Shown: positions 1-64,000 of the stretch, one piece after another
Layout of the letters: each line of letters begins with the position of its first letter
Position numbering within the stretch: the stretch's first letter is position 1
IMG/VR virus record: IMGVR_UViG_3300009614_000107
Length of the DNA: 64,000 nt
Source of the DNA: a virus
Taxonomy: Duplodnaviria; Heunggongvirae; Uroviricota; Caudoviricetes
Reading direction: 5' to 3' (one strand)
Notes under the pieces: model-generated
The model's input: the letters and a program-made list of their open reading frames with translations, nothing else
Database searches by the model: none
What the model was told of the DNA's origin: nothing
Position numbers and translations under genes: made by a program

Positions 1-303
1 TTACACCAACAGATTGCCCTGACCTTTCTTTGTTAGTTCGAATAGATGAACTACATATGGACCAGCAGGGGTTTCATAGCTGTCTGAGCCTATGTAATAG
101 AGATATGATGGATCGATCTGTATTGGTTGACCAGTTTCAACTAGCCAGAAGTTGCGCTCTTCCTCTGGTTTTTCTATGTCAACAAATGCCCATAGACAGG
201 GTATCTTGTTCTGGAATTTAAATGAAAGAATTTTTGTTCCTTTTGGCATTTTGATTCTTGGGTGATCTGTGTCTGGTAATTGATATTTCCAAATCCTCAA
301 CAT
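1..303 (-). CDS. hypothetical protein (C-terminus runs off window edge)
   Basis: ORF with GGAGG SD 9 nt upstream of ATG at 303; no recognisable motifs. Confidence 0.35.
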   Translation of the reverse strand: MLRIWKYQLPDTDHPRIKMPKGTKILSFKFQNKIPCLWAFVDIEKPEEERNFWLVETGQPIQIDPSYLYYIGSDSYETPAGPYVVHLFELTKKGQGNLLV

Positions 304-599
304 TAGTTTTTCACCTCCTTCAGTTTTTCTAATGTTATAGACTCATAATGTGTTTGAACCAGTGCTAATTTGAATGAGGAATGGAAAGGCTCTAAATAGA
401 AAAGCTGATCAAGACCAAGATTTAAAGTATAAGTTGTCGAGAGTCCACCCATAACATATGTTATTTGTAGACCTATGCACTTTGATACAATCGATGGTCC
501 AGTGTAAACAATTATCCAAAAATTCATTGGGCTAATCTCAAGAATCATTGGATGCCCTAGGTCGAGTGAAACTGTTCCATCATCAACTTTTTTGCTCAC
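303..599 (-). CDS. hypothetical protein
   Basis: ORF in co-directional gene string, overlapping start/stop with neighbours. Confidence 0.35.
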   Translation of the reverse strand: MSKKVDDGTVSLDLGHPMILEISPMNFWIIVYTGPSIVSKCIGLQITYVMGGLSTTYTLNLGLDQLFYLEPFHSSFKLALVQTHYESITLEKLKEVKN

Positions 600-1114
600 T
601 TAAACCACTCCTGTAGATTTTCCTCTTTTGCTTTGCCAACCATTGCTATTCTGTAAACTACATCTGTTGGATTTTTGGGAATAAGTAAACCGTGAATTCT
701 ACACGTGGAGAAGATATTAACTCCATACATCTCTGGTCTAAGCATAAATATATTGTTATTTGGAGTGTGTACAACAATGTATTCTGTATCATCTTTGAGT
801 AGTTTATCTTGGTGTGATTGCCAGAGCCTTGAGTTTCGGCATTGCTTCTCTGTCCAAGTCGGGAACTTCTCCTTCATTTTCTTGGCGTGTGCGCTCAAGT
901 CGAAGGTTCGAATTACAAAATAGTAAGGTGGATCTATTATTGTTGACCATAAAGGAAATTTATCACAGCGTTCACATTGTGGGCATCCATTTGGATTTCC
1001 TTGATATGGTAAGTGACACCACTTTTTGACATATTCACCACCTATGACTCTCTTGAGCATAAGAAGTATGAGGTTGTCGTTCAGGATATTAAAGACTCCA
1101 GGCTCTATAGGCAT
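596..1114 (-). CDS. hypothetical Cys-rich protein with DPPY motif (possible small DNA methyltransferase-like)
   Basis: CPQCERC Zn-binding cluster followed by IIDPPYYF (DPPY = motif IV of N6A/N4C MTases); no motif I seen, so assignment weak. Confidence 0.4.
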   Translation of the reverse strand: MPIEPGVFNILNDNLILLMLKRVIGGEYVKKWCHLPYQGNPNGCPQCERCDKFPLWSTIIDPPYYFVIRTFDLSAHAKKMKEKFPTWTEKQCRNSRLWQSHQDKLLKDDTEYIVVHTPNNNIFMLRPEMYGVNIFSTCRIHGLLIPKNPTDVVYRIAMVGKAKEENLQEWFK

Positions 1115-1456
1115 TTAGATTTCCTTCCAATCATTTGTGTATAATTTTGCACGATACTTACCAACTTTGAAACTTCCAGTGGAAATTGCTATTTGCAAAA
1201 CAAACTGCAAGTCTCTATATATTTCCATCATTCTTGTTTCAACATCATCTGAGTAACCACCATTTTCATCTGGTTCTATTCCAAGTATTCTTCCTATATC
1301 ACCAAACACATATGAGTTACCAAATGGCCGTTTTGGGTCGATTGATGGTGCTCCAAATTCTGTGTCTGTCCAGTCCACATATAGTTCCTTTAGAAGTTTG
1401 ATATGATTTCTTTTGATTTCAAAATATTGATATTTATCGTCCTTAGTTCTTGGCAT
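1115..1456 (-). CDS. hypothetical protein
   Basis: ORF, start overlaps stop of upstream gene. Confidence 0.4.
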   Translation of the reverse strand: MPRTKDDKYQYFEIKRNHIKLLKELYVDWTDTEFGAPSIDPKRPFGNSYVFGDIGRILGIEPDENGGYSDDVETRMMEIYRDLQFVLQIAISTGSFKVGKYRAKLYTNDWKEI

Positions 1457-2022
1457 TATTTATCCCTCTTACCATAATCCTTCTTACAGGGTGCTGGGAC
1501 AACCTTTCCATCTGCTTGAAGCAGGACGTTTTCACATTTTCCACAGTTGTGATCACACTCTTCAAAGAAGTTGTGCGAAACCGAGATTGGGACATCTCTA
1601 ATCATCATATCATCGTATCGTCCAGTTCTAATATATTTGAGTAAATGAACCTTGTCAACCTCATCTGGGATGCAAATCTTTCTGCCTGGAAGAACTAGAA
1701 CATTTGCCTCAACACGAATCTTTGGACAGGTTTGGCGGTTTCTTGAGAGAACTTCAGCATTGTAGATTATGTTTCTAATCATATTTGTATAGAGCCAGAC
1801 GTTCTCTGTTATTGTGTAGCAGAGTTTGAGGATCCTGTAGATATCTGGGTGTGATAATGGCTCACCACCAGAGATATTGATTCTATCTATGTCCTTGTGA
1901 AGGAGAAGGAACTTCTCTATCTCTTCAAATGGAAGCGGTTTGCCCTCTGGTGTTGCAGAGGACGAGCAGACTTCACAATCCTCTTCACAGAATTGTGTGA
2001 TTTCTATTGTTACTTCAACCAA
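1456..2022 (-). CDS. radical SAM protein (small activase/QueE-like)
   Basis: CEEDCEVC (CxxxCxxC) near N-terminus and ISGGEPL motif; TTG start with GGAGG SD. Confidence 0.55.
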   Translation of the reverse strand: MVEVTIEITQFCEEDCEVCSSSATPEGKPLPFEEIEKFLLLHKDIDRINISGGEPLSHPDIYRILKLCYTITENVWLYTNMIRNIIYNAEVLSRNRQTCPKIRVEANVLVLPGRKICIPDEVDKVHLLKYIRTGRYDDMMIRDVPISVSHNFFEECDHNCGKCENVLLQADGKVVPAPCKKDYGKRDK

Positions 2023-2242
2023 CTAACTTTTCCTCCTTCTTTAATTCTCTTAATGAAACTTGACCAGCTATTCTCCATCTTTTTGCTGTTTTTGCATTGT
2101 TGAGAGCGTGTCCACAGATTGGACACCCACCTCTACCGTGTGGTACATAAGTCTGGGAAAGCATTACTGTAATAATATCACCAGATTTTACAACTCTAAT
2201 CCGTGGAGAAAATTGAGTACCCATATTAAGGCATCCTCTCAA
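2015..2242 (-). CDS. hypothetical small protein with CPICGH motif
   Basis: ORF; short. Confidence 0.3.
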   Translation of the reverse strand: MRGCLNMGTQFSPRIRVVKSGDIITVMLSQTYVPHGRGGCPICGHALNNAKTAKRWRIAGQVSLRELKKEEKLVG

Positions 2243-2675
2243 CTGTGACTGTCTCGTCCACCCAATTTACAGCCCATAATTTGTATGTTACTCCAGCAGC
2301 ATTGAATGTTTGGTGTAATACTGGATATATAGTTAATGTCTCTATGTCATTACCAAGAACAAAGTAAACAGTAAAAATTACCTGTTGTGAATATGTATGG
2401 TTTATTCCAGAAAGTACTAAAGTTGGATATCTTGTATAATAATTATTTAATATCATATCTCCAGTGTGCATCACTATTGCATCAGATGGTATGGTTTCTG
2501 TATCTGCTGATACAACAGGTGTTGGTTTTTGTGGTGTATTACCCATAATACCAACAGCAAATATGCCAAAGACTAATACACAGATTACTAAACCAAATAT
2601 AAAATCTCTTACGGAGAGATTTCTTTCCTTTCTTGGTTTTTTATTTTTTGGCTTATCATCATCAATATGTATCAA
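2226..2675 (-). CDS. membrane-anchored hypothetical protein
   Basis: basic N-terminus followed by one hydrophobic helix. Confidence 0.45.
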   Translation of the reverse strand: MIHIDDDKPKNKKPRKERNLSVRDFIFGLVICVLVFGIFAVGIMGNTPQKPTPVVSADTETIPSDAIVMHTGDMILNNYYTRYPTLVLSGINHTYSQQVIFTVYFVLGNDIETLTIYPVLHQTFNAAGVTYKLWAVNWVDETVTVERMP

Positions 2676-3094
2676 GATACTCTCACCTTACCGTGCTTTG
2701 GTGGTCTTGTCCAGTTGAATTTCATTTTCTTAATCATTTCATATTCTAAATCAATATGAAGATCTTCTGCTGTTTGGAACAGACGGAGTGCAAGATCGGC
2801 TAAATCCTCACCAAGATGTTCGTTATCTCTCCATTTCTCAAAATCTTCTGAGACTTCAGAATGGAGATAACAAAGAGCTAGAGGAACCTGATCGTTTCCT
2901 TTGAGCCAGTGACCTAACTTAGCGTGTGTGTATTTCTGGGCTTCTCTTTGCCAACCACGAATTGAAAATCCAGTGTAATGTTTTTCAAACCACTGGTTGT
3001 ACGCTTCTATATGACAGGATGGACAAGGACAAAGCTGCTCACCAGATTCTGGATTATATAGGTAGTTTCTATCAGCACAAAGTAGACAGGTCAA
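2672..3094 (-). CDS. Cys-rich hypothetical protein
   Basis: CLLCADR...CPCPSC Zn-finger-like. Confidence 0.45.
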   Translation of the reverse strand: MTCLLCADRNYLYNPESGEQLCPCPSCHIEAYNQWFEKHYTGFSIRGWQREAQKYTHAKLGHWLKGNDQVPLALCYLHSEVSEDFEKWRDNEHLGEDLADLALRLFQTAEDLHIDLEYEMIKKMKFNWTRPPKHGKVRVS

Positions 3095-3327
3095 TCAATA
3101 CCACCTCTGAAACAGATTGCCTGTTCATTTAAATTAATAAGATCTCGAAGTGATAATGGAAGTAAATGGAATGGAAGTGTGGTTATAACTATAACTTTTT
3201 TGACCTTGAGTTTTTTCATCAGTTCTTGATAGTTCACTGGAACAGACATTCTTTCTGGAAGTAAATCTGCCGTATCGAGCAGAAGCGCATACTCACCTTT
3301 GTATTTGATTTTATCCAAACAAAGCAC
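3091..3327 (-). CDS. hypothetical protein
   Basis: ORF in gene string. Confidence 0.35.
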   Translation of the reverse strand: MLCLDKIKYKGEYALLLDTADLLPERMSVPVNYQELMKKLKVKKVIVITTLPFHLLPLSLRDLINLNEQAICFRGGID

Positions 3328-3658
3328 CTCTCATTACGAGAATATTTACATATGCACAGTGGTATCTACCAAAGGCATAAATTAATGGACTAAGGAAAAA
3401 AAGATATTTATATTTGAGATCAAGTCGCATAAATACCCAGCACATAAAGATAATTGAGCCTGTGCAAGCAAACTCAAGGAGCATCCAAGTTCCATTCTGC
3501 ATACCTATTAGCACCAATGGATTCATCTCATAAGTTCCTTGTATTTGCAAACCAAAATGGGTTGTTAGAATGTCAGCCAATGCACCAAGGATAACTACTG
3601 AATAGACAACTATCTCTGAAGTAGTAATTTGCTTTTCATTCTTGGCAAATCTTATCAA
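3311..3658 (-). CDS. polytopic membrane protein
   Basis: 3-4 hydrophobic segments. Confidence 0.45.
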   Translation of the reverse strand: MIRFAKNEKQITTSEIVVYSVVILGALADILTTHFGLQIQGTYEMNPLVLIGMQNGTWMLLEFACTGSIIFMCWVFMRLDLKYKYLFFLSPLIYAFGRYHCAYVNILVMRGALFG

Positions 3659-3840
3659 AGTTCATCTACCTTCAATGGGATTTGTTTTCGCTCCATTGGA
3701 TGTAGGAGATTGATATGATTTTCCCTGAGATAGTGGGATGGAAAAACTTTCGTACAAAAAGGACATTTGTATTCCGTTTTGAATTCAAACTTTTCGCCTG
3801 GAATTACGGACACAAAATGTTCCTCCTCTCGTTTACTCAT
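3655..3840 (-). CDS. C2H2 zinc-finger protein
   Basis: YKCPFCTKVFPSHYLRENHINLLH = C-x2-C-x12-H-x4-H. Confidence 0.5.
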   Translation of the reverse strand: MSKREEEHFVSVIPGEKFEFKTEYKCPFCTKVFPSHYLRENHINLLHPMERKQIPLKVDEL

Positions 3841-4343
3841 TTAGACTTGTCCTCTTTTAACTTCTTGATTGATTCTGAAAAAATCTTGGCTTGCTCTTTA
3901 TGCCTAGTCCAAGACGGTGAATATTTTACAGTTCCATCCTTATCTTGAAGGAATTGACATCCACACTTTTTACACTCTCTCCAATATGGCATAACTGCAC
4001 CAATTATTGGATCATATGGATGTTGCTTGTTGTACGCTCGATTCATCTGATTCATCGTTGGATCTTCCCAATCGATATCGTCTGAGTCACAATTTGGACA
4101 CTTCAACTTTTTTTCCAGCCTCTTGACCACTGGCTTATTAGCATTCGGAGTTAAATTCTTTCCGCACCGCTTACACTCCAAGATGTCTGCTCCTTGATGA
4201 CCTGGAGCCCAAAAAGTATGCACCCATTGGCTCTCCCTATGTGAGCAAGTATCTTGCATTTCTTTTATCTCTAGATCACGCTGTGTTTCTATTGGCTTGA
4301 TCATTTCTTGGTACTTGTTCCATATTCTAGTATATTCAGACAT
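3837..4343 (-). CDS. multi-zinc-ribbon protein
   Basis: CxxC pairs: CKRCGK, CPNCDSD, CKKCGC. Confidence 0.5.
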   Translation of the reverse strand: MSEYTRIWNKYQEMIKPIETQRDLEIKEMQDTCSHRESQWVHTFWAPGHQGADILECKRCGKNLTPNANKPVVKRLEKKLKCPNCDSDDIDWEDPTMNQMNRAYNKQHPYDPIIGAVMPYWRECKKCGCQFLQDKDGTVKYSPSWTRHKEQAKIFSESIKKLKEDKSK

Positions 4344-4539
4344 TTTTCATCGGTTCCCTTTCTATATGGTTGCACTTTGGGCATACCCAAGCGTGTTCTC
4401 CAGAGGCTCTGAAATTTCCAAGTCCTTTTTGAATAGTGTCTAAGATGTAATTCATTTTATGACCACAATTCTTACACTCTCTTTCAGGGAAATGGAATGC
4501 TCCACAACGACCAACAGATGCCATTTTCAAATACACCAA
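4336..4539 (-). CDS. zinc-ribbon protein
   Basis: CKNCGH...CPKCNH. Confidence 0.45.
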   Translation of the reverse strand: MVYLKMASVGRCGAFHFPERECKNCGHKMNYILDTIQKGLGNFRASGEHAWVCPKCNHIEREPMKNV

Positions 4540-4574
4540 TTCGGGTTTTTCTAATTATTAAGGTACAGTTTATA

Positions 4575-4586
4575 TTTATAAATATT
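4575..4586. promoter_or_regulatory. TTTATAAATATT promoter-like element (BRE/TATA)
   Basis: exact 12-mer about 45 nt downstream of the stop of gene 4585..5001, i.e. a terminator-proximal copy that would serve gene 4336..4539. Confidence 0.5.
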
Positions 4587-5001
4587 ATGAAATACTATTA
4601 TTAATTATCTTCCTGAGTTCATCTGCCTCTTTGGTGTAACCTTCTTTTTCACATATCTTGGCCACAGCATCATAGAGGGGAATATCCCTTGGCATTAATT
4701 TGAAGGAATATGGGTTTGCACTTGTTTGTACTTCAAAATTGGCTCGGAAGTATGGACTTTTAACATAGATTAGACCGACTATGATACAGGTTACTGGACC
4801 GATTGCAAATCCTATTGTTAGAAAAATTGGGAAATTGGGGAATATTATTTTTAATGCTGGTATGTTCACAATATCAAGATAAAATGCAACAGAGGCATAG
4901 TTGAAGAGTGTTAGAGGGAGAGCAACGAGAGCATATCCCTGGGTGAATAGAAAAAGCCAGTTGTGTCTAGTTTGTTTTAGCTGATCTATATTTTGCGTCA
5001 A
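4585..5001 (-). CDS. membrane protein
   Basis: multiple hydrophobic helices. Confidence 0.45.
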   Translation of the reverse strand: MTQNIDQLKQTRHNWLFLFTQGYALVALPLTLFNYASVAFYLDIVNIPALKIIFPNFPIFLTIGFAIGPVTCIIVGLIYVKSPYFRANFEVQTSANPYSFKLMPRDIPLYDAVAKICEKEGYTKEADELRKIINNSIS

Positions 5002-5233
5002 ACTGTTTCATCCTTTCTTCTATTGCTTTTGTTTTCGCTATTTGTTTCTGTAATACATTATCTCTTAGGTTGTCAAGAATATCTATTAACTCAGTATCGG
5101 TTGGGCCATCATATGGTTGCCATACTTCACCATAGTTTAGATTAACATCAAGCACAAGAGGCTTTAGTTTTTCCTCTAGCCGTTCCCTCATCTCAGATGG
5201 ATAATCAATCACAAGAACAAGTGTTTTGTTCAA
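4967..5233 (-). CDS. hypothetical protein
   Basis: ORF. Confidence 0.4.
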   Translation of the reverse strand: MNKTLVLVIDYPSEMRERLEEKLKPLVLDVNLNYGEVWQPYDGPTDTELIDILDNLRDNVLQKQIAKTKAIEERMKQFDAKYRSAKTN

Positions 5234-5236
5234 GTT

Positions 5237-5692
5237 TTACAGCTTCCAGAATGGCATATGCTTCGTTTCTTCCCTTTTAGGAGTTACCTTCTCAGGGGCA
5301 TTGGAGTTGTCTTGAACTGGAAAAGTAGATTGTTCCTGTTTCTCAGGCTCTTTTTCCTCTTCTTTATCTTCCTCTTTATCCTCTTCTGTTTCTTCTTCCT
5401 CTTCTGGCTCTTCAAATTGTACCTCAACTATGAACCCTGAATCAAACACAAACATAATGTCCTCCTCATCATCATCCATAGTTGTCAAAATTGCAGCATT
5501 AAAGAGTCCAGATAGTATGCCTAGGGAAGAATTAAATGAACCGCCTGAGTTTTCTAGTTGTTTTGCAACTTCTTCATATTTTCCAATATATTTAATTGAG
5601 ATATCTGTATCACTATAATCAAATCGGTTGATTTTTTCTGAATCAGTAAATCTTATGCCTTTCATATAAACAGTGAGTGTCATATTTACCAC
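5237..5692 (-). CDS. acidic Glu-rich hypothetical protein
   Basis: EEPEEEEETEEDKEEDKEEEKEPEKQE low-complexity tract. Confidence 0.45.
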   Translation of the reverse strand: MVNMTLTVYMKGIRFTDSEKINRFDYSDTDISIKYIGKYEEVAKQLENSGGSFNSSLGILSGLFNAAILTTMDDDEEDIMFVFDSGFIVEVQFEEPEEEEETEEDKEEDKEEEKEPEKQEQSTFPVQDNSNAPEKVTPKREETKHMPFWKL

Positions 5693-6021
5693 TCTGGTTT
5701 GGTTGTATAACTCTTAGAGGCATCGTGCCTGTGATTCTTGAACTTATTTTCAAGGTTGGTTAGAGTGCCATCCAACTCATTTAGTTCGGTTGCAAACAAT
5801 GGACCAAACCAATCTCGATGAACAAGCCCTAGCCTGTCAGCTATCACACCTCTCAGGACATCGTATCTTACCATATCCTTTATTATTTCACCATCCATAG
5901 TCTTATCAAACTCTTCAAAAAGTTTGAGTGTTGGAAGGTTCCAAACTTGATTGTACACAGTTCGTTCATCTTCATTCATATTTGAAGTGAAGAATGGGAA
6001 CTCATAATCTGGTTTTGACAT
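5686..6021 (-). CDS. hypothetical protein
   Basis: ORF. Confidence 0.45.
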   Translation of the reverse strand: MSKPDYEFPFFTSNMNEDERTVYNQVWNLPTLKLFEEFDKTMDGEIIKDMVRYDVLRGVIADRLGLVHRDWFGPLFATELNELDGTLTNLENKFKNHRHDASKSYTTKPEW

Positions 6022-6092
6022 TTAGATTACCTTGGATTCCGCTTAGGCGGTGACTCCAGTGAATGTAATCAGTCAAATCTTTATAAATATTA

Positions 6093-6374
6093 TTATTTAA
6101 TTTCAAGTTCCTTGATTTTTTGTATAGCATTATCCATCTGTTTGATAGTGAATTCTAAGCGCATTCTGTATCCTGCTGCTTCTAATGGTAGACCACCAGC
6201 CATAAGAGTAAGACCAAATAACCTGTTTTGGGATTTTAGTGGTTTTATGAACTTCTCGTCCAGTTCATTTAGAACGATTTCTTGTTTCTTTACTTGATTT
6301 AGATAATGAACGTATAATGTCTTTGTATTTTCGAGTTGGGTCACGATTAGATCTCTATCTTCCTTAGTAACCAT
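6093..6374 (-). CDS. hypothetical coiled-coil protein
   Basis: ORF flanked by TTTATAAATATT elements at 6080 and 6404. Confidence 0.4.
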   Translation of the reverse strand: MVTKEDRDLIVTQLENTKTLYVHYLNQVKKQEIVLNELDEKFIKPLKSQNRLFGLTLMAGGLPLEAAGYRMRLEFTIKQMDNAIQKIKELEIK

Positions 6375-6403
6375 TGTAGTCTACCTGATAAAGGAACATA
6401 GAA

Positions 6404-6415
6404 TTTATAAATATT
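6404..6415. promoter_or_regulatory. TTTATAAATATT promoter-like element
   Basis: exact 12-mer about 30 nt upstream of minus-strand gene start 6374. Confidence 0.55.
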
Positions 6416-6446
6416 TGGAAATTATATGACATTTCTCTGGAGTAGA

Positions 6447-6788
6447 TTACTTCCGTAAATTGGTGATTTCTTGTGCCTTGCATCTACAGAGTAGACAACG
6501 TGTCATTAGTTCTACTCCATTTTTCTCAACATCAACTTTGCCAGCAATGAGTTTTAGTTTATAGGAATTGGAAATCGGTGTGTTGTGATTCATTCCACGT
6601 GCAAGCATTTCCTTGACTATCTCATCGTGACGTGTGCGGATATGGTGAACTTCAACCAAACCATTTTGGATATATCCTTCAATGCTCTTTCCTTTCTCGA
6701 TGCAACCAACAAACATATGGAGTTCGAGATGTTCACCAAGAAGGTGCTTGTCACACATCATCTGGGGTGGGATCATCCACATTCTCAT
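6447..6788 (-). CDS. denV: pyrimidine-dimer DNA glycosylase (T4 endonuclease V / DenV family)
   Basis: CDKHLLGEHLELHMFVG and GLVEVHHIRTRHDEIVKEMLARGMN align with T4 DenV DQHLMAEYRELPRVFG / [32 protein letters not shown]. Confidence 0.65.
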   Translation of the reverse strand: MRMWMIPPQMMCDKHLLGEHLELHMFVGCIEKGKSIEGYIQNGLVEVHHIRTRHDEIVKEMLARGMNHNTPISNSYKLKLIAGKVDVEKNGVELMTRCLLCRCKAQEITNLRK

Positions 6789-6828
6789 ATGATGAAAAAG
6801 AGGCTGAGTGAACTTATAAATAATTGGG

Positions 6829-7032
6829 TTACTCGATTACGTTTCCATATCTGTCTCTTTTCTTCAATCTCCAAATATAGAGTTCGTGATGCTTGCCATA
6901 TGGGGTTTCAGTGCTTATAATATGAGTTTGCCATTCTGGGTGCTTCTTTTTTATCTTTGTGGCCACTTGCTTGGCACTGCTGAGAGTCTTGTACCAGGCA
7001 TAGTACTTGTATTTATTGAAAAACCCAACCAT
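6829..7032 (-). CDS. small basic protein (tandem paralog family)
   Basis: 67 aa, K/R-rich; shares W/Y-x-T..S.AK..A..IKKK..YIW motif with neighbours. Confidence 0.45.
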   Translation of the reverse strand: MVGFFNKYKYYAWYKTLSSAKQVATKIKKKHPEWQTHIISTETPYGKHHELYIWRLKKRDRYGNVIE

Positions 7033-7236
7033 TTACTTCACCCATTTATGCTTGATTCTTCCGAGCTCACCTAGATGGATGCGTTCTGCACTGATTATGC
7101 GACCAATGGTCATTGCTTCTTCAGAATAACCACCTTTTTCTAGGTTGGCTTGGAATTTCTTATAGTCTGCTATAACTTGTTTCTCCGAAACACGTATAGC
7201 ATGTTCGAGTTGTTTTCTTAGAGTTGCATTCACCAT
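7033..7236 (-). CDS. small hypothetical protein (paralog of 7238..7447)
   Basis: 67 aa; ...EE..HLGELGRIKHKW vs ...EEVHRRELAEIKRKW. Confidence 0.45.
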   Translation of the reverse strand: MVNATLRKQLEHAIRVSEKQVIADYKKFQANLEKGGYSEEAMTIGRIISAERIHLGELGRIKHKWVK

Positions 7237-7237
7237 A

Positions 7238-7447
7238 TTACTTCATCCTCATCCATTTTCTCTTGATCTCTGCAAGTTCTCTACGATGAACTTCCTCTTC
7301 TCGTCTGATTTCAATGATTTTACGTGCTTCTTCCACTCTGCCATTTGCCAAAAGATGAGTATAGAATTTGTTATAGCCACGTATGGCCACAATCTCACCA
7401 CGATCATTGCTGGCAAGTTCCCTAAACTCTGATTTACTAGGTTTCAT
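7238..7447 (-). CDS. small hypothetical protein (paralog of 7033..7236)
   Basis: 69 aa. Confidence 0.45.
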   Translation of the reverse strand: MKPSKSEFRELASNDRGEIVAIRGYNKFYTHLLANGRVEEARKIIEIRREEEVHRRELAEIKRKWMRMK

Positions 7448-7608
7448 TTCAATCTCTCCCCACAGAATGGACAGTGAAGTCCACCGTTTGGAACGTATTT
7501 GTAGACATAACTACCCTTTTTGAAGAGATGTTTGTTCTTACAAACTTTATCCTTTCTAATCTGAATACGTGTTCTTGGTGAACCTTCATCATACTTGAGT
7601 CTCTTCAT
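7444..7608 (-). CDS. small zinc-ribbon protein (54 aa, below ORF-track cutoff)
   Basis: ATG at 7606-7608 with GGAG 8 nt upstream; CKNKH...CPFCG; stop overlaps next start (ATGA). Confidence 0.4.
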   Translation of the reverse strand: MKRLKYDEGSPRTRIQIRKDKVCKNKHLFKKGSYVYKYVPNGGLHCPFCGERLK

Positions 7609-7631
7609 TTTTACATCTCCTAATTTATCAT

Positions 7632-7904
7632 TTAATTGCCTCTAGTATTATGGAAGCCTTTTGCTCCTTTTTTCCTCATCCTTATCCTGTCAAGACGAAG
7701 CACTTCATTTGCATATTGAAGTGGGCCATCGTAGGTGAGATACCAGAAGTGTTTGCTTGGAGTCATTGACCACTCGATAGATGCCTGACCGTGTGGTGTC
7801 TTGTAGTATGAAGCATAATTTGTGTGCTTGTCCTGGTAGGGATCGTTGACGGTTTCCTTTTCTTGACGGACATACTTTACTTTTGGATTTGTCATATTTA
7901 TCAC
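7632..7904 (-). CDS. small basic hypothetical protein
   Basis: 90 aa ORF in array. Confidence 0.4.
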   Translation of the reverse strand: MINMTNPKVKYVRQEKETVNDPYQDKHTNYASYYKTPHGQASIEWSMTPSKHFWYLTYDGPLQYANEVLRLDRIRMRKKGAKGFHNTRGN

Positions 7905-8107
7905 AGTTTTAGGAACGCTTCTATCATTGCTCTGCTAAATCCTTCCTTTTTAGCATTGATAGCAAAGACTTCTTTCTTGTCAAGACGCTTTGGAACAGTG
8001 CCACCATATATTGAGGTTGGATAACTGTTTTGCCAAACTCTCTGCATACGATCTGCTTTTGTCTTTCCATATTTCTTTACGAAACGCTGTTCATCATCAA
8101 AACCCAT
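7901..8107 (-). CDS. small basic hypothetical protein
   Basis: 68 aa. Confidence 0.4.
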   Translation of the reverse strand: MGFDDEQRFVKKYGKTKADRMQRVWQNSYPTSIYGGTVPKRLDKKEVFAINAKKEGFSRAMIEAFLKL

Positions 8108-8118
8108 TTCATTTCCAC

Positions 8119-8340
8119 CTACATAGTATATCTGCTTTGATTCCAGAATAGCTTTTTAATACTCTTCTGGGGTCTGAGTTTATCTTTTGGAACCCTGACA
8201 ACGTACAGCCCATTTGGTAATTGGTAGATGGTGTGTTTCCACTCTTTGGAAACTCTCTTAGATACTTCAATTGAGAGTGTGGCTAACCACTTACTTTTAT
8301 CACGAACAATCGCTTCTTGACTTATTTTTCGTATGGTCAT
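8119..8340 (-). CDS. small basic hypothetical protein
   Basis: 73 aa. Confidence 0.4.
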   Translation of the reverse strand: MTIRKISQEAIVRDKSKWLATLSIEVSKRVSKEWKHTIYQLPNGLYVVRVPKDKLRPQKSIKKLFWNQSRYTM

Positions 8341-8492
8341 TTGCTTTTCCTCCTAACTTTTCTAACTACTCCGAACTTGATATCTAAATCAGAAATCCTG
8401 TATAGTGATGCAGGATATTCTTTATGTAAAAATTCCAATGCTTGTTTATAGTTTTTTGCCATAACTCTGACAGATTGGTAAGTTGTCATTTT

Positions 8493-8693
8493 TTATTTTC
8501 TCCTATATTCTTTCTGGTATTCTTTACGTAGACGCTTGTCTATGTATGTGTAAGTCTTGCCACAGTATGGACAACCAACTTTGCAGAAGCCACTTGCAGA
8601 CATTTCACTCCAGCCCTCATCGGGTTTAAGGTGTCTATGGCAGTACGGACAAGTGCCTGTCTTGTTCTCTGAAACCCTTTTCATTACCATTTT
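8493..8693 (-). CDS. small zinc-ribbon protein
   Basis: CPYCHRH...CKVGCPYCGK; start trimmed to internal Met (MVMKR) abutting upstream stop. Confidence 0.4.
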   Translation of the reverse strand, partial: KMVMKRVSENKTGTCPYCHRHLKPDEGWSEMSASGFCKVGCPYCGKTYTYIDKRLRKEYQKEYRRK

Positions 8694-8961
8694 ACTTCCA
8701 GTTCCCCTTTTTGTACCAGCTTGGATATGAGTGCTTATTCTTATACTGTACAAGGTAATGCTTTGGATCGTATTTTGGTCTTGAGTGAGATATACTTACT
8801 CTTAACATATCGCCCCTGTGTTTTGCATTGTCAGCAACTATCTTAGCTTCTTCATATGTTTCGGCTGTGAACACTAACTTGTTTGCCTTTCCCTGGGCTT
8901 TACCCCATCCAGACAAAAATTTGTCTGTCATTGTGACCCAATACTTGTAAGTTGTGACCAT
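8692..8961 (-). CDS. small basic protein (paralog family)
   Basis: FTAETYEEAKIVADNAKHRGDMLRVSISH...YLVQYKNK family motif; SD GGAGAGCGAAAAAGTAAATG. Confidence 0.45.
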   Translation of the reverse strand: MVTTYKYWVTMTDKFLSGWGKAQGKANKLVFTAETYEEAKIVADNAKHRGDMLRVSISHSRPKYDPKHYLVQYKNKHSYPSWYKKGNWK

Positions 8962-9114
8962 TTACTTTTTCGCTCTCCTAAGATGAACTTGCGTAGGCTT
9001 GTATGTTGTCCCGTCTGTGAACTTCTTACGTGCCTCTCTTGCACTATCAGCAACTACTTTGTGCCATCTTCCACCCCTGTGGGGATATTTTAACTCATAA
9101 ACGTGTTTGGTCAT
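8962..9114 (-). CDS. small basic protein (50 aa, paralog-family half-domain; below cutoff)
   Basis: MTKHVYELKYPHRGGRWHKVVADSAREARKKF...; TAATG coupling to next gene. Confidence 0.35.
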   Translation of the reverse strand: MTKHVYELKYPHRGGRWHKVVADSAREARKKFTDGTTYKPTQVHLRRAKK

Positions 9115-9120
9115 TTTATG

Positions 9121-9339
9121 TCATTTCTCCTTGACTACTGCATAGAGGACATATGTCCTTTTATCATATCTGTCTTTCGGTTTGGTGGATGGAAACATAA
9201 CTATTCTGGTATAAAATCCACCTTTTTTCCAGTGTTTTGCAGCGTGTTCAATAGATGATTTTGTTGGGTGATCGGCAACTTTAAGATATGTTCTATGACC
9301 GAATTTTTTAGTTATTGGGATACGTGGAAGTCTTTTCAT
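9121..9339 (-). CDS. small basic protein (paralog family)
   Basis: KKGGFYTRIVMFPS...YVLYAVVKEK. Confidence 0.45.
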   Translation of the reverse strand: MKRLPRIPITKKFGHRTYLKVADHPTKSSIEHAAKHWKKGGFYTRIVMFPSTKPKDRYDKRTYVLYAVVKEK

Positions 9340-9341
9340 TT

Positions 9342-9569
9342 TTAGCGTTTCTCCTTATTGGCTGTGTAGAGGATATAATACATCTTGCCTCTCATATTTT
9401 TGAGTTTAGGATCATTACCACGATATGGACCTGCCTTGACCACACGTGCCATCATACCATCTTTGCGCCTTCTCTCGGCTGTCTTTTGCATCTCACGTTT
9501 GGAGAAGTCTGAGTCATCTAGATAGAAGTGCTTACCGCCTATCCATTTTGTGCTCTGTGGTTTTCTCAT
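9342..9569 (-). CDS. small basic protein (paralog family)
   Basis: KDGMMARVVKAGPYRG...YYILYTANKEKR. Confidence 0.45.
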   Translation of the reverse strand: MRKPQSTKWIGGKHFYLDDSDFSKREMQKTAERRRKDGMMARVVKAGPYRGNDPKLKNMRGKMYYILYTANKEKR

Positions 9570-9890
9570 TTAGAATCCTCCGATATCATATGCACTCCAA
9601 GACTTCTTTCTCTTAGATCCTTCAACATATCTCTTATAAAGGACATAAAGTGTGGCTTTGCGTTTTCCATCCTTAGCCTTGAATGGTTTGACTATTTCAT
9701 TTCTAAGTCCAGCTTCATTTGTGTGCTTTGCCCACCTTTTAGCAACGTCACTATAGAATGTGTAACTTGAGATCACAACATCATATTTCTTTCCACGATG
9801 AATTACGTGCTCAGGAACTTTGAAGGTGAAACCACCATATTCAATTGTTTCCATATTTATCAGTACTCCTTCCAGATGTAGACTGCCCAC
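9570..9890 (-). CDS. small basic protein (paralog family)
   Basis: SYTFYSDVAKRWAKHTNEAGLRNEIVKPF...LYVLYKRY. Confidence 0.45.
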   Translation of the reverse strand: MGSLHLEGVLINMETIEYGGFTFKVPEHVIHRGKKYDVVISSYTFYSDVAKRWAKHTNEAGLRNEIVKPFKAKDGKRKATLYVLYKRYVEGSKRKKSWSAYDIGGF

Positions 9891-10072
9891 ATAGTGTGGG
9901 TCACTCCACCAACTTTTACCATTCTTGCGAGATAGCCTTTCTTCCTATATTTGGTTGCTCCTTCCTTTGCCTGAGTCTTTAATCTATAAAGACGTATGGG
10001 ATGGAATAAGTGCTTACCAAATTTTCTAGAAGTGACAACCTTGTCAAACTCAGAACCGTGATATCTCACCAT
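9860..10072 (-). CDS. small basic protein (paralog family)
   Basis: KKGYLARMVKVGG...WAVYIWKEY. Confidence 0.45.
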   Translation of the reverse strand: MVRYHGSEFDKVVTSRKFGKHLFHPIRLYRLKTQAKEGATKYRKKGYLARMVKVGGVTHTMWAVYIWKEY

Positions 10073-10270
10073 TTACTTTTTCCTCCTGAATACCATAACG
10101 TACTTCTGGCCACTCTTTTGAGTGTAAGTAGGAACAAGCCTGACGCTCCAGCCTTCAGCCTTCAGTTTTTCCTTGTGATATGGTGCTGTACCTTTTTGTG
10201 TAGTGACATAGAGATGGTAGATTTTACCATCAATCACTTTCTCCGAACCGATTAGCCTTCTTTTTCCCAT
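10073..10270 (-). CDS. small basic protein (paralog family)
   Basis: AEGWSVRLVPTYTQKSGQKYVMVFRRKK. Confidence 0.45.
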   Translation of the reverse strand: MGKRRLIGSEKVIDGKIYHLYVTTQKGTAPYHKEKLKAEGWSVRLVPTYTQKSGQKYVMVFRRKK

Positions 10271-10403
10271 TATTTTTTACCTTCCTTGGGATACCATATG
10301 TTCTTTAGTTTGGCATCTGAACCCCAGAGAGTGCCAACCTTTAGGGAGTTATCTCCCCAGAGGGAACCTTGTTTAAAAGAATATTTTTTCTTAGTGGGCA
10401 TAG

Positions 10404-10628
10404 CTACTTCTCCTTGTATGCCTTTAGGTCTGATTCGTGTCTGTACATTGCCTTTGGTTTGCCTGGGATTTTAACACGGTATTCGTATCCAGTGACATAG
10501 AGAGCAGAGCCAAGGACTTTTGCCTTTAACCCACTCTTTGTTTGTACCCACTGACCGACCCTGAACTTTCTCTTTGGATGTTTATGACCCATTACGTCTG
10601 TCCTGCCGTCTGTGTAATCCTTTGCCAT
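10404..10628 (-). CDS. small basic protein
   Basis: start trimmed to MAKDYTDG to remove overlap with upstream gene. Confidence 0.4.
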   Translation of the reverse strand: MAKDYTDGRTDVMGHKHPKRKFRVGQWVQTKSGLKAKVLGSALYVTGYEYRVKIPGKPKAMYRHESDLKAYKEK

Positions 10629-10629
10629 T

Positions 10630-10866
10630 TTATCTCGCCTTCCCGTACACGACATATAGTGGTGGAAAACCACGTAATGTCTCATTATTTGGAATCATTT
10701 TTATTCCAAAGATATTTCCTGTTTTTTTCTTTAGAGCAGCCATTTTCTTTTTAGTCACAGATAGATGCTGTGAATAAACGTGAAGCATTTCGTACTCAGA
10801 ACCTCTAACAGTCACTGAGTCTGGTAGTGTATATGAGTACTTTCCAACTACTACTTTTCTATCCAT
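10630..10866 (-). CDS. small basic protein
   Basis: 78 aa. Confidence 0.4.
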   Translation of the reverse strand: MDRKVVVGKYSYTLPDSVTVRGSEYEMLHVYSQHLSVTKKKMAALKKKTGNIFGIKMIPNNETLRGFPPLYVVYGKAR

Positions 10867-11166
10867 TTACTTTCTCCTCCCTAAATGAACTCCCTTATCG
10901 GTTATAACCGTCCACTCTGAATTTCCTCTGAATTTTGTCATACTGCCTCTACGCTTTTTCTTAGGAGCAATATATACAGCGTGTGTATCCTTACCCTTTC
11001 CACTAGGAACTATTGGTGAATATGACTTTGGAATTTTTACAATCCTTATCTTGTAACCAATTGAAGCAGATTCCTTTGCGTGTGCTTGGCAATGTGCTTT
11101 TGTTCCCTCACAGTCTAGGACATAGGTTTCTCCATTGAATTTCTTCGTGAATGCTGTCTGCTTCAT
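10867..11166 (-). CDS. small basic protein (paralog family)
   Basis: SIGYKIRIVKIPKSYS...HAVYIAPKKKRR; SD GGAGGAAAAAGTAAATG. Confidence 0.45.
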   Translation of the reverse strand: MKQTAFTKKFNGETYVLDCEGTKAHCQAHAKESASIGYKIRIVKIPKSYSPIVPSGKGKDTHAVYIAPKKKRRGSMTKFRGNSEWTVITDKGVHLGRRK

Positions 11167-11310
11167 TTACTTTTTCCTCCCATATTTCTGTTCAATTAGT
11201 TTCTGGTGCTTCTGTAGACGTTTAATCTCTTTATCTGTCTCTCTGAAAAACTTCTCCATTTTAAGTCTTTCATCTTTGAGCATTTTTCTGGCTACTGGAT
11301 CGCTTACCAT
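11167..11310 (-). CDS. small coiled-coil basic protein (47 aa, below cutoff)
   Basis: TAATG overlap with upstream gene; SD GGGAGGAAAAAGTAA precedes next gene. Confidence 0.3.
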   Translation of the reverse strand: MVSDPVARKMLKDERLKMEKFFRETDKEIKRLQKHQKLIEQKYGRKK

Positions 11311-11642
11311 TACTTCTTTCTCCTTACTGTTTGTTTGAACCCATAGAACCTTTCAAACTGTTCTGGGGTCATCGGTGTTCCACCACTTGGAAATTTCTTG
11401 TAGAGTTTACAAGCATTTGAGATTGTAATCTTTTTCTTTGTGTAGCCATATACCTGTGGGTTGCTAAGAACCATACCAGCTCTCTGCAATGGGAATTGTT
11501 TTCCAACTATCAGGGACTTTCTCTTTTTCTTGTATTCTGAGTCAGATATCTTTTTTGCAAGCCAATCTTTATCAAGTTTTTCAAGCTGTCTATTAATGGC
11601 TTGTATTCTTGCTGATATCTGCTTGTGTGTTAGCATTACCAT
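11310..11642 (-). CDS. basic hypothetical protein
   Basis: 110 aa. Confidence 0.4.
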   Translation of the reverse strand: MVMLTHKQISARIQAINRQLEKLDKDWLAKKISDSEYKKKRKSLIVGKQFPLQRAGMVLSNPQVYGYTKKKITISNACKLYKKFPSGGTPMTPEQFERFYGFKQTVRRKK

Positions 11643-11643
11643 T

Positions 11644-11889
11644 TTAATCTACCCATCCTGCTTCTCCAGACTTGAGCAATTTTCTAGCCCTATCTGGTGT
11701 GATTGCTCTCATTGATGCTACATCTTCCTTACGGAAAGCATAATAATGAGGTGTCTGTGATGATCTTGCTTTCTTTGCCTGAGTTGGAGTTCCAGCCCAA
11801 AGTCCATCCTGTATGTGTCTACCTCTCTTCATTTTGATATGATAGATCTTCCATCCAGACTTGATATTACGTCTACCAACTACTGGCAT
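11644..11889 (-). CDS. small basic protein
   Basis: 81 aa; AGGTGAT SD. Confidence 0.4.
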   Translation of the reverse strand: MPVVGRRNIKSGWKIYHIKMKRGRHIQDGLWAGTPTQAKKARSSQTPHYYAFRKEDVASMRAITPDRARKLLKSGEAGWVD

Positions 11890-11895
11890 CTAAGA

Positions 11896-12060
11896 TCACC
11901 TATAATCTCCAACATTTCCATATCCTGGTTTCTTTGGATGGAATTTTGATTTGTGTCTCTTGTCAGCAGCTATGGATTTACCGATGCTAACCCACTTTTT
12001 GAATCTGCCGTCTGCATAGCGTTCTACATAGAACTTTCCAATTTTACTTCTTGCAACCAT
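11896..12060 (-). CDS. small basic protein (54 aa, below cutoff)
   Basis: MVARSKIGKFYVERYADGRFKKWVSIGKSIAADKRHK...; abuts stop of 12061..12243. Confidence 0.35.
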   Translation of the reverse strand: MVARSKIGKFYVERYADGRFKKWVSIGKSIAADKRHKSKFHPKKPGYGNVGDYR

Positions 12061-12243
12061 TTACTTTTTCAACCCCATTCTTTCTGCTCTTTTGGATGCT
12101 ACAAGCAATTCCTTATTTGTGAACACCCAAGATCTGTCCTTTGCCATAATTCCAGAGTAGGTTTTATGGCGTTTTGGATCGTGAATTCTAACGGCAGTAA
12201 CTTTAGTTTTTCTGCCTACTGTGTGTGCTTTATTTTCTGTCAT
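12061..12243 (-). CDS. small basic protein
   Basis: 60 aa; SD GGGGTTGAAAAAGTAAATG. Confidence 0.4.
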   Translation of the reverse strand: MTENKAHTVGRKTKVTAVRIHDPKRHKTYSGIMAKDRSWVFTNKELLVASKRAERMGLKK

Positions 12244-12450
12244 TTACTTTCTTCTCCTCATTCTGTCACGGTGTTTCTTTGTAGAACGGACACGAGCGTG
12301 ATATACTTCCATAGCGTGTTCCTTACCAGCTAACCTGATTGCTTTTAGAGGTTTACCATTGCCATCTGTACCACCAGAAACCCAGTAGTACCCAAGGATA
12401 ATACCGTATGTATCCCTGTCCTTACAAATAGAAACTTTTCTCCTTGCCAA
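12244..12450 (-). CDS. small basic protein (first gene of array)
   Basis: 68 aa; SD GGAGAAGAAAGTAAATG. Confidence 0.4.
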   Translation of the reverse strand: MARRKVSICKDRDTYGIILGYYWVSGGTDGNGKPLKAIRLAGKEHAMEVYHARVRSTKKHRDRMRRRK

Positions 12451-12599
12451 GGTTTGTCTAAGTGGATATCACTAGCTGAGAATATAAAGTTTATGATAAA
12501 TCGTTATGATATTGATAGATGTATCGGTATGGTACATCTAGCTCATCTTTTTATGATAATTCTTTTATCTTAGCGTTCAAGATAGATTAACTGATAACA

Positions 12600-12848
12600 A
12601 TGGTTCCACCACCAAGAAAAAGAATCTTCTTAACAAAGAAGAGAGGCTGGTCGAAAGACCTTCCTGCATCAGAGCGCAGAAAGAGAGTGTATTCCACCAC
12701 AGATCATAAAAAGACTAGACACAACCGCTACCTTGAAGCATTCAGGGCAACACAGGGTCTAGCTAATCTCAGTAAGGATCCTGACACAAAGGCAAAGGCA
12801 AAGTCTGATGCAAATTACTTCTCCAAGAAAATGGAGAAGTACCAATAA
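12600..12848 (+). CDS. basic hypothetical protein
   Basis: only plus-strand ORF here without overlap; divergent from array across repeat-bearing intergenic region. Confidence 0.35.
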   Translation: MVPPPRKRIFLTKKRGWSKDLPASERRKRVYSTTDHKKTRHNRYLEAFRATQGLANLSKDPDTKAKAKSDANYFSKKMEKYQ

Positions 12849-12855
12849 ACTTTTT

Positions 12856-13236
12856 TTATTCTTGTAATAAAGCGTTAGAACTTCCTAAGATTTTATCGAG
12901 TGAGTAGAGGAAGGCTAATGATGTCAGCCTAGACACACCATCTTCATCCATCGTCAAAACAGATATTATTGAAGTATTCGAGAACTTTTTTGAACGAACA
13001 TATACATTAAGATCGTCACTGCTGTCTCTTAAAAATCCATTTTCCTTTCCTATAATAAAATGACCATCTTCATATTTAATAGTCATAAAGCCTGGAAAGG
13101 CATCTTTGATGGCTCTATCAATGTAGTCTTTTGGTTCTTCACCCTGTTTTAGGAAATAAACAACAGAACTTGGGATACTCAAACCGTGACTACTTGAGGA
13201 TGAACCGTGTGCTATTGGAACAAAAATTACAGGCAT
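12856..13236 (-). CDS. hypothetical protein
   Basis: 126 aa downstream of flotillin-like gene. Confidence 0.45.
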   Translation of the reverse strand: MPVIFVPIAHGSSSSSHGLSIPSSVVYFLKQGEEPKDYIDRAIKDAFPGFMTIKYEDGHFIIGKENGFLRDSSDDLNVYVRSKKFSNTSIISVLTMDEDGVSRLTSLAFLYSLDKILGSSNALLQE

Positions 13237-13330
13237 TTTACATCACTCTTTACTTTACATTACTTGACTTAACTGCACTAAACTCCAGTTCACTGCACTT
13301 TACTGCTCTACTTTACTTTAAAAAATGGGA

Positions 13331-15175
13331 TTAGACTGCTTTGGTAGCTGCCTCTTTCTTTCGAAGCATCTGAGCCAGCCAGACATTGAGTAGGTTGCCT
13401 TGGGCTTCTCCACCATTGCCACCTGAAACTAGGATATCAGGTGTGATAGTGATCTTGCCAGAGGCAATCTGCTCGAACACCTTTAGCATTGCAACGTTGT
13501 CCTGACCTAGGACACCCATCTGTGCAGCATATGCTTTAGCTGTACCTACACCTTCCTGTTCATTCTTGTAAGCTGTACCGTCTGCCTGAGCCTTAGTTGC
13601 ATCACGAACACCAGCAGCTTCCATCCTTGCTGCATCTGCACGGTCTGCTGCAATATCGATTGACAGTTTAGCTGAGATAACGTCAGTCTGCTTGTCAGCC
13701 CTTGCCGTTTTCTCTGCTACAGCAATCCTCTGCTCCTGTGCAAGTGCTTCCTGCTGGTACTGTGCCTGTTGCTGGGCAGCTATTTCCTTCTTTGTCTGAG
13801 TTTCTAGTAGTGCCTTGTCAACATCAATGTAAGCAATTAGCAGCCCCTGAACCTCTGTGTGGTACTTCGAGAACTCTTCACGAGCCTTCTCAAGTGCCTG
13901 TTCCTGTAGTTCAGTTCGGCTGTGGACGAACTGCATTGCCTGTTTCTTGCCAGCTTCGTTACGGAAGGAGGAGTCGATCAGTGGGTGAGCAACCTGTTCA
14001 ATCAGGTTCTGTACAGTACCGAACCTTGCAATCACGAAAGGTGCATTGGCTGGAGGTACACGGATGATGAGCCTGACATCTACATCAAGCTGGAACCCAT
14101 CCATTGAAGTTACACGAAGTTGGCTGAACTTGAAGAACTCTGTGATCTTCTGGCTCTGGGAAACGTCCTTTCCCTGAGCTCCAAGTACACGTGTCTCTGC
14201 TGGACCCTCAGTTGATGCCCAATCTATAGTGATAGCGGAAGTAGGTACTAACTCAGGCTTGTAGGCGATTTGGTTAAGGTTGTACTTTCCAGGTGTAACT
14301 GGCTCGGCCAGAATACCACGCTGGTTCTTGTCAGTGATTAGAAGAGACTCAACTGTCTCTGGAATTGGGGAATTGAGATCAGGTGTCTTGCTGATTTTTG
14401 GTGCTTCACCACTAGGCTGGACTTCCTTTCCAACACTGGAAATGATTACAGCAACGTAGCCTGGTGGGACAACAGCAACATCATAGAGAGTGACTTGGAA
14501 TAGGTTAGTATTTATGTAGTAATCACCTGGCTGAAGTGTCTCAAGTTGTGGACCCCTGTAGCCACCAGCCTCAATGAAGGCTTGGCTGTCTTGGAAGTGC
14601 TTGTGATCTGATGTGGGTGCTGGAGCAATTATGAAACCAGATGGCAGTGAATTGCCATCCATAGCAACAACTACACCGACCCTCTCCTGTGGAACTTGTA
14701 CTGCACCAACTGCTGTGACTTTGAATACAGCTAGGTTGATACGATAAACACCTGGGCGAAGTACACCAATCTGAGGACCCTTCTTTCCACCATTCTTGAG
14801 GAATGCCCCTGCATCTTGGTACGAATTACATTCAACCTCATCTGCAAGGATACGACCAGATGGAATGGATTGTCCGTCAATGGACTCAACTAGACCAATA
14901 TTTCCCTGTGGAATCTCGGTCACTTCGACCTTCTTAATCTTCCAGATTATGGGGAAACGCCAGTAAAGTCCAGGCATAAGGGTTTCAGCTTGAATACCGA
15001 CCTCACCCTCAGTAGCAATGATTTTTCCCTGTGGTAATTTCTTGCCAAACATTTTCTTAACTAGGATACCGACCTCACCAGCTTTGATGAGAGCGAATCC
15101 TGGTAGCACGAAGAAAACTAAGCATATTAGTACGACAATGCCTAGAATCCCTAGTCCGATTAGATCTTCAAACAT
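13331..15175 (-). CDS. flotillin / SPFH (band-7) family membrane protein
   Basis: N-terminal TM; internal duplicated SPFH-like segments; Ala/Glu/Gln coiled-coil region; C-terminal ITITPDILVSGGNGGEAQGNLL typical of bacterial flotillin/YqiK; GC content visibly higher than flanks. Confidence 0.6.
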   Translation of the reverse strand: MFEDLIGLGILGIVVLICLVFFVLPGFALIKAGEVGILVKKMFGKKLPQGKIIATEGEVGIQAETLMPGLYWRFPIIWKIKKVEVTEIPQGNIGLVESIDGQSIPSGRILADEVECNSYQDAGAFLKNGGKKGPQIGVLRPGVYRINLAVFKVTAVGAVQVPQERVGVVVAMDGNSLPSGFIIAPAPTSDHKHFQDSQAFIEAGGYRGPQLETLQPGDYYINTNLFQVTLYDVAVVPPGYVAVIISSVGKEVQPSGEAPKISKTPDLNSPIPETVESLLITDKNQRGILAEPVTPGKYNLNQIAYKPELVPTSAITIDWASTEGPAETRVLGAQGKDVSQSQKITEFFKFSQLRVTSMDGFQLDVDVRLIIRVPPANAPFVIARFGTVQNLIEQVAHPLIDSSFRNEAGKKQAMQFVHSRTELQEQALEKAREEFSKYHTEVQGLLIAYIDVDKALLETQTKKEIAAQQQAQYQQEALAQEQRIAVAEKTARADKQTDVISAKLSIDIAADRADAARMEAAGVRDATKAQADGTAYKNEQEGVGTAKAYAAQMGVLGQDNVAMLKVFEQIASGKITITPDILVSGGNGGEAQGNLLNVWLAQMLRKKEAATKAV

Positions 15176-15216
15176 TTGAATACATCTCTGTTTGCAAATG
15201 TAGGACTGTGCTAAAG

Positions 15217-15228
15217 TTTATAAATATT
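15217..15228. promoter_or_regulatory. TTTATAAATATT promoter-like element
   Basis: about 40 nt upstream of flotillin-like gene start 15175; abuts tRNA 3' end. Confidence 0.55.
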
Positions 15229-15235
15229 TGGAATT

Positions 15236-15320
15236 TGGTGGGGTTACAAGGAGTCGAACCCTGACCCTTGGTTTTCCCCTATTTCTGGGGACCAAGATGC
15301 TACCGCTACACCATAACCCC
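15236..15320 (-). tRNA. tRNA with about 11-nt intron in anticodon loop; anticodon CCA (Trp) most likely, CCC (Gly) alternative; CCA end encoded
   Basis: acceptor GGGGTTA/TAACCCC, T-arm CAGGG-TTCGACT-CCTTG, CCCC..GGGG helix flanking anticodon-loop insert. Confidence 0.6.
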
Positions 15321-15368
15321 AATGATATGCTCTAAGAAATGTGTGAATTTATAAATCTTGTGATTGGG

Positions 15369-15797
15369 TTAATCCCCACCGCCACCGCCATCTCCCCCAC
15401 CACCGCCATCTCCTCCTCCTGCATCTCCACCACCACCAGCATCAGAACCACCACCACTGCCACCAGAGTCGATTCCACCACCTGAACCACCATTTGATGC
15501 ACTGCCTGAGTCACCTGGACTTGGACCCTCTTCGTCATCTCCATTTGAGGATGTTGATGGATTTGAACTACTTGAACTGCCACCACCGTCATAGAAGAAA
15601 TATGGCATCCAAGGAACCCATCCAGTGTCAGTCGAGTTGTCTTTGCCTGATGTCGGTTTTGGATATGACCTTGATTGCTGGTTAATCATAGCTGTTTTTA
15701 TATTGGAAAGTAAAATAACTGTCAATAACAGTATGACAAACACCATAATTGCTGAAAGGGCTAAAGTTAGCTTTGTTCCCGTTCTCATATCGATCAA
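15369..15797 (-). CDS. Gly/Asp-rich low-complexity protein with N-terminal membrane anchor
   Basis: TM LTLALSAIMVFVILLLTVILL then GGSGGG/GGGGD repeats. Confidence 0.45.
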   Translation of the reverse strand: MIDMRTGTKLTLALSAIMVFVILLLTVILLSNIKTAMINQQSRSYPKPTSGKDNSTDTGWVPWMPYFFYDGGGSSSSSNPSTSSNGDDEEGPSPGDSGSASNGGSGGGIDSGGSGGGSDAGGGGDAGGGDGGGGGDGGGGGD

Positions 15798-15900
15798 TAA
15801 ATTGTAAGTTTGAGTGTTTATAAATATTTAGTATATTTTTTATATAGATAATTAATAAAATTTTGTTTGAAACTAATTATCTCGGAAATAAATAATTATT

Positions 15901-16671
15901 TTATGGTATCAGTTCTATCTTAGTAACCGTATCATCATATGATGGTGCTTCATAGATAGTTCTGTCCCAATATGGTTGACCAACTTTAACGTGCATTATT
16001 ATATCAGTCTGTGGCTCGATGTAGACAATTCCCCTGTCTGTGGTGTTGAAAGCTACCAAAGCGTGTCCTACACTTGTTGGCATAAAATCACCCATCTCGA
16101 TAGACACAAAGAAACACCGATAACCAGCATTAAACGCATTTCTCTTCACATCTGATGTGAAATCGTGGCAAACATAGCTACCTTCTACATATTCTTTCTC
16201 ATCTGTCTTGTCATTCTGTATGAATGTAAGCATCTGTTGATATGTTGGGTCTTTGATATTAAATCCTGTAGCTTTCCATCCTTTTTGATATCCTACTGTA
16301 TAGCCTGTTTTTTCACCCAAGCCATAGCCAGTTGTATTTCCGACTTTGTAACCGTTGGTGTATCCAGTGGCAATACCAGCCGTGTTACCAGTATTGTATC
16401 CAGCTAGATCACCCACATTGTAGCCTCTACCATACCCAACGGAATCACCAGCCGTATATCCTGTATTATACCCATCCTTTGTTCCATTTGAATAACCAGA
16501 GGTATATCCAACTGGATAACCTGATTTGTATCCAGCAATCTGTCCCTCAGTATATCCAGCAATATGTCCTTGAGTGTTTCCAAAGTAAAAACCAAAAAAG
16601 GTTCCACCAAGGATCATTGCTGTCATTCCCACAATTACTATTGTACTTGTCTTTTGGTTCATTTCATTCAC
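15901..16671 (-). CDS. GY-hexapeptide-repeat protein with N-terminal TM and C-terminal globular domain
   Basis: about 17 tandem x-G-Y-x-x-G units. Confidence 0.5.
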   Translation of the reverse strand: MNEMNQKTSTIVIVGMTAMILGGTFFGFYFGNTQGHIAGYTEGQIAGYKSGYPVGYTSGYSNGTKDGYNTGYTAGDSVGYGRGYNVGDLAGYNTGNTAGIATGYTNGYKVGNTTGYGLGEKTGYTVGYQKGWKATGFNIKDPTYQQMLTFIQNDKTDEKEYVEGSYVCHDFTSDVKRNAFNAGYRCFFVSIEMGDFMPTSVGHALVAFNTTDRGIVYIEPQTDIIMHVKVGQPYWDRTIYEAPSYDDTVTKIELIP

Positions 16672-16715
16672 TATTACGTATTGATAATTAACTTACTTAA
16701 AAATGTTATGGATTA

Positions 16716-16795
16716 TGGCGGGTTCGGAGGGATTTGAACCCCCGACAAGTGGATTAAAAGTCCACTGCGCTAAGACCTGACTGCGCCACGAACCC
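16716..16795 (-). tRNA. tRNA-Lys (anticodon UUU), CCA encoded
   Basis: GGGTTCG...GGACTTTTAATCCAC...GGTTCAAATCC...CGAACCCGCCA. Confidence 0.8.
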
Positions 16796-16817
16796 AGCAC
16801 TGAATAGTATGACTGAA

Positions 16818-16829
16818 TTTATAAATATT
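16818..16829. promoter_or_regulatory. TTTATAAATATT promoter element for tRNA-Lys(UUU)
   Basis: centred about 28 nt upstream of tRNA 5' end. Confidence 0.6.
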
Positions 16830-16834
16830 GTGAA

Positions 16835-16912
16835 TGGTGGACTCGAAGGGATTTGAACCCCTGACCCTTGGCTTAGAAGGCCAATGCTCTATCCAAGCTG
16901 TGCTACGAGTCC
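16835..16912 (-). tRNA. tRNA-Arg (anticodon UCU), CCA encoded
   Basis: GGACTCG...loop CTTCTAA...GGTTCAAATCC...CGAGTCCACCA. Confidence 0.8.
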
Positions 16913-16914
16913 AA

Positions 16915-16993
16915 TGGTGAGTCTGAGGGGATTTGAACCCCTGAATGGAGGATTAAGGGTCCTCTGCGCTAGACCTTGCTACGCCACAGACTC
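16915..16993 (-). tRNA. tRNA-Lys (anticodon CUU), CCA encoded
   Basis: GAGTCTG...loop CCCTTAA...GGTTCAAATCC...CAGACTCACCA; 2 nt from tRNA-Arg, so co-transcribed. Confidence 0.7.
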
Positions 16994-17014
16994 AGCATAA
17001 AAGACAAAATCTGA

Positions 17015-17026
17015 TTTATAAATATT
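17015..17026. promoter_or_regulatory. TTTATAAATATT promoter element for tRNA-Lys(CUU)/tRNA-Arg pair
   Basis: about 25 nt upstream of tRNA 5' end. Confidence 0.6.
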
Positions 17027-17032
17027 TAGAAT

Positions 17033-17293
17033 CTACTCTTCTGGCTTCTCAGCGACTTCCTTTACACTATCAAGGAAATCTACATTGTTTGGAACTTCTA
17101 CAATATTCTTTGATGTCACTCCAATAGATTGAACAAGTACACCAAAAAATGCACCTAAACCAAGTATTCCAAAAAGATATATAATTTCATTAGGGTGAAT
17201 TAGGGTGAATATAAGTGAAACAACTATTGAAATTGATAATAGCAACCAACCCTTGGCATTAATGCCACCCTCTACCACAACTTTACGACTCAT
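17033..17293 (-). CDS. membrane protein
   Basis: two hydrophobic helices; contains tagggtgaat x2 tandem duplication. Confidence 0.4.
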   Translation of the reverse strand: MSRKVVVEGGINAKGWLLLSISIVVSLIFTLIHPNEIIYLFGILGLGAFFGVLVQSIGVTSKNIVEVPNNVDFLDSVKEVAEKPEE

Positions 17294-17565
17294 TTCTTTT
17301 TCACCTTTTTTATTTTCTCTGGAATTACAGCTTTTTGATTTTCAAGATAAGGATCATCTGGCTTACCAAGTTCGTCCCTAAGTTTTTTATTAATCCAGGC
17401 TTCAAATTTACATTTTTGACATTGTACTACCATTGGCTCTGGTAGCTGGTTTGGTCTTTTGCCCCATATTGGTATGAGAATAAATTTCCAATCTGCCTGA
17501 TAGGAATTATGTTCAGTGCAACCATTAGGACAATATATCCCTATGAATTCTTTAGGATCTGCCAT
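17290..17565 (-). CDS. zinc-ribbon protein
   Basis: CPNGC...CQKCKFEAW. Confidence 0.45.
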   Translation of the reverse strand: MADPKEFIGIYCPNGCTEHNSYQADWKFILIPIWGKRPNQLPEPMVVQCQKCKFEAWINKKLRDELGKPDDPYLENQKAVIPEKIKKVKKK

Positions 17566-17571
17566 ATTATA

Positions 17572-17727
17572 TCAAGTTCCCGTAACTGCTTTACCCATAA
17601 ATTCTGCAAGCCATAGCAGGACTTTGAAGATGAAATACACACCAACTCCTAGGGCAAAGACGAGCAGAAGATAGATTAATATCTTCTTTTCATTTGCGTG
17701 TTCATCATCTTCGTCTATGTCAAACAA
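17572..17727 (-). CDS. small tail-anchored membrane protein (51 aa, TTG start; below cutoff)
   Basis: AGGTGA SD 7 nt upstream of TTG; acidic N-terminus then one TM. Confidence 0.25.
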   Translation of the reverse strand: MFDIDEDDEHANEKKILIYLLLVFALGVGVYFIFKVLLWLAEFMGKAVTGT

Positions 17728-17734
17728 TTTAGGT

Positions 17735-17986
17735 TCACCTAACTTTCCTTATCTTGCTTGTAATTACAATTTCACCATCTTTAATATCCATTTTTACTGT
17801 TTGAATTTTAACTAGTTTGAAGATGTATTGATTGACACCTTGTTCATTAGCCCAACCTTGCTTAACATCCATTCCAAACTGTTTCTCTGCCTCTTTGAGG
17901 GTTTTGCACCAAGAAACTTGCTCGAAGGCACAACCATTACCGTGTGCTTCACGATTATCAAAACACTTAATATATTTTGTGCTCAT
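17735..17986 (-). CDS. hypothetical protein
   Basis: ORF. Confidence 0.4.
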   Translation of the reverse strand: MSTKYIKCFDNREAHGNGCAFEQVSWCKTLKEAEKQFGMDVKQGWANEQGVNQYIFKLVKIQTVKMDIKDGEIVITSKIRKVR

Positions 17987-18186
17987 TTCTTTGCAGACTC
18001 CTTCTCCTGTTTCATAACTGTAATACTATCCCAATAATTTTTCTCGTATATGCTCCTTCCTTTTTCATAGTTGAAAAAATGAATTAAGCACTCGATTACG
18101 TCTAATTCGTCTGTTGCCTCTCTTGAGAATTCGGTTTTTTGTTTACCTTCCTTTCCTTTCCATTTTATCGTGTATTTAGTGTTCAT
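17983..18186 (-). CDS. hypothetical protein
   Basis: ORF, overlapping start/stop. Confidence 0.4.
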   Translation of the reverse strand: MNTKYTIKWKGKEGKQKTEFSREATDELDVIECLIHFFNYEKGRSIYEKNYWDSITVMKQEKESAKK

Positions 18187-18419
18187 TCCTTTGCAACCTC
18201 TGCATCCACGGTCTTTAGGAATTCAATGAACTTGGCTATGTGGTTTTGACCAAGGTCATTCATAATCTCATCGTATCGCTCGACCCCTTCTGGATAGCCC
18301 ATCTCCTTGAGAACCTTGTCGATAATCTTCATTCGCTTGACAAGTCTTTCCTGTTCCTTGGGATCTGAGGATACAACCTTTCCATTTTTCACATACACAT
18401 TGATCGGCATTTGTTTCAC
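18183..18419 (-). CDS. hypothetical protein
   Basis: ORF. Confidence 0.4.
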   Translation of the reverse strand: MKQMPINVYVKNGKVVSSDPKEQERLVKRMKIIDKVLKEMGYPEGVERYDEIMNDLGQNHIAKFIEFLKTVDAEVAKE

Positions 18420-18629
18420 CTACACATTGAGAATCTTTGCCATTTTAATGAGATTCTTCTGTGTTTCAATTAGACTTTCCCTAATTGCTACAATCTCCAG
18501 AAGTTCTGGTGTGGTTATCTTATCAGTATTAAAAAATGCGTATTGATCAATCGCTTCTGCATATGGCTTCAAATCCATTGCAAAACGAACTCCTTCGAAC
18601 CACTGGCAATCACGCTTTCTAGCAGACAT
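18420..18629 (-). CDS. hypothetical protein
   Basis: ORF. Confidence 0.4.
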   Translation of the reverse strand: MSARKRDCQWFEGVRFAMDLKPYAEAIDQYAFFNTDKITTPELLEIVAIRESLIETQKNLIKMAKILNV

Positions 18630-18658
18630 TTTGAACGTAGGAGAGATAGATGTGTGAA

Positions 18659-18670
18659 TTTATAAATATT
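18659..18670. promoter_or_regulatory. TTTATAAATATT promoter-like element
   Basis: about 30 nt upstream of gene start 18629. Confidence 0.5.
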
Positions 18671-18682
18671 GTGATTAGTTAT

Positions 18683-18871
18683 TTATGGACAGATAATACT
18701 TCCTCTAATAAAATTATCATACTTCCTATTTTCCTTGAATTTCTCAATCTTTCTTTCACGTTCTGTAGGTGGAAGAACCTCACAAAAATTCGGGTATTGA
18801 TCCAAATGCCAGTGCCAGACCCATTCCTTATCCGACATTTGTTGACCACAATGCAAACACCTTACCATCAT
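18683..18871 (-). CDS. zinc-ribbon protein
   Basis: CLHCGQQ motif. Confidence 0.4.
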   Translation of the reverse strand: MMVRCLHCGQQMSDKEWVWHWHLDQYPNFCEVLPPTERERKIEKFKENRKYDNFIRGSIICP

Positions 18872-19290
18872 TTAGAATTGTTCACCTCACTGAGTTCTTC
18901 CATCAATGTTACTTTTTTGAGCTGGGTTGGTGGTGTTTGGACATCAATCGTTCCAAGTGTTGAGTCTACATTCCAAACCATAAACTTGAAACCACCAACT
19001 GTGAAATTTTGGGGTAAGTTGTTGTTATAAAATGTTATAATATATCCACCAAGGTGCATTGAATGTGTGAGAGGTGTAGCGGAAAATAAACCACCACCAT
19101 TGTCTGTAAAGCCATTATATGTGTATGGACCAAGTTGATCGCCTGGAATGAGGGTCACTATGTTCTTTGGTTTCAATGGAACTGGTGTTGTGAATACAGA
19201 TGAAATAATACTAATTATTGCTATAGACATAAATAATCCAAAAAATAGTTTTGGTATCATATCGAACATATCTAAGTCAGACACTTTCAT
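18868..19290 (-). CDS. membrane-anchored hypothetical protein
   Basis: N-terminal TM. Confidence 0.4.
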   Translation of the reverse strand: MKVSDLDMFDMIPKLFFGLFMSIAIISIISSVFTTPVPLKPKNIVTLIPGDQLGPYTYNGFTDNGGGLFSATPLTHSMHLGGYIITFYNNNLPQNFTVGGFKFMVWNVDSTLGTIDVQTPPTQLKKVTLMEELSEVNNSK

Positions 19291-19296
19291 TTCACC

Positions 19297-20142
19297 TTAT
19301 TCATCATCGTCTTGAGGATTAGAACGTGGTCTACCTCTCGGTCTTGTTGGTGGTAATGGTTGTGGCTTACTACGAACAAATGCACCTATTGAAAATGCCA
19401 TTGACATAACACAAAACCCAATAATTGTATAGAATTCCCATTCTGGTGCTATTTCTCCTTGGGGACCCTGAATGCCTTGAGGACCTGTTGCGCCTGTGTC
19501 ACCCTTATCACCCTTTGCACCAGTTGCACCAGTTAATCCCCTATCACCCTGTATTCCTTGTATTCCTTGTAATCCCTGTATGCCTTGTGTTCCGTTAAAT
19601 CCTCTTAATCCTTGAGGACCAACTGGACCAATAAGTTTTGCTTTTATAGTTGAGTTCAATTTATCAAACCAGTCTGGTGGTGGAATGAAATTTGTGATTG
19701 TAAATGATTTTGCAATTGTTACTTTACTTCCATCCATTCCTTCAACAATAATTTTTATTGTGTGCAGACCAAGATTAGAGTAGGGTGTTTGATTAGGTAC
19801 TAAAATAAATGTGTCCCAAGTTACTAAAATATTTGCTCCAGCAGTACTGTATAATGGTTCAGATTTAATAATCTCAGAAAAATCATCATAATATACATAT
19901 AAATATGAAGAAACTGGACAAGTTGTGTGATCAGCTTCTGGATTAACTTCAATATGTATATTTATTTTTGTATTAACATCACCAGATTCTGGTGATATTA
20001 TTACAGATAAATTATTTATTGGGACATCTGCTTTTATTAATTTAGGTGTAGAGATTACAAAACATATTAAAAAAATCATTAAGATAAATTTGTGTTTGAA
20101 CATTTTATAATTTCTCACCACAGTGTTTGCAAAACTGAGCAT
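19297..20142 (-). CDS. collagen-like triple-helix-repeat protein with signal peptide and C-terminal TM
   Basis: about 25 uninterrupted G-X-Y triplets (GPVGPQGLRGFNGTQGIQGLQGIQGIQGDRGLTGATGAKGDKGDTGATGPQGIQGPQG); C-terminal TM + RPRGRPR tail. Confidence 0.6.
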   Translation of the reverse strand: MLSFANTVVRNYKMFKHKFILMIFLICFVISTPKLIKADVPINNLSVIISPESGDVNTKINIHIEVNPEADHTTCPVSSYLYVYYDDFSEIIKSEPLYSTAGANILVTWDTFILVPNQTPYSNLGLHTIKIIVEGMDGSKVTIAKSFTITNFIPPPDWFDKLNSTIKAKLIGPVGPQGLRGFNGTQGIQGLQGIQGIQGDRGLTGATGAKGDKGDTGATGPQGIQGPQGEIAPEWEFYTIIGFCVMSMAFSIGAFVRSKPQPLPPTRPRGRPRSNPQDDDE

Positions 20143-20395
20143 CTTCAGAATTAAGTGTTTTGCATTTTTGGCATTTGATTTTTATACGTATTTTTTGGTC
20201 AGAATTAACTTCTTGTTTCATAATAATTTGCTGGTGTTGACTGGATGTGATTAAACCAGCAAAAAGTATTATTCCACCCAAAAACATTGCTGGAACACCT
20301 ATAAGTGCTCCTATAATTGTAAGTGAAATTAGCCATCCTAAAAAACCAATTATAAGCCCAATGATTATTAATCCAAGACGCAAGTTGATTACCAT
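20105..20395 (-). CDS. membrane protein with C-terminal double zinc ribbon
   Basis: start trimmed to MVINLRL to avoid overlap with tRNA-Ile; CQKCKTLNSEDAQFCKHCGEKL. Confidence 0.4.
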   Translation of the reverse strand: MVINLRLGLIIIGLIIGFLGWLISLTIIGALIGVPAMFLGGIILFAGLITSSQHQQIIMKQEVNSDQKIRIKIKCQKCKTLNSEDAQFCKHCGEKL

Positions 20396-20415
20396 AAAAT
20401 AACAAATATGAAAGT

Positions 20416-20427
20416 TTATAAATATTA
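20416..20427. promoter_or_regulatory. TTTATAAATATT promoter-like element
   Basis: 20 nt upstream of trimmed start 20395; abuts tRNA-Ile 3' end. Confidence 0.5.
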
Positions 20428-20433
20428 TGAAAA

Positions 20434-20510
20434 TGGTGGCGAAGAGCAGACTTGAACTGCTGATGCCCTGATTATCAGTCAGGTGGACTACCAAGCTGTC
20501 CTACTTCGCC
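20434..20510 (-). tRNA. tRNA-Ile (anticodon GAU), CCA encoded
   Basis: GGCGAAG...loop CTGATAA...GTTCAAGTC...CTTCGCCACCA. Confidence 0.8.
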
Positions 20511-20515
20511 AAGAA

Positions 20516-20596
20516 TGGTAGAGAGGATGGGATTCGAACCCACATAAAGGCAAGGATTATGAGTCCTCCGAGATAACCAGGTTCCTCTACCTCTCT
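20516..20596 (-). tRNA. tRNA-Met-like (anticodon CAU; A1:U72), CCA encoded
   Basis: AGAGAGG...loop CTCATAA...GGTTCGAATCC...CCTCTCTACCA; 5 nt from tRNA-Ile. Confidence 0.65.
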
Positions 20597-20628
20597 GGGT
20601 ATTATAAATAAAGTGTGTTTATAAAGAT

Positions 20629-22086
20629 TTATTCTCTGACGATGTAAAGGTTGTTTAATGACCTTGTTAGAGCTACAAACTTGCAGTTATCTTCCTCTTT
20701 CAACTGCTGGGGATTGCCCTGCTTTACAGCATATGGGTGTGGCATAAGATCATAGCGGAGTATGTAGACGTTCTCAGACTCAAGTCCCTTAGCCCTATGA
20801 ACACTGCTGAAAACTATGCCCTCAATATTGTCACGGAAAATGAATTTCACTTTTGATGTAAGATCGGTTATGGTTTTGCTCTCATCGGCTATAGCAAAGA
20901 TTGTGTCAACCCTGTCACTGAGGGTGAGTATTGATGCTTCCTTTTTCTGGATCTTCAACTTCTCGGTCTGCTTCTGCTGGTACTCTTTCAGACCGATTAG
21001 GAAAGTGCTGAGATCGGTAGCACCACACATCTTTACGACACGGTTGATTAGGTTCTCAAGCTGATCGCCTATGCTCTTGCCAACAATTATGACCTTCTTG
21101 CCGTTTCGAATAAGTTCGAAGGCTGGTTCTACGAGAGGGGCATTTGTTCGGCAGAGAACCATATCCTTCGGCTGGACTTTTTTCATAAATGTGGGATAGT
21201 CTATTTCCTCAACTTTTCCCTGCTTGGCATTTGGACCACATTCGTGTGTGATGTTTGGGAAGGTCTTGTTTACAAAGGCAACGACAGACTTTGGGTTTCT
21301 GTAACTGATGCTGAGTGGAAATTCGACAGCATCAAGCATATTTCCCAAGTAATCCATAGCATTGATTCCAGCTCCACGGAAACCGTATATGGCTTGGTTT
21401 CTGTCACCGATTACTATTGTGCATCCGTTGGGTTTCCTGATTTTGAGGATCATTTGAACCTGAGTCTCGTTCAAGTCCTGTGCCTCATCAACAAGGACAT
21501 AATCGTATTTTCTCATTGGGATATCGAGAACGACAGGAAGCCAGATCATATCATCATAATCGATTGTTTGTGTGTCTTTTTTAGATCGTTGTATAACATA
21601 ATTAACGGCCTTGAACACTGTTTTTTCATTACCATTTAATTTAATGTTATAGAAATCACACATTTCAATCATAGAATCTTCATCTTCTGAATCTGTTAAT
21701 GTGTTTTTCACATATTGAACAACTTTAGCAATTGTCTGCCAGAGCATTTTATTGACAACAGTGTCCTCTAGGATTGAGTATGTTTTTTGATTGTCCATAA
21801 TGAAATTACCATATACATTACGAAGTTCACGATTGCCAAGAGAATGAAGTGTTTTTGCTTCTCCACCAGGCATATTTGCTAGTTTTTCTTTTGCCTCAAG
21901 TTGATTCTTTTTATTAAAAACAAGATATATCCAGCTTTTATTTTTTGGTATATAATTTTTAATAAACTCTTGAATTGTTCGAGTTTTACCAGAGCCAGCA
22001 GTTGCACTCACTATGATGTTCTTATCTCCCTTTCTGCCAGCCTCAAAGATTGCCTTCTGGTATGAGGACGGGACGAATGTTGACAT
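20629..22086 (-). CDS. SF1 UvrD/Rep-like DNA helicase
   Basis: Walker A VSATAGSGKTRT, Walker B VLVDEAQDLN, IVIGDRNQAIYGFRGA (helicase motif III). Confidence 0.7.
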   Translation of the reverse strand: MSTFVPSSYQKAIFEAGRKGDKNIIVSATAGSGKTRTIQEFIKNYIPKNKSWIYLVFNKKNQLEAKEKLANMPGGEAKTLHSLGNRELRNVYGNFIMDNQKTYSILEDTVVNKMLWQTIAKVVQYVKNTLTDSEDEDSMIEMCDFYNIKLNGNEKTVFKAVNYVIQRSKKDTQTIDYDDMIWLPVVLDIPMRKYDYVLVDEAQDLNETQVQMILKIRKPNGCTIVIGDRNQAIYGFRGAGINAMDYLGNMLDAVEFPLSISYRNPKSVVAFVNKTFPNITHECGPNAKQGKVEEIDYPTFMKKVQPKDMVLCRTNAPLVEPAFELIRNGKKVIIVGKSIGDQLENLINRVVKMCGATDLSTFLIGLKEYQQKQTEKLKIQKKEASILTLSDRVDTIFAIADESKTITDLTSKVKFIFRDNIEGIVFSSVHRAKGLESENVYILRYDLMPHPYAVKQGNPQQLKEEDNCKFVALTRSLNNLYIVRE

Positions 22087-22088
22087 TT

Positions 22089-22313
22089 TTATACTTCCAA
22101 TGCTAATTCTCTACAAAGTTGTATAAACTCATTTTCTTGGCGTAGTGGATTAATATCCTCAATTTTTGAATTAAAAATATAACCACATTTTGGGCAGAGG
22201 CAATAATTCATCCAATAGCGATCTTCAATCAGCTTACGATAATAAAGTGGTTTTATATCACATTGTGGGCATACCCTATTTAGGATAATGTCCAAGTCCC
22301 TGTTGGTCAACAT
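22089..22313 (-). CDS. small zinc-ribbon protein
   Basis: CPQCD...CLCPKCGY. Confidence 0.45.
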   Translation of the reverse strand: MLTNRDLDIILNRVCPQCDIKPLYYRKLIEDRYWMNYCLCPKCGYIFNSKIEDINPLRQENEFIQLCRELALEV

Positions 22314-22364
22314 TTTATACGGTGTAGATGTGTTTAGTACTCTTATAAATATTGTGGATTATAG

Positions 22365-22570
22365 TTACAGGGGAGTGATTGGCTCCCCTGCCTGAGCTTC
22401 CTTGGTTATCAACCAGTGGACATTGAGACATACACGGTGATCAGTCGTGCTGTTACTCATTCTCAGGACGTATTTACCTGTCGCTTTCCCGATTACTAGT
22501 CGGGAGCAACATAGGGAACCACACCATTGGTAAGGTGTTACGCACAGGTTCCTTCGTAGAAGAAACACGT
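22365..22570 (-). ncRNA. candidate structured non-coding RNA (about 200 nt), family unassigned
   Basis: GC-richer island between promoter elements at 22345 and 22577; only a 67-aa low-complexity ORF; hairpins such as ggggagtgattggctcccc. Confidence 0.3.
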
Positions 22571-22576
22571 TAAGAC

Positions 22577-22588
22577 TTTATAAATATT
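22577..22588. promoter_or_regulatory. TTTATAAATATT promoter-like element
   Basis: immediately upstream of the candidate ncRNA; abuts tRNA-Thr 3' end. Confidence 0.5.
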
Positions 22589-22664
22589 TGGAGCCCCAGG
22601 CAGGACTCGGACCTGCGACCATCAACTTACAAGGTTGACGCACTACCAACTATGCTACAGGGGC
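22589..22664 (-). tRNA. tRNA-Thr (anticodon UGU), CCA encoded
   Basis: GCCCCTG...loop CTTGTAA...GGTCCGAGTCC...CTGGGGCTCCA (one U-U mismatch in acceptor stem). Confidence 0.7.
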
Positions 22665-22700
22665 AACAGTGGTAAAAGGTATGTGTATGGTTATAAATAT

Positions 22701-23204
22701 TTAGATAAAAACAGGAATTTTGTTTATTTTCATTAAGTCTTTAATTGTTATTATTTTTACTTCATTTTCTATATAATTTCTAATATTTTCCCATCCCCAG
22801 ATACATTGTTCATTTTTAACATCTATAAATGGTTCATTATGTTCTTGTGCATTATCCATTGAAGATATTGGATATTGTAATAATTTTAAGAGTGGTATCA
22901 TCACTGCGTTTGTACCACCTTTATTTATTTGAATATAATATGAATATGGTTTTGCATATTTTAATTTACGTTCTAAAAAATGAACAGAATTGAATGAAAA
23001 ATAATCGTTCCAATATTTCTCGTGATTTTCTACTTCTATACCACCGACTAATGTTAGAGACTTCATAATTTGTATATCAATATCATATTTCTTTTCATTT
23101 CTTTTAATCCAAAACACATTTGATTTAATATTTTTAAAAACACAATTTATTGCAGGATCATTAAATTTTTTATTTGCTTTCTCGTCATATTCCTTATGAC
23201 CCAA
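22701..23204 (-). CDS. hypothetical protein (very AT-rich gene)
   Basis: ORF with markedly lower GC than neighbouring helicase. Confidence 0.4.
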   Translation of the reverse strand: MGHKEYDEKANKKFNDPAINCVFKNIKSNVFWIKRNEKKYDIDIQIMKSLTLVGGIEVENHEKYWNDYFSFNSVHFLERKLKYAKPYSYYIQINKGGTNAVMIPLLKLLQYPISSMDNAQEHNEPFIDVKNEQCIWGWENIRNYIENEVKIITIKDLMKINKIPVFI

Positions 23205-23208
23205 GAGA

Positions 23209-25005
23209 TCACCTAATAGCTTCCTTAAACCACTTCGGGAAGAATCCTATATTCTGGTTGAATAAGTCTGAGAACTTCCCATCAATTATGAAAGTCTCAC
23301 CCCAATCGTCAACACTTCTACAGACTCTACCATAAGTCTGGATTAGGAGCATTGCGGTTGTCCAGTTGTACCAGGATTGATCCTTTTCGACCCTCTTCTT
23401 AATCTGAGGATCACCGAGAGATGGATAGGGTACTTTAACTAGGACTTGCCATCTAGCCAAATCATCTTTTAGGTCGATGCCCATTTTCATACTCGGTGTT
23501 GTCATAATGCAAGGTGCTTTTGCTTGGAAGAATCTCTCGAAAGTATCTTCACGCCTCTCATCTGTGTCAATAAAGTTTCCTCTCTCATCTCTAAGAGAAA
23601 CATTGGTCATCATATACTGCTTGTATTTTGAATTAGCCATAATATATCTTGCAATTTCGTTATTGTGAGTGTGTATTACACCTTTGTGCTGCAAACGAGT
23701 TGGAATGATATCGTTGTCAATTATTCTAAGCATATTCGGTAGGAACTGATCCATTTCTTTGAAAATCGCTCTTCCAGCAAATTTTTGGTAGAGTGGACGA
23801 TGTTCGACTGGGAATGTTGAGTTGCCTATTCTGAAAAACTTAACCTCTTCTTCTATGCCTAAGTATTTCTGTAATTTTTCTTTGTCAAGTATTGTGGCCG
23901 ATATAAGAATGTGTTTGTCAGTGTGCTTGAAAAGCTGGTCAGAATATTTATTAATTGTAACTGGTTTGAAAGTGGCAGATGTTTTGTCTTTTAAGACAAC
24001 CCAGTTATCAATATCATCTTCTAGACTATCTAGCAACTCTGTGATTCTATTTGTTATATTTTCAACTGTTTTACGACTCTTCAGTTCTTGTACACGATTT
24101 GAACTATCACCTATATCCCTTTGGATTGAGGCGAAAGTTCCATACTTTTCTGAGATCCCTTTAAGTTCACCCTGGATATTCTGCAACCATTTTTCCCAAT
24201 CTTCCATTTTTGTGTATTCTGGTATTATTGGAAATGGCATATCTTTAAAATACATCCAAATACCATTAAATGTTCTCGAAGAAATTAAAACTTCAATATA
24301 GGTCATTAAAGTATTTTCGATTGTGTGTGCCTCATCAAAGATTCCTAAAAATCTTTTATTGAAGCTGTGTGCGTGATTTTGTTCGTGAAGGTAATAGGAA
24401 TAGTTGTGGATGGTAAGAGGTGAATGGATTGCCTTGTCCTTGGCTTGCCAGTAGGCACAGAGTGGATAAGAACAATTGCTCCAATCGAACTTAACTCCAA
24501 ACTTGTCACGATCTGCTCTCGGTGACGCATTATCATCTTCAAAATTTTCTGGGTCAATTTCAGCACCCATCTCCATATCGGTTAGTGCAGACTCACGTTT
24601 TACTTGGTTTGCCTTGTGGGGGCATTTGTAACCATTAATCAGGGTACACGGTGCTCTGTCTGCATAGAGTGTGTTCCCTATTCTCTCAGCCCAAAACTCT
24701 GGTTCCATATCTCCTGCTGTGAGAGAGCAGGGATAATTGCCCCTACCTTTGATTAGTGCTATGTCTGGAAAATCACGTAGATACTGTCCCTGTAGGTAGA
24801 TGTCGTTTACAACAAAGTGTGTAAGGTTGCCATATTCCTGATAGACATACTTAGCGATTGCATAGGCTACAGGTGACTTACCAAAGCCTGTAGGTGCTTC
24901 TAGGAAGATGTAATTGTAGGGATCAAGGTTGGCTTCTATAAGACTTAGGATTTCCTTCTGGTATGGACGGAATTCCTTGAATGGGAAACAGGCTTCAATT
25001 GCCAA
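23209..25005 (-). CDS. SF2 DEAH-box DNA helicase
   Basis: Walker A APTGFGKSPV, DEAH box IFDEAHTIEN, helicase C-terminal region. Confidence 0.65.
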   Translation of the reverse strand: MAIEACFPFKEFRPYQKEILSLIEANLDPYNYIFLEAPTGFGKSPVAYAIAKYVYQEYGNLTHFVVNDIYLQGQYLRDFPDIALIKGRGNYPCSLTAGDMEPEFWAERIGNTLYADRAPCTLINGYKCPHKANQVKRESALTDMEMGAEIDPENFEDDNASPRADRDKFGVKFDWSNCSYPLCAYWQAKDKAIHSPLTIHNYSYYLHEQNHAHSFNKRFLGIFDEAHTIENTLMTYIEVLISSRTFNGIWMYFKDMPFPIIPEYTKMEDWEKWLQNIQGELKGISEKYGTFASIQRDIGDSSNRVQELKSRKTVENITNRITELLDSLEDDIDNWVVLKDKTSATFKPVTINKYSDQLFKHTDKHILISATILDKEKLQKYLGIEEEVKFFRIGNSTFPVEHRPLYQKFAGRAIFKEMDQFLPNMLRIIDNDIIPTRLQHKGVIHTHNNEIARYIMANSKYKQYMMTNVSLRDERGNFIDTDERREDTFERFFQAKAPCIMTTPSMKMGIDLKDDLARWQVLVKVPYPSLGDPQIKKRVEKDQSWYNWTTAMLLIQTYGRVCRSVDDWGETFIIDGKFSDLFNQNIGFFPKWFKEAIR

Positions 25006-25948
25006 CGTCTATACCACCGAGTTGATATTTTCTTACGTGATTACGAATTGAAACCTCTGTCACGCCACAGGTTGTTGCTATAACCTTCTGGGAGATGTTA
25101 AGTTCCATCTTCTTGGATGCCAGATAAATTGCACAAGCTGCTACACAGAGTGGACTTGAGCCACTTGTGATTTTTAAGTCCTCTGCCTCTCTGCAAATCT
25201 TTAGGGCTAACATTTCAAATTCACCAGATAGGTTTAACTTAGAGGTGAACTGGGAAATAAAGATTGCAGGATCCCTGCGAGTTGGCTTGATCTTCATTGA
25301 TTCTACCATAAGGCGATAGCAACGAGCAATATCCTTCTTGTCGATGCCTGTGACCTCTTCAATATTCTCCATTGTTGTTGGAATGCCATTCTCTCTGAGG
25401 CTGTAGTACATACAGGCAACTAGGATTTGCTGGATTGAACGTCCTCTAATGAGGTTTATGGCCACCGATTTTGTAAATATATCAAAGATATCGTCATCTA
25501 TTGCATCTGGTATGCTGAGTCTGTATTTGTAGGTTGTATAAAGTGACCTTGCAGAGGATAGTGTTCTGGTTAGAGATGCCTTATCACCTGTTGCCCTATT
25601 GTTCATTCTTGAAAGACGAAGATATTCTATCTTCTTTTCTCCTGTAAGTTTCTTGTTTTGACCATCTAAATTTGACCAAGGAGCAATCCTTGTATGGCTT
25701 GAAGAGCCATTAACGACACCTGGATTTGTGATTGGCGTAGCCCTGTCAAGTTGCTGTGGCTCACCATCAAAGTTTCGCCATTCCTTGTCTCTGGAAATTA
25801 CTTGTTCCTCAAGAACAACCAACCCACAGTTTTTGCAAACAACCTCACCAGTAACATTATCGTGATAGAAGTCACGACTGCCACAAATTGGGCAGTTTAA
25901 TGGAGCATCTTGTGGGGCTTCGTGGGACGGGTCATTAGACATAAACAT
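24995..25948 (-). CDS. tfb: transcription factor B (TFIIB homolog)
   Basis: N-terminal Zn ribbon CPICGSRDFYHDNVTGEVVCKNCG; cyclin-fold core; start trimmed to MFMSNDP about 20 nt downstream of TATA at 25968. Confidence 0.8.
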   Translation of the reverse strand: MFMSNDPSHEAPQDAPLNCPICGSRDFYHDNVTGEVVCKNCGLVVLEEQVISRDKEWRNFDGEPQQLDRATPITNPGVVNGSSSHTRIAPWSNLDGQNKKLTGEKKIEYLRLSRMNNRATGDKASLTRTLSSARSLYTTYKYRLSIPDAIDDDIFDIFTKSVAINLIRGRSIQQILVACMYYSLRENGIPTTMENIEEVTGIDKKDIARCYRLMVESMKIKPTRRDPAIFISQFTSKLNLSGEFEMLALKICREAEDLKITSGSSPLCVAACAIYLASKKMELNISQKVIATTCGVTEVSIRNHVRKYQLGGIDVGN

Positions 25949-25967
25949 CACTCCTATTGTACCTACA

Positions 25968-25979
25968 TTTATAAATATT
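25968..25979. promoter_or_regulatory. TTTATAAATATT promoter element for tfb (near-leaderless)
   Basis: between PolB stop (25989) and tfb start. Confidence 0.55.
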
Positions 25980-25988
25980 ATGAGATTT

Positions 25989-28325
25989 TTATCCAAACCA
26001 CTCATTTAGGTTTGCGAAACCTTCAACATTTTCCCAACCTATTCCAACTGCCTCTAGGATCCTCTCTAATGGGGAACGCACGGTTCTTTCAATTACCCAA
26101 TCATAATCTATTTCTATACCCTTTCCGACTAGGCTTTGCTTGTCTAGATATGAACACCAATTTGTTTGTTCCCAAGAACCGTTGTTAATCCTTTTTACTC
26201 TAAAGTACTTTACAAGATCACCTGGAACGATTTCTTCTTTAAGGAATTTATTTGACCAAATTGCACCGTCATAATATTCACCACCAGCATCCTGTTTAAG
26301 GAAGTTCTTTGAGAGGTTGACGGGGATAACTATCTGGTCGATATCGTATGTTCCACCTCTGATATCAGCCATCAACTTACCCAACTTTGCAACAAACTCC
26401 TGTGCTTGTCCGTGCAGAACCATCTCGATACACTCTTTTTGCAGTTTGCGTGTTACCTCAGATGTGTTTCCACGGATGTAGTCGAAACCCTTGATGAGGA
26501 TGTAGTCGCAGGATCGACCATCTTCTCTAATAATACGCTGTGCATATCTCTTCTTAGCACCTGTCTCTTTGCCCTTTTTCTTAATGAAAAGGCTTTCAGA
26601 GGCATACCTATCCTCTTTGATTTTGAATTTGGCTGTCTCGGCTATGCCATTTTCCTCTGCCCACTTCAGTAACTCATCGTTCATTGCAGCTTCGAGTTCT
26701 GGTACACGTTCCATTGGGGCATCGATGAATATGGAATCTGTATCACCGTAGATGACCTTGAAACCCATAGATTCTGCTCTCTTCTGGAGTCTGTGTAAAC
26801 CATCTCCAGCAGTTTTGAGAACGAAGTCTGCCTTTGCCTTTGAGAAGATACGACTGCCCTTGAATGCAAAGTATCCCCAAGCACCTGAGAGGAAAGCCTT
26901 AACCTTATCTCGTGTGTCCTTTACAACCTTGTACTGTGCAGAACCAGGCTCATATTTCAGAAGTTCCTTGTCCCACACTTCACGTTCACTTAATAAATCA
27001 TTGATAACTGCTGGACCCAACTTGCCCCAGATATCTGGAGAAGTTTCCATAGGATAACTTCTGAGGATACTTGGGTAGTATCTGCTCATATCCAGCACGA
27101 CTAAGTTTGGATAAATCTTTGGCGGTGGAGTGAACACTACACCACCATACTCTAAGTCCTCTTCACTCTGCTCCTCTGGAGAGGATGGTAGAACCATTCC
27201 AAGTCCGTGTGCTTTTCTAAGCCAGAAGCAGTCGTGACGCTTAATGTGTTCGAGTGTGTAGTTTATGTCGTGAAGCCCTACAAAGTTCTTCTCTCCCCAG
27301 AAGGACTGTATGAAGCGGTATTCCTTCCACTCACCAGTGTTGACATCCTTGAAGCCTCTGTCGAGCTTGACACAGTAGTCAACGTCCATCTTATTGTATA
27401 GAATGAACTCATCTCTCTTTGTAGGGTCAAGGTATGTATCGATTCTGAAGAATTCGGACACCATATCCTCTTGTTTGATTATCCCTTCCCTGATAACAAC
27501 TTCCTTTAGTCTGTTACCTAGGTTTGGTCTAGTCTTTGTGTAGGCATTATGTAGGTCGAAGATTTCTGTTCCAGCCCAATCAACCTTGAGATTGAACTGT
27601 TTCTTAGCCCAAGCATCAAAGTACTCGGTATCAAATCTGATATTCCAGCCTGTAACTATATCTGGCTTGAGGTAGTCAAAATACTTCTGGATATAATCAA
27701 TTAGAGCAACGTAAGAAGCAACGTGAACAACTTTCCAGTTCTCCTCTCTTTGCTCAACCTGTGTGGCCAAGAACCGATCATCAACAACAAACGTGATATA
27801 TTGCTCACTTTTGTTGTCCCAGAAGGTGACACAGATAATTGGCTGAGTTGGGTTGTTCTTGTTTGGGAATCTGATGCCCTGAGCCTTTGTCTCAATGTCC
27901 ATATAGACAACTAGAGGCTGGAGAACAACATTGGCTGGTTTTATGGTGTCAAATGGAATGATTGAAGAGTTCCCATCATAGTAGAATGAGGATTTGACAC
28001 CTGTGTCAATCAGCATACGTTCTACAAATTCAATATCTGCTTCCCAATGCTTTGAGAAATTGTCTCTGTGGTTACTTACTTCAAGTGGATTTTGAACAAC
28101 TATTTTTACTAACTTTTCACCGTCTTTTGAAATGAACCCAGGCTCAATGCGTTTAATCCAAGGTGCATTCTCTGGAATTGATTCACCATCGTGGACGTAC
28201 ATATAAGGGTCGAACTTGGAGATTCTGAACATTCTCTTCTCTCCAGTGTTCGAGCGACAGTAAATATTAATGAAGCCTGTCTCTCCATCGTAATGACCTT
28301 TAACGTACTGCCAGACAGTGGACAT
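25989..28325 (-). CDS. polB: family B DNA polymerase with 3'-5' exonuclease domain
   Basis: Exo I MDIET, Exo II WNIRFDTEYF, Exo III YNKMDVDY, Pol A LDMSRYYPS, Pol C VIYGDTDSIFI. Confidence 0.9.
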   Translation of the reverse strand: MSTVWQYVKGHYDGETGFINIYCRSNTGEKRMFRISKFDPYMYVHDGESIPENAPWIKRIEPGFISKDGEKLVKIVVQNPLEVSNHRDNFSKHWEADIEFVERMLIDTGVKSSFYYDGNSSIIPFDTIKPANVVLQPLVVYMDIETKAQGIRFPNKNNPTQPIICVTFWDNKSEQYITFVVDDRFLATQVEQREENWKVVHVASYVALIDYIQKYFDYLKPDIVTGWNIRFDTEYFDAWAKKQFNLKVDWAGTEIFDLHNAYTKTRPNLGNRLKEVVIREGIIKQEDMVSEFFRIDTYLDPTKRDEFILYNKMDVDYCVKLDRGFKDVNTGEWKEYRFIQSFWGEKNFVGLHDINYTLEHIKRHDCFWLRKAHGLGMVLPSSPEEQSEEDLEYGGVVFTPPPKIYPNLVVLDMSRYYPSILRSYPMETSPDIWGKLGPAVINDLLSEREVWDKELLKYEPGSAQYKVVKDTRDKVKAFLSGAWGYFAFKGSRIFSKAKADFVLKTAGDGLHRLQKRAESMGFKVIYGDTDSIFIDAPMERVPELEAAMNDELLKWAEENGIAETAKFKIKEDRYASESLFIKKKGKETGAKKRYAQRIIREDGRSCDYILIKGFDYIRGNTSEVTRKLQKECIEMVLHGQAQEFVAKLGKLMADIRGGTYDIDQIVIPVNLSKNFLKQDAGGEYYDGAIWSNKFLKEEIVPGDLVKYFRVKRINNGSWEQTNWCSYLDKQSLVGKGIEIDYDWVIERTVRSPLERILEAVGIGWENVEGFANLNEWFG

Positions 28326-28435
28326 AGAATCAGCCTGTCTTGTTTTTATTTACTGATTCTCCAAATTGAATTGCTTGGTAGGTCATACCCACATTTTTCT
28401 GTCCGTGGATGGAGATTGTTATATATTTATCTTTT

Positions 28436-29464
28436 TTAGAGTTGACCATTATTCATTAATTCCTCCTCTTCCTGTCTAGCATCTGGGTTGCGAATTGGAC
28501 AGTCTGAGAATCTATCGTATAGGCAAGCACCCCTTGTTTTAAGCCTTGTGCAGGAGTACTCCTTGAGATCCATACAGGAATGGATTTGGCTGATTGTTGT
28601 GTCGTAATCCCAGTCTACCCATTTGAGTTGGGCATACATATCGGCTATCTGGTGTGGTTTCCAGAATCTGAGTAAATCAACTGTGGCTGCTACACGAATG
28701 AAATGGAGTGGGTTAGGAGCACAAAGTGCCTTGAAGATGCAGGGACGAAGTTGTCCTTCTAGATAGATTGGTGCAGAGTTCTCGGATGAACTTGTATTGA
28801 ATAGAGGTGCTTCTTCGTCTGTCTCTATCCGTTTTATCTTTGAGAGATCGACTGTCTTGAAGTCATAGAGTGTCTTGTTTGGCACTGAAACTGTGTTAAA
28901 CTCGTGTGGCATCTTAGTCCAATTTACAACGTCCTTCCAGGACATATCAAGGAACCAAGGCGGTAGAGCAACACAGTAACTTGCATTGTTTGGCGGTCTG
29001 CGTGTGTTTGGTAGACGGCTGTATCTGCTGATGTCACCTATGCAGTGTGGGTCAACGGTTGTTTTAACATAATCATCTTCACCAAAGGTATCTATCAGGA
29101 TACGATAGGTAGAAGATGTTAGCAACTTCTTTGAGTCTGGATATTGACGTGGGGTAAGGAGAACATAGAGATGTATGCCCTTCTTACCAGATGCCACAGG
29201 AACGACTGTATGCTTCTGCTTTACGAGATATTGAAAAATGGCTTTAGAATCTTCCAGAGCTCGCCCATATCCATCAAAGTCAAAATATACCTTGTCTATC
29301 ATTCCACTTAGAGGATATATTTTAACGAAGCAGTCATTCACGCCTTCGTTATAAGATAAAAAACTTTTGAGTTGCTTGATATCAAAAACTATGGTATCAA
29401 TTGGATTTCCCACTATCCTTGGGAACTGACCAAAAAGCTGGAGAGTGAGAAGATCAGGGATCAA
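28436..29464 (-). CDS. archaeo-eukaryotic primase (PriS-like) with C-terminal Cys cluster
   Basis: motif I VYFDFDG, motif II SGKKGIHLY, motif III VDPHCIGDISRYSRLPNTRRP; four C-terminal Cys. Confidence 0.7.
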   Translation of the reverse strand: MIPDLLTLQLFGQFPRIVGNPIDTIVFDIKQLKSFLSYNEGVNDCFVKIYPLSGMIDKVYFDFDGYGRALEDSKAIFQYLVKQKHTVVPVASGKKGIHLYVLLTPRQYPDSKKLLTSSTYRILIDTFGEDDYVKTTVDPHCIGDISRYSRLPNTRRPPNNASYCVALPPWFLDMSWKDVVNWTKMPHEFNTVSVPNKTLYDFKTVDLSKIKRIETDEEAPLFNTSSSENSAPIYLEGQLRPCIFKALCAPNPLHFIRVAATVDLLRFWKPHQIADMYAQLKWVDWDYDTTISQIHSCMDLKEYSCTRLKTRGACLYDRFSDCPIRNPDARQEEEELMNNGQL

Positions 29465-29469
29465 TTTTT

Positions 29470-30027
29470 TTATCCTCCAATAGTAAACAACCCAATATCA
29501 TTGAAATTTATCTTTGCATATTTACCAAACAATTCAATGGCTTTACTATCATAGGCTCTAGCTGCATCTTCTTCTGTATTAAATGTGCCTAAATATATTA
29601 TTGTTCCATCTTTCACTATACGACTATACCATTTATTATTGTTTTTACTCACACCTTTATATTTGCTTAAACACATTTTTCTATTTCGTGTTTTCTGCTT
29701 TCTACTATTAAATTTATTTTGCTGGTTTGAAACTATTCTTAAATTACACTTACGATTATCAAGACCATCACCATTAATATGATCGATTTGCTCATTTGAA
29801 TTTACATTTAAAATTAATCTATGTATTGAATTTCCTTTGTTGCCAACTCTTCCAGATTCTGCATACCAGATACCATCTCTTTTATTGGCATACCAAGTAT
29901 GATTTTTTACATTATCATAATCTTCTGAATCTATAATAGCAGATTTATTTTGAGTTAATGAAATTATACAAATTTTACTTAATTTATCTTCAATTATTTT
30001 ATTATGTTTTCTGCTACCAAATTTCAT
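29470..30027 (-). CDS. HNH-AP2 homing endonuclease
   Basis: HNH IDHINGDGLDNRKCNLRIVSNQQN plus AP2 domain YKGVSKNNNKWYSRIVKDGTIIYLGTFNTEEDAARAYD; extremely AT-rich. Confidence 0.75.
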   Translation of the reverse strand: MKFGSRKHNKIIEDKLSKICIISLTQNKSAIIDSEDYDNVKNHTWYANKRDGIWYAESGRVGNKGNSIHRLILNVNSNEQIDHINGDGLDNRKCNLRIVSNQQNKFNSRKQKTRNRKMCLSKYKGVSKNNNKWYSRIVKDGTIIYLGTFNTEEDAARAYDSKAIELFGKYAKINFNDIGLFTIGG

Positions 30028-30040
30028 TTTTAGACACCAT

Positions 30041-30262
30041 TTATTTCATATCTTTTCTGACATCCACCTTTGGAGGGATTGTAATGACACTGTTGGCTTG
30101 TGTTACACCAAAAATTGGATGTCCTTTTGGATCAAATTTGTTGTCGAACACAAGAGACACAACACTTGTACGTATCAATATAGTGTAACCTTTGAACTTA
30201 CCCTCTGTCACTGTAACCTGTAATTCTCCAGACTTATCAGATTTAAAATCAATGAATTCCAT
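30041..30262 (-). CDS. hypothetical protein
   Basis: ORF. Confidence 0.4.
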   Translation of the reverse strand: MEFIDFKSDKSGELQVTVTEGKFKGYTILIRTSVVSLVFDNKFDPKGHPIFGVTQANSVITIPPKVDVRKDMK

Positions 30263-30272
30263 AAAAAATCGC

Positions 30273-31064
30273 CTAAGTAACTGCTGTCATATACATAAGC
30301 GAGAAGGTATCGTTGAGTTGGGTGATAAAGATTCCTCTCTCGTAGATAGTCACCACAACATTATCTGAGAAGTTTGCTAGGATATCTGCTAGGTGGTCGA
30401 TGAAGAATGTATAGTCTATCTTCTCACCCTGACCAGCAGTTCTAGGCTTCATAACTTCTAGGGGTGTAATCTTCTCACTATATTCACCACCTAGAGTGAA
30501 GTAGAGTGTAAGGCTTGGGCCATTTGTTCTATATGTGACCTTATCGATGCCCTTTGGTGTTGAGAGTGCAGATGCAGGAACCCTGATTTGGTAGTGTATA
30601 GGACGATCTTCCTTGGCTGGTAGCCAACCGATTGTAGGCTTCTCAGCAATAGTCATTTTGAGAGGCTGAACCTCTGGGTTAGATAAGACAGGGTGATAGT
30701 CAGATCGTGTGCCTGAAATGTTGAGTCTGCTATTAGGTATGTCTGTTTCGACAGTAATTTCTGCTTCACTGCCAAATTTGAGACTCTGCATATTTGCAAA
30801 CAATTCCTTTGTAAGTTTGATTGTCTCTGGTGCTGGGCATTCATACTTTGTGAAATATCCAGGCTTGAATGTGTTGTGAACACCAAATGTTCCAGCTCTG
30901 CTGGTTGATGTTGTCACCAACTCTGGTGTGAATGAAACTTCCATTGCTTCGAAGTGATTATTGATTAATCCCTTGCGAATGATATCAAGGAACTTCTGTG
31001 GACTACAACTGAATTTTGTCAATCTTCCTTCACCTTTACTATCTCGTGCTGTCTCTTCCTGCAC
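30273..31064 (-). CDS. hypothetical protein (size and position compatible with a divergent sliding clamp; unverified)
   Basis: 263 aa between primase and clamp-loader genes; no diagnostic motif seen. Confidence 0.4.
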   Translation of the reverse strand: MQEETARDSKGEGRLTKFSCSPQKFLDIIRKGLINNHFEAMEVSFTPELVTTSTSRAGTFGVHNTFKPGYFTKYECPAPETIKLTKELFANMQSLKFGSEAEITVETDIPNSRLNISGTRSDYHPVLSNPEVQPLKMTIAEKPTIGWLPAKEDRPIHYQIRVPASALSTPKGIDKVTYRTNGPSLTLYFTLGGEYSEKITPLEVMKPRTAGQGEKIDYTFFIDHLADILANFSDNVVVTIYERGIFITQLNDTFSLMYMTAVT

Positions 31065-31282
31065 GTTTTATGGATGTGCCATTTCTGTCCATTTCTAGTG
31101 ACAGAAACCCTATCTGCACGTATTATATGCTTGCCACATATTGGACAAGTTTCTAGATTGGGCTGGATGTGACCGTTCTCGAAGGTCATCTCTGGATGCA
31201 CAATCTTTACTTTGTTATGGTAAAAAATTGGATTGTTTGGATTTCCCATTACTTTTTCTCCTCCACTACTAACCTCTTCCAA
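31019..31282 (-). CDS. zinc-ribbon protein
   Basis: CPICGKH...HKTCRK. Confidence 0.4.
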   Translation of the reverse strand: MEEVSSGGEKVMGNPNNPIFYHNKVKIVHPEMTFENGHIQPNLETCPICGKHIIRADRVSVTRNGQKWHIHKTCRKRQHEIVKVKED

Positions 31283-32346
31283 ATATCTACTTTTCCTGGT
31301 TCACAGGTGATATCTGCCTTGTGTCCTGTTGGCATATCTGTATGCTTGGATGATATGATGTGGGCATAGAATCTTGGGATTCCTGTTTCCTTATTGATGT
31401 CAACCGTGTTCTCTATCACGATGTCTGTCTGTTCCTCAACGATGTCAACCCAGATTGGAACTTTCTTCTTCTCGACTACCATTCCAGCGATCTTGGTTTC
31501 TTCCCACTCGTACTTGGTGCAGAAGATGACACCCTGCTTGACGATGCTTCCTATCTTGATGAACAGTTGCTTGATGTAGAGCCTACGATCCTTCCAGTAC
31601 TGCCATTCCACACCCTGTGTGAGCTTGAGGTTGTTCCTGAACCTCATAACGTTCTCGGCTATAGACTTGTACTCTTCGAACCCGTCTATGATTATCCAGT
31701 CTGGATATTCTGACTGAGCACCTGACTTAATCTTGTCTAGGATAGCATTGATGAATTGGAATGTAATCTCTGAGGACATTAGTGTTGCATCTGGAGAACT
31801 GTAGTCCATATACTTGATGGCGTTCATAATGGTAATTCTTGTATCAGACTTGAACATTGTGAACCAAGCCTCAACTGTCTTGTTATCAAAAGACAGTGCA
31901 AGGACTTTTCCAGGTGCTGAAAGTGCCAGAGTTGACTTAGATGTACCTTTACCACCAAAAATGGTGATGTATTTGAGGCTACTCGGTGCTTGTGGTGTGA
32001 AATCAAATTCCTTTGGCATCTCAGGTAGAGGTGCATCGGGAAGAGCATTCTTTCTTGTATCTAATGAAGAAAGTCCTGCCAATAATGGATTAGGTATTGG
32101 TTGTGCCATCTTTGGTGTTTCCTTCATATCAAGAAGTCCACCACCTGGATTTCCTTTTGGATTAAGTGATTCCTGTGGTGCTATAGTTTGTGCTGGTGCT
32201 TGCTCTATTGGTTTGAGAGGTTCTTTTGGAGGAACTTGTTCCTTTGGCTTTTCCTCAACTACTGGTGCTTGGGGTACAGGAGCAGGAGTTTCCTTCTTCT
32301 CCTCTACCTTTGGTGGGCCTTTCTTAAACAGTTCCTCTATAGACAT
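31249..32346 (-). CDS. RecA-superfamily P-loop ATPase with Pro-rich N-terminal region
   Basis: Walker A FGGKGTSKST, Walker B-like IIIDGFEEY; N-terminal PAPVPQAPVVEEKPKEQVPPKEP. Confidence 0.5.
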   Translation of the reverse strand: MSIEELFKKGPPKVEEKKETPAPVPQAPVVEEKPKEQVPPKEPLKPIEQAPAQTIAPQESLNPKGNPGGGLLDMKETPKMAQPIPNPLLAGLSSLDTRKNALPDAPLPEMPKEFDFTPQAPSSLKYITIFGGKGTSKSTLALSAPGKVLALSFDNKTVEAWFTMFKSDTRITIMNAIKYMDYSSPDATLMSSEITFQFINAILDKIKSGAQSEYPDWIIIDGFEEYKSIAENVMRFRNNLKLTQGVEWQYWKDRRLYIKQLFIKIGSIVKQGVIFCTKYEWEETKIAGMVVEKKKVPIWVDIVEEQTDIVIENTVDINKETGIPRFYAHIISSKHTDMPTGHKADITCEPGKVDIWKRLVVEEKK

Positions 32347-32351
32347 TTAGT

Positions 32352-33338
32352 TTAACGCTCCTCAATTCCTTGGCTCATACTGAAGATTGGCATTATCAAG
32401 CCAGCCTTCATACTAGTTTTGACCTGACCTGTCTTTTCATCCTTCTTATTGGATACAGCACCTAGGAATGCAGCGTAGTCGTTCTCAGACTGTGCCTGTA
32501 GGAACTCTGGTGCAGCATAGCAATCAATACCTGGATAGACTGTAAAGTTCTTAGCGTCTTGGTAGGCGGTTTCCTTCACTGTAAGGTCAGTGATTGTGCA
32601 TCGACCATACTTGACAGGTTGACCATCAAGTTCGATTACATTTCCTGCATCATCCTTGGAGTTGTTGATTCTCGGTGGACCTGAGAAGTTGCCAAGTATG
32701 CAACGCCAGTCACAAGGATCAACAAAGCCATCAGACTTAGTTTTTGATGGATTTGCCTTTGCTTGCTCAATTGTCACTATTGGAGTATTGAGGATTTGAC
32801 ATAGAGCGTAGACATCTAGACTCTGAGGTCTGGGTGAACCGAATGAACACCTACCATCGTAGGTGAAATCACCCTCTACACCACCAGCACTCCTGCGTCT
32901 TGCAAGAACTGCTGTGTAGATATTTAGAGGATTGAGGACTTTATAGATACCAGCATATTTCCCATCAGATGAGAGTCTGTAAATCTTGAGTCCAGTTCCT
33001 TCTCTAAGACCTAAGAATAGAGTTGCACTAGCACGTTTGGAACCCTTTGCGACTGTCATACCAGATGTACCTAGATAAACGATATCATAGTTATTCACTG
33101 GTGGCATATTCACTATTTGGTTCCAGACAGTTGAGATTGCTATTGTTTGTGCCTTCGCAATCTTCTCATCTGCGGAGAGATTCGGGTGTACAATGTTGAC
33201 TTGTTGAATACTCATCTTAAAAACTCGTAAGTATTCCTGAAGGATAACTTCCTTCGAATTTCCTGTCCTTGAAACCAGTTGAGCAATCTGTGCTTCAATG
33301 GCTTCAGGGAGTGTTTGAGGATGTTCAATGACGGACAT
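32352..33338 (-). CDS. hypothetical protein
   Basis: 328 aa in replication module. Confidence 0.45.
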   Translation of the reverse strand: MSVIEHPQTLPEAIEAQIAQLVSRTGNSKEVILQEYLRVFKMSIQQVNIVHPNLSADEKIAKAQTIAISTVWNQIVNMPPVNNYDIVYLGTSGMTVAKGSKRASATLFLGLREGTGLKIYRLSSDGKYAGIYKVLNPLNIYTAVLARRRSAGGVEGDFTYDGRCSFGSPRPQSLDVYALCQILNTPIVTIEQAKANPSKTKSDGFVDPCDWRCILGNFSGPPRINNSKDDAGNVIELDGQPVKYGRCTITDLTVKETAYQDAKNFTVYPGIDCYAAPEFLQAQSENDYAAFLGAVSNKKDEKTGQVKTSMKAGLIMPIFSMSQGIEER

Positions 33339-33370
33339 AACAGCGTCAATACGTAACCCCCACTATAAAC

Positions 33371-33382
33371 TTTATAAATATT
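33371..33382. promoter_or_regulatory. TTTATAAATATT promoter element (minus-strand gene 32352..33338)
   Basis: divergent intergenic region. Confidence 0.55.
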
Positions 33383-33420
33383 ATCGGCTAGACGGATTTC
33401 TTGTTTTTCATAATTTAAAA

Positions 33421-33432
33421 AATATTTATAAA
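33421..33432. promoter_or_regulatory. AATATTTATAAA promoter element in plus orientation (rfcS)
   Basis: reverse-complement copy about 80 nt upstream of plus-strand gene 33514. Confidence 0.55.
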
Positions 33433-33513
33433 GTGTCTGCCTTGTATTTGTATGGTTTCAAATGCTTCCAACTAGCTTAGTGATTTCACAAGTTTTCAAT
33501 GTGAGGGATCGGT

Positions 33514-34497
33514 TTGAGTAATCAAAGACTTACTGAGAAATATAGACCCCAAAAATGGGATGATGTAGTCGGTCAGGACAAGATAATCAAGTCCATTAAG
33601 AACACCGTTGACAGGGCTAAAATGATGAAAGGTGAGGGTATTACTCCACATTTCTTATTTGTTGGTCCTCCAGGTTGTGGTAAAACAACAGTTGCAGAGA
33701 TTGTAGGTAGGGAACTTGGGTTTGAGACTATAGAGTTTAATGCCTCTGATGATAGAACACTTGTTTTTGTTAGAGAGGAAATCAAGAAACTAGCTGCATT
33801 TGCTGGTGTTCACGTAATCATTCTGGACGAGTTTGACGAAATGATCAAGCCAGCTCAGATGGCTATGAAGAGGATTATGGAAACAACTGATTCAATTTTC
33901 ATACTCTTGGCAAACCACGATTGGAAGATTGAAGATGCTATCAAGAGTCGATGTGCAAAGTTTACCTTTGAGAGAATCAAAGATGATATTATTGAGAAGA
34001 AGATTGTATCCATAATTATGGCAGAGGGAATCAAGTTCTCACCTACAGAAGAAGTCAAACAGGGTCTGAAGGACTTGGTAAAGAATGCCGATGGTGATCT
34101 TAGGAAGGCTATAAACGACTTGGAAAGTATCACAGACGCAAGCAAATACATTACAAATGATTCCGTTGCTTTACTCCAGAGGCCAATCGGACTTGGTTTG
34201 GTTGCTCTAACTTATGCTTTACAGGGTGACTTTGATAGTGCAAAGGAGAACATTGAGAAAACATATGTTGAGGGAAAATATGATCCAAGAAAGACTATTC
34301 ACGAACTTTACGAAGCTATTCCAAAACTACAGCTAGATCAGGAAATTAAAATCAGAATGTATGAGAAGTTAGCCAGAACAGATGCTGATATGAAATATGG
34401 TGGGGATCCTGTAATCCACCTGATTGGCTTCGTAGCTTTTGTTTGGCTACTACCACACCTTAGTAAGTGTCCAGTTCTAAGTACAAGTGGGGTTTAA
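33514..34497 (+). CDS. rfcS: replication factor C small subunit (clamp-loader AAA+ ATPase)
   Basis: Walker A GPPGCGKTT, NASDDR RFC box, DEFDEM, SRC motif (IKSRCAKF). Confidence 0.8.
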   Translation: MSNQRLTEKYRPQKWDDVVGQDKIIKSIKNTVDRAKMMKGEGITPHFLFVGPPGCGKTTVAEIVGRELGFETIEFNASDDRTLVFVREEIKKLAAFAGVHVIILDEFDEMIKPAQMAMKRIMETTDSIFILLANHDWKIEDAIKSRCAKFTFERIKDDIIEKKIVSIIMAEGIKFSPTEEVKQGLKDLVKNADGDLRKAINDLESITDASKYITNDSVALLQRPIGLGLVALTYALQGDFDSAKENIEKTYVEGKYDPRKTIHELYEAIPKLQLDQEIKIRMYEKLARTDADMKYGGDPVIHLIGFVAFVWLLPHLSKCPVLSTSGV

Positions 34498-34981
34498 GAT
34501 GCCAACACAATCAAAGGTCATAGGTAACAATGTTGTCACTAACCCAATTGGAGAAAAGATAGAGGATAATTACATACATATCTATCCAGGCACTGAAGTA
34601 ACAATAAGGTTGGCAAAAAGTTTTGCAGACGAACTTAGTGACCTTGGATATGTTGGTGTAGAAAGGACAGACGATAGAACAAAGTCTGTGGATTTGCCTG
34701 TAAACATAATCCATATGCAGGATGAATTAATGATATCATTCTACAGGCACGATCTTGGTGAACCTATGCCCTGTAAGTTACATAACTTTGTAATTGACGG
34801 TATCTCAGATACAATACAGGACATACTCCGATCTAGGGCAGATGTTGTGTCAAGAATTAAATATGAGGGTGTGTCGGTAGTAGTGGGCGAACTTCCCCAA
34901 GTTATTCATATGTACTTCGATATGTTGAAGTTAGAGAAACTTGGAAGGAAGGAAGAGAAGTTAGATTCGTGGTTTGGGTGA
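34487..34981 (+). CDS. hypothetical protein
   Basis: ORF overlapping rfcS stop. Confidence 0.45.
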   Translation: MGFKMPTQSKVIGNNVVTNPIGEKIEDNYIHIYPGTEVTIRLAKSFADELSDLGYVGVERTDDRTKSVDLPVNIIHMQDELMISFYRHDLGEPMPCKLHNFVIDGISDTIQDILRSRADVVSRIKYEGVSVVVGELPQVIHMYFDMLKLEKLGRKEEKLDSWFG

Positions 34982-34987
34982 TAATCC

Positions 34988-35725
34988 TTGCAAATGGGTC
35001 CAATTAGTCAGTCACAGATGTATTATGCAGAACATTGCCCACATAGTTGGTATTTCTATAGAATCAAGGCACAACAAATCCAAGGTGATATGTCCTATGC
35101 CACAATTGGAACCGTGATTCACGAATCAATTGAGGAGTATTTCAAATCAATCAGTGAAAATCCACATAGTGGACAAATCACAGGTACATTTAAAACGATT
35201 GTTGACAAGAACTGGAGTGTTTACGAATCTTTACTCAAGGAGTACTCTGGTAGAAAAGACAAGTGTGTTAATAACTTTGTCAACTTCGAAGTAAATAGAG
35301 CAGCTACAGCAAAGAAATACAAGCCAACTCTTATCGAACAAGATTTGAAGGCAATTATCAAGAGGATAGAGTACAGGGCAATAATAGACGCTTACTGGGA
35401 AGATGAGGGACTGATAGCAGACTGGAAAACAGGGAATAAGAATATGCTAAGTCCACAGGATTATCTTCAGGGACAAATTGAGACAATGCTCCTGAGAGAG
35501 CACGGATACAACGTTAAGAGAGTTGTCTTTGTAAGTCTCTTTTCTGGACTTGTACTTGAACTTCCAAAGGTAACAGATGAATACGTTCACGAGAAAGCAA
35601 TGAAAATGATAAATTATTGGAATACAGGTATATTCCCAAAAATTAGAGGACAAGGTTGCAATATGTGTAACTGGAATCTGAGATGTAAATTAGAAGATAG
35701 AGGGATATGTTTATGGCAACTATAG
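34988..35725 (+). CDS. Cas4/RecB-family PD-(D/E)xK nuclease with Fe-S cysteines
   Basis: N-terminal HCPHSWYF, C-terminal CNMCNWNLRC. Confidence 0.6.
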   Translation: MQMGPISQSQMYYAEHCPHSWYFYRIKAQQIQGDMSYATIGTVIHESIEEYFKSISENPHSGQITGTFKTIVDKNWSVYESLLKEYSGRKDKCVNNFVNFEVNRAATAKKYKPTLIEQDLKAIIKRIEYRAIIDAYWEDEGLIADWKTGNKNMLSPQDYLQGQIETMLLREHGYNVKRVVFVSLFSGLVLELPKVTDEYVHEKAMKMINYWNTGIFPKIRGQGCNMCNWNLRCKLEDRGICLWQL

Positions 35726-35988
35726 ACGAGCCAGTTTCTCTACCAAAATCTGGTAGATGCAAACGTTGTGGCAGACAACTATCAGATCACACTAGCATTC
35801 TTTTTGAAATGGGACCAGTCTGCCGTGCTAAAGAAGGAATGAAAATAACAAAACCTAGGGTGCATAAAGTAGATTTAACTATCAAGAAACCGAAGGTACA
35901 TACATTTAAATTTAAGAAGGTAGAAGGTACTGCACCCACCTTCGATTTCGAAGATTGGTTCAGCAATAAAGAGGAGAAAGAGCAATGA
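35707..35988 (+). CDS. zinc-ribbon protein
   Basis: CKRCGRQ...PVCRAK. Confidence 0.45.
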   Translation: MFMATIDEPVSLPKSGRCKRCGRQLSDHTSILFEMGPVCRAKEGMKITKPRVHKVDLTIKKPKVHTFKFKKVEGTAPTFDFEDWFSNKEEKEQ

Positions 35989-36881
35989 GATGGGATAAAA
36001 TAGCACCAAAGACAACTTCCGAGTTGCTAGGAAATCCCAAGGCTCACGAGTCATTGATGAGATACGTTAAGGAACGTACTGCTGTATGTTTAGTCGGTGA
36101 TCCAGGCTCAGGAAAGACTACCGCAGCATATGTGGTGGCTCGTGAGTTAGGTTTGAATGTGATGGAGCTCAATGCTTCTGACGAGAGAACAAAGGAATCT
36201 TCCCTTCCAGAGTTTGTTGAACTCTGCCAACAAGTACCAATGACAGGAGAAGGACTTCTTTTCCTGTTAGATGAGGTAGATGGTATGGGTTCGGTTGATG
36301 GTAAGGGAGCCTGGGAGTATGTCAAAGATATTTTGAAGTACTCCAAACACGCTGTTGTGTTGACTTGTAATGATGATTATAAAATTCCTGCTACAGTGAA
36401 AGGTTTACTTGTAACTGTTAAGTTGATAAAACCCAATGTAAAAACTGTTGAAAAATATGCTGCTAAAATTGCAAAGGAAAATTTGCGTACAACTGCACCT
36501 ACAACTGATGAATTGACATCTGACTTTAGAAATGCTATTAATGTTGCACTATTTGGTGGAGAACCCTACAAAGAACAGAATACATACACATTGACACACA
36601 AGTTCTTCGTTGAAGGGGATGTGGAGAGGATTGATGATGTTCCTCTACCTTTCCTCTTTGACAATGCCCCAAACTATCTAAAGGGGTGGGACTTGTTCCA
36701 GTTTTACAGAGTACTCAGAATATCAGCTATTAGCAATCAAACTGGAGCACTGTCCTTATCCCCCAGAGGTTCTGGGACATATGCCAGATTCCCTGGCTAT
36801 ATGAGAATGCGATCTAGTCGCAAGAAGGGTGAGGATGATGTCGAATCAACAACAACAGACGAAAACGGGCAGAAGAGTTGA
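35985..36881 (+). CDS. rfcL: RFC large-subunit-like clamp-loader ATPase
   Basis: Walker A GDPGSGKTT, NASDERTKE, LDEVDGM; lacks SRC motif. Confidence 0.7.
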   Translation: MRWDKIAPKTTSELLGNPKAHESLMRYVKERTAVCLVGDPGSGKTTAAYVVARELGLNVMELNASDERTKESSLPEFVELCQQVPMTGEGLLFLLDEVDGMGSVDGKGAWEYVKDILKYSKHAVVLTCNDDYKIPATVKGLLVTVKLIKPNVKTVEKYAAKIAKENLRTTAPTTDELTSDFRNAINVALFGGEPYKEQNTYTLTHKFFVEGDVERIDDVPLPFLFDNAPNYLKGWDLFQFYRVLRISAISNQTGALSLSPRGSGTYARFPGYMRMRSSRKKGEDDVESTTTDENGQKS

Positions 36882-38322
36882 ACTAACTTCTTCTGGTTTG
36901 GTTAGAGAACTAACCGAGTTTATGCTAGATGGGGTAAACACCCATCCAGATTGGGTAGAAAGTTTGGCAGTAGCTTTAGTTGGTATGTTGGCTGGAAAGA
37001 ACAGGTATATGGTCAACAACCTTGGAAAGGTCAGGGCTAATCTATTCTTCATTATAGTTGGGGCTAGTGGACTCAGTATGAAGTCTGTGCCACTTATGAA
37101 GGTGGCTAGACCTATTCTGAAGAAACTTACTAAGGCTGTAAATGATGACGTACTGAAAGATGCTGGAATCAAGGAAGAGGAATTCCTAGCACGTAAGATG
37201 GCCAACAACAAGGCAGATGCTAAGGAGAGAGGAAAGGACGAGTGGAAAAAGGAGAAGGCTTGGCTTGATGAGTTGGAGAAAAGTATGGTTGATTTTGTCA
37301 CACCTACCAGCTTCACGTCAGAACTTCTCACAACATTCCTGAGCAAGCACCCACAGGGTTTAATCTGTGGTGACGAGTACACCAAGATGTTCAAGGGAAC
37401 TTTGAAGAAAGATTACCTTACAGACAATATGGAAGATCTCAGTCGAATGTATGACTGTGATATGGAGAAGAAGGGTACTCAGACTAGGGGAATCGAGAAC
37501 CCAGAGGATGCCTATGTTAGCTTTACTTCCGCTACTACATATTATCTTCTGACAATAATGACCGATGACTTTTTCCTACAGGGAACAGGTAATCGGATAC
37601 TCTGGATTCTTGATGAGGAACTTTATCCTATGGATATCGAGAAGGAAGAGGGTAAGTTCTTCTGGGACTTGAACAGGGAAACAGAGTTCAACAACAAGAT
37701 GGATGAACTGGTAATCAAGCTAATGAATGTTAGGTATCTCCCAGAAGGAATCATAATGCCTAACTATGCTGCTGGAATCATGCTGGATAGATATAGGATA
37801 GAGATGTATAATGAGGCTGTAAAGAAGTTCAATGAGGATATTCTGAATAAGGATGCTAACCTAATTTCCAGACTTGCACAGAACTCTATGAAGTTGGCTT
37901 TGGCACATGCTATTGGTAGATATGCTGTAGATGACCGTGGAACATATCACGATGTTACACAACTTGAGATTGTAGAAGAGGATGCTAAATGGGCAATTGA
38001 AAAGACCAGAAAACACTATGAATACTATAAGAGAATGTGGGAAGTTGCTTCAACAATTAAGATTGGTACTATGAAGAATTACAAGGCTGACCAAGAACGT
38101 GTACTATTCATAATGGATAAGATAGAGAGTCAGGGAAAGCATATGACAACAGCCAATCTCAGAAAACACACTGGTTGGGATAAGGCAGAATGTCAGAAGT
38201 TGCTGGATACTATGGTTTCGAATGGTCAGTTAAAGTACCTTGAAGGACTGTCTGGTATTCATAAATATGGATATTATACACACAGTACTGAAGAGGATCC
38301 TCAAGATCAAAAGACTGTGTGA
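36829..38322 (+). CDS. hypothetical protein (497 aa) with degenerate P-loop-like segment
   Basis: VGASGLSMKS; no confident family. Confidence 0.5.
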   Translation: MRMMSNQQQQTKTGRRVELTSSGLVRELTEFMLDGVNTHPDWVESLAVALVGMLAGKNRYMVNNLGKVRANLFFIIVGASGLSMKSVPLMKVARPILKKLTKAVNDDVLKDAGIKEEEFLARKMANNKADAKERGKDEWKKEKAWLDELEKSMVDFVTPTSFTSELLTTFLSKHPQGLICGDEYTKMFKGTLKKDYLTDNMEDLSRMYDCDMEKKGTQTRGIENPEDAYVSFTSATTYYLLTIMTDDFFLQGTGNRILWILDEELYPMDIEKEEGKFFWDLNRETEFNNKMDELVIKLMNVRYLPEGIIMPNYAAGIMLDRYRIEMYNEAVKKFNEDILNKDANLISRLAQNSMKLALAHAIGRYAVDDRGTYHDVTQLEIVEEDAKWAIEKTRKHYEYYKRMWEVASTIKIGTMKNYKADQERVLFIMDKIESQGKHMTTANLRKHTGWDKAECQKLLDTMVSNGQLKYLEGLSGIHKYGYYTHSTEEDPQDQKTV

Positions 38323-38398
38323 TATGAGCTTTGATTATAATATATATTGGATTATAAAGAGCGAAAGATCGCTCTTCGCTTTTATCGCTTTTCGCTTT

Positions 38399-38935
38399 TC
38401 ATTTTCTAAGAAGGCTATATCCTTCATATAACTTTGGATATAATTTATAATCATAGATTAGAACTGCTGGATGTAATAATGGTAAAATAACTCGTCCTTC
38501 CCAGAAGAAGGCATTACCGTGTTCCATTGAGATTGATGCTCCTGGCTTGAAGAATTGAAGGGCAGAATTTCCAAGAGGTGCGATCTTCTGAGGGTTGACC
38601 ATATTTATTTCCATCCGAAGATAAGGAGAACAAGTTTGAATTTCTATTGGAACAGGTGCTCGATTCTTGTTACCATCTGTCGGTCTGCATTTAACAATGT
38701 TTGTTATAAAAAGATCAGACCTTTTTATGCCTATATCCTTTAGAAGTCTATCAAGCATCTGTCCAGCTTTACCAACAAATGGCAGTCCCTGAAGATCCTC
38801 ATCTTTTCCAGGTGCTTCACCAACAAGCATTGTTTTTGCTTGAGGGTTCCCAACTCCTATACAAACGTGATGTCTGTGAATTTTGATATCAGTTGGACAT
38901 CTTTTGCAGTCTATCTCGATACCGTTGATAGACAT
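38399..38935 (-). CDS. uracil-DNA glycosylase, family 4
   Basis: GEAPGKDEDLQGLPFVGKAGQMLDRLL and C-terminal LLHPAVL; N-terminal Cys. Confidence 0.8.
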   Translation of the reverse strand: MSINGIEIDCKRCPTDIKIHRHHVCIGVGNPQAKTMLVGEAPGKDEDLQGLPFVGKAGQMLDRLLKDIGIKRSDLFITNIVKCRPTDGNKNRAPVPIEIQTCSPYLRMEINMVNPQKIAPLGNSALQFFKPGASISMEHGNAFFWEGRVILPLLHPAVLIYDYKLYPKLYEGYSLLRK

Positions 38936-39180
38936 TTTCTAGTCCTCTTCTCGGTATCTATCTCCTTTCTTGTCTTTATGGCTAATTCGACTGCACACTC
39001 TTCACAATATAGTTTTCTCAAACCGTGGCTAACTTTGCTTATTGCATAGTCACCCTGTTTGAATGTGACCATATTTGTGCAATTTGGGTTGGCGCATTTT
39101 AACACTTCTTCACCACCCTTCAGACCTATTCTCTTTGCCGTGATATAAATTACTACAGTGTTCTTACCCATCAGTATCAT
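38911..39180 (-). CDS. zinc-ribbon protein
   Basis: CANPNC...CEEC. Confidence 0.4.
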   Translation of the reverse strand: MILMGKNTVVIYITAKRIGLKGGEEVLKCANPNCTNMVTFKQGDYAISKVSHGLRKLYCEECAVELAIKTRKEIDTEKRTRKCLSTVSR

Positions 39181-39748
39181 CTCCGATTTGGACTTGGTTT
39201 GTTTCCAGTGGAGTCCAATTGAACACTGGTGCTGTTTGCATATTAAAGCCTATGCCTTTTTCGTAAATATACCATAGCGGAATGTCAGCCCACACCGCCT
39301 TCTCCGAAACCTTGGCCACCCACTCATCTACATCTTCCTTGCTTAAAAGGAAGTAGGTATAGGGATGATGCTTGATTCTGACTTCAACAATCATACAGAG
39401 ATTTGCTATCCTACCACGAGCAAATTCTTTCAATCCAAACCATCCAGCCTTGTTGAGATGTGTATTTCCTACTTTTCAAATCTTCATACCTTTTACATTT
39501 TTATCTACACTGAAAGGTAGCATTGTTTTAACTTCTATAACCATCCTTCCAAGAGAAGTTACCAGATATATATCTGGGTGTCCACCCTGACCAGTTGTGG
39601 TTTGAATGGAATCTTCACCAAAGTAATGAGCCAGAATCATTTTGACATTCTCCTCACCTTGGTTTCCAATTTCCTCTCGCTCATCCCTTCCGTACATACC
39701 ATTCATCTCTTGTAAACATTGTAAAACTGTAACCGAAGTCACAATCAT
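39164..39748 (-). pseudogene. Hjc-like Holliday-junction resolvase (PD-(D/E)xK) interrupted by one in-frame TGA at 39476-39478
   Basis: ORFs 39476..39748 and 39164..39433 are in the same frame separated only by TGA; N-part GQGGHPDIYLV...MVIEVKT matches Hjc GS..PDL.A...IEVK core. Confidence 0.45.
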
Positions 39749-40022
39749 AGTATTGAATCATATAGTCGTGTTCTTTGGCGTATTGATTGATCCAGCTCCT
39801 AAGAGGAACAAAATGTACAGGTTTGACTCCTTGGTAGTATTCAAACCATTTCTTGAATCCTTCGCTACATTTCTTCTTAGTGTTTAGGTAGTTCTTACCA
39901 ATAAGAAAAGTAAAATATTCACCTATATGATGTGTTGATAATCTCCTATCTGACCTATTAATTAAATCCAGCCATTTGTTGAGATTATTATGATCTGGAA
40001 CATAGAGTTGCAACATTATCAC
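39681..40022 (-). CDS. hypothetical protein
   Basis: ORF; 3' end overlaps Hjc-like N-terminus in another frame. Confidence 0.35.
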   Translation of the reverse strand: MIMLQLYVPDHNNLNKWLDLINRSDRRLSTHHIGEYFTFLIGKNYLNTKKKCSEGFKKWFEYYQGVKPVHFVPLRSWINQYAKEHDYMIQYYDCDFGYSFTMFTRDEWYVRKG

Positions 40023-40198
40023 CTATGATATACACGGATTTCTGCAAGGCTGTAGACATCGGCTTGAAAGCCTCTGAGCAAGAGCCTGTTGGGGAAACTG
40101 ATGTAAAGCCAACAGGGAGACCAGGGGAAGAACTAACCCTACTCTACAGAAGAGTATGCCCATTTCGGATGTCCCTTGCCTCTTACAGTCCGTAATTA

Positions 40199-40750
40199 TC
40201 ACACCTGTTGTTGTGTCTCTTTTGGCTTGTTTTTACTACCTTTTGGTCTGCCACCGCCTCTCTTTTTCTGAACTGGAGATACTACTTGTTCTTGTTCCTG
40301 TGGCTGTTCTTGTTCCTGTTCCTCTGGTTGTGTCTGTTTCTCTGGTGGTGTTTGATGAGTACTCACGAATATTGGCTTTTTTCCTTTTCTCTTCAAGGCA
40401 CTTGGAATCTTGAGCTTTTCTTGTGGTTTTTGCATTGATTGAAACTGTGGTTTCTTGTGTCTGTCTGGCTTACTTAACCTAACATATGCGTCCCAATATG
40501 TCCAAGTTGAGACAATTGTAATTAGCACAAATAAGATGAATGTTCCAATAACTGTAGCATCTCTATTTTGATAAATGAAATCAAGACCAGATATTGGTTC
40601 CATCTTATCTAAGGCAAAGTAAACCATAACAAAGAATGTCCAACTAAAGAACACTGCAAATAGGTTTATCAGGAATAGTATCCCTTGGCTACCAACTAGG
40701 CTTCTAAGTGCCTTAGAAAACCAAGTTGTGAACTTTTCTCTTTGCATCAT
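40199..40750 (-). CDS. membrane protein with QEQ-repeat and AT-hook-like C-terminus
   Basis: three TM; ...KKRGGGRPKGSKNKPK. Confidence 0.45.
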   Translation of the reverse strand: MMQREKFTTWFSKALRSLVGSQGILFLINLFAVFFSWTFFVMVYFALDKMEPISGLDFIYQNRDATVIGTFILFVLITIVSTWTYWDAYVRLSKPDRHKKPQFQSMQKPQEKLKIPSALKRKGKKPIFVSTHQTPPEKQTQPEEQEQEQPQEQEQVVSPVQKKRGGGRPKGSKNKPKETQQQV

Positions 40751-40793
40751 TAATACACTCTCTTCATTTGGTCGCTTATACTATGTCTATGCG

Positions 40794-40805
40794 TTTATAA
40801 ATATT
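40794..40805. promoter_or_regulatory. TTTATAAATATT promoter-like element
   Basis: about 45 nt upstream of minus gene start 40750. Confidence 0.5.
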
Positions 40806-40870
40806 GTGGTTGGGTATCTATACAATAAACGAACACTATATGATAATTCTATTTATATTATACCACATAT

Positions 40871-43147
40871 ATGTGTGTAACGAGCGCATTGTCTAGTAAA
40901 TATCTCCACTTACTAGTTATACTTATAATTTTAATACCGATGATACCAAAGGCAAACGCAAGTTTATCCAAACCATATATTGATGGTATGACAATTGAAA
41001 ATATTAATGGAGAACCATTGAATCTATATGGGGTGAATATACGTGACAACTACCAAGAAAAGGACATTAAATGGCTATCAGATAATGGGTATAATGCAAT
41101 AAGAGTCACAATTCTATGGCAAACAATCGAGCCAACAGAAGGTGTACTGGATTGGAGTGGGTTAGACAACACAGTACAATGGGCTGAAAAATATCACATT
41201 TATGTACAGTTAGATTTTCACCAGTGGCAATATAGTAATTATTTTCATTGGGACAGTATGGGAACAGGTTGTGGATTTCCAGCTTGGATTGTTAGTGCTG
41301 GAGGATACACAAACGATGAGGCTGGACAGCAAGCCTTCTCAGATGATTTTTTCCTCAAACGTGGTTATGGTGCAGTAGTCTGGGATAAATATGAAAACTT
41401 CATATTGCAAATTGTCACCAGATATAAAGATTATCAAAATGTGTGGGCATATGAACCAATTAATGAACCAATGGTTGGTTCACCACATATTGATGATGCA
41501 AGAGTTGCCTGTAATGCTAGATATACAGAATTGATACAGGCAATCAGAGCAATCGACCCTGAAACGATAATTGTGTTACATTATATTGATTCTGGTTTCA
41601 ATCAAAAACAGGATTTTCCAAACATTGCCTGGACAAAGAGTGCATATAGTGAATATGGTGTTGGAACAACAAAATCTCAGATTGATAAATATCTAACAAA
41701 CCGTGAAGCAGAGTTCAATATTGTAATGGATGTTCCTTGGATAATTAGTGAAACTGGGTCGATGCCAGCTATGAAAGATTCGGCTGAGTATTTCCTAACA
41801 ACATTATTGACTGACTACAAATCAATGTTAAACAATGGTCAATCTGTTTGGTATATCTGGGATTATGGATATGGTATAACTGGTGGTTATGTAAGCCCAA
41901 GAAATGCAGACGGCAGTGATAGTTGGATACAGCCAATACTAGCTAATATTATTAATTCAATTACTCCACCAAAAACAATAACACAAGTAGACACATCATC
42001 TTGGACAGGATTTGCAATGTCTGTCGAGAATCGTGAAAACTTGGATATGTGGACTTCTGCTTTAGACAAAGGCTCAAAATGGGGATTTACTGTAATTCGT
42101 GTACCATTTCTATTTCCAATAGACTATGCTAATATGGATCAGATACTTGCCCTTATTGACCAGCACGGTGCAAAGGCAATTTTAGATTTCCATTGTTTGG
42201 TTCAATATCCAGCAGCAAATAAGATTGGCACTGTTGGATTCATATCAGATTGGGTGGAAGTAGTCAACCATTATAAGAATGACACTAGAGTTCTTGGCTG
42301 GGAAATTGCCAATGAACCTGATCCAACACAATGGGATACATCAATAGTTACTTCTTATGATCATATCAAAGCATTAACAGATGTTGTTGATGCTATCAGA
42401 GCAATCGATCCAAGTAGAGTGATCATTTGGCCACCATCTTCTTTTTGGGGAGATACTAACATCCCACAAGGACTTATACGGGATAATATTGTTCTTTCAA
42501 CACATCCATATAGTTACGGTGATAAGAGTACTTGGGCAGAATTAAAAGTAATAGCAGACTACAGAATATCACAAATTGCAAAATATGAAAACCAATTTAG
42601 TGGTGTTTGGGTTGGTGAAATTGAATGCCATCCAGGTGGAGCAACTAATCCAGAATTGGAAAAACAATATGTTGTCTATATGTTGAGTTGGTCACTCAGT
42701 AATGGACACGGATTTAATTATTGGAAATATGGAAATACATATGATGATGGTGGACAAAATCCAGATGAAATCATTAGTTTAGCATATGCAGATTCTGGAA
42801 TATCATTACCCGTCACAACAACTGCCATATCAACAGTTTCTATGATAACAACGACTGTAGAAGAAACATATACAAAAGAGCCAATTGTTACTTCCAAAAT
42901 ATCACAAAGAAATAATTTGAATCAGAATAATCAAAATAATGCCCCTGTAGATTCTCCACCTGTAGATCCACCATTAGATACTAGTATTGGTGCTATGGGA
43001 CAGATTATAGAATTTGTGATTATTGCATTTGGAATATCATTTTTGATAGCAATAGTCAATGGTGGAACAATAGAAGGAAGAAGTTTGATTGGAATGGTAA
43101 TTGGACTTACAATAGTTATGTTTATCTTAGTTTTGATAAATAAATAA
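40871..43147 (+). CDS. secreted tandem glycoside hydrolase family 5 protein with C-terminal membrane anchor
   Basis: signal peptide; two GH5 domains with catalytic NEP motifs (YEPINEP, WEIANEP); Thr-rich linker, NQ tract, C-terminal TM. Confidence 0.7.
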   Translation: MCVTSALSSKYLHLLVILIILIPMIPKANASLSKPYIDGMTIENINGEPLNLYGVNIRDNYQEKDIKWLSDNGYNAIRVTILWQTIEPTEGVLDWSGLDNTVQWAEKYHIYVQLDFHQWQYSNYFHWDSMGTGCGFPAWIVSAGGYTNDEAGQQAFSDDFFLKRGYGAVVWDKYENFILQIVTRYKDYQNVWAYEPINEPMVGSPHIDDARVACNARYTELIQAIRAIDPETIIVLHYIDSGFNQKQDFPNIAWTKSAYSEYGVGTTKSQIDKYLTNREAEFNIVMDVPWIISETGSMPAMKDSAEYFLTTLLTDYKSMLNNGQSVWYIWDYGYGITGGYVSPRNADGSDSWIQPILANIINSITPPKTITQVDTSSWTGFAMSVENRENLDMWTSALDKGSKWGFTVIRVPFLFPIDYANMDQILALIDQHGAKAILDFHCLVQYPAANKIGTVGFISDWVEVVNHYKNDTRVLGWEIANEPDPTQWDTSIVTSYDHIKALTDVVDAIRAIDPSRVIIWPPSSFWGDTNIPQGLIRDNIVLSTHPYSYGDKSTWAELKVIADYRISQIAKYENQFSGVWVGEIECHPGGATNPELEKQYVVYMLSWSLSNGHGFNYWKYGNTYDDGGQNPDEIISLAYADSGISLPVTTTAISTVSMITTTVEETYTKEPIVTSKISQRNNLNQNNQNNAPVDSPPVDPPLDTSIGAMGQIIEFVIIAFGISFLIAIVNGGTIEGRSLIGMVIGLTIVMFILVLINK

Positions 43148-43152
43148 AAAAA

Positions 43153-43410
43153 TTAGATTTTTCCTTCTATTTCAAGTCTAATCTGCTTCGCAATTCGGAC
43201 AGCTTTAGTCTTTGTTATTCCTTTTCTTTTGCGAATAAGCACCGACTGTACTTTCCAGACACCCTTAGTTGTTTTCCCAACAACAACTTCTGAACCTCTT
43301 ACCTTACTGTTTGCAACTAACTTTGCCCACTCTGGTGTCCTGAACATAGTAAACTGTCCAGGTGGTCGCTGTCGAACTCTAAAGTAGTTTGTCGTTTCTT
43401 CTACTGGCAT
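43153..43410 (-). CDS. small basic hypothetical protein
   Basis: 85 aa. Confidence 0.4.
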   Translation of the reverse strand: MPVEETTNYFRVRQRPPGQFTMFRTPEWAKLVANSKVRGSEVVVGKTTKGVWKVQSVLIRKRKGITKTKAVRIAKQIRLEIEGKI

Positions 43411-43542
43411 TTTTTTTCACCTCCTACATAACTGGTGGATATTTCTTAATATTCTGTCTTTGTTTCTTCTTCCATTCTGGAAGTTTTGAGAGTTTATTTT
43501 TTGTACCGCTTGACCGTTTATCTTTTTTAACTTTCTTTCCCA

Positions 43543-44235
43543 TTAATCCTCAACCTTCTTCAATAGTTCGTAATAATCTGGTTTTTCTTTCAAGTGCGCC
43601 CAAGCTATCTTAGCTGTAAGCACAGGATCATTGTGTGTAACATCTGTCTGTGGATCTTGGATTCCGTGTTCGTTCTCGACATTCATTCCCTGAGCGAATG
43701 TCTCTGCTGTGAACGGTGATTTAGTCCACTCAATACCAACCATTCTGCCTATCTCTCTGGCCATTTTGGAATTGTAATGTCTCTTTGTTGTGAATCTTGA
43801 TTTAAACTTGTTACGCCACTTTAACTCCTCTTCATTGGCGTGAAAGTGAGCGACTTCGTATGGTTCCTTGAGATCTCTCATCCTCTTGGCTTCAACAGTT
43901 TCGTGAATTTTGAGTGCTTCGAAGTCAAAAGGTGCAAGATCATCATCTATCCAAACTTCACCCTTTGGAATGTAGCCATCTCCAGCATAGCAGTGATTAC
44001 CCATAGTGAATGATATGTCAATTTTATCTCTAACGTAAGAGCCATTTACACCATAGATTTTAAATCCGTTCAGAGAACCACGATAAATCTTTCTAAGTCC
44101 AGGTGCTTCGAGATGACTTGTGGTTAGTGGTTTCTGGTGCTGTGGTTTGAATACACCACGTGCATATGAATGAACTGTATGTCCTTCTCTATTGTATCCT
44201 CTTACAACGTGACGTTTTGGGGGTTGTCTTGCCAA
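43543..44235 (-). CDS. hypothetical protein
   Basis: 230 aa. Confidence 0.45.
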   Translation of the reverse strand: MARQPPKRHVVRGYNREGHTVHSYARGVFKPQHQKPLTTSHLEAPGLRKIYRGSLNGFKIYGVNGSYVRDKIDISFTMGNHCYAGDGYIPKGEVWIDDDLAPFDFEALKIHETVEAKRMRDLKEPYEVAHFHANEEELKWRNKFKSRFTTKRHYNSKMAREIGRMVGIEWTKSPFTAETFAQGMNVENEHGIQDPQTDVTHNDPVLTAKIAWAHLKEKPDYYELLKKVED

Positions 44236-44326
44236 GCTGAAACACCTTAGTGTATGATAATTCCCTCCTTAGAATAAAAAAGTTATGATAAATATTTAAT
44301 ACTCGATTATATATGATTATAATGAC

Positions 44327-44500
44327 TTGGGCAAGAAAAGAAAGGCTGAGAACAATTATACAACTGTGCGTGTCAGTAAAGATTTTGTTGATAAGGTTGC
44401 CAAGCTCAGAATCACAGAATCTTTTGAGGATACGCTTAGAAGGATTCTTAACTGGGAACCTCTAAAAAAACAGTCCTCTGAGGTATCCGATAGCAAGTGA
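44327..44500 (+). CDS. possible ribbon-helix-helix (CopG/Arc-like) small regulator (57 aa, TTG start)
   Basis: NNYTTVRVSKDFVDKVAKLRITESFEDTLRRIL beta-alpha-alpha pattern; AATATTTA(A)TA-like element 25-35 nt upstream; overlaps 3' end of convergent GT2 gene by 39 nt. Confidence 0.3.
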   Translation: MGKKRKAENNYTTVRVSKDFVDKVAKLRITESFEDTLRRILNWEPLKKQSSEVSDSK

Positions 44501-45397
44501 TAATTGCATTATTGTAAATGCAACGGTTTCTTCTGGTAGCAACTCTAGAATAAGAATGTATGATGAAATTCCTATTATTCCTAGTGCTGGGAACATATAG
44601 AAGATAATTGGAGCAAGAATTAACAGTAAAATTAAAGCAATCGAAGGTATTGCCCTAGATAACTTGAAGATATGCTTGACTCTGAGTAGTCTACCCCAGC
44701 TCCAACCATACCCATTCATTTGTTTTTGGAATGCCTTGTATGTCACTCTTTCCTTGTGAACAACTGGAACGGCTGGTACACCAAGCAAACAATATCCTGC
44801 ATTTCTGAGTCTATTGTTGAGCTCCCAATCCTCACATCCACCAATTTCCTCTGAGAATCCACCAACTTTTCGGATTGCATCTGCTTTGTAGACAGCATTG
44901 TAGCCAGGAACACTGTTGACATAGACGGTGTTTGTGTACTTCCTAGAATGGTTTGATGCTATTTTCATAACATTGCTTTTTGCTCTGGAAAGACTTGTTG
45001 ATGTGTCTGGTTCACAGCCAGATGTTATGGCTGCAACTGGAATGAATTGTGTGGTTTTTGGGTCAACAACTGGAGATCTATAAATTTCCATTAAGTTCTC
45101 CATTTCTTCAGCCCAAGTCTCTGGGATTACTGTATCACTATCTAGGAACCCAACGAACTCAGATGTTACGTGTCTCAAACCTTCATTACAGGCCACTGCT
45201 CTTTTGCTACCTTTGAAATTTGTTTTTGGCTCTTCTAGGATAGTACAACCAAAGGCTTTTGCTATATCTTTTGTCTCATCTGATGAGTTGGCATCTACGA
45301 TAATGACATGCACTGGATTGGTTTGTTTTGAGAGGGATAATAGACAGGGTTCTAACACAGGAGCACTGTTTCGAGTGGGAATTATAACATCCATCAA
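44462..45397 (-). CDS. glycosyltransferase family 2
   Basis: MMDVIIPTRNSAPVL...IIVDANSSDET GT-A signature; C-terminal TM helices. Confidence 0.75.
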   Translation of the reverse strand: MMDVIIPTRNSAPVLEPCLLSLSKQTNPVHVIIVDANSSDETKDIAKAFGCTILEEPKTNFKGSKRAVACNEGLRHVTSEFVGFLDSDTVIPETWAEEMENLMEIYRSPVVDPKTTQFIPVAAITSGCEPDTSTSLSRAKSNVMKIASNHSRKYTNTVYVNSVPGYNAVYKADAIRKVGGFSEEIGGCEDWELNNRLRNAGYCLLGVPAVPVVHKERVTYKAFQKQMNGYGWSWGRLLRVKHIFKLSRAIPSIALILLLILAPIIFYMFPALGIIGISSYILILELLPEETVAFTIMQLSLAIGYLRGLFF

Positions 45398-45786
45398 AAT
45401 TCATTTCTCCAGTTCTTGATTCTGTAAATTAGGCTGAAACTTGCAGCACCTGGATACCCATTTGATATTGCGTCAAAGAGCATATGTACGATAAGCCCAT
45501 TCACAAACGCACCGATAAGCATTGGTGAAATTGGCATTAGTAATATAGAAAAAATTATGGCTTCATAGCTATGAAATGGTAAGATAAAATGGTGGTAAGG
45601 AGCTAAAGTCTCTGAGAGTTCTGTGACACTTAGAGTAAATCGTTTCTTTCTCAGGAAGAAATCGACTTGATGATCAAAGTCCACAAGAACAGCACCTAAT
45701 AGAAATGGGATGATTAATGTTGGTGTCCAAATGAAACCGAACATAATCAGAAAGATGACCGATACAAAGAAATGATATTTTGCCAT
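45394..45786 (-). CDS. membrane protein
   Basis: start trimmed to internal Met to remove overlap. Confidence 0.35.
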   Translation of the reverse strand: MAKYHFFVSVIFLIMFGFIWTPTLIIPFLLGAVLVDFDHQVDFFLRKKRFTLSVTELSETLAPYHHFILPFHSYEAIIFSILLMPISPMLIGAFVNGLIVHMLFDAISNGYPGAASFSLIYRIKNWRNEF

Positions 45787-46544
45787 CAAAACTTTTTCCA
45801 CATCCCAAGGAACCAAGGAACCTTTGTTCCATCTATATCCAGTACAGTTGAATATTGTGTTAGACATAAATACTCTTCGTGATTTACGACAATTTTTGAC
45901 TCATTTTTATTCCTCATTTGTTTGTTTTGCCATAATAAATTACTATTTTCCATCCAGAGATTGTGTTGATGTAGACCGAGCCATTTGTTGCAATCTGCTA
46001 CTTTTATGTCACCACAAACTATTAGGATTCCGTTTGGTTTTAAGACTGTATTAATCCCTTTAAATGTTTGTTCTGGATTATCTCCGTGATCTATTGAATT
46101 GCTTGCATAGATCATATGAATTGAATTTGGTTTAAAAAGTTCAGCAATTTCCTCTCCTCTGCCTCTCAGAAGAAAGTCTCTCCCACCAAATTCTCTCTTA
46201 AAATCATCTGCAAGAGGATCAATTGCCCTCAAATCAAAAAGACCATCATCATATCCTTTGGTGAGTCTAGAACGTGGACCAGGACCAATCTCCAAACATT
46301 TAATTGCTTTGCCAGATATACCAAAATCTTTCTTTATTTCATTTAATGCTATCTCTATATCATTTGTTTGCATATCTTGGGAGTAACTTAGTGGTTTGCC
46401 GTTCATCTCACGTTTCCAATAAAGCAGTTCATCAGAATATCCAAAATTAGAATATTTTAGTACGTTATGAACATAATAAAGAAACAGCTTTGGATGAAAT
46501 ATTGCACCATGTACATAATTCACAGCTTTTCTTATTTTACTCAT
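45786..46544 (-). CDS. SAM-dependent methyltransferase-like protein
   Basis: motif I-like CLEIGPGPRS. Confidence 0.45.
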   Translation of the reverse strand: MSKIRKAVNYVHGAIFHPKLFLYYVHNVLKYSNFGYSDELLYWKREMNGKPLSYSQDMQTNDIEIALNEIKKDFGISGKAIKCLEIGPGPRSRLTKGYDDGLFDLRAIDPLADDFKREFGGRDFLLRGRGEEIAELFKPNSIHMIYASNSIDHGDNPEQTFKGINTVLKPNGILIVCGDIKVADCNKWLGLHQHNLWMENSNLLWQNKQMRNKNESKIVVNHEEYLCLTQYSTVLDIDGTKVPWFLGMWKKF

Positions 46545-47248
46545 ACGTTTGCCTTCAGCATAAAGTTCTTGTCGTTTGTGTATATCTTAACAGCAATACT
46601 AGGAATATTAGGATCGATATATTTTATAAACATTTTATTTTTAATGACCATATCATGGAAAAGTGGGTTGTTATAAATCAATACTATCTTCCTTGGATTT
46701 GTTGTTAGTGATTCAGATATGCGTTCAAGCACATCAAACATAACCTCTTTTGGAAACGAGTTGAATATATAAAAAAAATTATAATTATTATATTTATTAA
46801 ATATTCTTGCATCACAATGATAAATTTTTATATTTTTATGAGGAATTTTTGATATATTTCTTATACTTATCTCACATAATTCTTTATCAATTTCTATTCC
46901 GTCTATCTTTTCAAATGGATATTGTAGAAATGTTATGATTGCTCCACCCTTACCACTACCTATATCAATTATAGAATCTGTTTGTTGTATTTCTATTTTT
47001 GAGATTATTTTATTAAGAATTGGACCACCAGAACTTTGATGGCATGTCATATTTTCAGCATTAGATTTTCTATATTCAAGATCTATGCCAAGAGAAAACA
47101 TTCTCAATTGAAATCTTATGTTTTCTGGAGATATGTTAGTTATAATAAAATGTATTATAGGTTTAAAGTTCATACCAATCAACATATTGAGATATTTTCT
47201 GATCATGAATACTCTACGCTGATTGGTGCTGTTATAGAAGAAATTCAA
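46541..47248 (-). CDS. class I SAM-dependent methyltransferase
   Basis: IIDIGSGKGGAI motif I. Confidence 0.65.
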   Translation of the reverse strand: MNFFYNSTNQRRVFMIRKYLNMLIGMNFKPIIHFIITNISPENIRFQLRMFSLGIDLEYRKSNAENMTCHQSSGGPILNKIISKIEIQQTDSIIDIGSGKGGAIITFLQYPFEKIDGIEIDKELCEISIRNISKIPHKNIKIYHCDARIFNKYNNYNFFYIFNSFPKEVMFDVLERISESLTTNPRKIVLIYNNPLFHDMVIKNKMFIKYIDPNIPSIAVKIYTNDKNFMLKANV

Positions 47249-48141
47249 TAAGAAACATCCCTATATGTCTCTATAATTTTCTTTACAAGAATGTTTTTAC
47301 TAAGATTCTCCCTAAAGTACATTGCCCCATCTACATTTGGTTCAGTTCTATCTTCAAGATTTTTGAGAAGTTCAAGAGAAGTATTGTAGTCTGTAGCATA
47401 TTCACAAAATGGAAATTTTTGTGACCATATAACATATCTGCCCATACTCAGGCTTTCCTGAACCATATGTGAAAGAGCATCATGTTTTGTTATTCTAAGA
47501 AGGACAGTTGACCTTTTATAGATATTTTCCATCTCATTATGATTGACGATATCTATATACTCAACATTTGGTAATTTTTTGAATCTTGCCCCACCAAGAA
47601 TTATATAATTATACGATGTGTTTTTGATTAATTCTTTAATTATTTTTCCACCATAGAAGTCTGTTGCACCGACTTTTTTCCATCCTAAATAGACAAGAAC
47701 TGTGAATTTCTTTGGTAATGGAGAAATATCAGTAGTTGAGATATCACTTGGAAGGATCAAGCATTTTGATTCTACACCCTTAGTTTTAAGTTCGTCAACT
47801 AACCAAGGAGAGTTGGCCAAATGCAAATCAATAAGTGGGTTGATACGATTTAGTAGTCTCTGATCTGCTTCAAGTACATCTGTTCCAATCCAGTGAAGTA
47901 CTATCTTTTTTCCCATCTTCTTCAGTATTGTAAATATCACAAGCCAAAGAAATCCCTCTATGCCACTCAGTTTTGCAGAAATATGATGAAAAACATCCGA
48001 TCTTATTACTTTCACAAAGTTTCCGAATATAGATAAGATGCTACGATTCACAACAAGCACTTGAATATCTGGATAGTCTTTTAGGAGGGACGAAAGAAAC
48101 TTGACATCTATACTATTTCCAGAGAGTAGCACTTTTGTCAT
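47245..48141 (-). CDS. GT-B fold glycosyltransferase (GT4-like)
   Basis: C-terminal E-x7-E-like MVQESLSMGRYVI. Confidence 0.45.
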   Translation of the reverse strand: MTKVLLSGNSIDVKFLSSLLKDYPDIQVLVVNRSILSIFGNFVKVIRSDVFHHISAKLSGIEGFLWLVIFTILKKMGKKIVLHWIGTDVLEADQRLLNRINPLIDLHLANSPWLVDELKTKGVESKCLILPSDISTTDISPLPKKFTVLVYLGWKKVGATDFYGGKIIKELIKNTSYNYIILGGARFKKLPNVEYIDIVNHNEMENIYKRSTVLLRITKHDALSHMVQESLSMGRYVIWSQKFPFCEYATDYNTSLELLKNLEDRTEPNVDGAMYFRENLSKNILVKKIIETYRDVSY

Positions 48142-48770
48142 TGTTCATCATCCTTCCATGCCACTATTGTATTTATGATTGTTTTATTATATGGTCTAAA
48201 GATATTTACAAATTTTATTAAATATGTTATCAGCCTCTGTTCTTCTCCTTCAAAATCCAGTCTGCTTACTAGTTTTGTTTTAAATCCAAGTTTTTTAAAA
48301 TCTTTTTCATACCAGATCGTATTATGTGTGTGATAATCGTTCACTTTTGGTGAGAGAGCATTGCCGTTTGGACAAGTAAATATCACAAGTGGTGCTAAAT
48401 CTCTAAGATATTCAATCATCTTTAATGTCTTATTTTTATCTAATGTGTGTTCAACAACTTCTGTGCAAATTATTATTTTTACATCTTTTGTTATATTTGC
48501 TGGATATGGAACTTCAACAGCATCATATAAATAGACATCTCGATAAAATGGCATCCATTTTTTTGCAAATTCAACATTATCTGGATTCTTGTCTATTCCA
48601 ATGATATAAGGTTCCCCTGTGAAATGGTATTGCTTTCCATAACTAAATGACATAATAGTGTGCATCACTTGACCATAACCGAATCCAATATCAAGTATCT
48701 TCTTATTATGTAGATCCTTTGGAAGCAAATCGATAACTGGTGCTACATTATATAGCGCACCGTGTGCCAT
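48138..48770 (-). CDS. class I SAM-dependent methyltransferase
   Basis: ILDIGFGYGQ motif I. Confidence 0.6.
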   Translation of the reverse strand: MAHGALYNVAPVIDLLPKDLHNKKILDIGFGYGQVMHTIMSFSYGKQYHFTGEPYIIGIDKNPDNVEFAKKWMPFYRDVYLYDAVEVPYPANITKDVKIIICTEVVEHTLDKNKTLKMIEYLRDLAPLVIFTCPNGNALSPKVNDYHTHNTIWYEKDFKKLGFKTKLVSRLDFEGEEQRLITYLIKFVNIFRPYNKTIINTIVAWKDDEQ

Positions 48771-49303
48771 TATATCAATCTCCTAATTTTTTTAGATGTG
48801 TTTTTAATAAATAAATTCACACCTTCTGGCTTCTTGCTTATTACAGTGCATGGATTTCCATAAGCAACAACATTGTCTGGGATATCTTTGACAACATTGC
48901 TACCCTGACCAATTATCGTATTCTTACCTATTCTTATCCGATTCCTGATTGTTGAACCAGCATGAATTACTGTATCATCACCTATTTCCACAAAACCACT
49001 TACAAATGTTGAGATAATTTCTGTTCTATTCCCAATTATACAATCATGTCCAATATCTGTGTATTGACCTATAATTACCTGGTTGCCAATTTTTGTTGGT
49101 CGAGTAACGCCACTCATAATAACAGAATGAGGACCAATGTAAACATCATTTCCTATCTCAACACCAAATTTTGCTTCTTCACGTTTGAAATTCTTGAATT
49201 CTAAAGGAGTGCCACAGATAACAGAAAACTCACGAATTTCCACATTTTTACCTATGACTGCTGGTTGATTGATAATTGCTGTTGAATGTATGAATTCAGT
49301 CAA
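48770..49303 (-). CDS. hexapeptide-repeat (left-handed beta-helix) sugar N-/O-acetyltransferase
   Basis: repeated [LIV]G-x4 hexapeptides: IGNDVYIGPHSVI, IGNQVIIGQYTDIG, IGNRTEI. Confidence 0.7.
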   Translation of the reverse strand: MTEFIHSTAIINQPAVIGKNVEIREFSVICGTPLEFKNFKREEAKFGVEIGNDVYIGPHSVIMSGVTRPTKIGNQVIIGQYTDIGHDCIIGNRTEIISTFVSGFVEIGDDTVIHAGSTIRNRIRIGKNTIIGQGSNVVKDIPDNVVAYGNPCTVISKKPEGVNLFIKNTSKKIRRLI

Positions 49304-49809
49304 TCCTTCTTCTTCTCCTTTAGATTCTCATATAGGAAGTCAATATATACTTCGAATAAGTATCTTGCATCAATATGCCAAATTGGAAGTTCTCCATCTT
49401 CTAATGGAACCCTGTTTCCCTTCATCCAATCTGTATCATAATGCCATGTTTTCTTTGGCTGGTTGAGTGGTGGATACCAAACACGCTTGCGATTGAAACC
49501 ATATTTTCCAACATGAATATGTCTATGTATATCCTTACCAGAACTCTTTAGATAATCAATTAATACCTTTTTTTCTTTCGCAACATCATCTGTGATACCA
49601 TAAACAGTATCAACATCAAGAAGTTCGTTAAGTTCAGTAATTGCTATTGCATAACTATCAGTTTCTTCATACATGTCTCTAAAGAAAAATGGGTGTATAT
49701 GAAAAAGATTGCAACATCCAAAAAAGAAGAGTTTAATTCCTCTCTTAATGCACCAAAAAGCATCAACATCTGGTGTATCCCAATCAAATAAAACTTTTAA
49801 CTTACCCAT
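49300..49809 (-). CDS. hypothetical protein
   Basis: ORF in glycan cluster. Confidence 0.4.
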   Translation of the reverse strand: MGKLKVLFDWDTPDVDAFWCIKRGIKLFFFGCCNLFHIHPFFFRDMYEETDSYAIAITELNELLDVDTVYGITDDVAKEKKVLIDYLKSSGKDIHRHIHVGKYGFNRKRVWYPPLNQPKKTWHYDTDWMKGNRVPLEDGELPIWHIDARYLFEVYIDFLYENLKEKKKD

Positions 49810-50795
49810 TTTTTACCATATCCTATTTTTGGTCTATCTTTGGTTTTAAAGATAACCCAAAGTTGATAATACTCACCAATACTACCTAGTACTTGCAATA
49901 TAAACAAATTGAAATTAAACGTACTGTGCGACCACGTTATACCAAAAACAAGTGCTATTATGGACAGTAACACCCCTAAACTGGGAAAAAGTGTTGGTAG
50001 TCCAAATAACAGTGAAATTATTAGAAAAACTGTTGAGAATAAAAATACTGATCTGAGTAATACACCACAAAAATGATGGATATCTATTAAGCAATATCTC
50101 CACCCGTATTTATATATAAATTTAAAAAATGTTGGTGTTTTAAATGCCTTCCATAGATTTCTTTTTCCCTGTACTCCAAAATGATATCCCTGAAGATCAT
50201 TTTCAACACCGCCAACTGCTCCAGATTTAATTAATCGAATAACCAAATCCCTATCCTGACCACGAGTAAAGAATTGATCAAAACCACCAACCTTGAGTAC
50301 AACTTCCCTCTTAAATGCCACAACACCCGATGGGTTTCCAAGATGGTTATTATCATATGTTATTGTTGAATATTTATGTCCATTATCTTCAAATTTCTTT
50401 GATATTAATTTAGAATCTGTTTCATATTGATGTGAACATAAGTAATCGAGCTGTGGGTTCTCTTTAAAATATCTAACATTGGCTTCAACCCACCAATGTG
50501 ATCTTACACTATCTGAATCAGCCCACAGAATAATATCTCCTGTTGCTTTGGACAGCAATAGATTCATTGCATACCCAGTTCCCAAGCCATTCATATCATA
50601 ATATACGCTGACTGGTGTCTTGCTTTCTTTCTGAAAGTTAAGAACAATTTCTTCTGTTTTATCATTACTTTTGCCAACACAAATAAGTATTTCATTTGGT
50701 TGCAGAGATTGATCTGAAATGAACTTGAGCGCATATGGTAGACTCCATTCCGCATTCCTAGTTGGAAGGAGCACAGAGACAGTCATATTATCCAT
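49797..50795 (-). CDS. glycosyltransferase family 2 with C-terminal TM segments
   Basis: VSVLLPTRNAEWSL...DSD. Confidence 0.7.
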   Translation of the reverse strand: MDNMTVSVLLPTRNAEWSLPYALKFISDQSLQPNEILICVGKSNDKTEEIVLNFQKESKTPVSVYYDMNGLGTGYAMNLLLSKATGDIILWADSDSVRSHWWVEANVRYFKENPQLDYLCSHQYETDSKLISKKFEDNGHKYSTITYDNNHLGNPSGVVAFKREVVLKVGGFDQFFTRGQDRDLVIRLIKSGAVGGVENDLQGYHFGVQGKRNLWKAFKTPTFFKFIYKYGWRYCLIDIHHFCGVLLRSVFLFSTVFLIISLLFGLPTLFPSLGVLLSIIALVFGITWSHSTFNFNLFILQVLGSIGEYYQLWVIFKTKDRPKIGYGKKWVS

Positions 50796-51409
50796 CTAAT
50801 TACCTCAAATGCTTCTGCATAATCAGAATCACATTGAACACCACGTGCCTTGGCCAAACCATAAATGGCATCTTTATCAAAGTATCTTTTGTTAGATTGT
50901 GATTTATATTTTTGTAAAATATCCCACTTTCTATCCATGTGACTTTTTGTTAATTTACTAAAAAGCTGTGTGTTGAACGTTATATAATTCCAGGGTAGTT
51001 CATATGAAATTATACTACTTGAAGTCTTAAATGCCCTGACAGTTTCAGATGCAATAACTTGATGATCTTGGTGGAAGTCATTAAGAGAGGGACAAATCAC
51101 AAGATCTGGCTTGAACATGTCTCTTATCTTTATCAATTCATCAAGTATAGGTTGTCTGTGAACATGTAATTCCCTCACTTTGAAGGTAAATATTTTGTAA
51201 GAATCCTTTCCAAGTCCAATAGTATTCATAACGTCTTGAAATTCATTTTTGAGTGTGTCTTTAGAATATTCCTTTGGAATAGATATTTCTGCTGTTGAAA
51301 ACACAACCCAAAATAGATTCGCTCCGTTCTCTAAAAGTTTAAAAACAGTACCTCCACATCCGAGCTCTATGTCATCTGTGTGTGGACTTAGAAGTAAGAT
51401 ATTTTTCAA
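50783..51409 (-). CDS. PIG-L/LmbE family N-acetylglucosaminyl deacetylase
   Basis: ILLLSPHTDDIELGCGGT signature. Confidence 0.75.
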   Translation of the reverse strand: MKNILLLSPHTDDIELGCGGTVFKLLENGANLFWVVFSTAEISIPKEYSKDTLKNEFQDVMNTIGLGKDSYKIFTFKVRELHVHRQPILDELIKIRDMFKPDLVICPSLNDFHQDHQVIASETVRAFKTSSSIISYELPWNYITFNTQLFSKLTKSHMDRKWDILQKYKSQSNKRYFDKDAIYGLAKARGVQCDSDYAEAFEVIRWII

Positions 51410-52071
51410 TATAGATCAACTCCCATGTTGAATATTAAATCAATAATTGAGAGATTTGACAAAAAATCCCCATATAGTTGTTGGTATATCGGGTGTTTTA
51501 TATTTTGGTATATTATCTTGATATCATACTTTTCAAAGTGTAAGTTATCATTATATTTTCTACCAGATATACCACAATAGTAGACATCTGCACCAACTGC
51601 TTTGCAAATTTCTGGGATTAGTGTTTCTTTCTTACCATGTACATCAAGTTCTGAGGCACGTATAAAAGTACCACCTATATTAAACAATTGAGCCAATGTT
51701 TCTGTTATAAATATATTGAGATCAGACAGATTGTGCCATTCCTTTTTGTAGATGGAATTTATAATATTTTCATATTGTCTGTAATACTTACTGTGAACAT
51801 AATTCTCGTGTATCAAATTCATATGTGCAGTGCGCCAATCAATTGTGTTTGAAATAGTAACATTTTTTATTTCTTTTTCTAATATTCCTTTTTTATTAAG
51901 TGGCACTGTAAGCCATGCCTCTCCTTTTGGTGTTTTGATTCTATTTCTATTTGTAAAACTCTCCTTGGAATAAGTAACATTATCAAGAAATACAAAGATA
52001 TCAGATACATTGATTTTATCAAAATAGCCATAGTATGGGAAGAAATTTGGTTGATGTATAGATACAATCAT
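51406..52071 (-). CDS. WbqC-like family protein
   Basis: N-terminal MIVSIHQPNFFPYYGYFDKI pattern. Confidence 0.45.
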   Translation of the reverse strand: MIVSIHQPNFFPYYGYFDKINVSDIFVFLDNVTYSKESFTNRNRIKTPKGEAWLTVPLNKKGILEKEIKNVTISNTIDWRTAHMNLIHENYVHSKYYRQYENIINSIYKKEWHNLSDLNIFITETLAQLFNIGGTFIRASELDVHGKKETLIPEICKAVGADVYYCGISGRKYNDNLHFEKYDIKIIYQNIKHPIYQQLYGDFLSNLSIIDLIFNMGVDLY

Positions 52072-52073
52072 TT

Positions 52074-52712
52074 TTATTCACTTTTTAATTCAAATAACAT
52101 AACTGACTGCTCGTGAAGAAGAGTTGATTTTCTTGCTATAAGAACAAATCCCTTAGTTTTAAGGTAATCTATGAAATATTGTAGTTTAAAAGAGTATTCA
52201 AGAACACCTTTTCCACCGAGATGTAACCAAGCCCAATGAAGCAAACCACCAAAGAATGAGAAGTGATCTGGCTGGGAAATCATTATCCAGTGATTTGATA
52301 AACGACATGTTTCATCCATAAATGGTGTTGGATCCTTGTAATGTTCCCAAAGACCTTCGGACACACAGAAGTTAAAGGTTTTGTCTGGGAATGTAGTTTT
52401 CATTGCGTCCATGTAAAAAACATCTTTATCTTTTTTAAATCCCAGCTTTTCACAATTTTCTAATGCAGCATCTGAATAATCTATACCTATTGAATCATAG
52501 AAACCTCTCATTCTTAATGTAGATAATGTAATGCCACCGCCACATCCTAAATCTATTGTTTTTGCCCTGTTATCAACTTTGCAGAGCATGTCGTTTATTA
52601 TTTTCATTTTCTGTTTGTGAATCCAAACTCCAATAAAGGATGCCCTATCGCTAACATTTGATGAGAGTTTCCATTCTTCCTCCCAGGCTTGTTTTACTTT
52701 TTCATCAGACAT
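52074..52712 (-). CDS. class I SAM-dependent methyltransferase
   Basis: IDLGCGGGIT motif I. Confidence 0.65.
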   Translation of the reverse strand: MSDEKVKQAWEEEWKLSSNVSDRASFIGVWIHKQKMKIINDMLCKVDNRAKTIDLGCGGGITLSTLRMRGFYDSIGIDYSDAALENCEKLGFKKDKDVFYMDAMKTTFPDKTFNFCVSEGLWEHYKDPTPFMDETCRLSNHWIMISQPDHFSFFGGLLHWAWLHLGGKGVLEYSFKLQYFIDYLKTKGFVLIARKSTLLHEQSVMLFELKSE

Positions 52713-54199
52713 TAAGAATCAACCCTTTGATAGACCTTGACACCATACCTATTATATATCAATCTCCAACTTGAAGATTCTTCCCATTTGAATGGAAAAT
52801 GAACCTGATATGCCCTACTACCAGTATAAATATTAAAGAAAGCTAAATTAGTCATTCTATCACTAACAAAGATGTAATCATAACGACTTGGTACTTTTAT
52901 ATTTTGAGCAGTTGTATTTGTTGCAAGTGTATGTATCATATTATAGAGTTCTTCTGATTGTGTATCAACAAGTGTTTGATTTGCTGGTTTTATATAGAGG
53001 AAAGAATCTGTGATTTCAGCAGATACTATAGAACATGTTGCTGGATAATCTGCAAACCATTTGTCATAATCTTTGATAACACCTGTCTTGTATAAATCAT
53101 TAATTGCACTATATTCATTCAATGTTGGTGCATCTGAAACTGTTAGAAAAGCATTAAGTCCAGAAAATGTAGACAAAATCATTATCACTGAAATAAACAT
53201 AAAAATAATATATTTTCTATTCCCTTTCATAGAAGATATCCATTTTGATGAAAGCATTGCCAATGGAATTATAAAATAGATAGTTAATCTCGGTGGAGCA
53301 AATAAGTATGGTGAATAGAATATCCAAGAAAATGTAAACAAACCAGTTGCAACTATCAACATAGAGATAATTATTTTGTCTATAGAGAACTTAGTTGATA
53401 TTATTTCCAGTAAAGAAAATAAGATCAAAAAGATAGAACCCATAAATACAGATATTCCAAAAGCAATATCAGTAGCAGAATATAACATAATATTACTAAT
53501 TTTGAATCTAGAAATGAGATATATTGGGTTTATTTTATCTTGTTGTTTTATATGTGTATCAAATGGAGATAAGATAAATAAGTAGAAAGCCAAGCATAAT
53601 CCTATTGCTATTAATTTCTTCTTTTTACTTGTGTTTAGGAACATATCTACTGCTACTACACCTATTGTAAATGCACCTGGAAGCAAATGTGAAAATAATG
53701 ATAATATTAGAAAAGCAAATGATGGAATATAGTTTTTTCTAACATAGAAGGCTAAAGAGAAAACACAAAGAAATATCGCCAAAGGTTCAGTTGATGAATA
53801 TGTTGCACTTCTGTAGAATACAGACTCTGAGAAAGTCCAAAACATGCAAACAAATACAGACTGTGTTTTAGTCAGGTATTTTATTGAAAAATAATATATT
53901 GGCACAACAGTCAATGCAGATATCAATGGATTAAAGGACATTGCAATCGTCCTTAGATCTATATGTGAAAACAAACTTGTAAAGTAGACGATTAACTGAG
54001 TTAATATTGGTATTGTGACATTAAATGTAATTTTTTCCGTGGCCATTTCCTGAGTCTGTCTAAACACAAATGCTTCTTCTGCAACCCATCTTGGAATCAG
54101 GAAAAGATGTGGGTACATACGGAAGATAAAACCCAATATCACTAAAGCAATAAGTGAGAATGTGTATTTATGTTGCTCTAATTTAATTTTGAAAGACAA
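52712..54199 (-). CDS. polytopic membrane protein (GT-C-like glycosyltransferase/polymerase candidate)
   Basis: about 12 predicted TM helices, 495 aa. Confidence 0.45.
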   Translation of the reverse strand: MSFKIKLEQHKYTFSLIALVILGFIFRMYPHLFLIPRWVAEEAFVFRQTQEMATEKITFNVTIPILTQLIVYFTSLFSHIDLRTIAMSFNPLISALTVVPIYYFSIKYLTKTQSVFVCMFWTFSESVFYRSATYSSTEPLAIFLCVFSLAFYVRKNYIPSFAFLILSLFSHLLPGAFTIGVVAVDMFLNTSKKKKLIAIGLCLAFYLFILSPFDTHIKQQDKINPIYLISRFKISNIMLYSATDIAFGISVFMGSIFLILFSLLEIISTKFSIDKIIISMLIVATGLFTFSWIFYSPYLFAPPRLTIYFIIPLAMLSSKWISSMKGNRKYIIFMFISVIMILSTFSGLNAFLTVSDAPTLNEYSAINDLYKTGVIKDYDKWFADYPATCSIVSAEITDSFLYIKPANQTLVDTQSEELYNMIHTLATNTTAQNIKVPSRYDYIFVSDRMTNLAFFNIYTGSRAYQVHFPFKWEESSSWRLIYNRYGVKVYQRVDS

Positions 54200-54924
54200 G
54201 ATATTATCTCCTTTTCGTGATTACTAGAAAGCATAGTGTTTTTTGTATATGACAGTTCGGTGATTATTTTCTTGATTTCTTTATCATTTCTTTCCCACCA
54301 TTTAGTCTTTAAAATAAGGTTAATTGTATCTATATTAAATCTATATCTTATCAGTTTTGCTGGATTTCCAGCAACAATTGCATATGGTGGAACGCTGTGT
54401 GTAACAACAGAACCAGCACCAATAACAGCACCATCACCTATTGAAACCGAAGTTAAAATAATGGCATTCAAACCTATCCAGACATCATTACCTATAGTAA
54501 TTTTGCCATTTTTTGAATGAAGCCATTCTGTTGGTGTGTTATGATTTATAAAGCCATATTCTTTCTCTGAAGTAAATGGGTGTGTTGTTAGTCTATCAAT
54601 TGGATGATTACCATTTGAGATAATTACACCATCAGCAATCGAACAGAAACTACCAATTGATGCAAGCCTTTCAATATCAAGGTGCATAAATTGTATATAT
54701 CCATAAGTATATTTTCCAACATCTATATTGAGATATTTTTTGAAATAAAATCTTCCAATGTGTTGATCTTTATATTTTAAATTTATCTTAGCAAGTAATA
54801 AAGCAGATATCTGTCTAAAAAATTGTGTAGGTTGCATTCTGCTTATGATATGAATAACTCTAAGTTCACTTTCTTCTATGGTAGTGACTTTTGAGTTATT
54901 TCTATCAGACATATATAACACCAA
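54178..54924 (-). CDS. hexapeptide-repeat acetyltransferase
   Basis: IGNDVWIGLNAIILTSVSIGDGAVIGAGSVVT...AGNPAKLI. Confidence 0.65.
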   Translation of the reverse strand: MVLYMSDRNNSKVTTIEESELRVIHIISRMQPTQFFRQISALLLAKINLKYKDQHIGRFYFKKYLNIDVGKYTYGYIQFMHLDIERLASIGSFCSIADGVIISNGNHPIDRLTTHPFTSEKEYGFINHNTPTEWLHSKNGKITIGNDVWIGLNAIILTSVSIGDGAVIGAGSVVTHSVPPYAIVAGNPAKLIRYRFNIDTINLILKTKWWERNDKEIKKIITELSYTKNTMLSSNHEKEIISCLSKLN

Positions 54925-54925
54925 A

Positions 54926-56266
54926 TCATTTTGATAGGAATCCTAGCATTCCTAGGGCATCATTCACAACATTTTTCCATTCACGTGGGTTTGTTACAAC
55001 ATTCATCCAGAACTTGGGATTTTTGATATAGAATTCCTTGAAACAGTACTGTTCCCATTGCTGCATCTCATTAAAGTCCATCATATGTTTTCCAGGCATA
55101 TCCTTGTAGGATGCTATAACATCCATTATTGGGACATTTGGATAGGCTTGTAACTGTGCAACATTGATCCTTGTAGCATTGTTATCCTTAATCCATTTGA
55201 CCATATATTTTATCTGGTCAGGTGTCATCCAAGGGAAAATCATAAAAGAAGAGGATGTCCAAAGACCAACTTTATTGACATTTTTGATAAACTGCTCTTC
55301 TTGTTCAACTGTGATATCTTTTTTGATTTCGTCTAGGATACTTTGAATTGGAACCTCATAACCAACATGTAGAGTTCGACACCCAGCTTCTTTCATTAAT
55401 TTGAGGGTTTCGTAATCTTTATCTGCCCTGCTATATGCACCCCAACACATCTCTAAACCCTCATCAATTATGGCTTGACTAATCTCTTTTGCCCAAGGTG
55501 TGATTAGAGTTGAGTCTTGGAAGAACACCTGATTCACTTCTGGAAGTTCATTTTTTATGTACCAAAGTTCTTCCATTAATTTTGAAAGGCTTCGTGTTTG
55601 TGTCCTATCTGGGTCGAGCTGATACATTCCATTTACCCAAGAGCAGAAAGCGCATCTATGTGGACAACTTCCGTGACCATAGAAGAGATCGGTAAATGGG
55701 TGTCTAAAACTTGTTTGATAGTAAGCAGGAATTATAAGGTGTTTCTTATAGACACTTGTGACAAATGGCATCCAATCAAGATCTATTCTGGTGTATGGTT
55801 TTCCTTGCGGAATGTATCTACCATCACTATACGTTACTCCCTTTGCTGGTCTTTTCTCGATAAGTTCTGGTAATGTGTACTCAAACTGCCCCCAAGTCAT
55901 TGATTCTACAGATGGGCATTCCCAGAGAGCATTAGGATAGTGTGCGCTCCAAGGACCAACAAGTATAACTCTGTATTTTTGAGCCAACTGTTCTGCATAT
56001 GCCAAATCTTCAAATCTTGTATCATATGCCCAGTAGTAGGCAATTACTTCTGGGTTATAGTCTTGGATTATCTGGTTTGTTTTATCTATGCTGGTTTTGA
56101 GAACAGAAGCATCATATAACATACATTCATAGCCTAACTTTTCAAGAACACCAGTTGCATATGCTAAAAAAATCGGTGGCCAAGATTGTGTGCTGATCTT
56201 GCTTTTACGGACAAGCCTTCCTGTCCGAATTATATCCCCAGGGGGATTCAAAAGAAAGATTTTCAA
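54926..56266 (-). CDS. B12-binding radical SAM enzyme (class B)
   Basis: CPHRCAFCS CxxxCxxC; N-terminal B12-binding-like region. Confidence 0.75.
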   Translation of the reverse strand: MKIFLLNPPGDIIRTGRLVRKSKISTQSWPPIFLAYATGVLEKLGYECMLYDASVLKTSIDKTNQIIQDYNPEVIAYYWAYDTRFEDLAYAEQLAQKYRVILVGPWSAHYPNALWECPSVESMTWGQFEYTLPELIEKRPAKGVTYSDGRYIPQGKPYTRIDLDWMPFVTSVYKKHLIIPAYYQTSFRHPFTDLFYGHGSCPHRCAFCSWVNGMYQLDPDRTQTRSLSKLMEELWYIKNELPEVNQVFFQDSTLITPWAKEISQAIIDEGLEMCWGAYSRADKDYETLKLMKEAGCRTLHVGYEVPIQSILDEIKKDITVEQEEQFIKNVNKVGLWTSSSFMIFPWMTPDQIKYMVKWIKDNNATRINVAQLQAYPNVPIMDVIASYKDMPGKHMMDFNEMQQWEQYCFKEFYIKNPKFWMNVVTNPREWKNVVNDALGMLGFLSK

Positions 56267-56269
56267 CCA

Positions 56270-57205
56270 TTACACCTTATCCCACGTAGGTGGCTCAAGT
56301 GCATCCTGAGCTTCGTAGTATGTAAATAAGGTATTGATGATTTTATAAATATCACTCTTTGGATGCCAGTTTTGTTGTCTTGCAATCTTATCTATATCAA
56401 GTGTAGATTCTTTGACATACCCAGGTGCTTTAAAATCAGTCAATGTAAAGTTTGTTTTGTAGCCCTTTGTTGCTGCAACTTCGGATACTAGTTTTGCTAA
56501 ATCACCAGTGGAAATTTCCATTCCCATCGAGACATTATATAGTCCTGTATTTTCTGGTAGGTTGAATGTTGGTGCTTTCATTACAGCATCAACAATATCG
56601 TTCACATCTACTAAATCACGATAGGCTTGTCCTTGACAGAATATTTGTTCAGGAATCCCTCTTATTGCACTCCAAACCAATCTGTTAGGGAAGCAACGTC
56701 CTCTGGTTCCGACAACTGTCCCAAATCTGAAAACAACATTCTTCTTTCCAGACTTGCGTATGATTTCTTCTGCAATCCATTTGGAATAGCCATATTGTGA
56801 TGAAAGATTTACAGGACTGAGCTCCGTAAATTTCCTTCCTTCACCATAAAGATTTGCAGTTGATGAAATTACAATCATTTTTGGGTTGATTGCTCTGAGT
56901 GCATTGTAAGTTCCAATAGAATTATTGTAGAAAGCATCCTTGCTACCGTGGAACCAGCCTTCTAAGTCCTTAACCATTGACCAAGGAGTTGCAGCGAGAT
57001 GATAGAGTACTTCTGGTGGCTCATCTGGGAACATAAAATCGTCTTTTGACAAGTCACCATATTGATAGATAACACCCCTTTTCAATTCATATTTTGGGGT
57101 AACTTTGTCAATGTTTATAACTTTCTTTCCAGAAAGCCTTAGTGCCTCAACTAGGTGTGAACCTATGAAACCTGATCCACCTGTTACAACTACTATTCCA
57201 CCCAT
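56270..57205 (-). CDS. NAD-dependent sugar epimerase/dehydratase (extended SDR)
   Basis: VVTGGSGFIGSHLV Rossmann motif and YGYSK catalytic YxxxK. Confidence 0.8.
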   Translation of the reverse strand: MGGIVVVTGGSGFIGSHLVEALRLSGKKVINIDKVTPKYELKRGVIYQYGDLSKDDFMFPDEPPEVLYHLAATPWSMVKDLEGWFHGSKDAFYNNSIGTYNALRAINPKMIVISSTANLYGEGRKFTELSPVNLSSQYGYSKWIAEEIIRKSGKKNVVFRFGTVVGTRGRCFPNRLVWSAIRGIPEQIFCQGQAYRDLVDVNDIVDAVMKAPTFNLPENTGLYNVSMGMEISTGDLAKLVSEVAATKGYKTNFTLTDFKAPGYVKESTLDIDKIARQQNWHPKSDIYKIINTLFTYYEAQDALEPPTWDKV

Positions 57206-57292
57206 TTACTTTTTCTCCTTTACTTTTTTAACACCTATCAATCCAGCCCACATCATCTGACCAGAAAACTCCATAACTCCCCACAGCCATCC

Positions 57293-57850
57293 CTATGGTG
57301 AAACTTCTATCAATCCATTAGAATACATAATCCAACTAGCCCAATATCCACTAACTGTTAGATAATATAATGATCCTGTAAATATTAATCCAAGTATCCA
57401 AAACCATTTTGAAATACTTAAAAAATTATATATTTTACCCAGTATAATTACAGTTGCAATCATAATCATTCCAATTACAAAATGTGATATACCATAAGTA
57501 CCAAAAAACATAATATATATATCATTACCAATACCAGTATTTGGTTCGTAAAAAACTTTTTCAACCCACCAAGCAAAATCATGTGATATTAAAATAGATG
57601 CCATGATAACAAGCACCATCACTGAATATCGTATTGTATAATGAATTTGTCTGGTTTCGTAATATAATACTATATACAATAAACACCAAGTCAAAACTGT
57701 AATAGAATGTGGAGTAAATGGTGTGAATGGAATTGCTATTCCTCTTATATCAAACAATCCATATCGAAAGATGTTGACAATGGCAACTATCATTACTACT
57801 ATTGCAGGAGATAGTGCTAAAAAGTCAAATAATTCACCTTTATTGACCAA
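57293..57850 (-). CDS. polytopic membrane protein
   Basis: about 6 TM helices. Confidence 0.4.
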   Translation of the reverse strand: MVNKGELFDFLALSPAIVVMIVAIVNIFRYGLFDIRGIAIPFTPFTPHSITVLTWCLLYIVLYYETRQIHYTIRYSVMVLVIMASILISHDFAWWVEKVFYEPNTGIGNDIYIMFFGTYGISHFVIGMIMIATVIILGKIYNFLSISKWFWILGLIFTGSLYYLTVSGYWASWIMYSNGLIEVSP

Positions 57851-57866
57851 AATTTATTTCACCATT

Positions 57867-58286
57867 TTATTTTACTTCCTTTTTTAGGTGAACTTCATAG
57901 AATATCCAGATCCAACTACTACAAGCATATGTGCCAGAGATTATAAATATTAATGAAGTTAGCCTTGTCCAAGGCAAAATCCATGTGATTAGTGAGGCTA
58001 TAGATAACCCAATACCTATAAGCAACGTCTTAAATGATGTGGGATTATCCATATAAAATTCATCGTGCTTTGTACCATCTGCTTCAGTCACGTGAAAGAT
58101 AGTTGGCTCTGGTAAATTTCTACAAGTTATAAAGAAATATAGAATTACCATAACACCAATAAATCCAATTATAACAGAGCTAACGTGCATTTCTGGTGAT
58201 ATAAAATCAAGAATTCCGATTGCTAATATTAAAATTGCTGATGTATATAATGATGCAAGTGTTGGTGGTTCTCCAACTATACCCAT
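57867..58286 (-). CDS. polytopic membrane protein
   Basis: 4 TM helices. Confidence 0.4.
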   Translation of the reverse strand: MGIVGEPPTLASLYTSAILILAIGILDFISPEMHVSSVIIGFIGVMVILYFFITCRNLPEPTIFHVTEADGTKHDEFYMDNPTSFKTLLIGIGLSIASLITWILPWTRLTSLIFIISGTYACSSWIWIFYEVHLKKEVK

Positions 58287-58498
58287 TAGAGCAACCCACC
58301 TCTGGCTTCATCCATCTCCTTGAATGTCTGTTTATAGTTGCTTAGAAGCAGAGGTATTCCACTAAGAGGAATATAGAAAAGCATTATGTGGAAATGATAA
58401 TGAATCTCTTTCCAAATCCACACATATATGAAAGCAGCCATATCTATTGTAATATATCCTAATCCAGTCAGCTTCAAAATTTCAAAAATATCTATCAT
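58286..58498 (-). CDS. small membrane protein
   Basis: 2 TM helices. Confidence 0.35.
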   Translation of the reverse strand: MIDIFEILKLTGLGYITIDMAAFIYVWIWKEIHYHFHIMLFYIPLSGIPLLLSNYKQTFKEMDEARGGLL

Positions 58499-59703
58499 TT
58501 TCTGGATAGCTCCTTAATTACACGTCTTTGAATTGTGATAAAGAAAATTATTGAAACCAAAGCGACAGAGGATAGGAACGACACTCCACATAATATGGCC
58601 AAGGTTGCAAGCAACTTGCCTTCAGCCAAGTAGACTATAATTGCTTGGATTCCTGCCCACATAGAGAATATGAAGAGAACCAAGGCTGGTAATCCGAGAA
58701 CAGTGTATGGTCTTGCCCATATTCCAGACCAGAAAATAGAGTTAATTAGATTTAATCCCTGGGATAGGAGATTGCTGGCTGGCTTCTCTGGTTTGTTGTA
58801 TGTTATTACACATGGAACTTCTGAAATTTTCATATTTTCTTCTTTTGCAATATTAAGTATCTCAAGGGAAGCACCCATTCCATCGTCTGTAATTTTTATG
58901 GACTCGATTGCCTTTCTACTGTAAGCTCGGAATCCACACTGTGTATCACCGATTTTGTAGATTAGGTTGAGTGCTGAGATTACTGCTTTTCTATGAAGAG
59001 GAACCTGTTCTCCTGCTAAGAACCTGTTGCCTATCACTATATCTGAGGTTTGTAGAGCAGTTAGGAATCTGGGAATCTCATTTGGATTGTGTTGTCCATC
59101 TCCGTCCAAAGTGATAAGGGTATCATAGTAGTTTTCTTTTGCATATTTGAATATCTCATAAAGTGCTTGTCCATATCCAGACCATTTGAAATCAAGAACT
59201 TGTGCTCCAAGAGACTTTGAGATTTCTGCTGTTCCATCCATCGAGCCATTTGATACAACTAGAACATTGCCAAATTTTTTGGCTTCTTTTATAACATCAC
59301 TGATATTATCCTGTTCGTTATGTGCTGGTATCCCTATGAGGATCCTGCTTCTTGTAGTGTGAATTAGGCATCTTACATATTCTGAGGAGAAGAGTTGTTT
59401 GGATTCCTCTAGGTTGAGAACATCGTCACAGCCTATGATATGATAGTGCTGGGGAACAGAGGCGTATGTCCCGAAAACCATATAGAAGGTTTCTGTCTTG
59501 CAGTTTTGCTCCATATATGAACGTAATCTATCTAGGCAGTGGGCAAACTCTGCTGGTGTTGGTGTCTCTGTATGGCGGTTTGTGACAACCATAATACGTA
59601 AATTGTGTCCTTTTGGTTCCTTTGTTTTAACTATGTAACAGAGATCATCCTGGTAAAGTAATTGTTCCCGTTGTGGGATTGTGCAAAGGGGGCATTCAGA
59701 CAC
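58495..59703 (-). CDS. HIT-like domain fused to DPM1-like GT2 glycosyltransferase with C-terminal TM helices
   Basis: N-terminal CPLCTI...DDLCYIVKTKEPKGHNLRIMVVTNRH...SVPQHYHIIG (HIT pattern); then IGIPAHNEQDNI...VSNGSMDGT GT2; two C-terminal TM. Confidence 0.6.
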   Translation of the reverse strand: MSECPLCTIPQREQLLYQDDLCYIVKTKEPKGHNLRIMVVTNRHTETPTPAEFAHCLDRLRSYMEQNCKTETFYMVFGTYASVPQHYHIIGCDDVLNLEESKQLFSSEYVRCLIHTTRSRILIGIPAHNEQDNISDVIKEAKKFGNVLVVSNGSMDGTAEISKSLGAQVLDFKWSGYGQALYEIFKYAKENYYDTLITLDGDGQHNPNEIPRFLTALQTSDIVIGNRFLAGEQVPLHRKAVISALNLIYKIGDTQCGFRAYSRKAIESIKITDDGMGASLEILNIAKEENMKISEVPCVITYNKPEKPASNLLSQGLNLINSIFWSGIWARPYTVLGLPALVLFIFSMWAGIQAIIVYLAEGKLLATLAILCGVSFLSSVALVSIIFFITIQRRVIKELSRK

Positions 59704-60128
59704 TACTTAACTCCACCAGCCACAGTAGGATAAATTAACTTTAATGCTAGGAATATAATCAGCACAATAATGATTATGGAATCACTGAAGATTTTTGGTG
59801 CTTTTGCACGTTGCATTATATCACCATAAATTACTTCTGCTTTTCCAATTATAAAACCACCAACACTTTCACAACCAATCATAAGGATATATGCAGCAAA
59901 TGCGTATGTAGCAAACCCAAGTATCGTCATATTTTCAAAGTTTAACACACTTGTGAGAATGTTTGGTTCTATTACCATAGCTGTCATTATACCGACTACA
60001 AAACCAACAGCAATTTTCATTTGTCTATATTGAAATGTGTCTTTGAATGAATATTCTTCATCTTTATGTTCATCTGCATCCTCTTTCAGGAATGTCTTGA
60101 CCTTTTCTTTCAGATCATTTAGGTTCAT
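59703..60128 (-). CDS. GtrA-like small polytopic membrane protein
   Basis: 141 aa, 4 TM. Confidence 0.35.
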   Translation of the reverse strand: MNLNDLKEKVKTFLKEDADEHKDEEYSFKDTFQYRQMKIAVGFVVGIMTAMVIEPNILTSVLNFENMTILGFATYAFAAYILMIGCESVGGFIIGKAEVIYGDIMQRAKAPKIFSDSIIIIVLIIFLALKLIYPTVAGGVK

Positions 60129-60786
60129 CTGTTATCCCAGCCACAAACTTTTCCCAAGCCTCATCAAATTCCTTGATGGTGGTTTCTGTTCTTGGATGGG
60201 TTATCATACCCATAAGGACTTCATAGGATACTGTAACAATGTCTGCACCGTAACTGAAGGCTAGTGGAACATCTAATGGACTCCTAATACTTCCAGCAAT
60301 GATCTCTGCTGGTGGATCCCAGTCTGAACCGTGCTCTAGAAGGTAGATATGTGATAGCCTGAAAGCATCTTCAACTGCTTCCATATTCTTTTCATTCCAG
60401 TCAAGTATGCGGTTATAGAAGAGTGAAACATATCTTGCACCAGCTTCCATAGCAAGAATTGCCTGGGAAGCGGTCATTAGACACGTTGCATTTGTTGGGA
60501 TTCCGTTTTCTGTGAGTTCCGCTATTACTCCAAGTCCCTTGCCATCACTCCACATTGGGACTTTTATTACAATATTGCTATGGTTTATATCAAACAAATC
60601 CTTGGCTTCGTTGATTAATTCATCAATGGAACCCTTGGAGTTTGTAAGTTCGACACTTATTGGACCATCTACAATATCACAGATATCCGCTATTGCTGAT
60701 ATGTAGGCTTCCTTTGAATACTTCATACCAGATTTTCTGAAGATATTTTGGTTTGTTGTGACTCCATGAATCACACCCAAATCCAA
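60115..60786 (-). CDS. transaldolase / fructose-6-phosphate aldolase family (short type)
   Basis: GVTTNQ; Schiff-base lysine context IVIKVP...GIPTNATCLMTASQAILAMEAGARYVSLFYNRI. Confidence 0.75.
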   Translation of the reverse strand: MDLGVIHGVTTNQNIFRKSGMKYSKEAYISAIADICDIVDGPISVELTNSKGSIDELINEAKDLFDINHSNIVIKVPMWSDGKGLGVIAELTENGIPTNATCLMTASQAILAMEAGARYVSLFYNRILDWNEKNMEAVEDAFRLSHIYLLEHGSDWDPPAEIIAGSIRSPLDVPLAFSYGADIVTVSYEVLMGMITHPRTETTIKEFDEAWEKFVAGITDEPK

Positions 60787-60955
60787 TGCCTTTTCTATTT
60801 CATCTATCTTTGCTGTATCTAAAAAGATTGTCGTACCCTCATCATCTCCAAAGCCTTGTATATAATAACTGGAACCATAAGACCGATGAGTATGGCTTCC
60901 TTAATGCCTATTTCATCGTCTTTGTCCATATAGAACGTTTTTCTCAATGTCATTT

Positions 60956-61333
60956 CTAACACCTCAATAGATCGGGATTGATTTGCGCCAGAGGATGTTT
61001 CTTTTTGACAAAGTAATATGCTTCGTCACGTGACATTCCCATTTTTTCAAGCCAAAGAATTATTATGAATACTGATCTGGACATACCAGCTCTGCAACAG
61101 ACAAGAACTTTCTGATTACTTCCCAGTGCGTTTTCTAAATCTTTAAGAATTGTTGAAAATGCCTCTTCTGGGTTTGTACCATCATCATTTAAACGAAATT
61201 GATAGCAGTTTGGTAAATGACCGAGATCGAAGCCACCAACGTTAATTATATGGTTTATTTCATATTTATTAATATCATCCATAGCTATGAAGGAGTCACC
61301 AACATATAATCTGTCTAAGATTTTTGTTATCAT
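60956..61333 (-). CDS. dual-specificity (CX5R) protein/sugar-phosphate phosphatase
   Basis: VLVCCRAGMSRS active-site P-loop. Confidence 0.6.
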   Translation of the reverse strand: MITKILDRLYVGDSFIAMDDINKYEINHIINVGGFDLGHLPNCYQFRLNDDGTNPEEAFSTILKDLENALGSNQKVLVCCRAGMSRSVFIIILWLEKMGMSRDEAYYFVKKKHPLAQINPDLLRC

Positions 61334-61890
61334 TTTTGAACCAGCCTCTTCAACTCGTGGCAGACTAGGTGGGTGTAAACAGAATGAATTCCCTCAACAA
61401 CATACACATCCCCAGAACTAATTGTCAGGAAATGTGCGGTTGGGAATAACTTGGCTAAATCTCCACCATTATTCCCAGAAAGAATGAAGATTTCCCCCTT
61501 CTTTTCCTTAGCCAGATTTGCAGCACCTACTAGGTTCTGACTCCATTGCCCAGCATCCTGCTGTCCTGCTCCACCGTGAACGGTAATCAGGATAAGTCCA
61601 TCACCTTGAGTGAAATATTTCATTTGTTCGGTGTAGACTCTGCTCCATCCTCTGTCATTTGTGAGTGCTGATAATCTAGGTGCATTATCCACCATCGAAG
61701 TGACATCAAAACCAAGGTTCATCAAGTCTGATGCAAAATGGCTTGCTGTCGCTAGTGAACCGCCATTACCAGCAACAAAAATTCTCTTTCCCATCCTTCT
61801 AACAGCCATTAATTTCTGTGAGAAATCTTTAATGTCCTTTATGGATGTTGCCTTGAGCATATCGATTACTACAGTCTTTGGTTCAATCAA
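61330..61890 (-). CDS. SIS-domain phosphoheptose isomerase (GmhA-like)
   Basis: RIFVAGNGGSLATASHFASDL similar to GmhA GNGGSAADAQHFAAEL. Confidence 0.7.
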   Translation of the reverse strand: MIEPKTVVIDMLKATSIKDIKDFSQKLMAVRRMGKRIFVAGNGGSLATASHFASDLMNLGFDVTSMVDNAPRLSALTNDRGWSRVYTEQMKYFTQGDGLILITVHGGAGQQDAGQWSQNLVGAANLAKEKKGEIFILSGNNGGDLAKLFPTAHFLTISSGDVYVVEGIHSVYTHLVCHELKRLVQK

Positions 61891-62825
61891 GCCTCAATCA
61901 CTCTGGATCCATTTTGGTAGAATTTGAATGGCACGTATGGTAAGCCAATATTATTCATAGCCTTGATCAATTTAGCCTTATCCTGATTTTTGGCTGTATA
62001 GAACAATAAAAAGCCACCTCCACCAGCACCAATTATCTTTCCACCAAGTGCGCCTGACTTCATTGCTAATTCATATGCCTTGTCAATATCTGGATTTGTC
62101 ATCTCTGGAGTTATCTGACGTTTAGTTTTCCAATGAACATCAAGAGTTCTTCCAAACTCATCATATTCACAGGCTTCAAGCGCACTGAAACTTCTCTCAC
62201 CGAGTTGCATTATTTTAAGCATATTTTCATCATCATTGCCAACTTTGGCAAGTATGGGGTTGGCATCTCTTGTGAAATTTGTGTAGAATAGTGATAAATG
62301 ATCTTCCAAGCCTGGAACTTCCATCTTTTTACTCATAACAAGTCCAGCCTTATTTATTGTGTAAACACGAATTCCACCATAAAGTGCAGTATATTGATCT
62401 TGTTTACCAACTGGATGTCCAAGTGATCTATCCAAGTCAAAGGCTAGTTCTGCAATATTATTAATTGGTGTCTTTGTGTAGACTGAAAGAGCATTAATTA
62501 AACCAACAGCAAATGAACAGGAAGAACCCATACCGCTTCCACTTGGTAAGTCGGATAATGTTGTGATATCTACGTGATCTCTAATGTTAAAGTATTCTAG
62601 GGCAACTCTAATGAACTTATGTTGAATATCATCAAGTTCGTTTGCTATCTCTATCCTTGAATATGCCAAACGAATTGGACTTTCGAATCTAGAATTAATT
62701 GCAACGTAAACAAACTTATCAATTGCAGCAGAAATCCAGAACCCATCGTGTTTAGTATAGAACTCTGGTATATCTGTACCCCCACCGCCTAGGGGAAGTC
62801 TATGAGGTGTTTTGGATATTATCAA
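61887..62825 (-). CDS. GHMP-family sugar kinase (HddA-like heptose-7-phosphate kinase candidate)
   Basis: LPSGSGMGSSCSFAVG GHMP motif; N-terminal PLGGGGTD. Confidence 0.7.
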   Translation of the reverse strand: MIISKTPHRLPLGGGGTDIPEFYTKHDGFWISAAIDKFVYVAINSRFESPIRLAYSRIEIANELDDIQHKFIRVALEYFNIRDHVDITTLSDLPSGSGMGSSCSFAVGLINALSVYTKTPINNIAELAFDLDRSLGHPVGKQDQYTALYGGIRVYTINKAGLVMSKKMEVPGLEDHLSLFYTNFTRDANPILAKVGNDDENMLKIMQLGERSFSALEACEYDEFGRTLDVHWKTKRQITPEMTNPDIDKAYELAMKSGALGGKIIGAGGGGFLLFYTAKNQDKAKLIKAMNNIGLPYVPFKFYQNGSRVIEA

Positions 62826-63492
62826 CTTTCTTTTTCCTCCAAACTGGTGCGTCTTTCTTAATTGCTAGAAACACAATAACTGTACAAATTAGCCTATCTA
62901 GCATATAATATGGTGTATTCCAAACTGTCTCATTTGCGTTTGCTGATGGTGGTATATACCAACCAAGCATAAACAGAGTGGCTATTACAAGACCGAGAAC
63001 AATTAATCCTAATGATTTTTTATCTGTTTTCCAGCCAGTTGTTTTTAATATGAACCAAACAAACATCAGACTTACTAGGTGAAGAACCCAGTCTAACTGG
63101 AAACCAAGAATAAATGCGTTTGTGATTAGATATGGAACTTCCCAATAATGAGATCCTATGAACACAACTAGAACAGATATTGCTATAGCTTGTGGAAAAT
63201 CCCATTTTTTAACTACCATTAGGTATAATGCAAATACAAATCCAACTCCAATATAGAACATAAACAGAGTTATTATTGGATTTGCTTGAATAACATTATT
63301 AAGAAATGGGATCATTCCTTTCAATAAATAAGAAATACCCAGAAGCATAATCGCAACGGGCATTAAGACTACCATTAAATTGTTTAGTTTCTTGCTTTTA
63401 AAATAAAAGAAATACATCCAGAAGATTGGCTGTAACCACACCATTGTGAAGTCAAGTAAAGAATAAAAATCACTTGTATTCATTGAATTCAA
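62800..63492 (-). CDS. polytopic membrane protein
   Basis: 6-7 TM helices. Confidence 0.45.
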   Translation of the reverse strand: MNSMNTSDFYSLLDFTMVWLQPIFWMYFFYFKSKKLNNLMVVLMPVAIMLLGISYLLKGMIPFLNNVIQANPIITLFMFYIGVGFVFALYLMVVKKWDFPQAIAISVLVVFIGSHYWEVPYLITNAFILGFQLDWVLHLVSLMFVWFILKTTGWKTDKKSLGLIVLGLVIATLFMLGWYIPPSANANETVWNTPYYMLDRLICTVIVFLAIKKDAPVWRKKKVDNIQNTS

Positions 63493-64000
63493 GTCCTATT
63501 TATTGCAAGCCAATCCCATTCTGCTTTGTAGAGTGCAGCTACGTTTTTATCTGTGATTAAAAGCATATTTTCTGCATTTTCTGTTTCGGCTGCGGTTGTC
63601 CAATTGAAACTTCCTGTTGTAACATAGACACCATCAACAATCATAAATTTATTGTGCATTATTCCAGAACCTGTGTCAAAGGAAACTTTGATATTTTCAT
63701 ATCTTCCTATATAAGAAAACATATTTCCTTCAGTTCTCTGGGATGGTTCTCCAATAACATATATTTTGATGCCTCTGTTTCCAGCAGCAATTAAAGCATC
63801 TGCAATATTTTGACTTGTAAATGAGTAAATAGCTATGTATATTGTAGAGTTTGCATTGTTAATTAGTTTGATTACTTCGTTGGAACAGCTAGTATGTGTT
63901 GAGAAAAAGACTTTGACATTTGTTGAATATGGTTCTGGTGGTCCGTGGGCAATTATCCCAGGAAGATTAGAACCAATTGACAGTCCTATAATGAATACTA
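63489..64000 (-). CDS. phospholipase D / HKD-nuclease family protein (N-terminus beyond window)
   Basis: HKD motif HNKFMIVDG...GSFNWT; frame open upstream to window edge. Confidence 0.55.
   Translation of the reverse strand, partial: VFIIGLSIGSNLPGIIAHGPPEPYSTNVKVFFSTHTSCSNEVIKLINNANSTIYIAIYSFTSQNIADALIAAGNRGIKIYVIGEPSQRTEGNMFSYIGRYENIKVSFDTGSGIMHNKFMIVDGVYVTTGSFNWTTAAETENAENMLLITDKNVAALYKAEWDWLAINRT

Follow-up and report, generated by a model that had tools for sequence, protein, structure and literature searches.

The question raised by this stretch of DNA (64,000 nucleotides, taken at its full length and hereafter referred to as the window) is the function of a short element which recurs, nearly letter for letter, ahead of its genes and tRNAs. 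The motif tCAnAATATTTATAAA, comprising a BRE and a TATA box over 12–16 bases, was found in near-identical copies before approximately 20 genes, operons and tRNAs. The element is very probably an archaeal promoter of near-ideal form, in which a BRE (t-C-A-n-A-A-T-A) is immediately followed by the 8-bp TATA box TTTATAAA.

Among the genes of the window are those for a family B DNA polymerase (PolB), a primase-helicase, two clamp-loader subunits and an HNH endonuclease; 7 tRNAs and numerous ORFans are also present. It has the appearance of a section of a large archaeal virus or mobile element rather than of a cellular chromosome. The virus or selfish-element character proposed in an earlier note is upheld by the replication module, the HNH endonuclease, the arrays of ORFans, and the relatives, among which is an integrated element. 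Genes for capsid, portal and terminase were not found in the window, which covers only part of the genome. A Borg-type extrachromosomal element was rejected: TRF finds only short, weak arrays and not pervasive perfect tandem repeats, and the one relative whose contig includes flanking host DNA belongs to Bathyarchaeia, not to Methanoperedens.

Number and sequence of the copies

Searching the window for TTTATAAATATT with no more than one mismatch returned 26 matches, as against 1.82 ± 1.27 expected from 100 dinucleotide shuffles, the highest shuffle count being 5. The recurrence of a near-invariant 12-nt element, as claimed previously, is thus confirmed. Fourteen copies are exact, 13 in the minus-strand transcription sense and one in the plus sense, and four one-mismatch copies occupy a promoter position (Table 1). 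Four positions given in the earlier note were slightly off and should read 15817 (for 15826), 20415 (20416), 22342 (22348) and 22690 (22692), the last two being one-mismatch copies. The one-mismatch matches at 4571 and 6076 are exact sites read in reverse. Six others lie within coding sequence (23127, 23943, 46623, 47515, 56342 and 57940) and are probably due to chance or are unproven internal sites.

In the transcribed-strand reading the motif is tCAnAATA-TTTATAAA. Across 18 aligned sites the TATA box, a perfect palindrome, is unchanged in all 18, the AATA upstream of it is invariant or nearly so, and the BRE includes C at -7 (14/18), A at -6 (11/18) and T at -8 (12/18). The 4 nt downstream of the TATA box are not conserved, and the BRE is therefore one-sided. 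Twelve motif positions are invariant over the 14 exact copies, while the other flank positions show no conservation, which points to selection for the motif and away from duplication of a segment.

The window has a GC content of 31–44% and the motif is A/T throughout, so that a chance product of AT-rich intergenic DNA had to be considered. This origin is refuted by the shuffles, none of which exceeded 5 matches, and by a metagenomic relative (L001; GC 51%, TFB 53% identical) in which the motif is equally present, with 7 matches at no more than one mismatch as against 0.01 expected. Moreover, AT-rich IMG/VR contigs chosen for a single match carry just 1–3 each.

The copies might instead be a repeat dispersed by duplication or recombination, comparable to the HF2 intergenic repeats or the T4 promoter-stem-loops, with promoter activity being secondary. 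They do bound small cassettes, such as a lone tRNA or ORF, and adjoin the preceding gene at its 3' end, and in one relative (L031) two copies are identical over about 25 nt of flank. We nonetheless regard this origin as improbable, because conservation in the window is limited to 12–16 nt between unrelated flanks, and because the motif is kept in relatives at 30–50% protein identity and very different GC. Such persistence across diverged relatives indicates selection on the sequence itself.

Placement and direction relative to genes and tRNAs

After longest-ORF start artefacts had been corrected, all 14 exact copies were located within short non-coding gaps. The distance from motif to tRNA 5' end is 21–27 nt, and that to the start codon is mostly 24–32 nt, with further values of 19, 41–58 and 81 nt (RFC). 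As previously noted, each gene, short operon or tRNA unit concerned has its own copy, and this copy often adjoins the gene or tRNA before it at the latter's 3' end.

Table 1. Copies of the motif, and the TFB and PolB genes, in the window.
Feature	Position	Strand	Context
Exact copy, AATATTTATAAA on minus strand	4575..4586	-	heads operon from 4539 to window start; gap 4540-4584
Exact copy	6080..6091	-	58 nt to ATG of ORF 5686-6021; heads 4-gene unit
Exact copy	6404..6415	-	29 nt to ATG of ORF 6093-6374
Two-mismatch variant ATTATTTATAAG	6813..6824	-	24 nt to ATG of pyrimidine-dimer DNA glycosylase 6447-6788
Exact copy	15217..15228	-	41 nt to ATG of SPFH/Band-7 gene 13331-15175; begins 8 nt after tRNA-Trp 3' end
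One-mismatch copy AAGATTTATAAA	15348..15359	-	27 nt to tRNA-Trp 5' end (15320)
Exact copy	15817..15828	-	ORF 15369-15797: 28 nt to ATG, 19 nt to TTG
Exact copy	16818..16829	-	22 nt to tRNA-Lys(UUU) 5' end (16795); 5 nt after tRNA-Arg 3' end
Exact copy	17015..17026	-	21 nt to tRNA-Lys(CUU) 5' end (16993)
Exact copy	18659..18670	-	29 nt to ATG of 69-aa ORF; unit extends to about 17033
Exact copy	20415..20426	-	19 nt to ATG of 96-aa ORF; begins 7 nt after tRNA-Ile 3' end
One-mismatch copy AATCTTTATAAA	20618..20629	-	21 nt to tRNA-Met (Met/Ile) 5' end (20596), then tRNA-Ile
One-mismatch copy AATATTTATAAG	22342..22353	-	28 nt to ATG of ORF 22089-22313
Exact copy	22577..22588	-	touches tRNA-Thr 3' end
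One-mismatch copy AATATTTATAAC	22690..22701	-	25 nt to tRNA-Thr 5' end (22664)
TFB, 315 aa	24995..25942	-	Zn ribbon, two cyclin folds, C-terminal HTH
Exact copy	25968..25979	-	25 nt to TFB ATG; 9 nt after PolB stop codon
PolB	25989..28325	-	upstream gap 28326-28435: only weak TATA-like stretch GATAAATATATAAC
Exact copy	33371..33382	-	32 nt to ATG of ORF 32352-33338; operon extends to 28436
Exact copy, sole plus-sense	33421..33432	+	81 nt to TTG of RFC small-subunit-like clamp loader 33514-34497
Exact copy	40794..40805	-	43 nt to ATG of ORF 40199-40750; unit extends to UDG gene 38399-38935
Two-mismatch variant AATATTTATCAT	44285..44296	-	49 nt to start of ORF 43543-44235; GGAGG ribosome-binding site between

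Several of these units contain more than the first feature. The tRNA-Arg(UCU) lies 2 nt after tRNA-Lys(CUU) and is probably co-transcribed with it from the copy at 17015, the unit behind 20415 contains a collagen-repeat protein (19297-20142), and a UvrD-like helicase (20629-22086) comes after the ORF behind 22342. Below the copy at 22577, approximately 200 nt (22354-22556) have a stable fold and no convincing start codon, and are thus a candidate non-coding RNA.

The earlier statement that the element precedes almost every transcription unit applies to the region 4.5–41 kb (about 19/23 units), but does not hold for roughly half of the genes; in the whole window, about 20 of ~27 units bear the motif. 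It is lacking for PolB, an array of tiny ORFs (6829-13236, ~6.4 kb), the cellulase gene at 40871 and the glycan cluster at 44–64 kb, and the claim fails for the 41-64 kb part. The motif therefore marks one promoter class and is not universal.

At every exact copy the direction from BRE to TATA box faces the downstream feature, including the copy at 33421, which lies in plus sense before the clamp-loader gene as the earlier note had it. The same note suggested that the quasi-palindrome could allow bidirectional use or binding of a dimeric regulator as an operator. The TATA box is indeed perfectly palindromic, and the symmetry is extended at 4571-4586 (TATATTTATAAATATT), at 6076-6091 (AATCTTTATAAATATT) and, in L001, at 6033-6050 (a perfect 18-mer). 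In nearly all copies, however, only the 8-bp core is palindromic and the AATA/C extension is one-sided; there are no genes on the plus strand opposite these symmetric sites; and the sole divergent gene pair (33371/33421) is served by two separate opposed copies, back to back and 38 bp apart, instead of one shared site. Together with the agreement of orientation with the downstream gene, also seen in 28 of 28 matches in relatives, these features make an operator or bidirectional promoter very unlikely.

The preferred reading of the motif as an archaeal promoter, (t)CAnAATATTTATAAA in the direction of transcription, agrees with logo, orientation and spacing alike. In the canonical archaeal BRE/TATA core promoter, employing TBP, TFB and RNAP (PMC7289017), an A-rich BRE likewise adjoins an 8-bp TATA box on its upstream side and sets the direction; the start site lies about 22–27 nt downstream and mRNAs are often leaderless, and the spacing in the window is alike. 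In the proposed mechanism TBP would bind TTTATAAA, which as a perfect palindrome carries no direction, and the orientation would be set by the one-sided BRE, read by the C-terminal helix-turn-helix of TFB. Host RNA polymerase would then be recruited and would start about 22–25 nt downstream of the TATA box, so that mRNAs would have a short leader or none, and tRNA precursors scarcely any 5' leader. With one copy per small transcription unit of the replication, repair and tRNA region, the uniform motif may give these units uniformly strong, host-independent-looking expression. From the sequence, transcription is predicted to start at the motif sites, the acting TFB being that of the host, that of the virus, or both.

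Cellular archaeal promoters are degenerate, in contrast to the invariance described above, and the normally free positions -5, -2 and -1 are largely fixed across the family.

The viral TFB and the relatives

The TFB gene of the window is full-length and intact. Its product has domains above cut-off for Pfam PF08271 (Zn ribbon) and PF00382 (TFIIB, two repeats), and can be aligned along its whole length with human TFIIB (residues 16-304) and, over residues 126-304, with P. woesei TFBc (1D3U). All members of the TFB clade keep the four zinc cysteines. The recognition helix reads VTEVSIRNHVR, as compared with VTEVTVRNRYK in the 1D3U comparison. The element's own TFB gene lying behind the motif, and the retention of the motif in distant relatives, are observations beyond the earlier note.

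The adjacency of PolB and TFB is common to the metagenomic relatives, whose contigs reach 214 kb and one of which is integrated in a Bathyarchaeia chromosome (L001). Their family consensus is CATAAYATTTAWAWA, always on the gene strand. The expression CA.AA.ATTTA[TA]A[AT]A has 28 matches in 206 kb of family loci, as against about 0.3 in shuffles, and none in 199 kb of cellular TFB loci; in one relative (L029) tCATAACATTTATAAAt occurs 8-11 times in 22 kb. A comparison with host sequence was made on 20.7 kb of a Bathyarchaeia chromosome (~14 upstream regions) closely related to the host of L001, and thus on the host of a relative of the window element. TTTATAAA, TTTATATA and TTTAAATA are absent from this stretch, while L001, of similar GC, has eight TTTATAAA; the sequence at the host L7Ae ribosomal-protein operon, CATAACGTTTAAAAA, has the same BRE (CATAAC).

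The viral TFB would most likely serve to supply or replace TFB at the motif promoters. A stronger proposal, which we regard as possible but doubtful, is that the motif is a virus-specific class read solely by the viral TFB, in an archaeal parallel to the sigma-factor cascades of phages. A few early units (e.g. PolB-TFB) would be started by host TFB, after which the viral TFB would steer host RNAP to promoters of the CATAAYA-TTTATAAA class, that of its own gene included. Consistent with this, TFB is kept beside PolB throughout the family and its gene lies behind the motif in three relatives (window, L024 and L025; 25-26 nt before the ATG), with PolB lacking the motif in the window. One relative (L026) has two promoter classes, the canonical CCGAAAGG-TTTAAATA before PolB-TFB and CATAACA before downstream genes. 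The density of matches is 2.8-8.6 per 10 kb in loci where a TFB lies alongside, as against 0.6-0.9 in the two with no visible TFB (L030, L031), both of them partial contigs, which limits the comparison. On the other hand, the BRE matches the general archaeal pattern, that of the host ribosomal-protein operon included, and is nearly alike between clades whose TFBs share only about 30% identity; a second (class II) promoter type was not found in the window; and the recognition helix is near the cellular consensus, so that it does not favour use of the viral over the host TFB.

Comparison with known systems

Halovirus HF2 (Haloferacalesvirus) has promoter-bearing intergenic repeats whose sequence and position are shared by its relatives (PMC8707807), and the window resembles it as a large archaeal virus with PolB, tRNAs and reiterated intergenic promoters. 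The HF2 repeats there described are units of 29 bp and 58 bp with very long transcripts, no tie to TFB being mentioned in that account, whereas the window has a 12–16 bp core, many short units and an encoded TFB. A long repeat unit of the HF2 type is absent from the window, where conservation is confined to about 16 nt. We found no sequence relationship to HF2, and the window PolB is 24% identical to haloviral PolB.

In the Magrovirales/Aoguangviridae, the genome map shows a TFB with a virus-encoded replisome (PolB, RFC-S, helicases) (PMC10768690), the combination seen in the window. No magrovirus record was matched when PolB and TFB of the window were compared by tblastn with the phage collection, and a link between magroviruses and the promoter motif was not found in the literature searched. 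TFB homologues are also annotated in a Halorubrum tailed virus (OP630574), Acidianus rod-shaped virus 3 and Sulfolobales virus YNP2, and the window TFB is no more than 28% identical to any TFB in the phage collection.

Phages such as T4 and SPO1 encode sigma factors, i.e., an initiation factor of the virus's own which serves uniform phage promoter classes. The likeness is one of function alone, the machinery here being TFB/TBP and not sigma, and the specificity of the viral TFB putative. We speculate, tentatively, that the elements form a new family of large archaeal viruses (up to at least 214 kb), probably on Bathyarchaeia, with virus-owned transcription, in which a PolB-adjacent, positively autoregulated TFB redirects host RNA polymerase to a uniform, virus-specific BRE/TATA class. 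If true, this would be the archaeal equivalent of the phage sigma-factor takeover.

A reiterated, probable archaeal core promoter

When both strands of the window are scanned, TTTATAAATATT is found 26 times at up to one mismatch, as compared with 1.82 ± 1.27 (maximum 5) in dinucleotide shuffles. Fourteen of these copies are exact; one is in plus sense (33421), and the other thirteen, which are written on the plus strand, become AATATTTATAAA when read in the direction in which the minus-strand genes are transcribed. Alignment of 18 copies in promoter position on the transcribed strand revealed that twelve positions of AATATTTATAAA are invariant or near-invariant. On the BRE side, counting from the TATA box, the preferred residues are C at -7 (14/18), A at -6 (11/18) and T at -8 (12/18), while neither farther upstream nor downstream of the BRE/TATA core does this alignment contain any further conservation. 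The resulting consensus, tCAnAATA-TTTATAAA, corresponds to the published archaeal arrangement of a 7-8 bp TATA box with an A-rich BRE juxtaposed upstream, in agreement with the reading proposed in the earlier note. The positions that it listed were mostly right, and four had to be shifted slightly (15826 to 15817, 20416 to 20415, 22348 to 22342, and 22692 to 22690), two of these sites being one-mismatch copies.

Start codons which the longest-ORF rule had pushed upstream were corrected before the gaps were measured. The TFB gene, for example, was assigned a start at 25942 rather than 26005, which is consistent with close homologues that span only 93% of the longer reading. After this correction all exact copies (14/14) are located in short non-coding gaps and not in coding regions; of the one-mismatch copies, six fall within genes. 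From the last base of the motif, the distance to the feature is 21, 21, 22, 25 and 27 nt for five tRNA units, 19, 24, 25, 28, 28, 29, 29 and 32 nt for eight ORFs, and 35-58 nt for four further ORFs; the RFC gene is separated by 81 nt, and its leader includes a GAGG ribosome-binding site. Initiation approximately 22-25 nt past the TATA box would leave most mRNAs leaderless and the pre-tRNAs with almost no 5' leader. The motif often adjoins the 3' end of the preceding gene, as had been claimed, with examples at the three copies listed in the table.

In view of the counts and positions, the motif is very probably a near-optimal BRE/TATA promoter whose repeated copies drive many small replication, repair and tRNA-region units, and both a mere dispersed repeat and a chance product are poorly supported. 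It is a practical marker of transcription-unit starts in these genomes, able to correct start codons as in the case of TFB, and could be of help in spotting this virus family among metagenomic sequences.

Coverage of transcription units and direction

Among approximately 27 transcription units in the window, an exact copy stands before 14, a one-mismatch copy before four (the UvrD unit and three tRNA units), and a two-mismatch variant before two. The statement that almost every unit is preceded by the motif is thus accurate for 4.5-41 kb, and does not extend to the whole window or to a count by genes. One of the ORFs without the motif (15901-16671) may be reached by read-through from tRNA-Lys.

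The 8-mer TTTATAAA is self-reverse-complementary, and therefore direction is encoded solely in the one-sided upstream extension, the BRE. The earlier note had suggested that such symmetry could permit bidirectional use or the binding of a dimeric factor. An operator or bidirectional promoter is, however, poorly supported, as every exact copy (14/14) is oriented toward the feature which it precedes, and the divergent pair at 33.4 kb employs two back-to-back copies, 38 bp apart, where a single bidirectional copy would suffice. Two sites in the window and one in L001, a relative integrated in a Bathyarchaeia chromosome, are more symmetric; their palindromic extension places a BRE-like flank on both sides, and on this pattern antisense firing from these copies is possible.

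Features of the window and of related loci
Feature	Coordinates (strand)	Remarks
Motif copy	16818	5 nt past tRNA-Arg
Motif copy	22577	in direct contact with 3' end of tRNA-Thr
Motif copy	25968	9 nt past PolB stop codon
Two-mismatch variants	6813; 44285	
More symmetric sites	4571-4586; 6076-6091; L001 6033-6050	promoter enlarged to 16-18 nt near-perfect or perfect palindrome, e.g. AATATTTATAAATATT
Tiny-ORF array	6829-13236 (-)	no motif copy; headed by GTAAAGT-rich gap
GTAAAGT-rich gap	13237-13330 (-)	94 nt, non-coding, between SPFH gene and tiny-ORF array
Gap-like region of L025	L025 642-732	upstream of L025 TFB promoter
ORF	15901-16671	without motif
Candidate RNA	22354-22556 (-)	about 200 nt following exact copy 22577
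TFIIB/TFB homologue	24995-25942 (-)	directly downstream of PolB
Family B DNA polymerase (PolB)	25989-28325 (-)	unit without motif; only a weak TATA-like stretch, GATAAATATATAAC, upstream
Convergent gap	38323-38398	between primase-helicase gene (+) and UDG gene (-)
Cellulase gene	40871-43147 (+)	without motif; preceded by non-consensus TATA stretch ATTTATATTA
ORF	43153-43410	without motif
Long operons	44-64 kb	without motif
Glycan/sugar synthesis and modification cluster, from 44 kb onward	44462-64000	lower GC (31-38%), long overlapping operons, no exact motif copy; may be of the same replicon class or a recent acquisition; genes include GT2 glycosyltransferases, B12-radical SAM enzyme, epimerase, WbqC, PIG-L deacetylase, hexapeptide acyltransferases, methyltransferases, transaldolase, SIS domain, GHMP kinase, dual-specificity phosphatase
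XPD-like and UvrD-like helicases; two clamp-loader subunits; PD-(D/E)XK nuclease		
DUF3987 primase-helicase; AP2-HNH endonuclease; uracil-DNA and pyrimidine-dimer glycosylases		
SPFH protein; collagen-repeat protein; GH5 cellulase		
Second promoter class, aaCCGAAA(G/T)(G/C)TTTA(A/T)A(A/T)A	L026 2210, 3330, 8573, 9892, 20627; L032 15549	

Relatives, host and the virus-encoded TFB

Close homologues of the window TFB (51-75% identity) were found in metagenomes only, and cellular TFBs reach at most 36%. The motif is positioned 25-26 nt ahead of the TFB start codon in the window and in two metagenomic relatives alike, L024 (AATATTTATAAA) and L025 (AATATTTATAAG), while AATGCTTATAAG precedes the TFB gene of L001 and of a further relative, L007 (approximately 51-53% TFB identity). 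L001, at 51% GC, includes seven copies at up to one mismatch where 0.01 would be expected. Homologues of PolB at approximately 50% identity define a wider family, with contigs that reach 94, 102 and 214 kb, the common gene order RFC ↔ … PolB–TFB–XPD helicase … UvrD, 7-deazaguanine genes (QueC/QueD/QueE/GTP cyclohydrolase I) and arrays of tiny same-strand ORFs; its TFBs share no more than about 30% identity with that of the window. The motif in these loci is tCATAACA-TTTATA(A/T)A, with 8-11 copies in 22 kb of L029 and several each in L026, L032 and L033. The pattern CA.AA.ATTTA[TA]A[AT]A matches the family DNA (206 kb) 28 times, always on the gene strand (28/28), vs about 0.3 in shuffles; the 199 kb surrounding cellular TFB genes, mostly GC-richer DNA, contain no match.

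The loci recovered with PolB (L026-L033), together with P0053 contigs of up to 213,709 nt, form one family, whose members are large archaeal contigs of virus-like character with conserved synteny. Some of its PolB proteins are longer (about 1,080-1,104 aa), intein or homing-endonuclease Pfam domains being listed for two of these, and one locus has a CCA-adding-enzyme-like gene. With the queries used, the L026-L033 family had no match in the GenBank phage collection or IMG/VR. The TFB, as single sequence and as alignment, retrieved one distant cellular-type match from IMG/VR, and its alignment retrieved only distant cellular TFBs (26-31%) from GTDB genomes; the 17-mer TCATAACATTTATAAAT gave 57 single matches in IMG/VR, as many as chance would produce, and on no contig were the sites clustered. 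The published virus families of Bathyarchaeia (PMC10848311) offer no obvious match, and TFB, PolB (as such) and promoters are unmentioned there.

L001 opens with the genes of two RNase P subunits, p30 and Rpp14, and a tyrosine integrase comes next. Its p30 is 85% identical to a protein on a 527-kb contig, and the named relatives all belong to Bathyarchaeota/Bathyarchaeia. In L034, a related host chromosome stretch, the order p30–Rpp14–RpoN–S2 is uninterrupted (L034 10001-11100 vs L001 1-2178), and the two sequences part a few bases beyond the shared stretch, which identifies L001 as an element inserted directly behind Rpp14. This insertion links the TFB clade to Bathyarchaeia, from which we infer a host of this group for the element of the window. 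None of TTTATAAA, TTTATATA and TTTAAATA occurs in 20.7 kb of host chromosome (49% GC), vs eight TTTATAAA in the integrated L001 of similar GC. Host upstream regions contain degenerate TATA-like stretches. The L7Ae–S28e–L24e operon of the host has CATAACGTTTAAAAA, in which the BRE is identical to the viral consensus. As far as so small a sample goes, the viral motif resembles an idealised form of the host promoter rather than a specificity of foreign type.

Transcription control in archaeal viruses is poorly known, and the standard view invokes host TBP, TFB and RNAP along with small repressors (PMC5569661). In the window TFB (315 aa), a zinc ribbon with four invariant cysteines is joined by a linker, two cyclin repeats and a C-terminal helix, and by these features the protein appears to be a complete and functional general factor. 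This factor may be the one that reads the motif; a takeover by a dedicated viral programme we consider less likely than not. Such a takeover would be favoured by the conserved pairing of PolB with TFB, the presence of the motif ahead of the TFB gene itself, a lower motif density in two relatives without a visible TFB, and the two promoter classes of L026, where a classical-looking type, aaCCGAAAGG-TTTAAATA, coexists with the CATAACA class and in one copy precedes PolB-TFB. However, the recognition helix is canonical (VTEVSIRNHVR, close to VTEVTVRNRYK of P. woesei in the TBP–TFB–DNA structure 1D3U), the BRE hardly differs between clades whose TFBs diverge strongly, and it is shared with the host ribosomal-protein operon. 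The second class, CCGAAAnnTTTAWAWA, is absent from the window.

TFB homologues have been annotated in magroviruses (PMC10768690), a Halorubrum tailed virus, Acidianus rod-shaped virus 3, Sulfolobales virus YNP2 and thaumarchaeal conjugative elements (PMC6563490), all at most 28% identical to that of the window, and in the literature searched no paper connects magroviruses with a promoter motif. The kind of element is familiar from archaeal core promoters and from the conserved, promoter-bearing intergenic repeats of halovirus HF2 (PMC8707807). What appears new is the degree of uniformity, the conservation across an undescribed-looking family of large archaeal virus-like elements, and the combination with a TFB that is virus-encoded and conserved. 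The element couples a general initiation factor of its own with an unusually uniform, family-conserved core promoter; because the TATA box is palindromic, so that direction depends on the BRE alone, it is a clean natural system in which to ask whether a viral TFB gives promoter selectivity or merely more supply, and how strength and direction follow from BRE sequence.

Gene content and non-promoter regions

The window (31–44% GC) is nearly all coding, chiefly on the minus strand, with seven tRNA genes and, by Rfam, no rRNA or other known RNA. Most ORFs other than those tabulated belong to no family, and no capsid, terminase, integrase or TBP genes were found. The content is that of a large archaeal virus or virus-like mobile element, not of a cellular chromosome. 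A Borg identity was rejected, since the window has no Borg-like tandem repeats.

The apparently ORF-free 6.8-13.3 kb is not recoded, as no stop-codon reassignment opens long ORFs. It comprises about 25-30 tightly packed, translationally coupled ORFs of roughly 40-110 aa on a strongly A-rich coding strand, and the often recurring junction GGAGGAAAAAGTAAATG combines ribosome-binding site, stop and start. Similar arrays are present in L026-L029. The gap ahead of this array is rich in GTAAAGT / GCAGT / GGAGT repeats (TRF: period 10, 4 copies), is without the BRE/TATA consensus, and resembles a region of L025 (72-76% identity, E=1e-6). It may serve as a regulator-binding array, act as an origin-like iteron region or represent a promoter class of another type.

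The motif copy at 22577 flags a stretch lacking a convincing start codon, the sole in-frame start being a GTG 8 nt past the motif. Its GC content is higher and its folding energy is -66 kcal/mol (z = -3.2 vs shuffles). It belongs to no Rfam family, matches nothing in the phage collection or in the related loci compared, and is a candidate novel non-coding RNA of the tRNA region.

The minority-strand cellulase gene encodes a 758-aa protein with a GH5 domain (E=5e-38), unusual cargo for an archaeal virus-like element, which may act as a depolymerase. At the convergent gap, AAAGCGA repeats make an inverted repeat (…AGAGCGATCTTTCGCTCTT…) that is probably a bidirectional terminator.

Follow-up and report, generated by a model that had tools for sequence, protein, structure and literature searches.

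A hyperplastic operon of 26 small basic proteins, including a widespread RKFNG domain family, in an uncultivated peat virus

What role could be played by a dense block of genes for small, lysine- and arginine-rich proteins in an uncultivated dsDNA virus of ~198 kb from peat? In the window (the whole stretch of 64,000 nucleotides that was analyzed), 26 consecutive minus-strand ORFs of 43-110 amino acids (aa) span 5.6 kb (6829-12450; Table 1), and the JGI and ENA gene callers independently gave the same genes; the start codons of some ORFs (g05, g09, g14, and g18) were refined after the first ORF listing. The initial annotation had described about 24 back-to-back genes of 47-110 aa, of which the tight packing held and the count was revised. 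Junctions ranged from -4 to +23 nt: ATGA overlaps and 1-nt overlaps occurred twice each, TAA directly abutted ATG (0 nt) at nine junctions, and the longest gap (23 nt) lay between g05 and the downstream g04. A Shine-Dalgarno core of at least 4 nt was detected for 18 of the 26 genes, the ending ...AAGTAA at or adjoining the start codon was common to about nine, and exact GGAGGAAAAAGTAAATG occurred only twice, contrary to the idea that nearly every gene has the same ribosome-binding context. Promoter-like (22 vs 20.1 in shuffled sequence) and terminator-like (6 vs 5.0) sites were not enriched. The short gaps, stop/start overlaps, Shine-Dalgarno cores, and shuffled-level promoter- and terminator-like sites show that the block forms a single long polycistronic unit with translational coupling, as had been proposed for these co-oriented genes.

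The leader carries TTTATATT 30 nt ahead of the TTG start of g26, a start with no Shine-Dalgarno sequence ahead of it, together with two ATATCATA-like repeats and a palindrome (12516-12540). Over about 70 nt upstream of the g26 start, the window hardly differed from the related phage L008, whereas coding DNA was only 66-83% identical. At 6.8-12.5 kb from the end of ~197-kb contigs, the array has PolB, helicases, tRNA genes (3 kb away), DenV, and Band_7 as neighbors and falls within a non-structural part of the genome devoted to replication, repair, and tRNA genes.

Table 1. Features of the array and its leader. HMM, E-value with the external-member RKFNG HMM; hhalign, probability against the RKFNG family unless stated otherwise; h, m, and k numbers, counterparts in related phages.
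Feature	Coordinates	Strand	Length (aa)	Description	Evidence
Divergent ORF	12600-12848	+	82	Basic; shares leader region with array
Leader/promoter region	12451-12599	-		Upstream of first gene g26; shared with divergent ORF
g26	12244-12450	-	68	First gene of operon, TTG start; conserved anchor, non-RKFNG	78% identity to h02 of L008, dN/dS 0.15; hhalign 0.7%; no Pfam or PHROG match
g25	12061-12243	-	60	Basic orphan
g24	11896-12060	-	54	Basic orphan
g23	11644-11889	-	81	Basic orphan
g22	11310-11642	-	110	Net charge +19; conserved anchor, non-RKFNG	62% identity to h04/m03; no match at or above cut-off in Pfam, PHROG, NCBIfam, or PDB
g21	11167-11310	-	47	Basic orphan, probably helical
g20	10867-11166	-	99	RKFNG member, C-terminal extension	HMM 1.2e-15; hhalign 98.2%
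g19	10630-10866	-	78	Divergent RKFNG member, g14 subfamily, N-terminal extension	g14 subfamily profile E = 2.5e-8, hhalign 92%; no direct match with HMM
g18	10404-10628	-	74	Start refined to 10628; conserved anchor, non-RKFNG	81% identity to h09/m08, dN/dS 0.07
g17	10270-10401	-	43	Gly/Trp-rich anchor	41% identity to h10/m09
g16	10073-10270	-	65	RKFNG member	HMM 5.8e-12; hhalign 97.4%
g15	9860-10072	-	70	RKFNG member, modelled	HMM 1e-16; ortholog m10, 67% identical
g14	9570-9854	-	94	Start refined to 9854; divergent RKFNG member, N- and C-terminal extensions	HMM 2.8e-3; orthologs h17, k11
g13	9342-9569	-	75	RKFNG member, loop insertion, modelled	HMM 3.3e-14
g12	9121-9339	-	72	RKFNG member	HMM 1e-13; hhalign 97.9%
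g11	8962-9114	-	50	Basic, outside RKFNG family	Ortholog m18 (64% identity) is C-terminal part of a 132-aa protein in a related phage; hhalign 2.6%
g10	8692-8961	-	89	PHROG 5423 member, separate family	phrog_5423 E = 1.9e-30, full length; 2.5% in profile comparison with RKFNG family
g09	8493-8690	-	65	Start refined to 8690; two CxxC pairs, zinc-ribbon-like	Many weak zinc-ribbon/zinc-finger Pfam matches, all under cut-off
g08	8337-8489	-	50	Basic orphan
g07	8119-8340	-	73	Basic orphan
g06	7901-8107	-	68	Most conserved anchor	87% identity to m31 and k13, hence found in both related phages
g05	7632-7895	-	87	Start refined to 7895; basic orphan, weak Shine-Dalgarno
g04	7444-7608	-	54	C-terminal CxxC	Ortholog is C-terminal half of 97-aa m34 (58% identity)
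g03	7238-7447	-	69	Helical, g02 paralog	Ortholog m35, 71% identical; BLASTP to g02 E = 1.4e-8
g02	7033-7236	-	67	Helical, g03 paralog; weak rubrerythrin-like ExxH segment	Pfam Rubrerythrin E = 8.7e-4, 20.1 bits, under cut-off 22.8
g01	6829-7032	-	67	Last gene of array; RKFNG member without first strand	HMM 3.7e-7; hhalign 83%; alignment begins at profile state 20

The block had been read as 24 paralogs, at least ten of them with a shared core, but profile searches revealed a heterogeneous set. An HMM built from external members only and then run on the window genes recovered g01, g12, g13, g15, g16, and g20 (E = 1e-16 to 4e-7, with decoys beginning at 0.87), and hhalign agreed; g14 and g19 entered through a divergent subfamily whose profile gave an 85% match (E = 6.8e-6) to the main family. 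By these profiles, eight of the 26 products are assigned to one family, termed RKFNG, each with a single domain of ~55 residues, and the remaining 18 are unrelated small basic proteins, among them a pair of paralogs, two zinc-ribbon proteins, and a PHROG-5423 member, the rest being orphans. All four motifs quoted as examples by the initial annotation (from g15, g13, g20, and g16) belong to true members, whereas the shorter genes regarded as N-terminal halves (g08, g11, g17, and g24) scored below 3% in hhalign. The signature reads TRKFNGKxY - TKxxAxxxAxxLRKxGY - ARVVK - YxVYxR, with F16, Y21, K30, R41, R48, Y60, and Y63 conserved, and AlphaFold2 models of g13 (pLDDT 86.4, pTM 0.70) and g15 (pLDDT 82.2, beta-beta-alpha-beta-beta) predicted two beta-hairpins with a helix between them. 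The domain is described in no curated library, in keeping with the view that this is a genuine multi-copy family without a name; the AbrB and YegP/DUF1508 resemblances once suggested were not among the families listed in the Pfam scans.

Contrary to what had been supposed, the expansion is not specific to this lineage, since clustering at 50% identity gave 921 family representatives from metagenomes (E <= 1e-3) and every copy in the window has a closer relative outside this genome than among its own paralogs. The domain occurs broadly across uncultivated viruses, either alone or in comparable tandem arrays: a 76.5-kb contig of an unrelated virus holds such an array with at least eight family copies, and two smaller viral contigs each carry a lone family gene after a strand switch with ~260 nt upstream. 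Moreover, some RKFNG proteins contain the domain two or three times in tandem with basic linkers in between, an architecture typical of polymer binders. Related phages harbor a collinear operon (26 vs ~35 genes), so gene number does vary between relatives, with ~11 genes in common and all the genes between these anchors differing. Array orthologs in a related phage shared 41-87% amino-acid identity, and synonymous sites were saturated in six of ten ortholog pairs, with dN/dS of 0.05-0.42 in the other four, indicating that the ORFs are real coding genes. The flanking Band_7 protein was 83% identical in a relative, and its dN was 0.12 compared with 0.30-0.53 for RKFNG-family orthologs. The block is hyperplastic, with heavy gene turnover between close relatives, and it looks like a fast-evolving accessory module. 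In summary, the initial annotation was confirmed in part as an observation and supported in part as an interpretation.

Basicity is uniform and specific to the array block. All 26 products had a pI of 9.4-10.8, compared with medians of 7.1 for large ORFs in the window and 6.7 for 19 flanking small genes; lysine plus arginine made up 24% of residues vs 11.7% in the large ORFs, and net charge per 100 aa was +15 vs 0. Part of this basicity is a by-product, because C-terminal RRKK tails are the Shine-Dalgarno sequence and spacer of the next gene read in frame (AGG AGG AAA AAG TAA). No signal peptide or membrane segment was found in the sequences, suggesting that the products should remain cytoplasmic, away from peptidoglycan.

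The best explanation, with a probability of about 40%, is that this hyperplastic block would serve as an accessory or host-takeover-type module, with cytoplasmic products that would bind a polyanion and, most probably, nucleic acid in particular. The products would be made in roughly equal amounts, and the RKFNG domains would bind via the open face of the four-stranded sheet, which may present the conserved arginine and aromatic side chains. A non-structural, early-type setting appears to favor an accessory module, as judged from the PolB, helicase, tRNA, DenV, and Band_7 neighbors, from the lone family genes after a strand switch, and from the homologs of g10. In cultured phages these homologs map to early or terminal regions of small genes: Bacillus phages of the Herelleviridae carry them within small-gene arrays, and a T7-like Pseudomonas phage has one as gene 3, upstream of its RNA polymerase gene, although PHROG 5423 covers one gene of 26 and is unrelated to the RKFNG family. 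Against polyanion binding, the conserved aromatics may simply form a hydrophobic core, the RRKK tails account for part of the basicity, and a weak resemblance to SPOR domains could instead mean glycan binding.

Alternatively, the products could be virion-internal proteins that condense DNA, packaged with the 198-kb genome to neutralize its charge and perhaps co-injected, as for T4 internal proteins or adenovirus core proteins. Such a function would suit products that are all basic and probably co-expressed in equal amounts, and in two other viral contigs a family gene or array adjoins structural-looking genes (Laminin_G_3, beta-helix/NosD, and capsid-like ORFs). T4 internal-protein loci are hypervariable and lie near a tRNA cluster, and T4-like hyperplastic and internal-protein loci consist of collinear anchors separated by variable tiny ORFs, with some basic products and tRNA genes nearby. 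The array resembles them in this layout, in its basic products, and in its proximity to tRNA genes, but is not known to be related to them in sequence, and it differs in the basicity of all its products and in having a single domain family that accounts for a third of the genes. This possibility is considered unlikely, given that the array is surrounded by replication, repair, and nucleotide-metabolism genes rather than a structural module, both here and in relatives, and that single copies occur at strand-switch junctions in the two smaller contigs. An anti-defence arsenal, in which each small protein blocks its own target in host immunity and an arms race drives the turnover, would explain the rapid change in gene content between close relatives, the dN above that of the flanking gene, the small proteins in an early-type setting, and the lack of a known-family match for any array protein. 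It seems doubtful, however, as the RKFNG signature is strongly conserved in hundreds of viruses from different habitats, which favors a universal ligand over defence proteins peculiar to single lineages, and uniform basicity is unexpected for a mixed set of inhibitors; known DNA-mimic anti-defence proteins are acidic, not basic.

SPOR (Pfam PF05036; FtsN, DamX, DedD, RlpA, and CwlC) was the recurrent weak Pfam match of RKFNG members (22 of 136), raising the idea that RKFNG is a diverged SPOR domain binding denuded glycan strands of peptidoglycan, for example for septum targeting or help in lysis. This is highly improbable: window members gave no SPOR match even at E <= 1 in the Pfam scan, and profile-profile comparison with four E. 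coli SPOR domains reached 6%, leaving homology unsupported. Furthermore, the RKFNG family adds an N-terminal hairpin bearing its signature, lacks the second helix (one predicted instead of two) and fourth strand of SPOR, is strongly basic, and has no export signal to reach peptidoglycan. A long, translationally coupled operon of small, uniformly basic products also resembles the bacterial S10 and spc operons, and virus-encoded ribosomal or ribosome-modifying proteins were therefore weighed. They have very little likelihood, as none of the 26 products reached the cut-off of any ribosomal-protein Pfam family, a single match was found among 136 family members (ribosomal_L24, E = 0.044), and a PDB sequence search gave nothing significant.

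Among the closest known systems is the early module of SPO1, a cluster of 26 small genes with strong ribosome-binding sites in a 12.4-kb terminal region (Mulvenna et al. 2019, PMC6873191). As in the array, the genes are mostly small and tightly packed, and most products are without known function and of a dispensable, accessory type. The products showed no similarity to SPO1 proteins as compared via PHROG profiles, and SPO1 has no multi-copy domain family like RKFNG. Against a takeover role, SPO1-like modules are not uniformly basic (Gp44 is an acidic DNA mimic, according to paper titles) and SPO1 uses many early promoters in about a dozen operons instead of one conserved leader and one long unit; in addition, the array is transcribed outward, in the direction of the nearby contig end, and lies away from the contig end in two relatives. 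If the accessory reading is right, the module would be a host-takeover-type or nucleoid-remodelling kit with a role comparable to that of the early modules of small genes in SPO1, T4, and T7, and its different paralogs may give different specificities.

The minus-strand array comprises 26 consecutive ORFs of 43–110 aa, numbered here from g26, the first gene of the operon, to g01, the last, and the same array genes were predicted by the JGI and ENA gene callers. Four starts were reassigned to an internal ATG right after the stop of the upstream gene (g05, 7895; g09, 8690; g14, 9854; g18, 10628), and a purine-rich stretch lies just upstream in three of these four. Neighboring genes overlap by up to 4 nt or are separated by up to 23 nt, and at nine junctions TAA is directly followed by ATG with zero gap; a Shine–Dalgarno core of at least 4 nt stands ahead of 18 of the 26 genes. 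In ten ortholog pairs between the window and a related phage (proteins 41–87% identical), synonymous sites were saturated in six, and dN/dS was 0.05–0.42 in the remaining four; as judged from this comparison, the array genes are genuine coding genes under purifying selection. Neither sigma-70-like promoters (22 found, 20.1 expected) nor intrinsic-terminator-like sites (6 found, 5.0 expected) exceeded chance inside the block, which is therefore most simply one polycistronic unit. Within the non-structural part of the genome, the block forms a co-transcribed, translationally coupled, hyperplastic set of genes for small basic proteins.

Approximately 70 nt upstream of the first gene of the operon are near-invariant between two phages, whereas their coding DNA is only 66–83% identical, and in both phages this gene has a TTG start without a Shine–Dalgarno sequence. 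At 30 nt before the TTG there is a TATA-like TTTATATT, which is preceded by two ATATCATA repeats and a palindrome (12516–12540). This conserved region could represent a promoter of phage-specific or archaeal type followed by a very short leader; its motif was not found repeated elsewhere in the window (3 matches, 1.24 expected).

The most striking feature of the array is the basic nature of its products, which the initial annotation had rightly pointed out. All 26 have a pI of 9.4–10.8, with 24% K+R and a net charge of +15 per 100 residues, compared with pI medians of 7.1 for 48 large ORFs of the window and 6.7 for 19 small genes flanking the array. In part, this charge is a coding by-product: the ribosome-binding site of the next gene doubles, in frame, as the last codons of the preceding one (AGG AGG AAA AAG TAA giving RRKK-stop), and the RRKK, GRKK, and RRRK tails of g11, g16, g20, g21, g22, g25, and g26 arise because the downstream Shine–Dalgarno sequence and A-rich spacer are read in this way. 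Net charge per protein ranges from +5 to +19, of which these C-terminal tails contribute only about +2 to +4, and RRKK-type tails are also found in other viruses throughout the family described below.

A domain of about 55 residues, for which the name RKFNG was coined here, recurs among the array products. Within the window alone, only g12, g13, g15, and g20 were significantly related, and g16, g01, g14, and g19 could be placed only with the help of external homologs. The external profile, built from 124 members all outside the phage clade of the window, detected g15 (E = 1e-16), g20 (1.2e-15), g13 (3.3e-14), g12 (1e-13), g16 (5.8e-12), and g01 (3.7e-7), with g14 borderline (E = 2.8e-3; best of more than 340 decoy ORFs, 0.87). 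Comparison with the family by hhalign gave at least 97% (up to 99%) for five genes, 83% for g01, and 65% for g14. Orthologs of g14 occur in both related phages, and the resulting four-sequence subfamily profile finds g19 (E = 2.5e-8, hhalign 92%) and, against the main family, scores 85%. On these profile comparisons, the RKFNG family takes in eight of the 26 array genes. The initial annotation had described about 24 coupled paralogs; the anatomy stands, with 26 genes, and common paralogy falls, with only those eight in one family, its observation thus being confirmed in part and its interpretation supported in part. The other 18 genes, without a match to the family, include a helical paralog pair, g02/g03 (E = 1.4e-8), the CxxC zinc-ribbon-like g04 and g09, g10, and orphans. 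An ExxH segment of g02/g03 (7033–7447) weakly resembles rubrerythrin C-terminal helices (E = 8.7e-4, sub-cut-off). Product g10 is a full-length member of PHROG 5423 (E = 1.9e-30, residues 2–89 on profile positions 4–90 of 93); its candidacy as a distant RKFNG member was rejected, as a three-sequence g10 profile gave 2.5% in hhalign.

RKFNG is a new, widespread, virus-associated domain. Word-indexed protein searches recovered few relatives, and only when 1.84 billion cluster representatives (clusters at 50% identity) were scanned exhaustively with HMMER did 921 members emerge at E ≤ 1e-3, nearly all of 55–80 aa and strongly basic. The consensus runs in the order TRKFNGKxY, TKxxAxxxAxxLRKxGY, ARVVK, and YxVYxR, with F16, G18, Y21, K30, A33, A37, R41, G44, R48, V49, Y60, and Y63 as the top-conserved positions. 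Two or three tandem copies separated by basic linkers occur in three external proteins (P0017, P0018, and P0019). The 697-aa P0019, a rare large architecture, contains three RKFNG domains, 'AVLSNPKK'-type repeats between them, and further C-terminal regions, an arrangement that might hint at the function of the domain. A lineage-specific expansion, as initially proposed, is contradicted by the spread of the 921 representatives across metagenomes, and each window copy is closer to some external member than to any same-genome paralog; the copies are therefore old, with no recent burst. No Pfam or NCBIfam family matched RKFNG at or above cut-off, and PHROG gave sub-threshold matches only. The best match of the profile among PDB sequences was a designed mini-protein (E = 0.046), Foldseek with the g13 model returned no match in BFVD at E ≤ 1e-3, and nothing was recovered from 50,697 GenBank phage records by tblastn of one canonical member or by megablast of the array-region DNA. 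A strict TRKFNGKxY scan of 185,579 species genomes, giving a lower bound only for presence there, yielded one match, on a Bacteroidota MAG contig of viral appearance. Literature searches found no paper for the RKFNG signature peptides and nothing specific by keyword on small basic phage paralogs.

The same kind of operon was identified in two related peat phages, L008/L037 (105-kb contig) and L026 (contigs of 194–214 kb), with about 35 genes over 9 kb and 12–13 RKFNG members in L037 and 6–7 RKFNG members in L026. Only about 11 orthologous, largely collinear genes are shared between the window and L037 (g26, g22, g18, g17, g15, g13, g14, g11, g06, g04, and g03); everything between these anchors differs, and the flanking Band_7 protein is 83% identical. 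RKFNG-family orthologs showed a dN of 0.30–0.53 versus 0.12 for Band_7, and the evolutionary rate of anchor genes such as g06, g18, and g26 is as low as that of Band_7. In L026 (~194 kb), a resolvase and an IS605 OrfB/TnpB-type gene (2984–4724) are located about 4 kb upstream of the small-gene array. Furthermore, an unrelated 76.5-kb viral contig (L032) carries a similar array with the same Shine–Dalgarno junctions, RRK tails, and at least eight RKFNG copies, along with additional small proteins that are basic or, in a few cases, hydrophobic. Three consecutive RKFNG copies were found on a marine contig and single copies on smaller viral contigs, two of which directly follow a strand switch as the first gene and have about 260 nt of upstream sequence. 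IMG/VR scans with g22 and with the Band_7 alignment recovered no relatives, and none of 16 Band_7 loci in JGI metagenomes, mostly high-GC cellular contigs or a different phage, had the array or the RKFNG family, so that Band_7 cannot serve as an array marker.

The source of the window is a large uncultivated dsDNA virus, which encodes, besides the features tabulated, two helicases, a DUF3987 primase/helicase-type protein, and a pyrimidine-dimer glycosylase. Its family-B polymerase has its closest relatives, among the 50,697 GenBank phage records, in haloarchaeal tailed viruses at only 24% identity. The host may be a bacterium or an archaeon; the homologs of g10 sit in bacterial phages. The Band_7 protein shares 53–76% identity with homologs from metagenome contigs, of which several have a cellular appearance (high GC, without phage genes), and these similarities suggest a fairly recent capture from a host lineage and offer a possible host clue. 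The cognates of the tRNA genes include Lys and Arg, the residues most used by the array. The large gene cluster near the other end of the window is possibly a glycan-modification module. The first 19.5 kb (1–19569) are 100% identical, with no SNP, in contigs of several independent peat samples, the longest being 197,619 and 197,232 bp. Contigs end 124 nt beyond window position 1 in two JGI assemblies, at exactly the same point, and 493 nt beyond it in an ENA assembly, and the array is therefore about 7–13 kb from the contig end. This shared end may mark either the real terminus of the genome or the border of a repeat; in two relatives, a distance of at least 22–45 kb separates the array from a contig end.

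Coordinates of the small-gene array and of other features in the window
Feature	Position	Remarks
Small-gene array	6829–12450 (minus)	
Leader region	12451–12599	Shared with a conserved 82-aa basic ORF transcribed divergently at 12600–12848 (+)
SPFH/Band_7 protein, 614 aa	13331–15175	
Seven tRNA genes (Trp, Lys x2, Arg, Ile, Met, Thr)	15236–22664	Just upstream of the Band_7 gene and the array
Family-B DNA polymerase and RFC-like clamp loader	25989–28325 and 33514–34497	
Large cluster	40871–63492	758-aa GH5 cellulase-domain protein, at least three family-2 glycosyltransferases, B12-binding radical-SAM enzyme

AlphaFold2 models of g13 (12-sequence alignment, pLDDT 86.4, pTM 0.70) and g15 (63 sequences, pLDDT 82.2, pTM 0.67) agree on two beta-hairpins, the first bearing the RKFNG signature, with a 13-residue helix between them. 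The two leads offered initially did not hold: neither AbrB/SpoVT nor YegP/DUF1508 appeared among the Pfam matches of the window members or among the 25 families listed for 136 members of the wider family, and the all-beta swapped hairpin of the AbrB type is at odds with the modeled helix. The sole recurrent sub-threshold Pfam match in the family was SPOR (PF05036), seen for 22 of the 136 members, and an external protein with two domains scored 21.5 bits against the SPOR gathering score of 21, raising the possibility that the array products are true SPOR-type wall binders. However, no window member matched SPOR at E ≤ 1, and the RKFNG profile reached only 6% in hhalign against four E. coli SPOR domains. 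The SPOR fold is beta-alpha-beta-beta-alpha-beta, with two helices on a four-stranded sheet, and the RKFNG models show one helix; SPOR proteins bind denuded glycan strands and are exported or membrane-anchored to reach peptidoglycan, whereas the RKFNG array products have no export signal, no hydrophobic N-terminal segment being seen by eye in any of the 26 products. SPOR membership was rejected on the profile–profile value, and wall binding of this type is very improbable. On the models, the RKFNG domain appears SPOR-like in layout and not a SPOR domain.

The array products may bind a polyanion, most plausibly nucleic acid, since the charge is uniform among non-homologous proteins of one operon and tandem-domain relatives have basic linkers; moreover, the universally conserved RKFNG signature implies a universal ligand, and the structural echoes are mostly nucleic-acid-binding sheets. 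An early or host-takeover flavor is suggested because replication and repair genes adjoin the array, because g10 homologs precede the RNA polymerase gene of a T7-like phage and also occur in Herelleviridae small-gene arrays, and by analogy with SPO1, which has a 26-gene module in a 12.4-kb terminal region (PMC6873191). Like such a host-takeover module, the array is a tight cluster of small genes with strong ribosome-binding sites. Modules of the SPO1 type are expressed early from host-recognized promoters and lie in the terminal region or terminal redundancy of the genome; the array has one conserved leader, sigma-70-like sites at chance level, and a position about 7–13 kb from a contig end that may be a genome end. 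The two properties combined, polyanion binding with an early or host-takeover flavor, form the best reading, at a probability of roughly 40%.

Other roles were weighed against the same data. Ribosome-associated proteins could also be small and basic; however, no product reached the cut-off of any Pfam family, ribosomal or other, and a ribosomal match, the outcome named in the initial annotation as counting against it, was found for none of the 26, with echoes among PDB sequences only at E ≥ 0.28, making this role scarcely credible. Packaged DNA-condensing proteins would likewise suit a uniform positive charge, and we consider them distinctly unlikely for a block in the non-structural part of the genome. 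An anti-defence arsenal would suit the differing gene content between anchors but not the strongly conserved RKFNG signature, and is improbable to the same degree. More speculatively, RKFNG may be a new nucleic-acid-binding fold family, essentially virus-only, of which large viruses deploy 8–13 diverged copies with other tiny basic proteins as a nucleoid-associated or 'chromatin' set, organizing the viral genome or dismantling the host nucleoid; we hold this to be possible and rather doubtful.

The evidence at hand is concrete, and a new mechanism lies beyond it. The block is a small-gene accessory module of a large phage, set apart by its uniform basicity and its uncurated domain family. Tiny accessory gene clusters are the host-manipulation store of large phages, and most such genes are orphans; here, one compact domain, common in metagenomic viruses, supplies a third of the array, and the finding that all 26 proteins of one operon are positively charged is a clear clue to a common polyanionic target. 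Were the chromatin-set proposal true, the 26-gene basic operon would be a viral counterpart of a chromatin-protein toolkit. Naming the RKFNG domain and its ligand would lead to the annotation of hundreds of 'hypothetical' viral proteins.

What the first reader, a model, noticed from the sequence alone, without database searches (positions are those of the whole stretch)
15236..22664. Element-borne tRNA set biased to A/U-ending codons, including an intron-containing tRNA
The seven tRNAs are Lys-UUU, Lys-CUU, Arg-UCU, Ile-GAU, Met-CAU, Thr-UGU and one with an anticodon-loop intron (CCA/Trp most likely). All have genomically encoded CCA and their own promoter copies; two pairs are co-transcribed. 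Lys-UUU, Arg-UCU, Ile-GAU and Thr-UGU decode AAA, AGA, AUU/AUC and ACA, the codons that dominate the AT-rich genes here. This resembles the compensatory tRNA sets that large viruses carry when their codon usage differs from a GC-richer host. The intron (CCCC…GGGG helix around the anticodon loop) implies dependence on a host splicing endonuclease, an archaeal host signature.
Basis: partly seen in the sequence, partly recalled or inferred. Interest (0 to 1): 0.55.

Follow-up and report, generated by a model that had tools for sequence, protein, structure and literature searches.

The report
Seven tRNA genes on archaeal virus-like element
A large, previously uncharted archaeal virus-like DNA element carries its own seven tRNA genes, one with an intron. 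This is a known kind of viral accessory, here in a new lineage, and only partly explained by A/U-rich codon usage.

Summary
Seven tRNA genes lie on the minus strand between 15236 and 22664: Trp-CCA, Lys-UUU, Arg-UCU, Lys-CUU, Ile-GAU, a CAU tRNA and Thr-UGU. All encode CCA. They form five transcription units behind the element's own TATA-type promoter, and two pairs are 2 and 5 nt apart. Trp-CCA is best read as carrying an 11-nt intron at 37/38 in a relaxed bulge-helix-loop.

The window is an archaeal virus-like element (PolB, TFB, XPD, UvrD and RFC genes; no cellular housekeeping genes). The same sequence occurs in public metagenomes on contigs up to 198 kb. Its family is absent from IMG/VR and from GTDB representative genomes.

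Six of the tRNAs are specific to this element. Close relatives lack them at the syntenic sites. Only the CAU tRNA is shared, with compensatory changes, and it looks initiator-like (A1:U72).

One gene (SPFH) points to Bathyarchaeia as host lineage. Against GC-rich proxies, Lys-UUU and Thr-UGU serve the codons most in excess. Lys-CUU, Trp and CAU are not explained this way.

Two tRNAs have C33 instead of the universal U33, which is unexplained.

The parts
15236..15320 (-). tRNA-Trp(CCA) gene with encoded CCA. Predicted mature anticodon loop is CCCCAGA (C33). Carries G1:C72, G2:C71 and A73.
   Evidence: ARAGORN; Rfam 46.9 bits; sequence; fold; archaeal Trp identity set
15274..15284 (-). Predicted 11-nt intron AAATAGGGGAA at position 37/38. 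The central 4-bp helix CCCC/GGGG stacks on the anticodon stem, with a 3-nt AAA bulge on the 3' side and a 7-nt loop on the 5' side (relaxed bulge-helix-loop). The boundaries can slide by one base within the A run without changing the product.
   Evidence: Rfam alignment shows a 17-nt stretch where the model has 6 loop positions, within a perfect 5-bp stem; RNAfold structure; ARAGORN's intron-free alternative needs a mismatched stem and an unpaired 14-nt variable region
15348..15356 (-). TATA-type promoter box for tRNA-Trp; 27 nt from the box to the mature 5' end
   Evidence: repeat family D3
16716..16795 (-). tRNA-Lys(UUU) gene with encoded CCA and G73
   Evidence: (66 bits)
16818..16826 (-). 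TATA-type promoter box for tRNA-Lys(UUU); 22 nt to the mature 5' end
16835..16912 (-). tRNA-Arg(UCU) gene with encoded CCA. Second gene of the Lys-CUU/Arg-UCU pair (2-nt spacer).
   Evidence: (64.1 bits)
16915..16993 (-). tRNA-Lys(CUU) gene with encoded CCA. Anticodon loop is CCCUUAA (C33); A73.
   Evidence: (58.4 bits; alignment shows C at model position U33)
17015..17023 (-). TATA-type promoter box for the Lys-CUU/Arg-UCU unit; 21 nt to the mature 5' end
20434..20510 (-). tRNA-Ile(GAU) gene with encoded CCA. Second gene of the CAU/Ile pair (5-nt spacer). Absent at this spot in the sister element L169.
   Evidence: (64.2 bits)
20516..20596 (-). CAU tRNA gene with encoded CCA. Has A1:U72, a purine-rich D-stem 5' strand (A11:U24), anticodon stem GAGGA/UCCUU and an 8-nt variable loop. 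It is the only tRNA shared with relatives (L169, L156).
   Evidence: 54 bits; 11 pairs with compensatory changes among three copies
20618..20625 (-). TATA-type promoter box (TTTATAAA) for the CAU/Ile unit, just after the UvrD stop codon; 21 nt to the mature 5' end
22589..22664 (-). tRNA-Thr(UGU) gene with encoded CCA. Has G1:C72, C2:G71, C3:G70 and U73. T-loop is UCCGAGU (C55), with a U6:U67 mismatch.
   Evidence: (65.5 bits)
22690..22697 (-). TATA-type promoter box (TTTATAAC) for tRNA-Thr; 25 nt to the mature 5' end
20629..22086 (-). UvrD-like helicase, a backbone gene flanked by tRNA-Thr and the CAU/Ile pair. Used as the anchor for comparison with the sister elements.
13331..15175 (-). SPFH/Band 7 protein gene directly downstream of tRNA-Trp. 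Its closest cellular homologues (72-75% identity) are named Candidatus Bathyarchaeota.

Best explanation
These are seven working tRNA genes that one lineage of a large archaeal virus-like element acquired as accessory cargo. The family is known so far only from metagenomes and is probably associated with Bathyarchaeia.

The genes sit in variable intergenic slots of a conserved replication backbone. Each unit is transcribed from the element's own TATA-type promoter, with little or no 5' leader, and already carries its CCA end. The second tRNA of each pair would be released by host RNase P. The 11-nt intron of pre-tRNA-Trp would be removed by the host splicing endonuclease and ligase.

The mature tRNAs add to the host pool during infection. 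They mainly serve the element's heavy use of Lys (AAA/AAG), Ile, Thr (ACA) and Arg (AGA) codons.

Shown: the genes, their promoters and CCA ends, the predicted structures, the restriction to this lineage, and the match to the element's codon usage.

Inferred: expression, splicing, charging, the host, and the benefit.
For: - Seven tRNAs are found by two independent methods.
- CCA ends, spacers and promoters are read directly from the sequence. The promoter motif is ten-fold enriched and shared with protein genes.
- The acceptor ends of tRNA-Trp and tRNA-Thr match the archaeal identity sets.
- The window is an element, not a chromosome. It has PolB, TFB, XPD, UvrD, RFC, a DUF3987 helicase, UDG, HNH-AP2, a T4 endoV-like gene and many tiny same-strand ORFs, with no housekeeping genes. 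The backbone is syntenic with metagenomic relatives.
- The same sequence is independently assembled in L168 (1 mismatch in 14,747 nt), and its SPFH protein lies on contigs up to 197,619 bp.
- Across 27 loci from relatives (about 373 kb, partly redundant), only L156 and L169 hold a tRNA, and in both it is the CAU tRNA.
- The syntenic slots in L169 (after UvrD) and L175 (before SPFH) lack Ile-GAU, Trp and the Lys/Arg/Lys genes.
- The seven tRNAs' cognate codons make up 22.9-23.7% of the element's codons against 15.6% for random sets (P about 0.02-0.03).
- Against the GC-rich proxies L177 and L169, AAA ranks 1st, ACA 2nd-3rd and AGA 7th-10th in excess demand. Set-wise, 0.7-5.5% of random sets do as well.
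- Lys content rises from 4.7% in L177 to 8.0% in the element. In UvrD, Lys rises from 32 to 48 residues between the two sister elements.
- There is precedent: the haloarchaeal virus HGTV-1 carries 34 tRNA genes, one with an intron (PMC13532342).
Against: - The host is unknown. The Bathyarchaeia link rests on one gene (SPFH, 72-75% identity), and that class spans a wide GC range.
- A 39% GC element in a 61% GC host would be an unusually large gap.
- Lys-CUU, Trp-CCA and the CAU tRNA show no excess demand. tRNAs for GAA, CCA, GCA, CAA and TTA would be expected but are absent.
- AT-rich relatives (GC 34-41%) carry no tRNAs in the stretches visible.
- Several tRNAs depart from near-universal positions (C33 twice, C55 once, one A:A and one U:U stem mismatch). 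This could mean reduced function.
- There are no expression data.
- No capsid or terminase gene lies in the window, so 'virus' is not shown.
Confidence: 0.55

Rival explanations
1. Counter-defence tRNAs. The set replaces host tRNAs that archaeal tRNA-cleaving defences (VapC, HEPN or other anticodon nucleases) destroy on infection. The unusual anticodon-loop bases make the element's copies resistant.
For: - Two of seven tRNAs carry C33 next to the anticodon, while 29 of 29 other tRNAs in the fetched loci have U33.
- The shared CAU tRNA has altered anticodon-stem pairs.
- Lys, Trp, Arg, Thr and initiator tRNAs are typical nuclease targets, and phage tRNAs with anticodon-loop changes have been proposed to evade them (PMC10264068).
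- Relatives encode tRNA end-repair enzymes: Thg1-like in L172/L173 and a class II CCA-adding enzyme with an HD domain in L001-L003.
- The set is only partly explained by codon usage.
Against: - No archaeal anticodon nuclease or host is identified.
- No host tRNAs are available for comparison, so 'mutated relative to host' is untested.
- For the one nuclease checked in the literature (K. lactis gamma-toxin), U33C had no effect on cleavage.
- No tRNA repair gene was found in the window itself.
Confidence: 0.2
2. Recently captured passengers with little or no function. The tRNA genes were picked up by recombination into hypervariable intergenic slots and are drifting.
For: - They are restricted to one lineage.
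- They depart from universal positions (C33 twice, C55, stem mismatches).
- They have no close match in IMG/VR, JGI metagenomes or 185,579 species genomes for the distinctive Lys D-arm.
Against: - All seven keep complete cloverleaves, correct discriminator bases, CCA ends and a well-placed promoter of the element's own type.
- Their sequences are diverged from any cellular tRNA found, which argues for long residence rather than recent capture.
- The CAU tRNA shows 11 compensatory pair changes among three elements, i.e. selection on structure.
Confidence: 0.12
3. The CAU tRNA is not an ordinary elongator Met tRNA. It is either a family-specific initiator-like tRNA, or tRNA-Ile2 that reads AUA after agmatidine modification.
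For: - Initiator-like features: A1:U72 (U1:A72 in L169), a weak 1:72 pair being the hallmark of archaeal and eukaryotic initiators (PMC5393177); R11:Y24; and a GGG run in the L169 anticodon stem.
- Ile2-like argument: AUA is the commonest Ile codon here (33 per thousand, against 25 for AUG). It remains frequent even in the GC-rich sister (19 of 42 Ile codons in UvrD).
Against: - Against initiator: the three consecutive G:C pairs of the anticodon stem are incomplete (2 of 3 in the window, 1 of 3 in L156).
- Against Ile2: G1:C72 is usual for elongators, and no TiaS determinant could be tested.
- The L156 copy has lost G18G19 and the T-loop UUC, and falls below the Rfam threshold.
Confidence: 0.4
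4. The tRNAs belong to a cellular chromosome (for example a small archaeal genome or an integrated provirus with host tRNAs as attachment sites), not to a mobile element.
For: Part of the window (44-63 kb) is a sugar and glycan biosynthesis island of lower GC that could pass for a cellular surface-glycan cluster.
Against: - No ribosomal, translation or central housekeeping gene occurs in 64 kb.
- No integrase was detected and no direct repeat matches a tRNA 3' end.
- A hexapeptide transferase of the island has a 41% homologue in relatives L001/L002.
- The promoters are of the element's own type.
- The family backbone recurs on separate contigs of varied GC.
Confidence: 0.03

Closest known systems
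tRNA gene sets of archaeal head-tailed viruses, e.g. Halogranum virus HGTV-1 (34 tRNA genes, one with an intron; PMC13532342)
   Same: Virus-borne tRNA genes in an archaeal setting, including an intron-bearing one. They are lower in GC than host tRNAs, explained only in part by codon usage, and their function is untested.
   Different: Different lineage: the PolB here is at most 24% identical to haloarchaeal virus PolBs. The set is much smaller (7). All genes encode CCA. The probable host lineage is Bathyarchaeia rather than Halobacteria. No capsid gene has been seen yet.
Phage T4-type small tRNA cluster (eight tRNAs including Arg-UCU, Thr-UGU and Ile-CAU; from my own knowledge, not tested here)
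   Same: A small clustered set that includes Arg-UCU, Thr-UGU and a CAU tRNA, in an AT-rich virus. It is the classical case for codon compensation.
   Different: T4 is bacterial, with no introns of the archaeal type and different promoters. T4 lacks the Lys pair and Trp. The CAU tRNA there is Ile2, while here it looks initiator-like.
Phage tRNAs proposed to evade host anticodon nucleases through anticodon-loop changes (PMC10264068; also PMC11555353)
   Same: Viral tRNAs that depart from the norm in the anticodon loop (here C33 in Lys-CUU and Trp-CCA) and that codon usage does not fully explain.
   Different: Those cases have known hosts, known nucleases and host tRNAs for comparison. None of these is available here, and no case is known in archaea.
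Cellular archaeal intron-containing pre-tRNA-Trp (BHB motif at 37/38; PMC6379350)
   Same: Intron at the canonical 37/38 site. A 4-bp helix involving positions 32-35 stacks on the anticodon stem, with a 3-nt bulge on the 3' side.
   Different: The intron is only 11 nt long with no inner helix, so the 5' cleavage site lies in a 7-nt loop (relaxed BHL). It carries no C/D-box guide. The gene is on a mobile element.

Membership tests
tRNA (Rfam RF00005) | Cloverleaf scoring above the family's gathering score | tested here: met
   All seven score 46.9-66 bits against 29; ARAGORN agrees
tRNA (Rfam RF00005) | Near-universal bases U33, G18G19 and U54-U55-C56 | tested here: inconclusive
   Five of seven have U33; Lys-CUU and Trp-CCA have C33. 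Thr-UGU has C55. All have GG in the D-loop.
Archaeal intron-containing pre-tRNA (BHB motif) | Intron at 37/38 whose removal restores a 7-nt loop on a 5-bp stem | tested here: met
   Removing AAATAGGGGAA gives stem UUGGU/ACCAA and loop CCCCAGA
Archaeal intron-containing pre-tRNA (BHB motif) | Two 3-nt bulges separated by a 4-bp helix (strict hBHBh') | tested here: not met
   The 4-bp CCCC/GGGG helix and the 3' AAA bulge are present. The 5' site lies in a 7-nt loop with no inner helix, so this is the relaxed BHL form (definitions in PMC6379350).
Archaeal intron-containing pre-tRNA (BHB motif) | Cleavage by a splicing endonuclease and ligation | not testable with these tools
   No EndA or RtcB gene was found among the window ORFs scanned. 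Splicing by the host is inferred.
Archaeal-type tRNA identity | Trp: A73, G1:C72, G2:C71, CCA anticodon. Thr: U73, G1:C72, C2:G71, C3:G70. | tested here: met
   Sequences compared with Table 1 of PMC9976931
Virus-encoded compensatory tRNA set | Carried on a viral genome | tested here: inconclusive
   The gene content is virus-like (PolB, homing endonuclease, endoV-like gene, dense tiny ORFs), but no capsid, portal or terminase gene lies in the window
Virus-encoded compensatory tRNA set | tRNAs match codons the virus uses more than its host does | tested here: inconclusive
   The host is unknown. With proxies (L177 Bathyarchaeota chromosome, L169 GC-rich sister), Lys-UUU, Thr-UGU and Arg-UCU fit, while Lys-CUU, Trp and CAU do not. 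The set as a whole lies in the top 0.7-5.5%.
Virus-encoded compensatory tRNA set | Own expression signals | tested here: met
   An element-type TATA box lies 21-27 nt upstream of each of the five units. Transcription itself was not measured.
Archaeal initiator tRNA (for the CAU tRNA) | A1:U72 pair | tested here: met
   A1:U72 in the window and L156; U1:A72 in L169. Hallmark described in PMC5393177.
Archaeal initiator tRNA (for the CAU tRNA) | Three consecutive G:C pairs at 29-31:39-41 (established knowledge) | tested here: not met
   Window: G29:C41, G30:C40, A31:U39. L156: only G30:C40. L169: G:C, G:U, G:C.
tRNA-Ile2 (agmatidine, AUA-reading) (for the CAU tRNA) | CAU anticodon plus the determinants for TiaS and IleRS | not tested
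   The anticodon is present. The determinants were not found in the accessible literature, and no isotype-specific model was available here.
Anti-defence (nuclease-resistant) viral tRNAs | Anticodon-loop differences from the host's own isoacceptor at a nuclease's recognition or cleavage site | not testable with these tools
   Neither host tRNAs nor host nucleases are known. Only the departure from the universal U33 is seen.

The most novel reading that the evidence does not exclude
The tRNA genes belong to a fight over tRNAs between a new family of roughly 200-kb Bathyarchaeia viruses and their hosts. On this reading the C33 variants of Lys-CUU and Trp-CCA, and the family-conserved initiator-like CAU tRNA, are versions that resist nucleases or escape host control. 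They would work alongside the tRNA end-repair enzymes (Thg1-like, CCA-adding) seen in relatives. This would be the first evidence of such a conflict in archaea.
Probability: 0.15. Interest if true: 0.7.

Novelty: new member of a known kind. Interest (0 to 1): 0.42.

Why it matters
Virus-borne tRNAs are well studied in bacteria but barely studied in archaea, where only haloarchaeal viruses provide examples.

This case adds a non-halophilic lineage that is probably associated with Bathyarchaeia. It has a compact, clearly accessory set of tRNA genes and a built-in comparison: one sister element is 15 points richer in GC and carries only the shared CAU tRNA, and another AT-rich sister has none at the syntenic site. 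That makes the two ideas, codon supply and counter-defence, testable once the host is fixed.

The carrier itself matters too. If the family proves viral, its contigs of 190-214 kb would exceed HGTV-1, which PMC13532342 calls the largest known archaeal virus genome.

Tried and rejected
1. Searching for the family in IMG/VR. A single-protein scan found nothing, and a profile scan gave PolBs of at most 26% identity. The family is not in that collection.
2. Searching GTDB species genomes with a family-specific PolB segment to obtain host bins. Result: 0 relatives.
3. Searching for the source of the tRNAs with patterns from the distinctive Lys D-arm and anticodon arm. Result: 0 in IMG/VR and 0 in JGI metagenomes. 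The 68 hits in genomes were all in bacterial records and none in an archaeon, which I take to be chance (about 26 expected by my own estimate). A pattern for the CAU tRNA gave 0 in IMG/VR.
4. blastn of the 7.9-kb tRNA region against 50,697 phage records. Only weak tRNA-level matches to bacterial phages at 75-80% identity.
5. Borg-like element. Rejected: the tandem repeats are few and short.
6. Integrated provirus with tRNA attachment sites. No direct repeat matches a tRNA end and no integrase was detected.
7. ARAGORN's intron-free fold of tRNA-Trp. Rejected as the poorer model: it needs a mismatched stem with G:U pairs and an unpaired 14-nt variable region.
8. A covariance model of the CAU tRNA, searched over 20 sources (the window plus 19 related loci). 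No further copies beyond the window and L156. The L169 copy was fetched afterwards and found by ARAGORN.
9. Amino-acid composition of SPFH homologues as a proxy for host GC. Uninformative.
10. Sample accession numbers searched in the literature. Nothing found.
11. TiaS determinants and a role for C33 in nuclease escape, looked up in the literature. Nothing decisive.

Full report
**1. The observation**

ARAGORN finds seven tRNA genes in the window, all on the minus strand between 15236 and 22664: Trp-CCA, Lys-UUU, Arg-UCU, Lys-CUU, Ile-GAU, a CAU tRNA and Thr-UGU. The Rfam tRNA model recovers the same seven at 46.9-66 bits against a threshold of 29. Nothing else in 64 kb reaches any family's threshold, and a permissive scan of 14-24 kb adds nothing.

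The sequence shows CCA directly after every discriminator base. It shows a 2-nt spacer between Lys-CUU and Arg-UCU and a 5-nt spacer between the CAU tRNA and Ile-GAU. A TTTATAAA-type box lies 21-27 nt upstream of the first tRNA of each of the five units.

The core motif ATTTATAAA occurs 24 times against 2.3 expected. It forms repeat families with its flanks and also precedes protein genes, for example the small ORF starting near 18628. So these are the element's general promoters, not tRNA-specific ones. The spacing implies transcripts that start at, or a few bases before, the mature 5' end. That is an inference from the usual archaeal TATA-to-start distance.

**2. The intron**

In the Trp gene a perfect 5-bp stem (UUGGU/ACCAA) encloses 18 nt instead of 7. 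The Rfam alignment treats the excess as an insertion in the anticodon loop. RNAfold pairs CCCC with GGGG directly on top of the anticodon stem, leaving an AAA bulge on the 3' side and a 7-nt loop.

Applying the usual cleavage rule for the archaeal bulge-helix-bulge motif (after the second base of each bulge) removes AAATAGGGGAA (15274-15284). This leaves the loop CCCCAGA with anticodon CCA and G37.

The motif is the relaxed bulge-helix-loop form, because there is no inner helix. According to PMC6379350, relaxed forms are cut efficiently by the (alpha-beta)2 and epsilon2 endonucleases, and at 37/38 in a full-length precursor also by an alpha'2 enzyme.

ARAGORN itself proposes an intron-free fold. 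That fold needs a stem with a mismatch and two G:U pairs, plus an unpaired 14-nt variable region. I regard it as the poorer model. Both models give the same anticodon.

**3. What carries the genes**

The window encodes the following:
- family B DNA polymerase (25989-28325) followed by a TFIIB/TFB homologue (24995-26005);
- XPD-like and UvrD-like helicases;
- two RFC-like ATPases;
- a DUF3987 helicase;
- UDG;
- a PD-(D/E)XK nuclease;
- an HNH-AP2 homing endonuclease;
- a T4 endoV-like glycosylase;
- a GH5 glycosidase;
- an SPFH protein;
- dozens of tiny same-strand ORFs.

From 44 to 63 kb lies a sugar and glycan biosynthesis island of lower GC. No housekeeping gene and no capsid or terminase gene was found.

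The PolB has only 24 homologues among 5.8 billion proteins, the best at 54% identity. These sit on metagenomic contigs of up to about 214 kb with the same PolB-TFB-XPD-UvrD order. The family is absent from IMG/VR (best PolB 26%) and from 185,579 species genomes.

The window itself is not an artefact. A JGI contig (L168) matches 14,747 nt with one mismatch and holds all seven tRNAs. The identical SPFH protein is recorded on seven contigs, the longest 197,619 bp.

I call it a virus-like extrachromosomal element. 'Virus' is likely but not shown.

**4. Host lineage**

The SPFH gene next to tRNA-Trp has cellular homologues at 72-75% identity that NCBI names Candidatus Bathyarchaeota. The next tier (63-69%) is Methanoregula, Methanospirillum and Methanocella.

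One of the Bathyarchaeota copies lies in an ordinary chromosomal context with ribosomal protein genes (L177, GCA_026394265.1). That stretch has GC 61.5% and GC3 0.85. This is a single-gene hint, not a host assignment.

The acceptor ends of tRNA-Trp and tRNA-Thr match the archaeal identity sets. TFB, the promoters and the intron agree with an archaeal host.

**5. Are the tRNAs a family trait?**

No. In 27 loci from relatives (about 373 kb, partly redundant) only two tRNAs appear, and both are homologues of the CAU tRNA.

- The closest sister by UvrD (L169, 87% amino-acid identity) has the CAU tRNA in the same place right after UvrD. The next promoter follows immediately, where the window has Ile-GAU.
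- A sister by SPFH (L175, 83%, a 105-kb contig, GC 40.7%) is syntenic downstream of SPFH. It has other ORFs and no tRNA where the window has Trp and Lys/Arg/Lys.

The six other tRNAs are therefore cargo of this lineage, placed in variable slots of a conserved backbone.

The three CAU tRNAs keep the cloverleaf through 11 pairs with changes on both sides. This argues for selection on structure. They have a weak 1:72 pair (A:U or U:A) and a purine at position 11, which are initiator traits (PMC5393177). They lack the full run of three G:C pairs in the anticodon stem. The window copy has an 8-nt variable loop, the L156 copy an 18-nt one. The L156 copy has also lost G18G19 and the T-loop UUC together. 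Whether this tRNA is an initiator, an elongator Met or Ile2 remains open.

**6. Codon usage**

The element's GC3 is 0.32. AAA is the commonest codon (43.6 per thousand), AAG is fourth, and ACA and ATA are tied next. AGA makes up 51% of Arg codons.

The cognate codons of the seven tRNAs make up 22.9-23.7% of all codons, against 15.6% for random sets of seven (P about 0.02-0.03). Six of seven read ANN codons (P about 7e-4, post hoc).

The sister L169 provides a natural comparison. With 87% identical UvrD, its GC3 is 0.88 against 0.42. At conserved Lys positions it uses AAG only, while the window uses AAA at 19 of 31. ACA replaces ACC or ACG at 14 of 26 conserved Thr positions. Lys rises from 32 to 48 residues as Arg falls from 30 to 19.

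Measured against L169 or the Bathyarchaeota chromosome L177, excess demand ranks as follows:
- AAA first;
- ACA second or third;
- AGA seventh to tenth;
- AUY eleventh to fifteenth;
- UGG sixteenth to nineteenth;
- AUG 26th-29th;
- AAG 28th-43rd of 45.

The summed excess of the set is matched by 0.7-5.5% of random sets. So the compensation idea fits Lys-UUU and Thr-UGU well and Arg-UCU fairly. The higher Lys and Ile content may account for Lys-CUU and Ile-GAU. Trp and the CAU tRNA are left unexplained, as is the absence of tRNAs for GAA and CCA. Other AT-rich relatives manage without tRNAs in the stretches seen.

**7. Oddities**

- Lys-CUU (loop CCCUUAA) and Trp-CCA (loop CCCCAGA) have C33. 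All 29 other tRNAs in the fetched loci have U33.
- Thr-UGU has C55 and a U:U mismatch, and Arg-UCU has an A:A mismatch.
- Relatives carry a Thg1-like enzyme and a class II CCA-adding enzyme.

These points fit the proposal that viral tRNAs replace host tRNAs destroyed by defence nucleases (PMC10264068). Nothing here tests that proposal, and for the one nuclease I could check, U33C made no difference.

**8. Comparison with what is known, and verdict**

tRNA genes in archaeal viruses are known. HGTV-1 has 34, one with an intron, and they too are only partly explained by codon usage (PMC13532342). The present set is a new member of that kind in an uncharted lineage.

The main value lies in the comparison with the sister elements and in the carrier family itself.

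Noticed in passing
window 1-64000; L001-L003, L084-L087, L156-L176: The window belongs to an uncharted family of large archaeal virus-like elements with a PolB-TFB-XPD-UvrD-RFC backbone. Contigs reach 190-214 kb and the window's own sequence lies on a contig of 197,619 bp. The family is absent from IMG/VR and from GTDB species genomes. If viral, these would exceed HGTV-1, described as the largest known archaeal virus genome.
   Followed up: partly
L169 1-6639 compared with window 20629-22086: Two sister elements share 87% amino-acid identity in UvrD but differ by about 15 points in GC (53.6% against 39%). GC3 in UvrD is 0.88 against 0.42. This is an unusually fast compositional split, perhaps a host switch.
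   Followed up: partly
L172 858-1643 and L173 844-1629; L001 18672-20120: Relatives encode a Thg1-like protein (tRNA 5'-end repair or addition) and a class II (bacterial/eukaryotic-type) CCA-adding enzyme with an HD domain. No such gene was found in the window.
   Followed up: no
L156 13036-13125 (-): The homologue of the CAU tRNA in this relative has an 18-nt variable arm. It has lost both G18G19 and the T-loop UUC, the two partners of the elbow contact. It keeps all stems through compensatory changes but scores below the Rfam threshold.
   Followed up: partly
window 13331-15175 (-): The SPFH/Band 7 gene is 72-75% identical to chromosomal genes named Candidatus Bathyarchaeota. It is apparently host-derived, and sister elements keep it (83-85% identity).
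   Followed up: yes
window 44300-63500 (-): A 19-kb island of lower GC (31-35%) encodes glycosyltransferases, methyltransferases, WbqC, PIG-L deacetylase, hexapeptide acyltransferases, an epimerase, a B12-radical SAM enzyme, a transaldolase-like protein and a GHMP kinase. This is a complete-looking sugar modification pathway on the element.
   Followed up: partly
window 1456-2022 (-); L084 2544-7757, L085 2930-9723, L087 1287-9880: Relatives carry preQ0/7-deazaguanine synthesis genes (FolE, QueD, QueE, QueC) next to PolB. The window has a radical SAM ORF that may be the QueE counterpart. This suggests modified DNA bases in the family.
   Followed up: no
window 2872-2953 (+): A weak tRNA-like stretch lies antisense to ORF 2672-3094. 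Its first 19 nt resemble the 5' end of the CAU tRNA (2 mismatches) and it ends in ...CTCTTTGCCA. It scores 14 bits (E about 0.9) with the CAU tRNA model. It may be a relic or chance.
   Followed up: no
window 29470-30027 (-); P0005-P0007, P0017: An HNH-AP2 homing endonuclease gene sits beside PolB. Several relatives' PolB genes are 1080-1148 aa long with intein or LAGLIDADG domains. Selfish elements are therefore active around the polymerase gene.
   Followed up: no
window 40871-43147 (+): A 758-aa protein with a GH5 (cellulase family) domain and a second glycosidase-like region, which is unusual cargo for an archaeal element.
   Followed up: no
window 36829-38322 (+): The DUF3987 helicase has a C-terminal region with a weak match to the EAP30/Vps36 (ESCRT-II winged-helix) family (E = 1e-4).
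   Followed up: no
window 15213-15241, 20411-20439, 22573-22592, 6400-6428: The 3' end of a tRNA, about 10 nt and the next gene's promoter recur as a near-identical module (76-95% identity). This suggests the tRNA units were inserted or copied together with promoter cassettes.
   Followed up: partly
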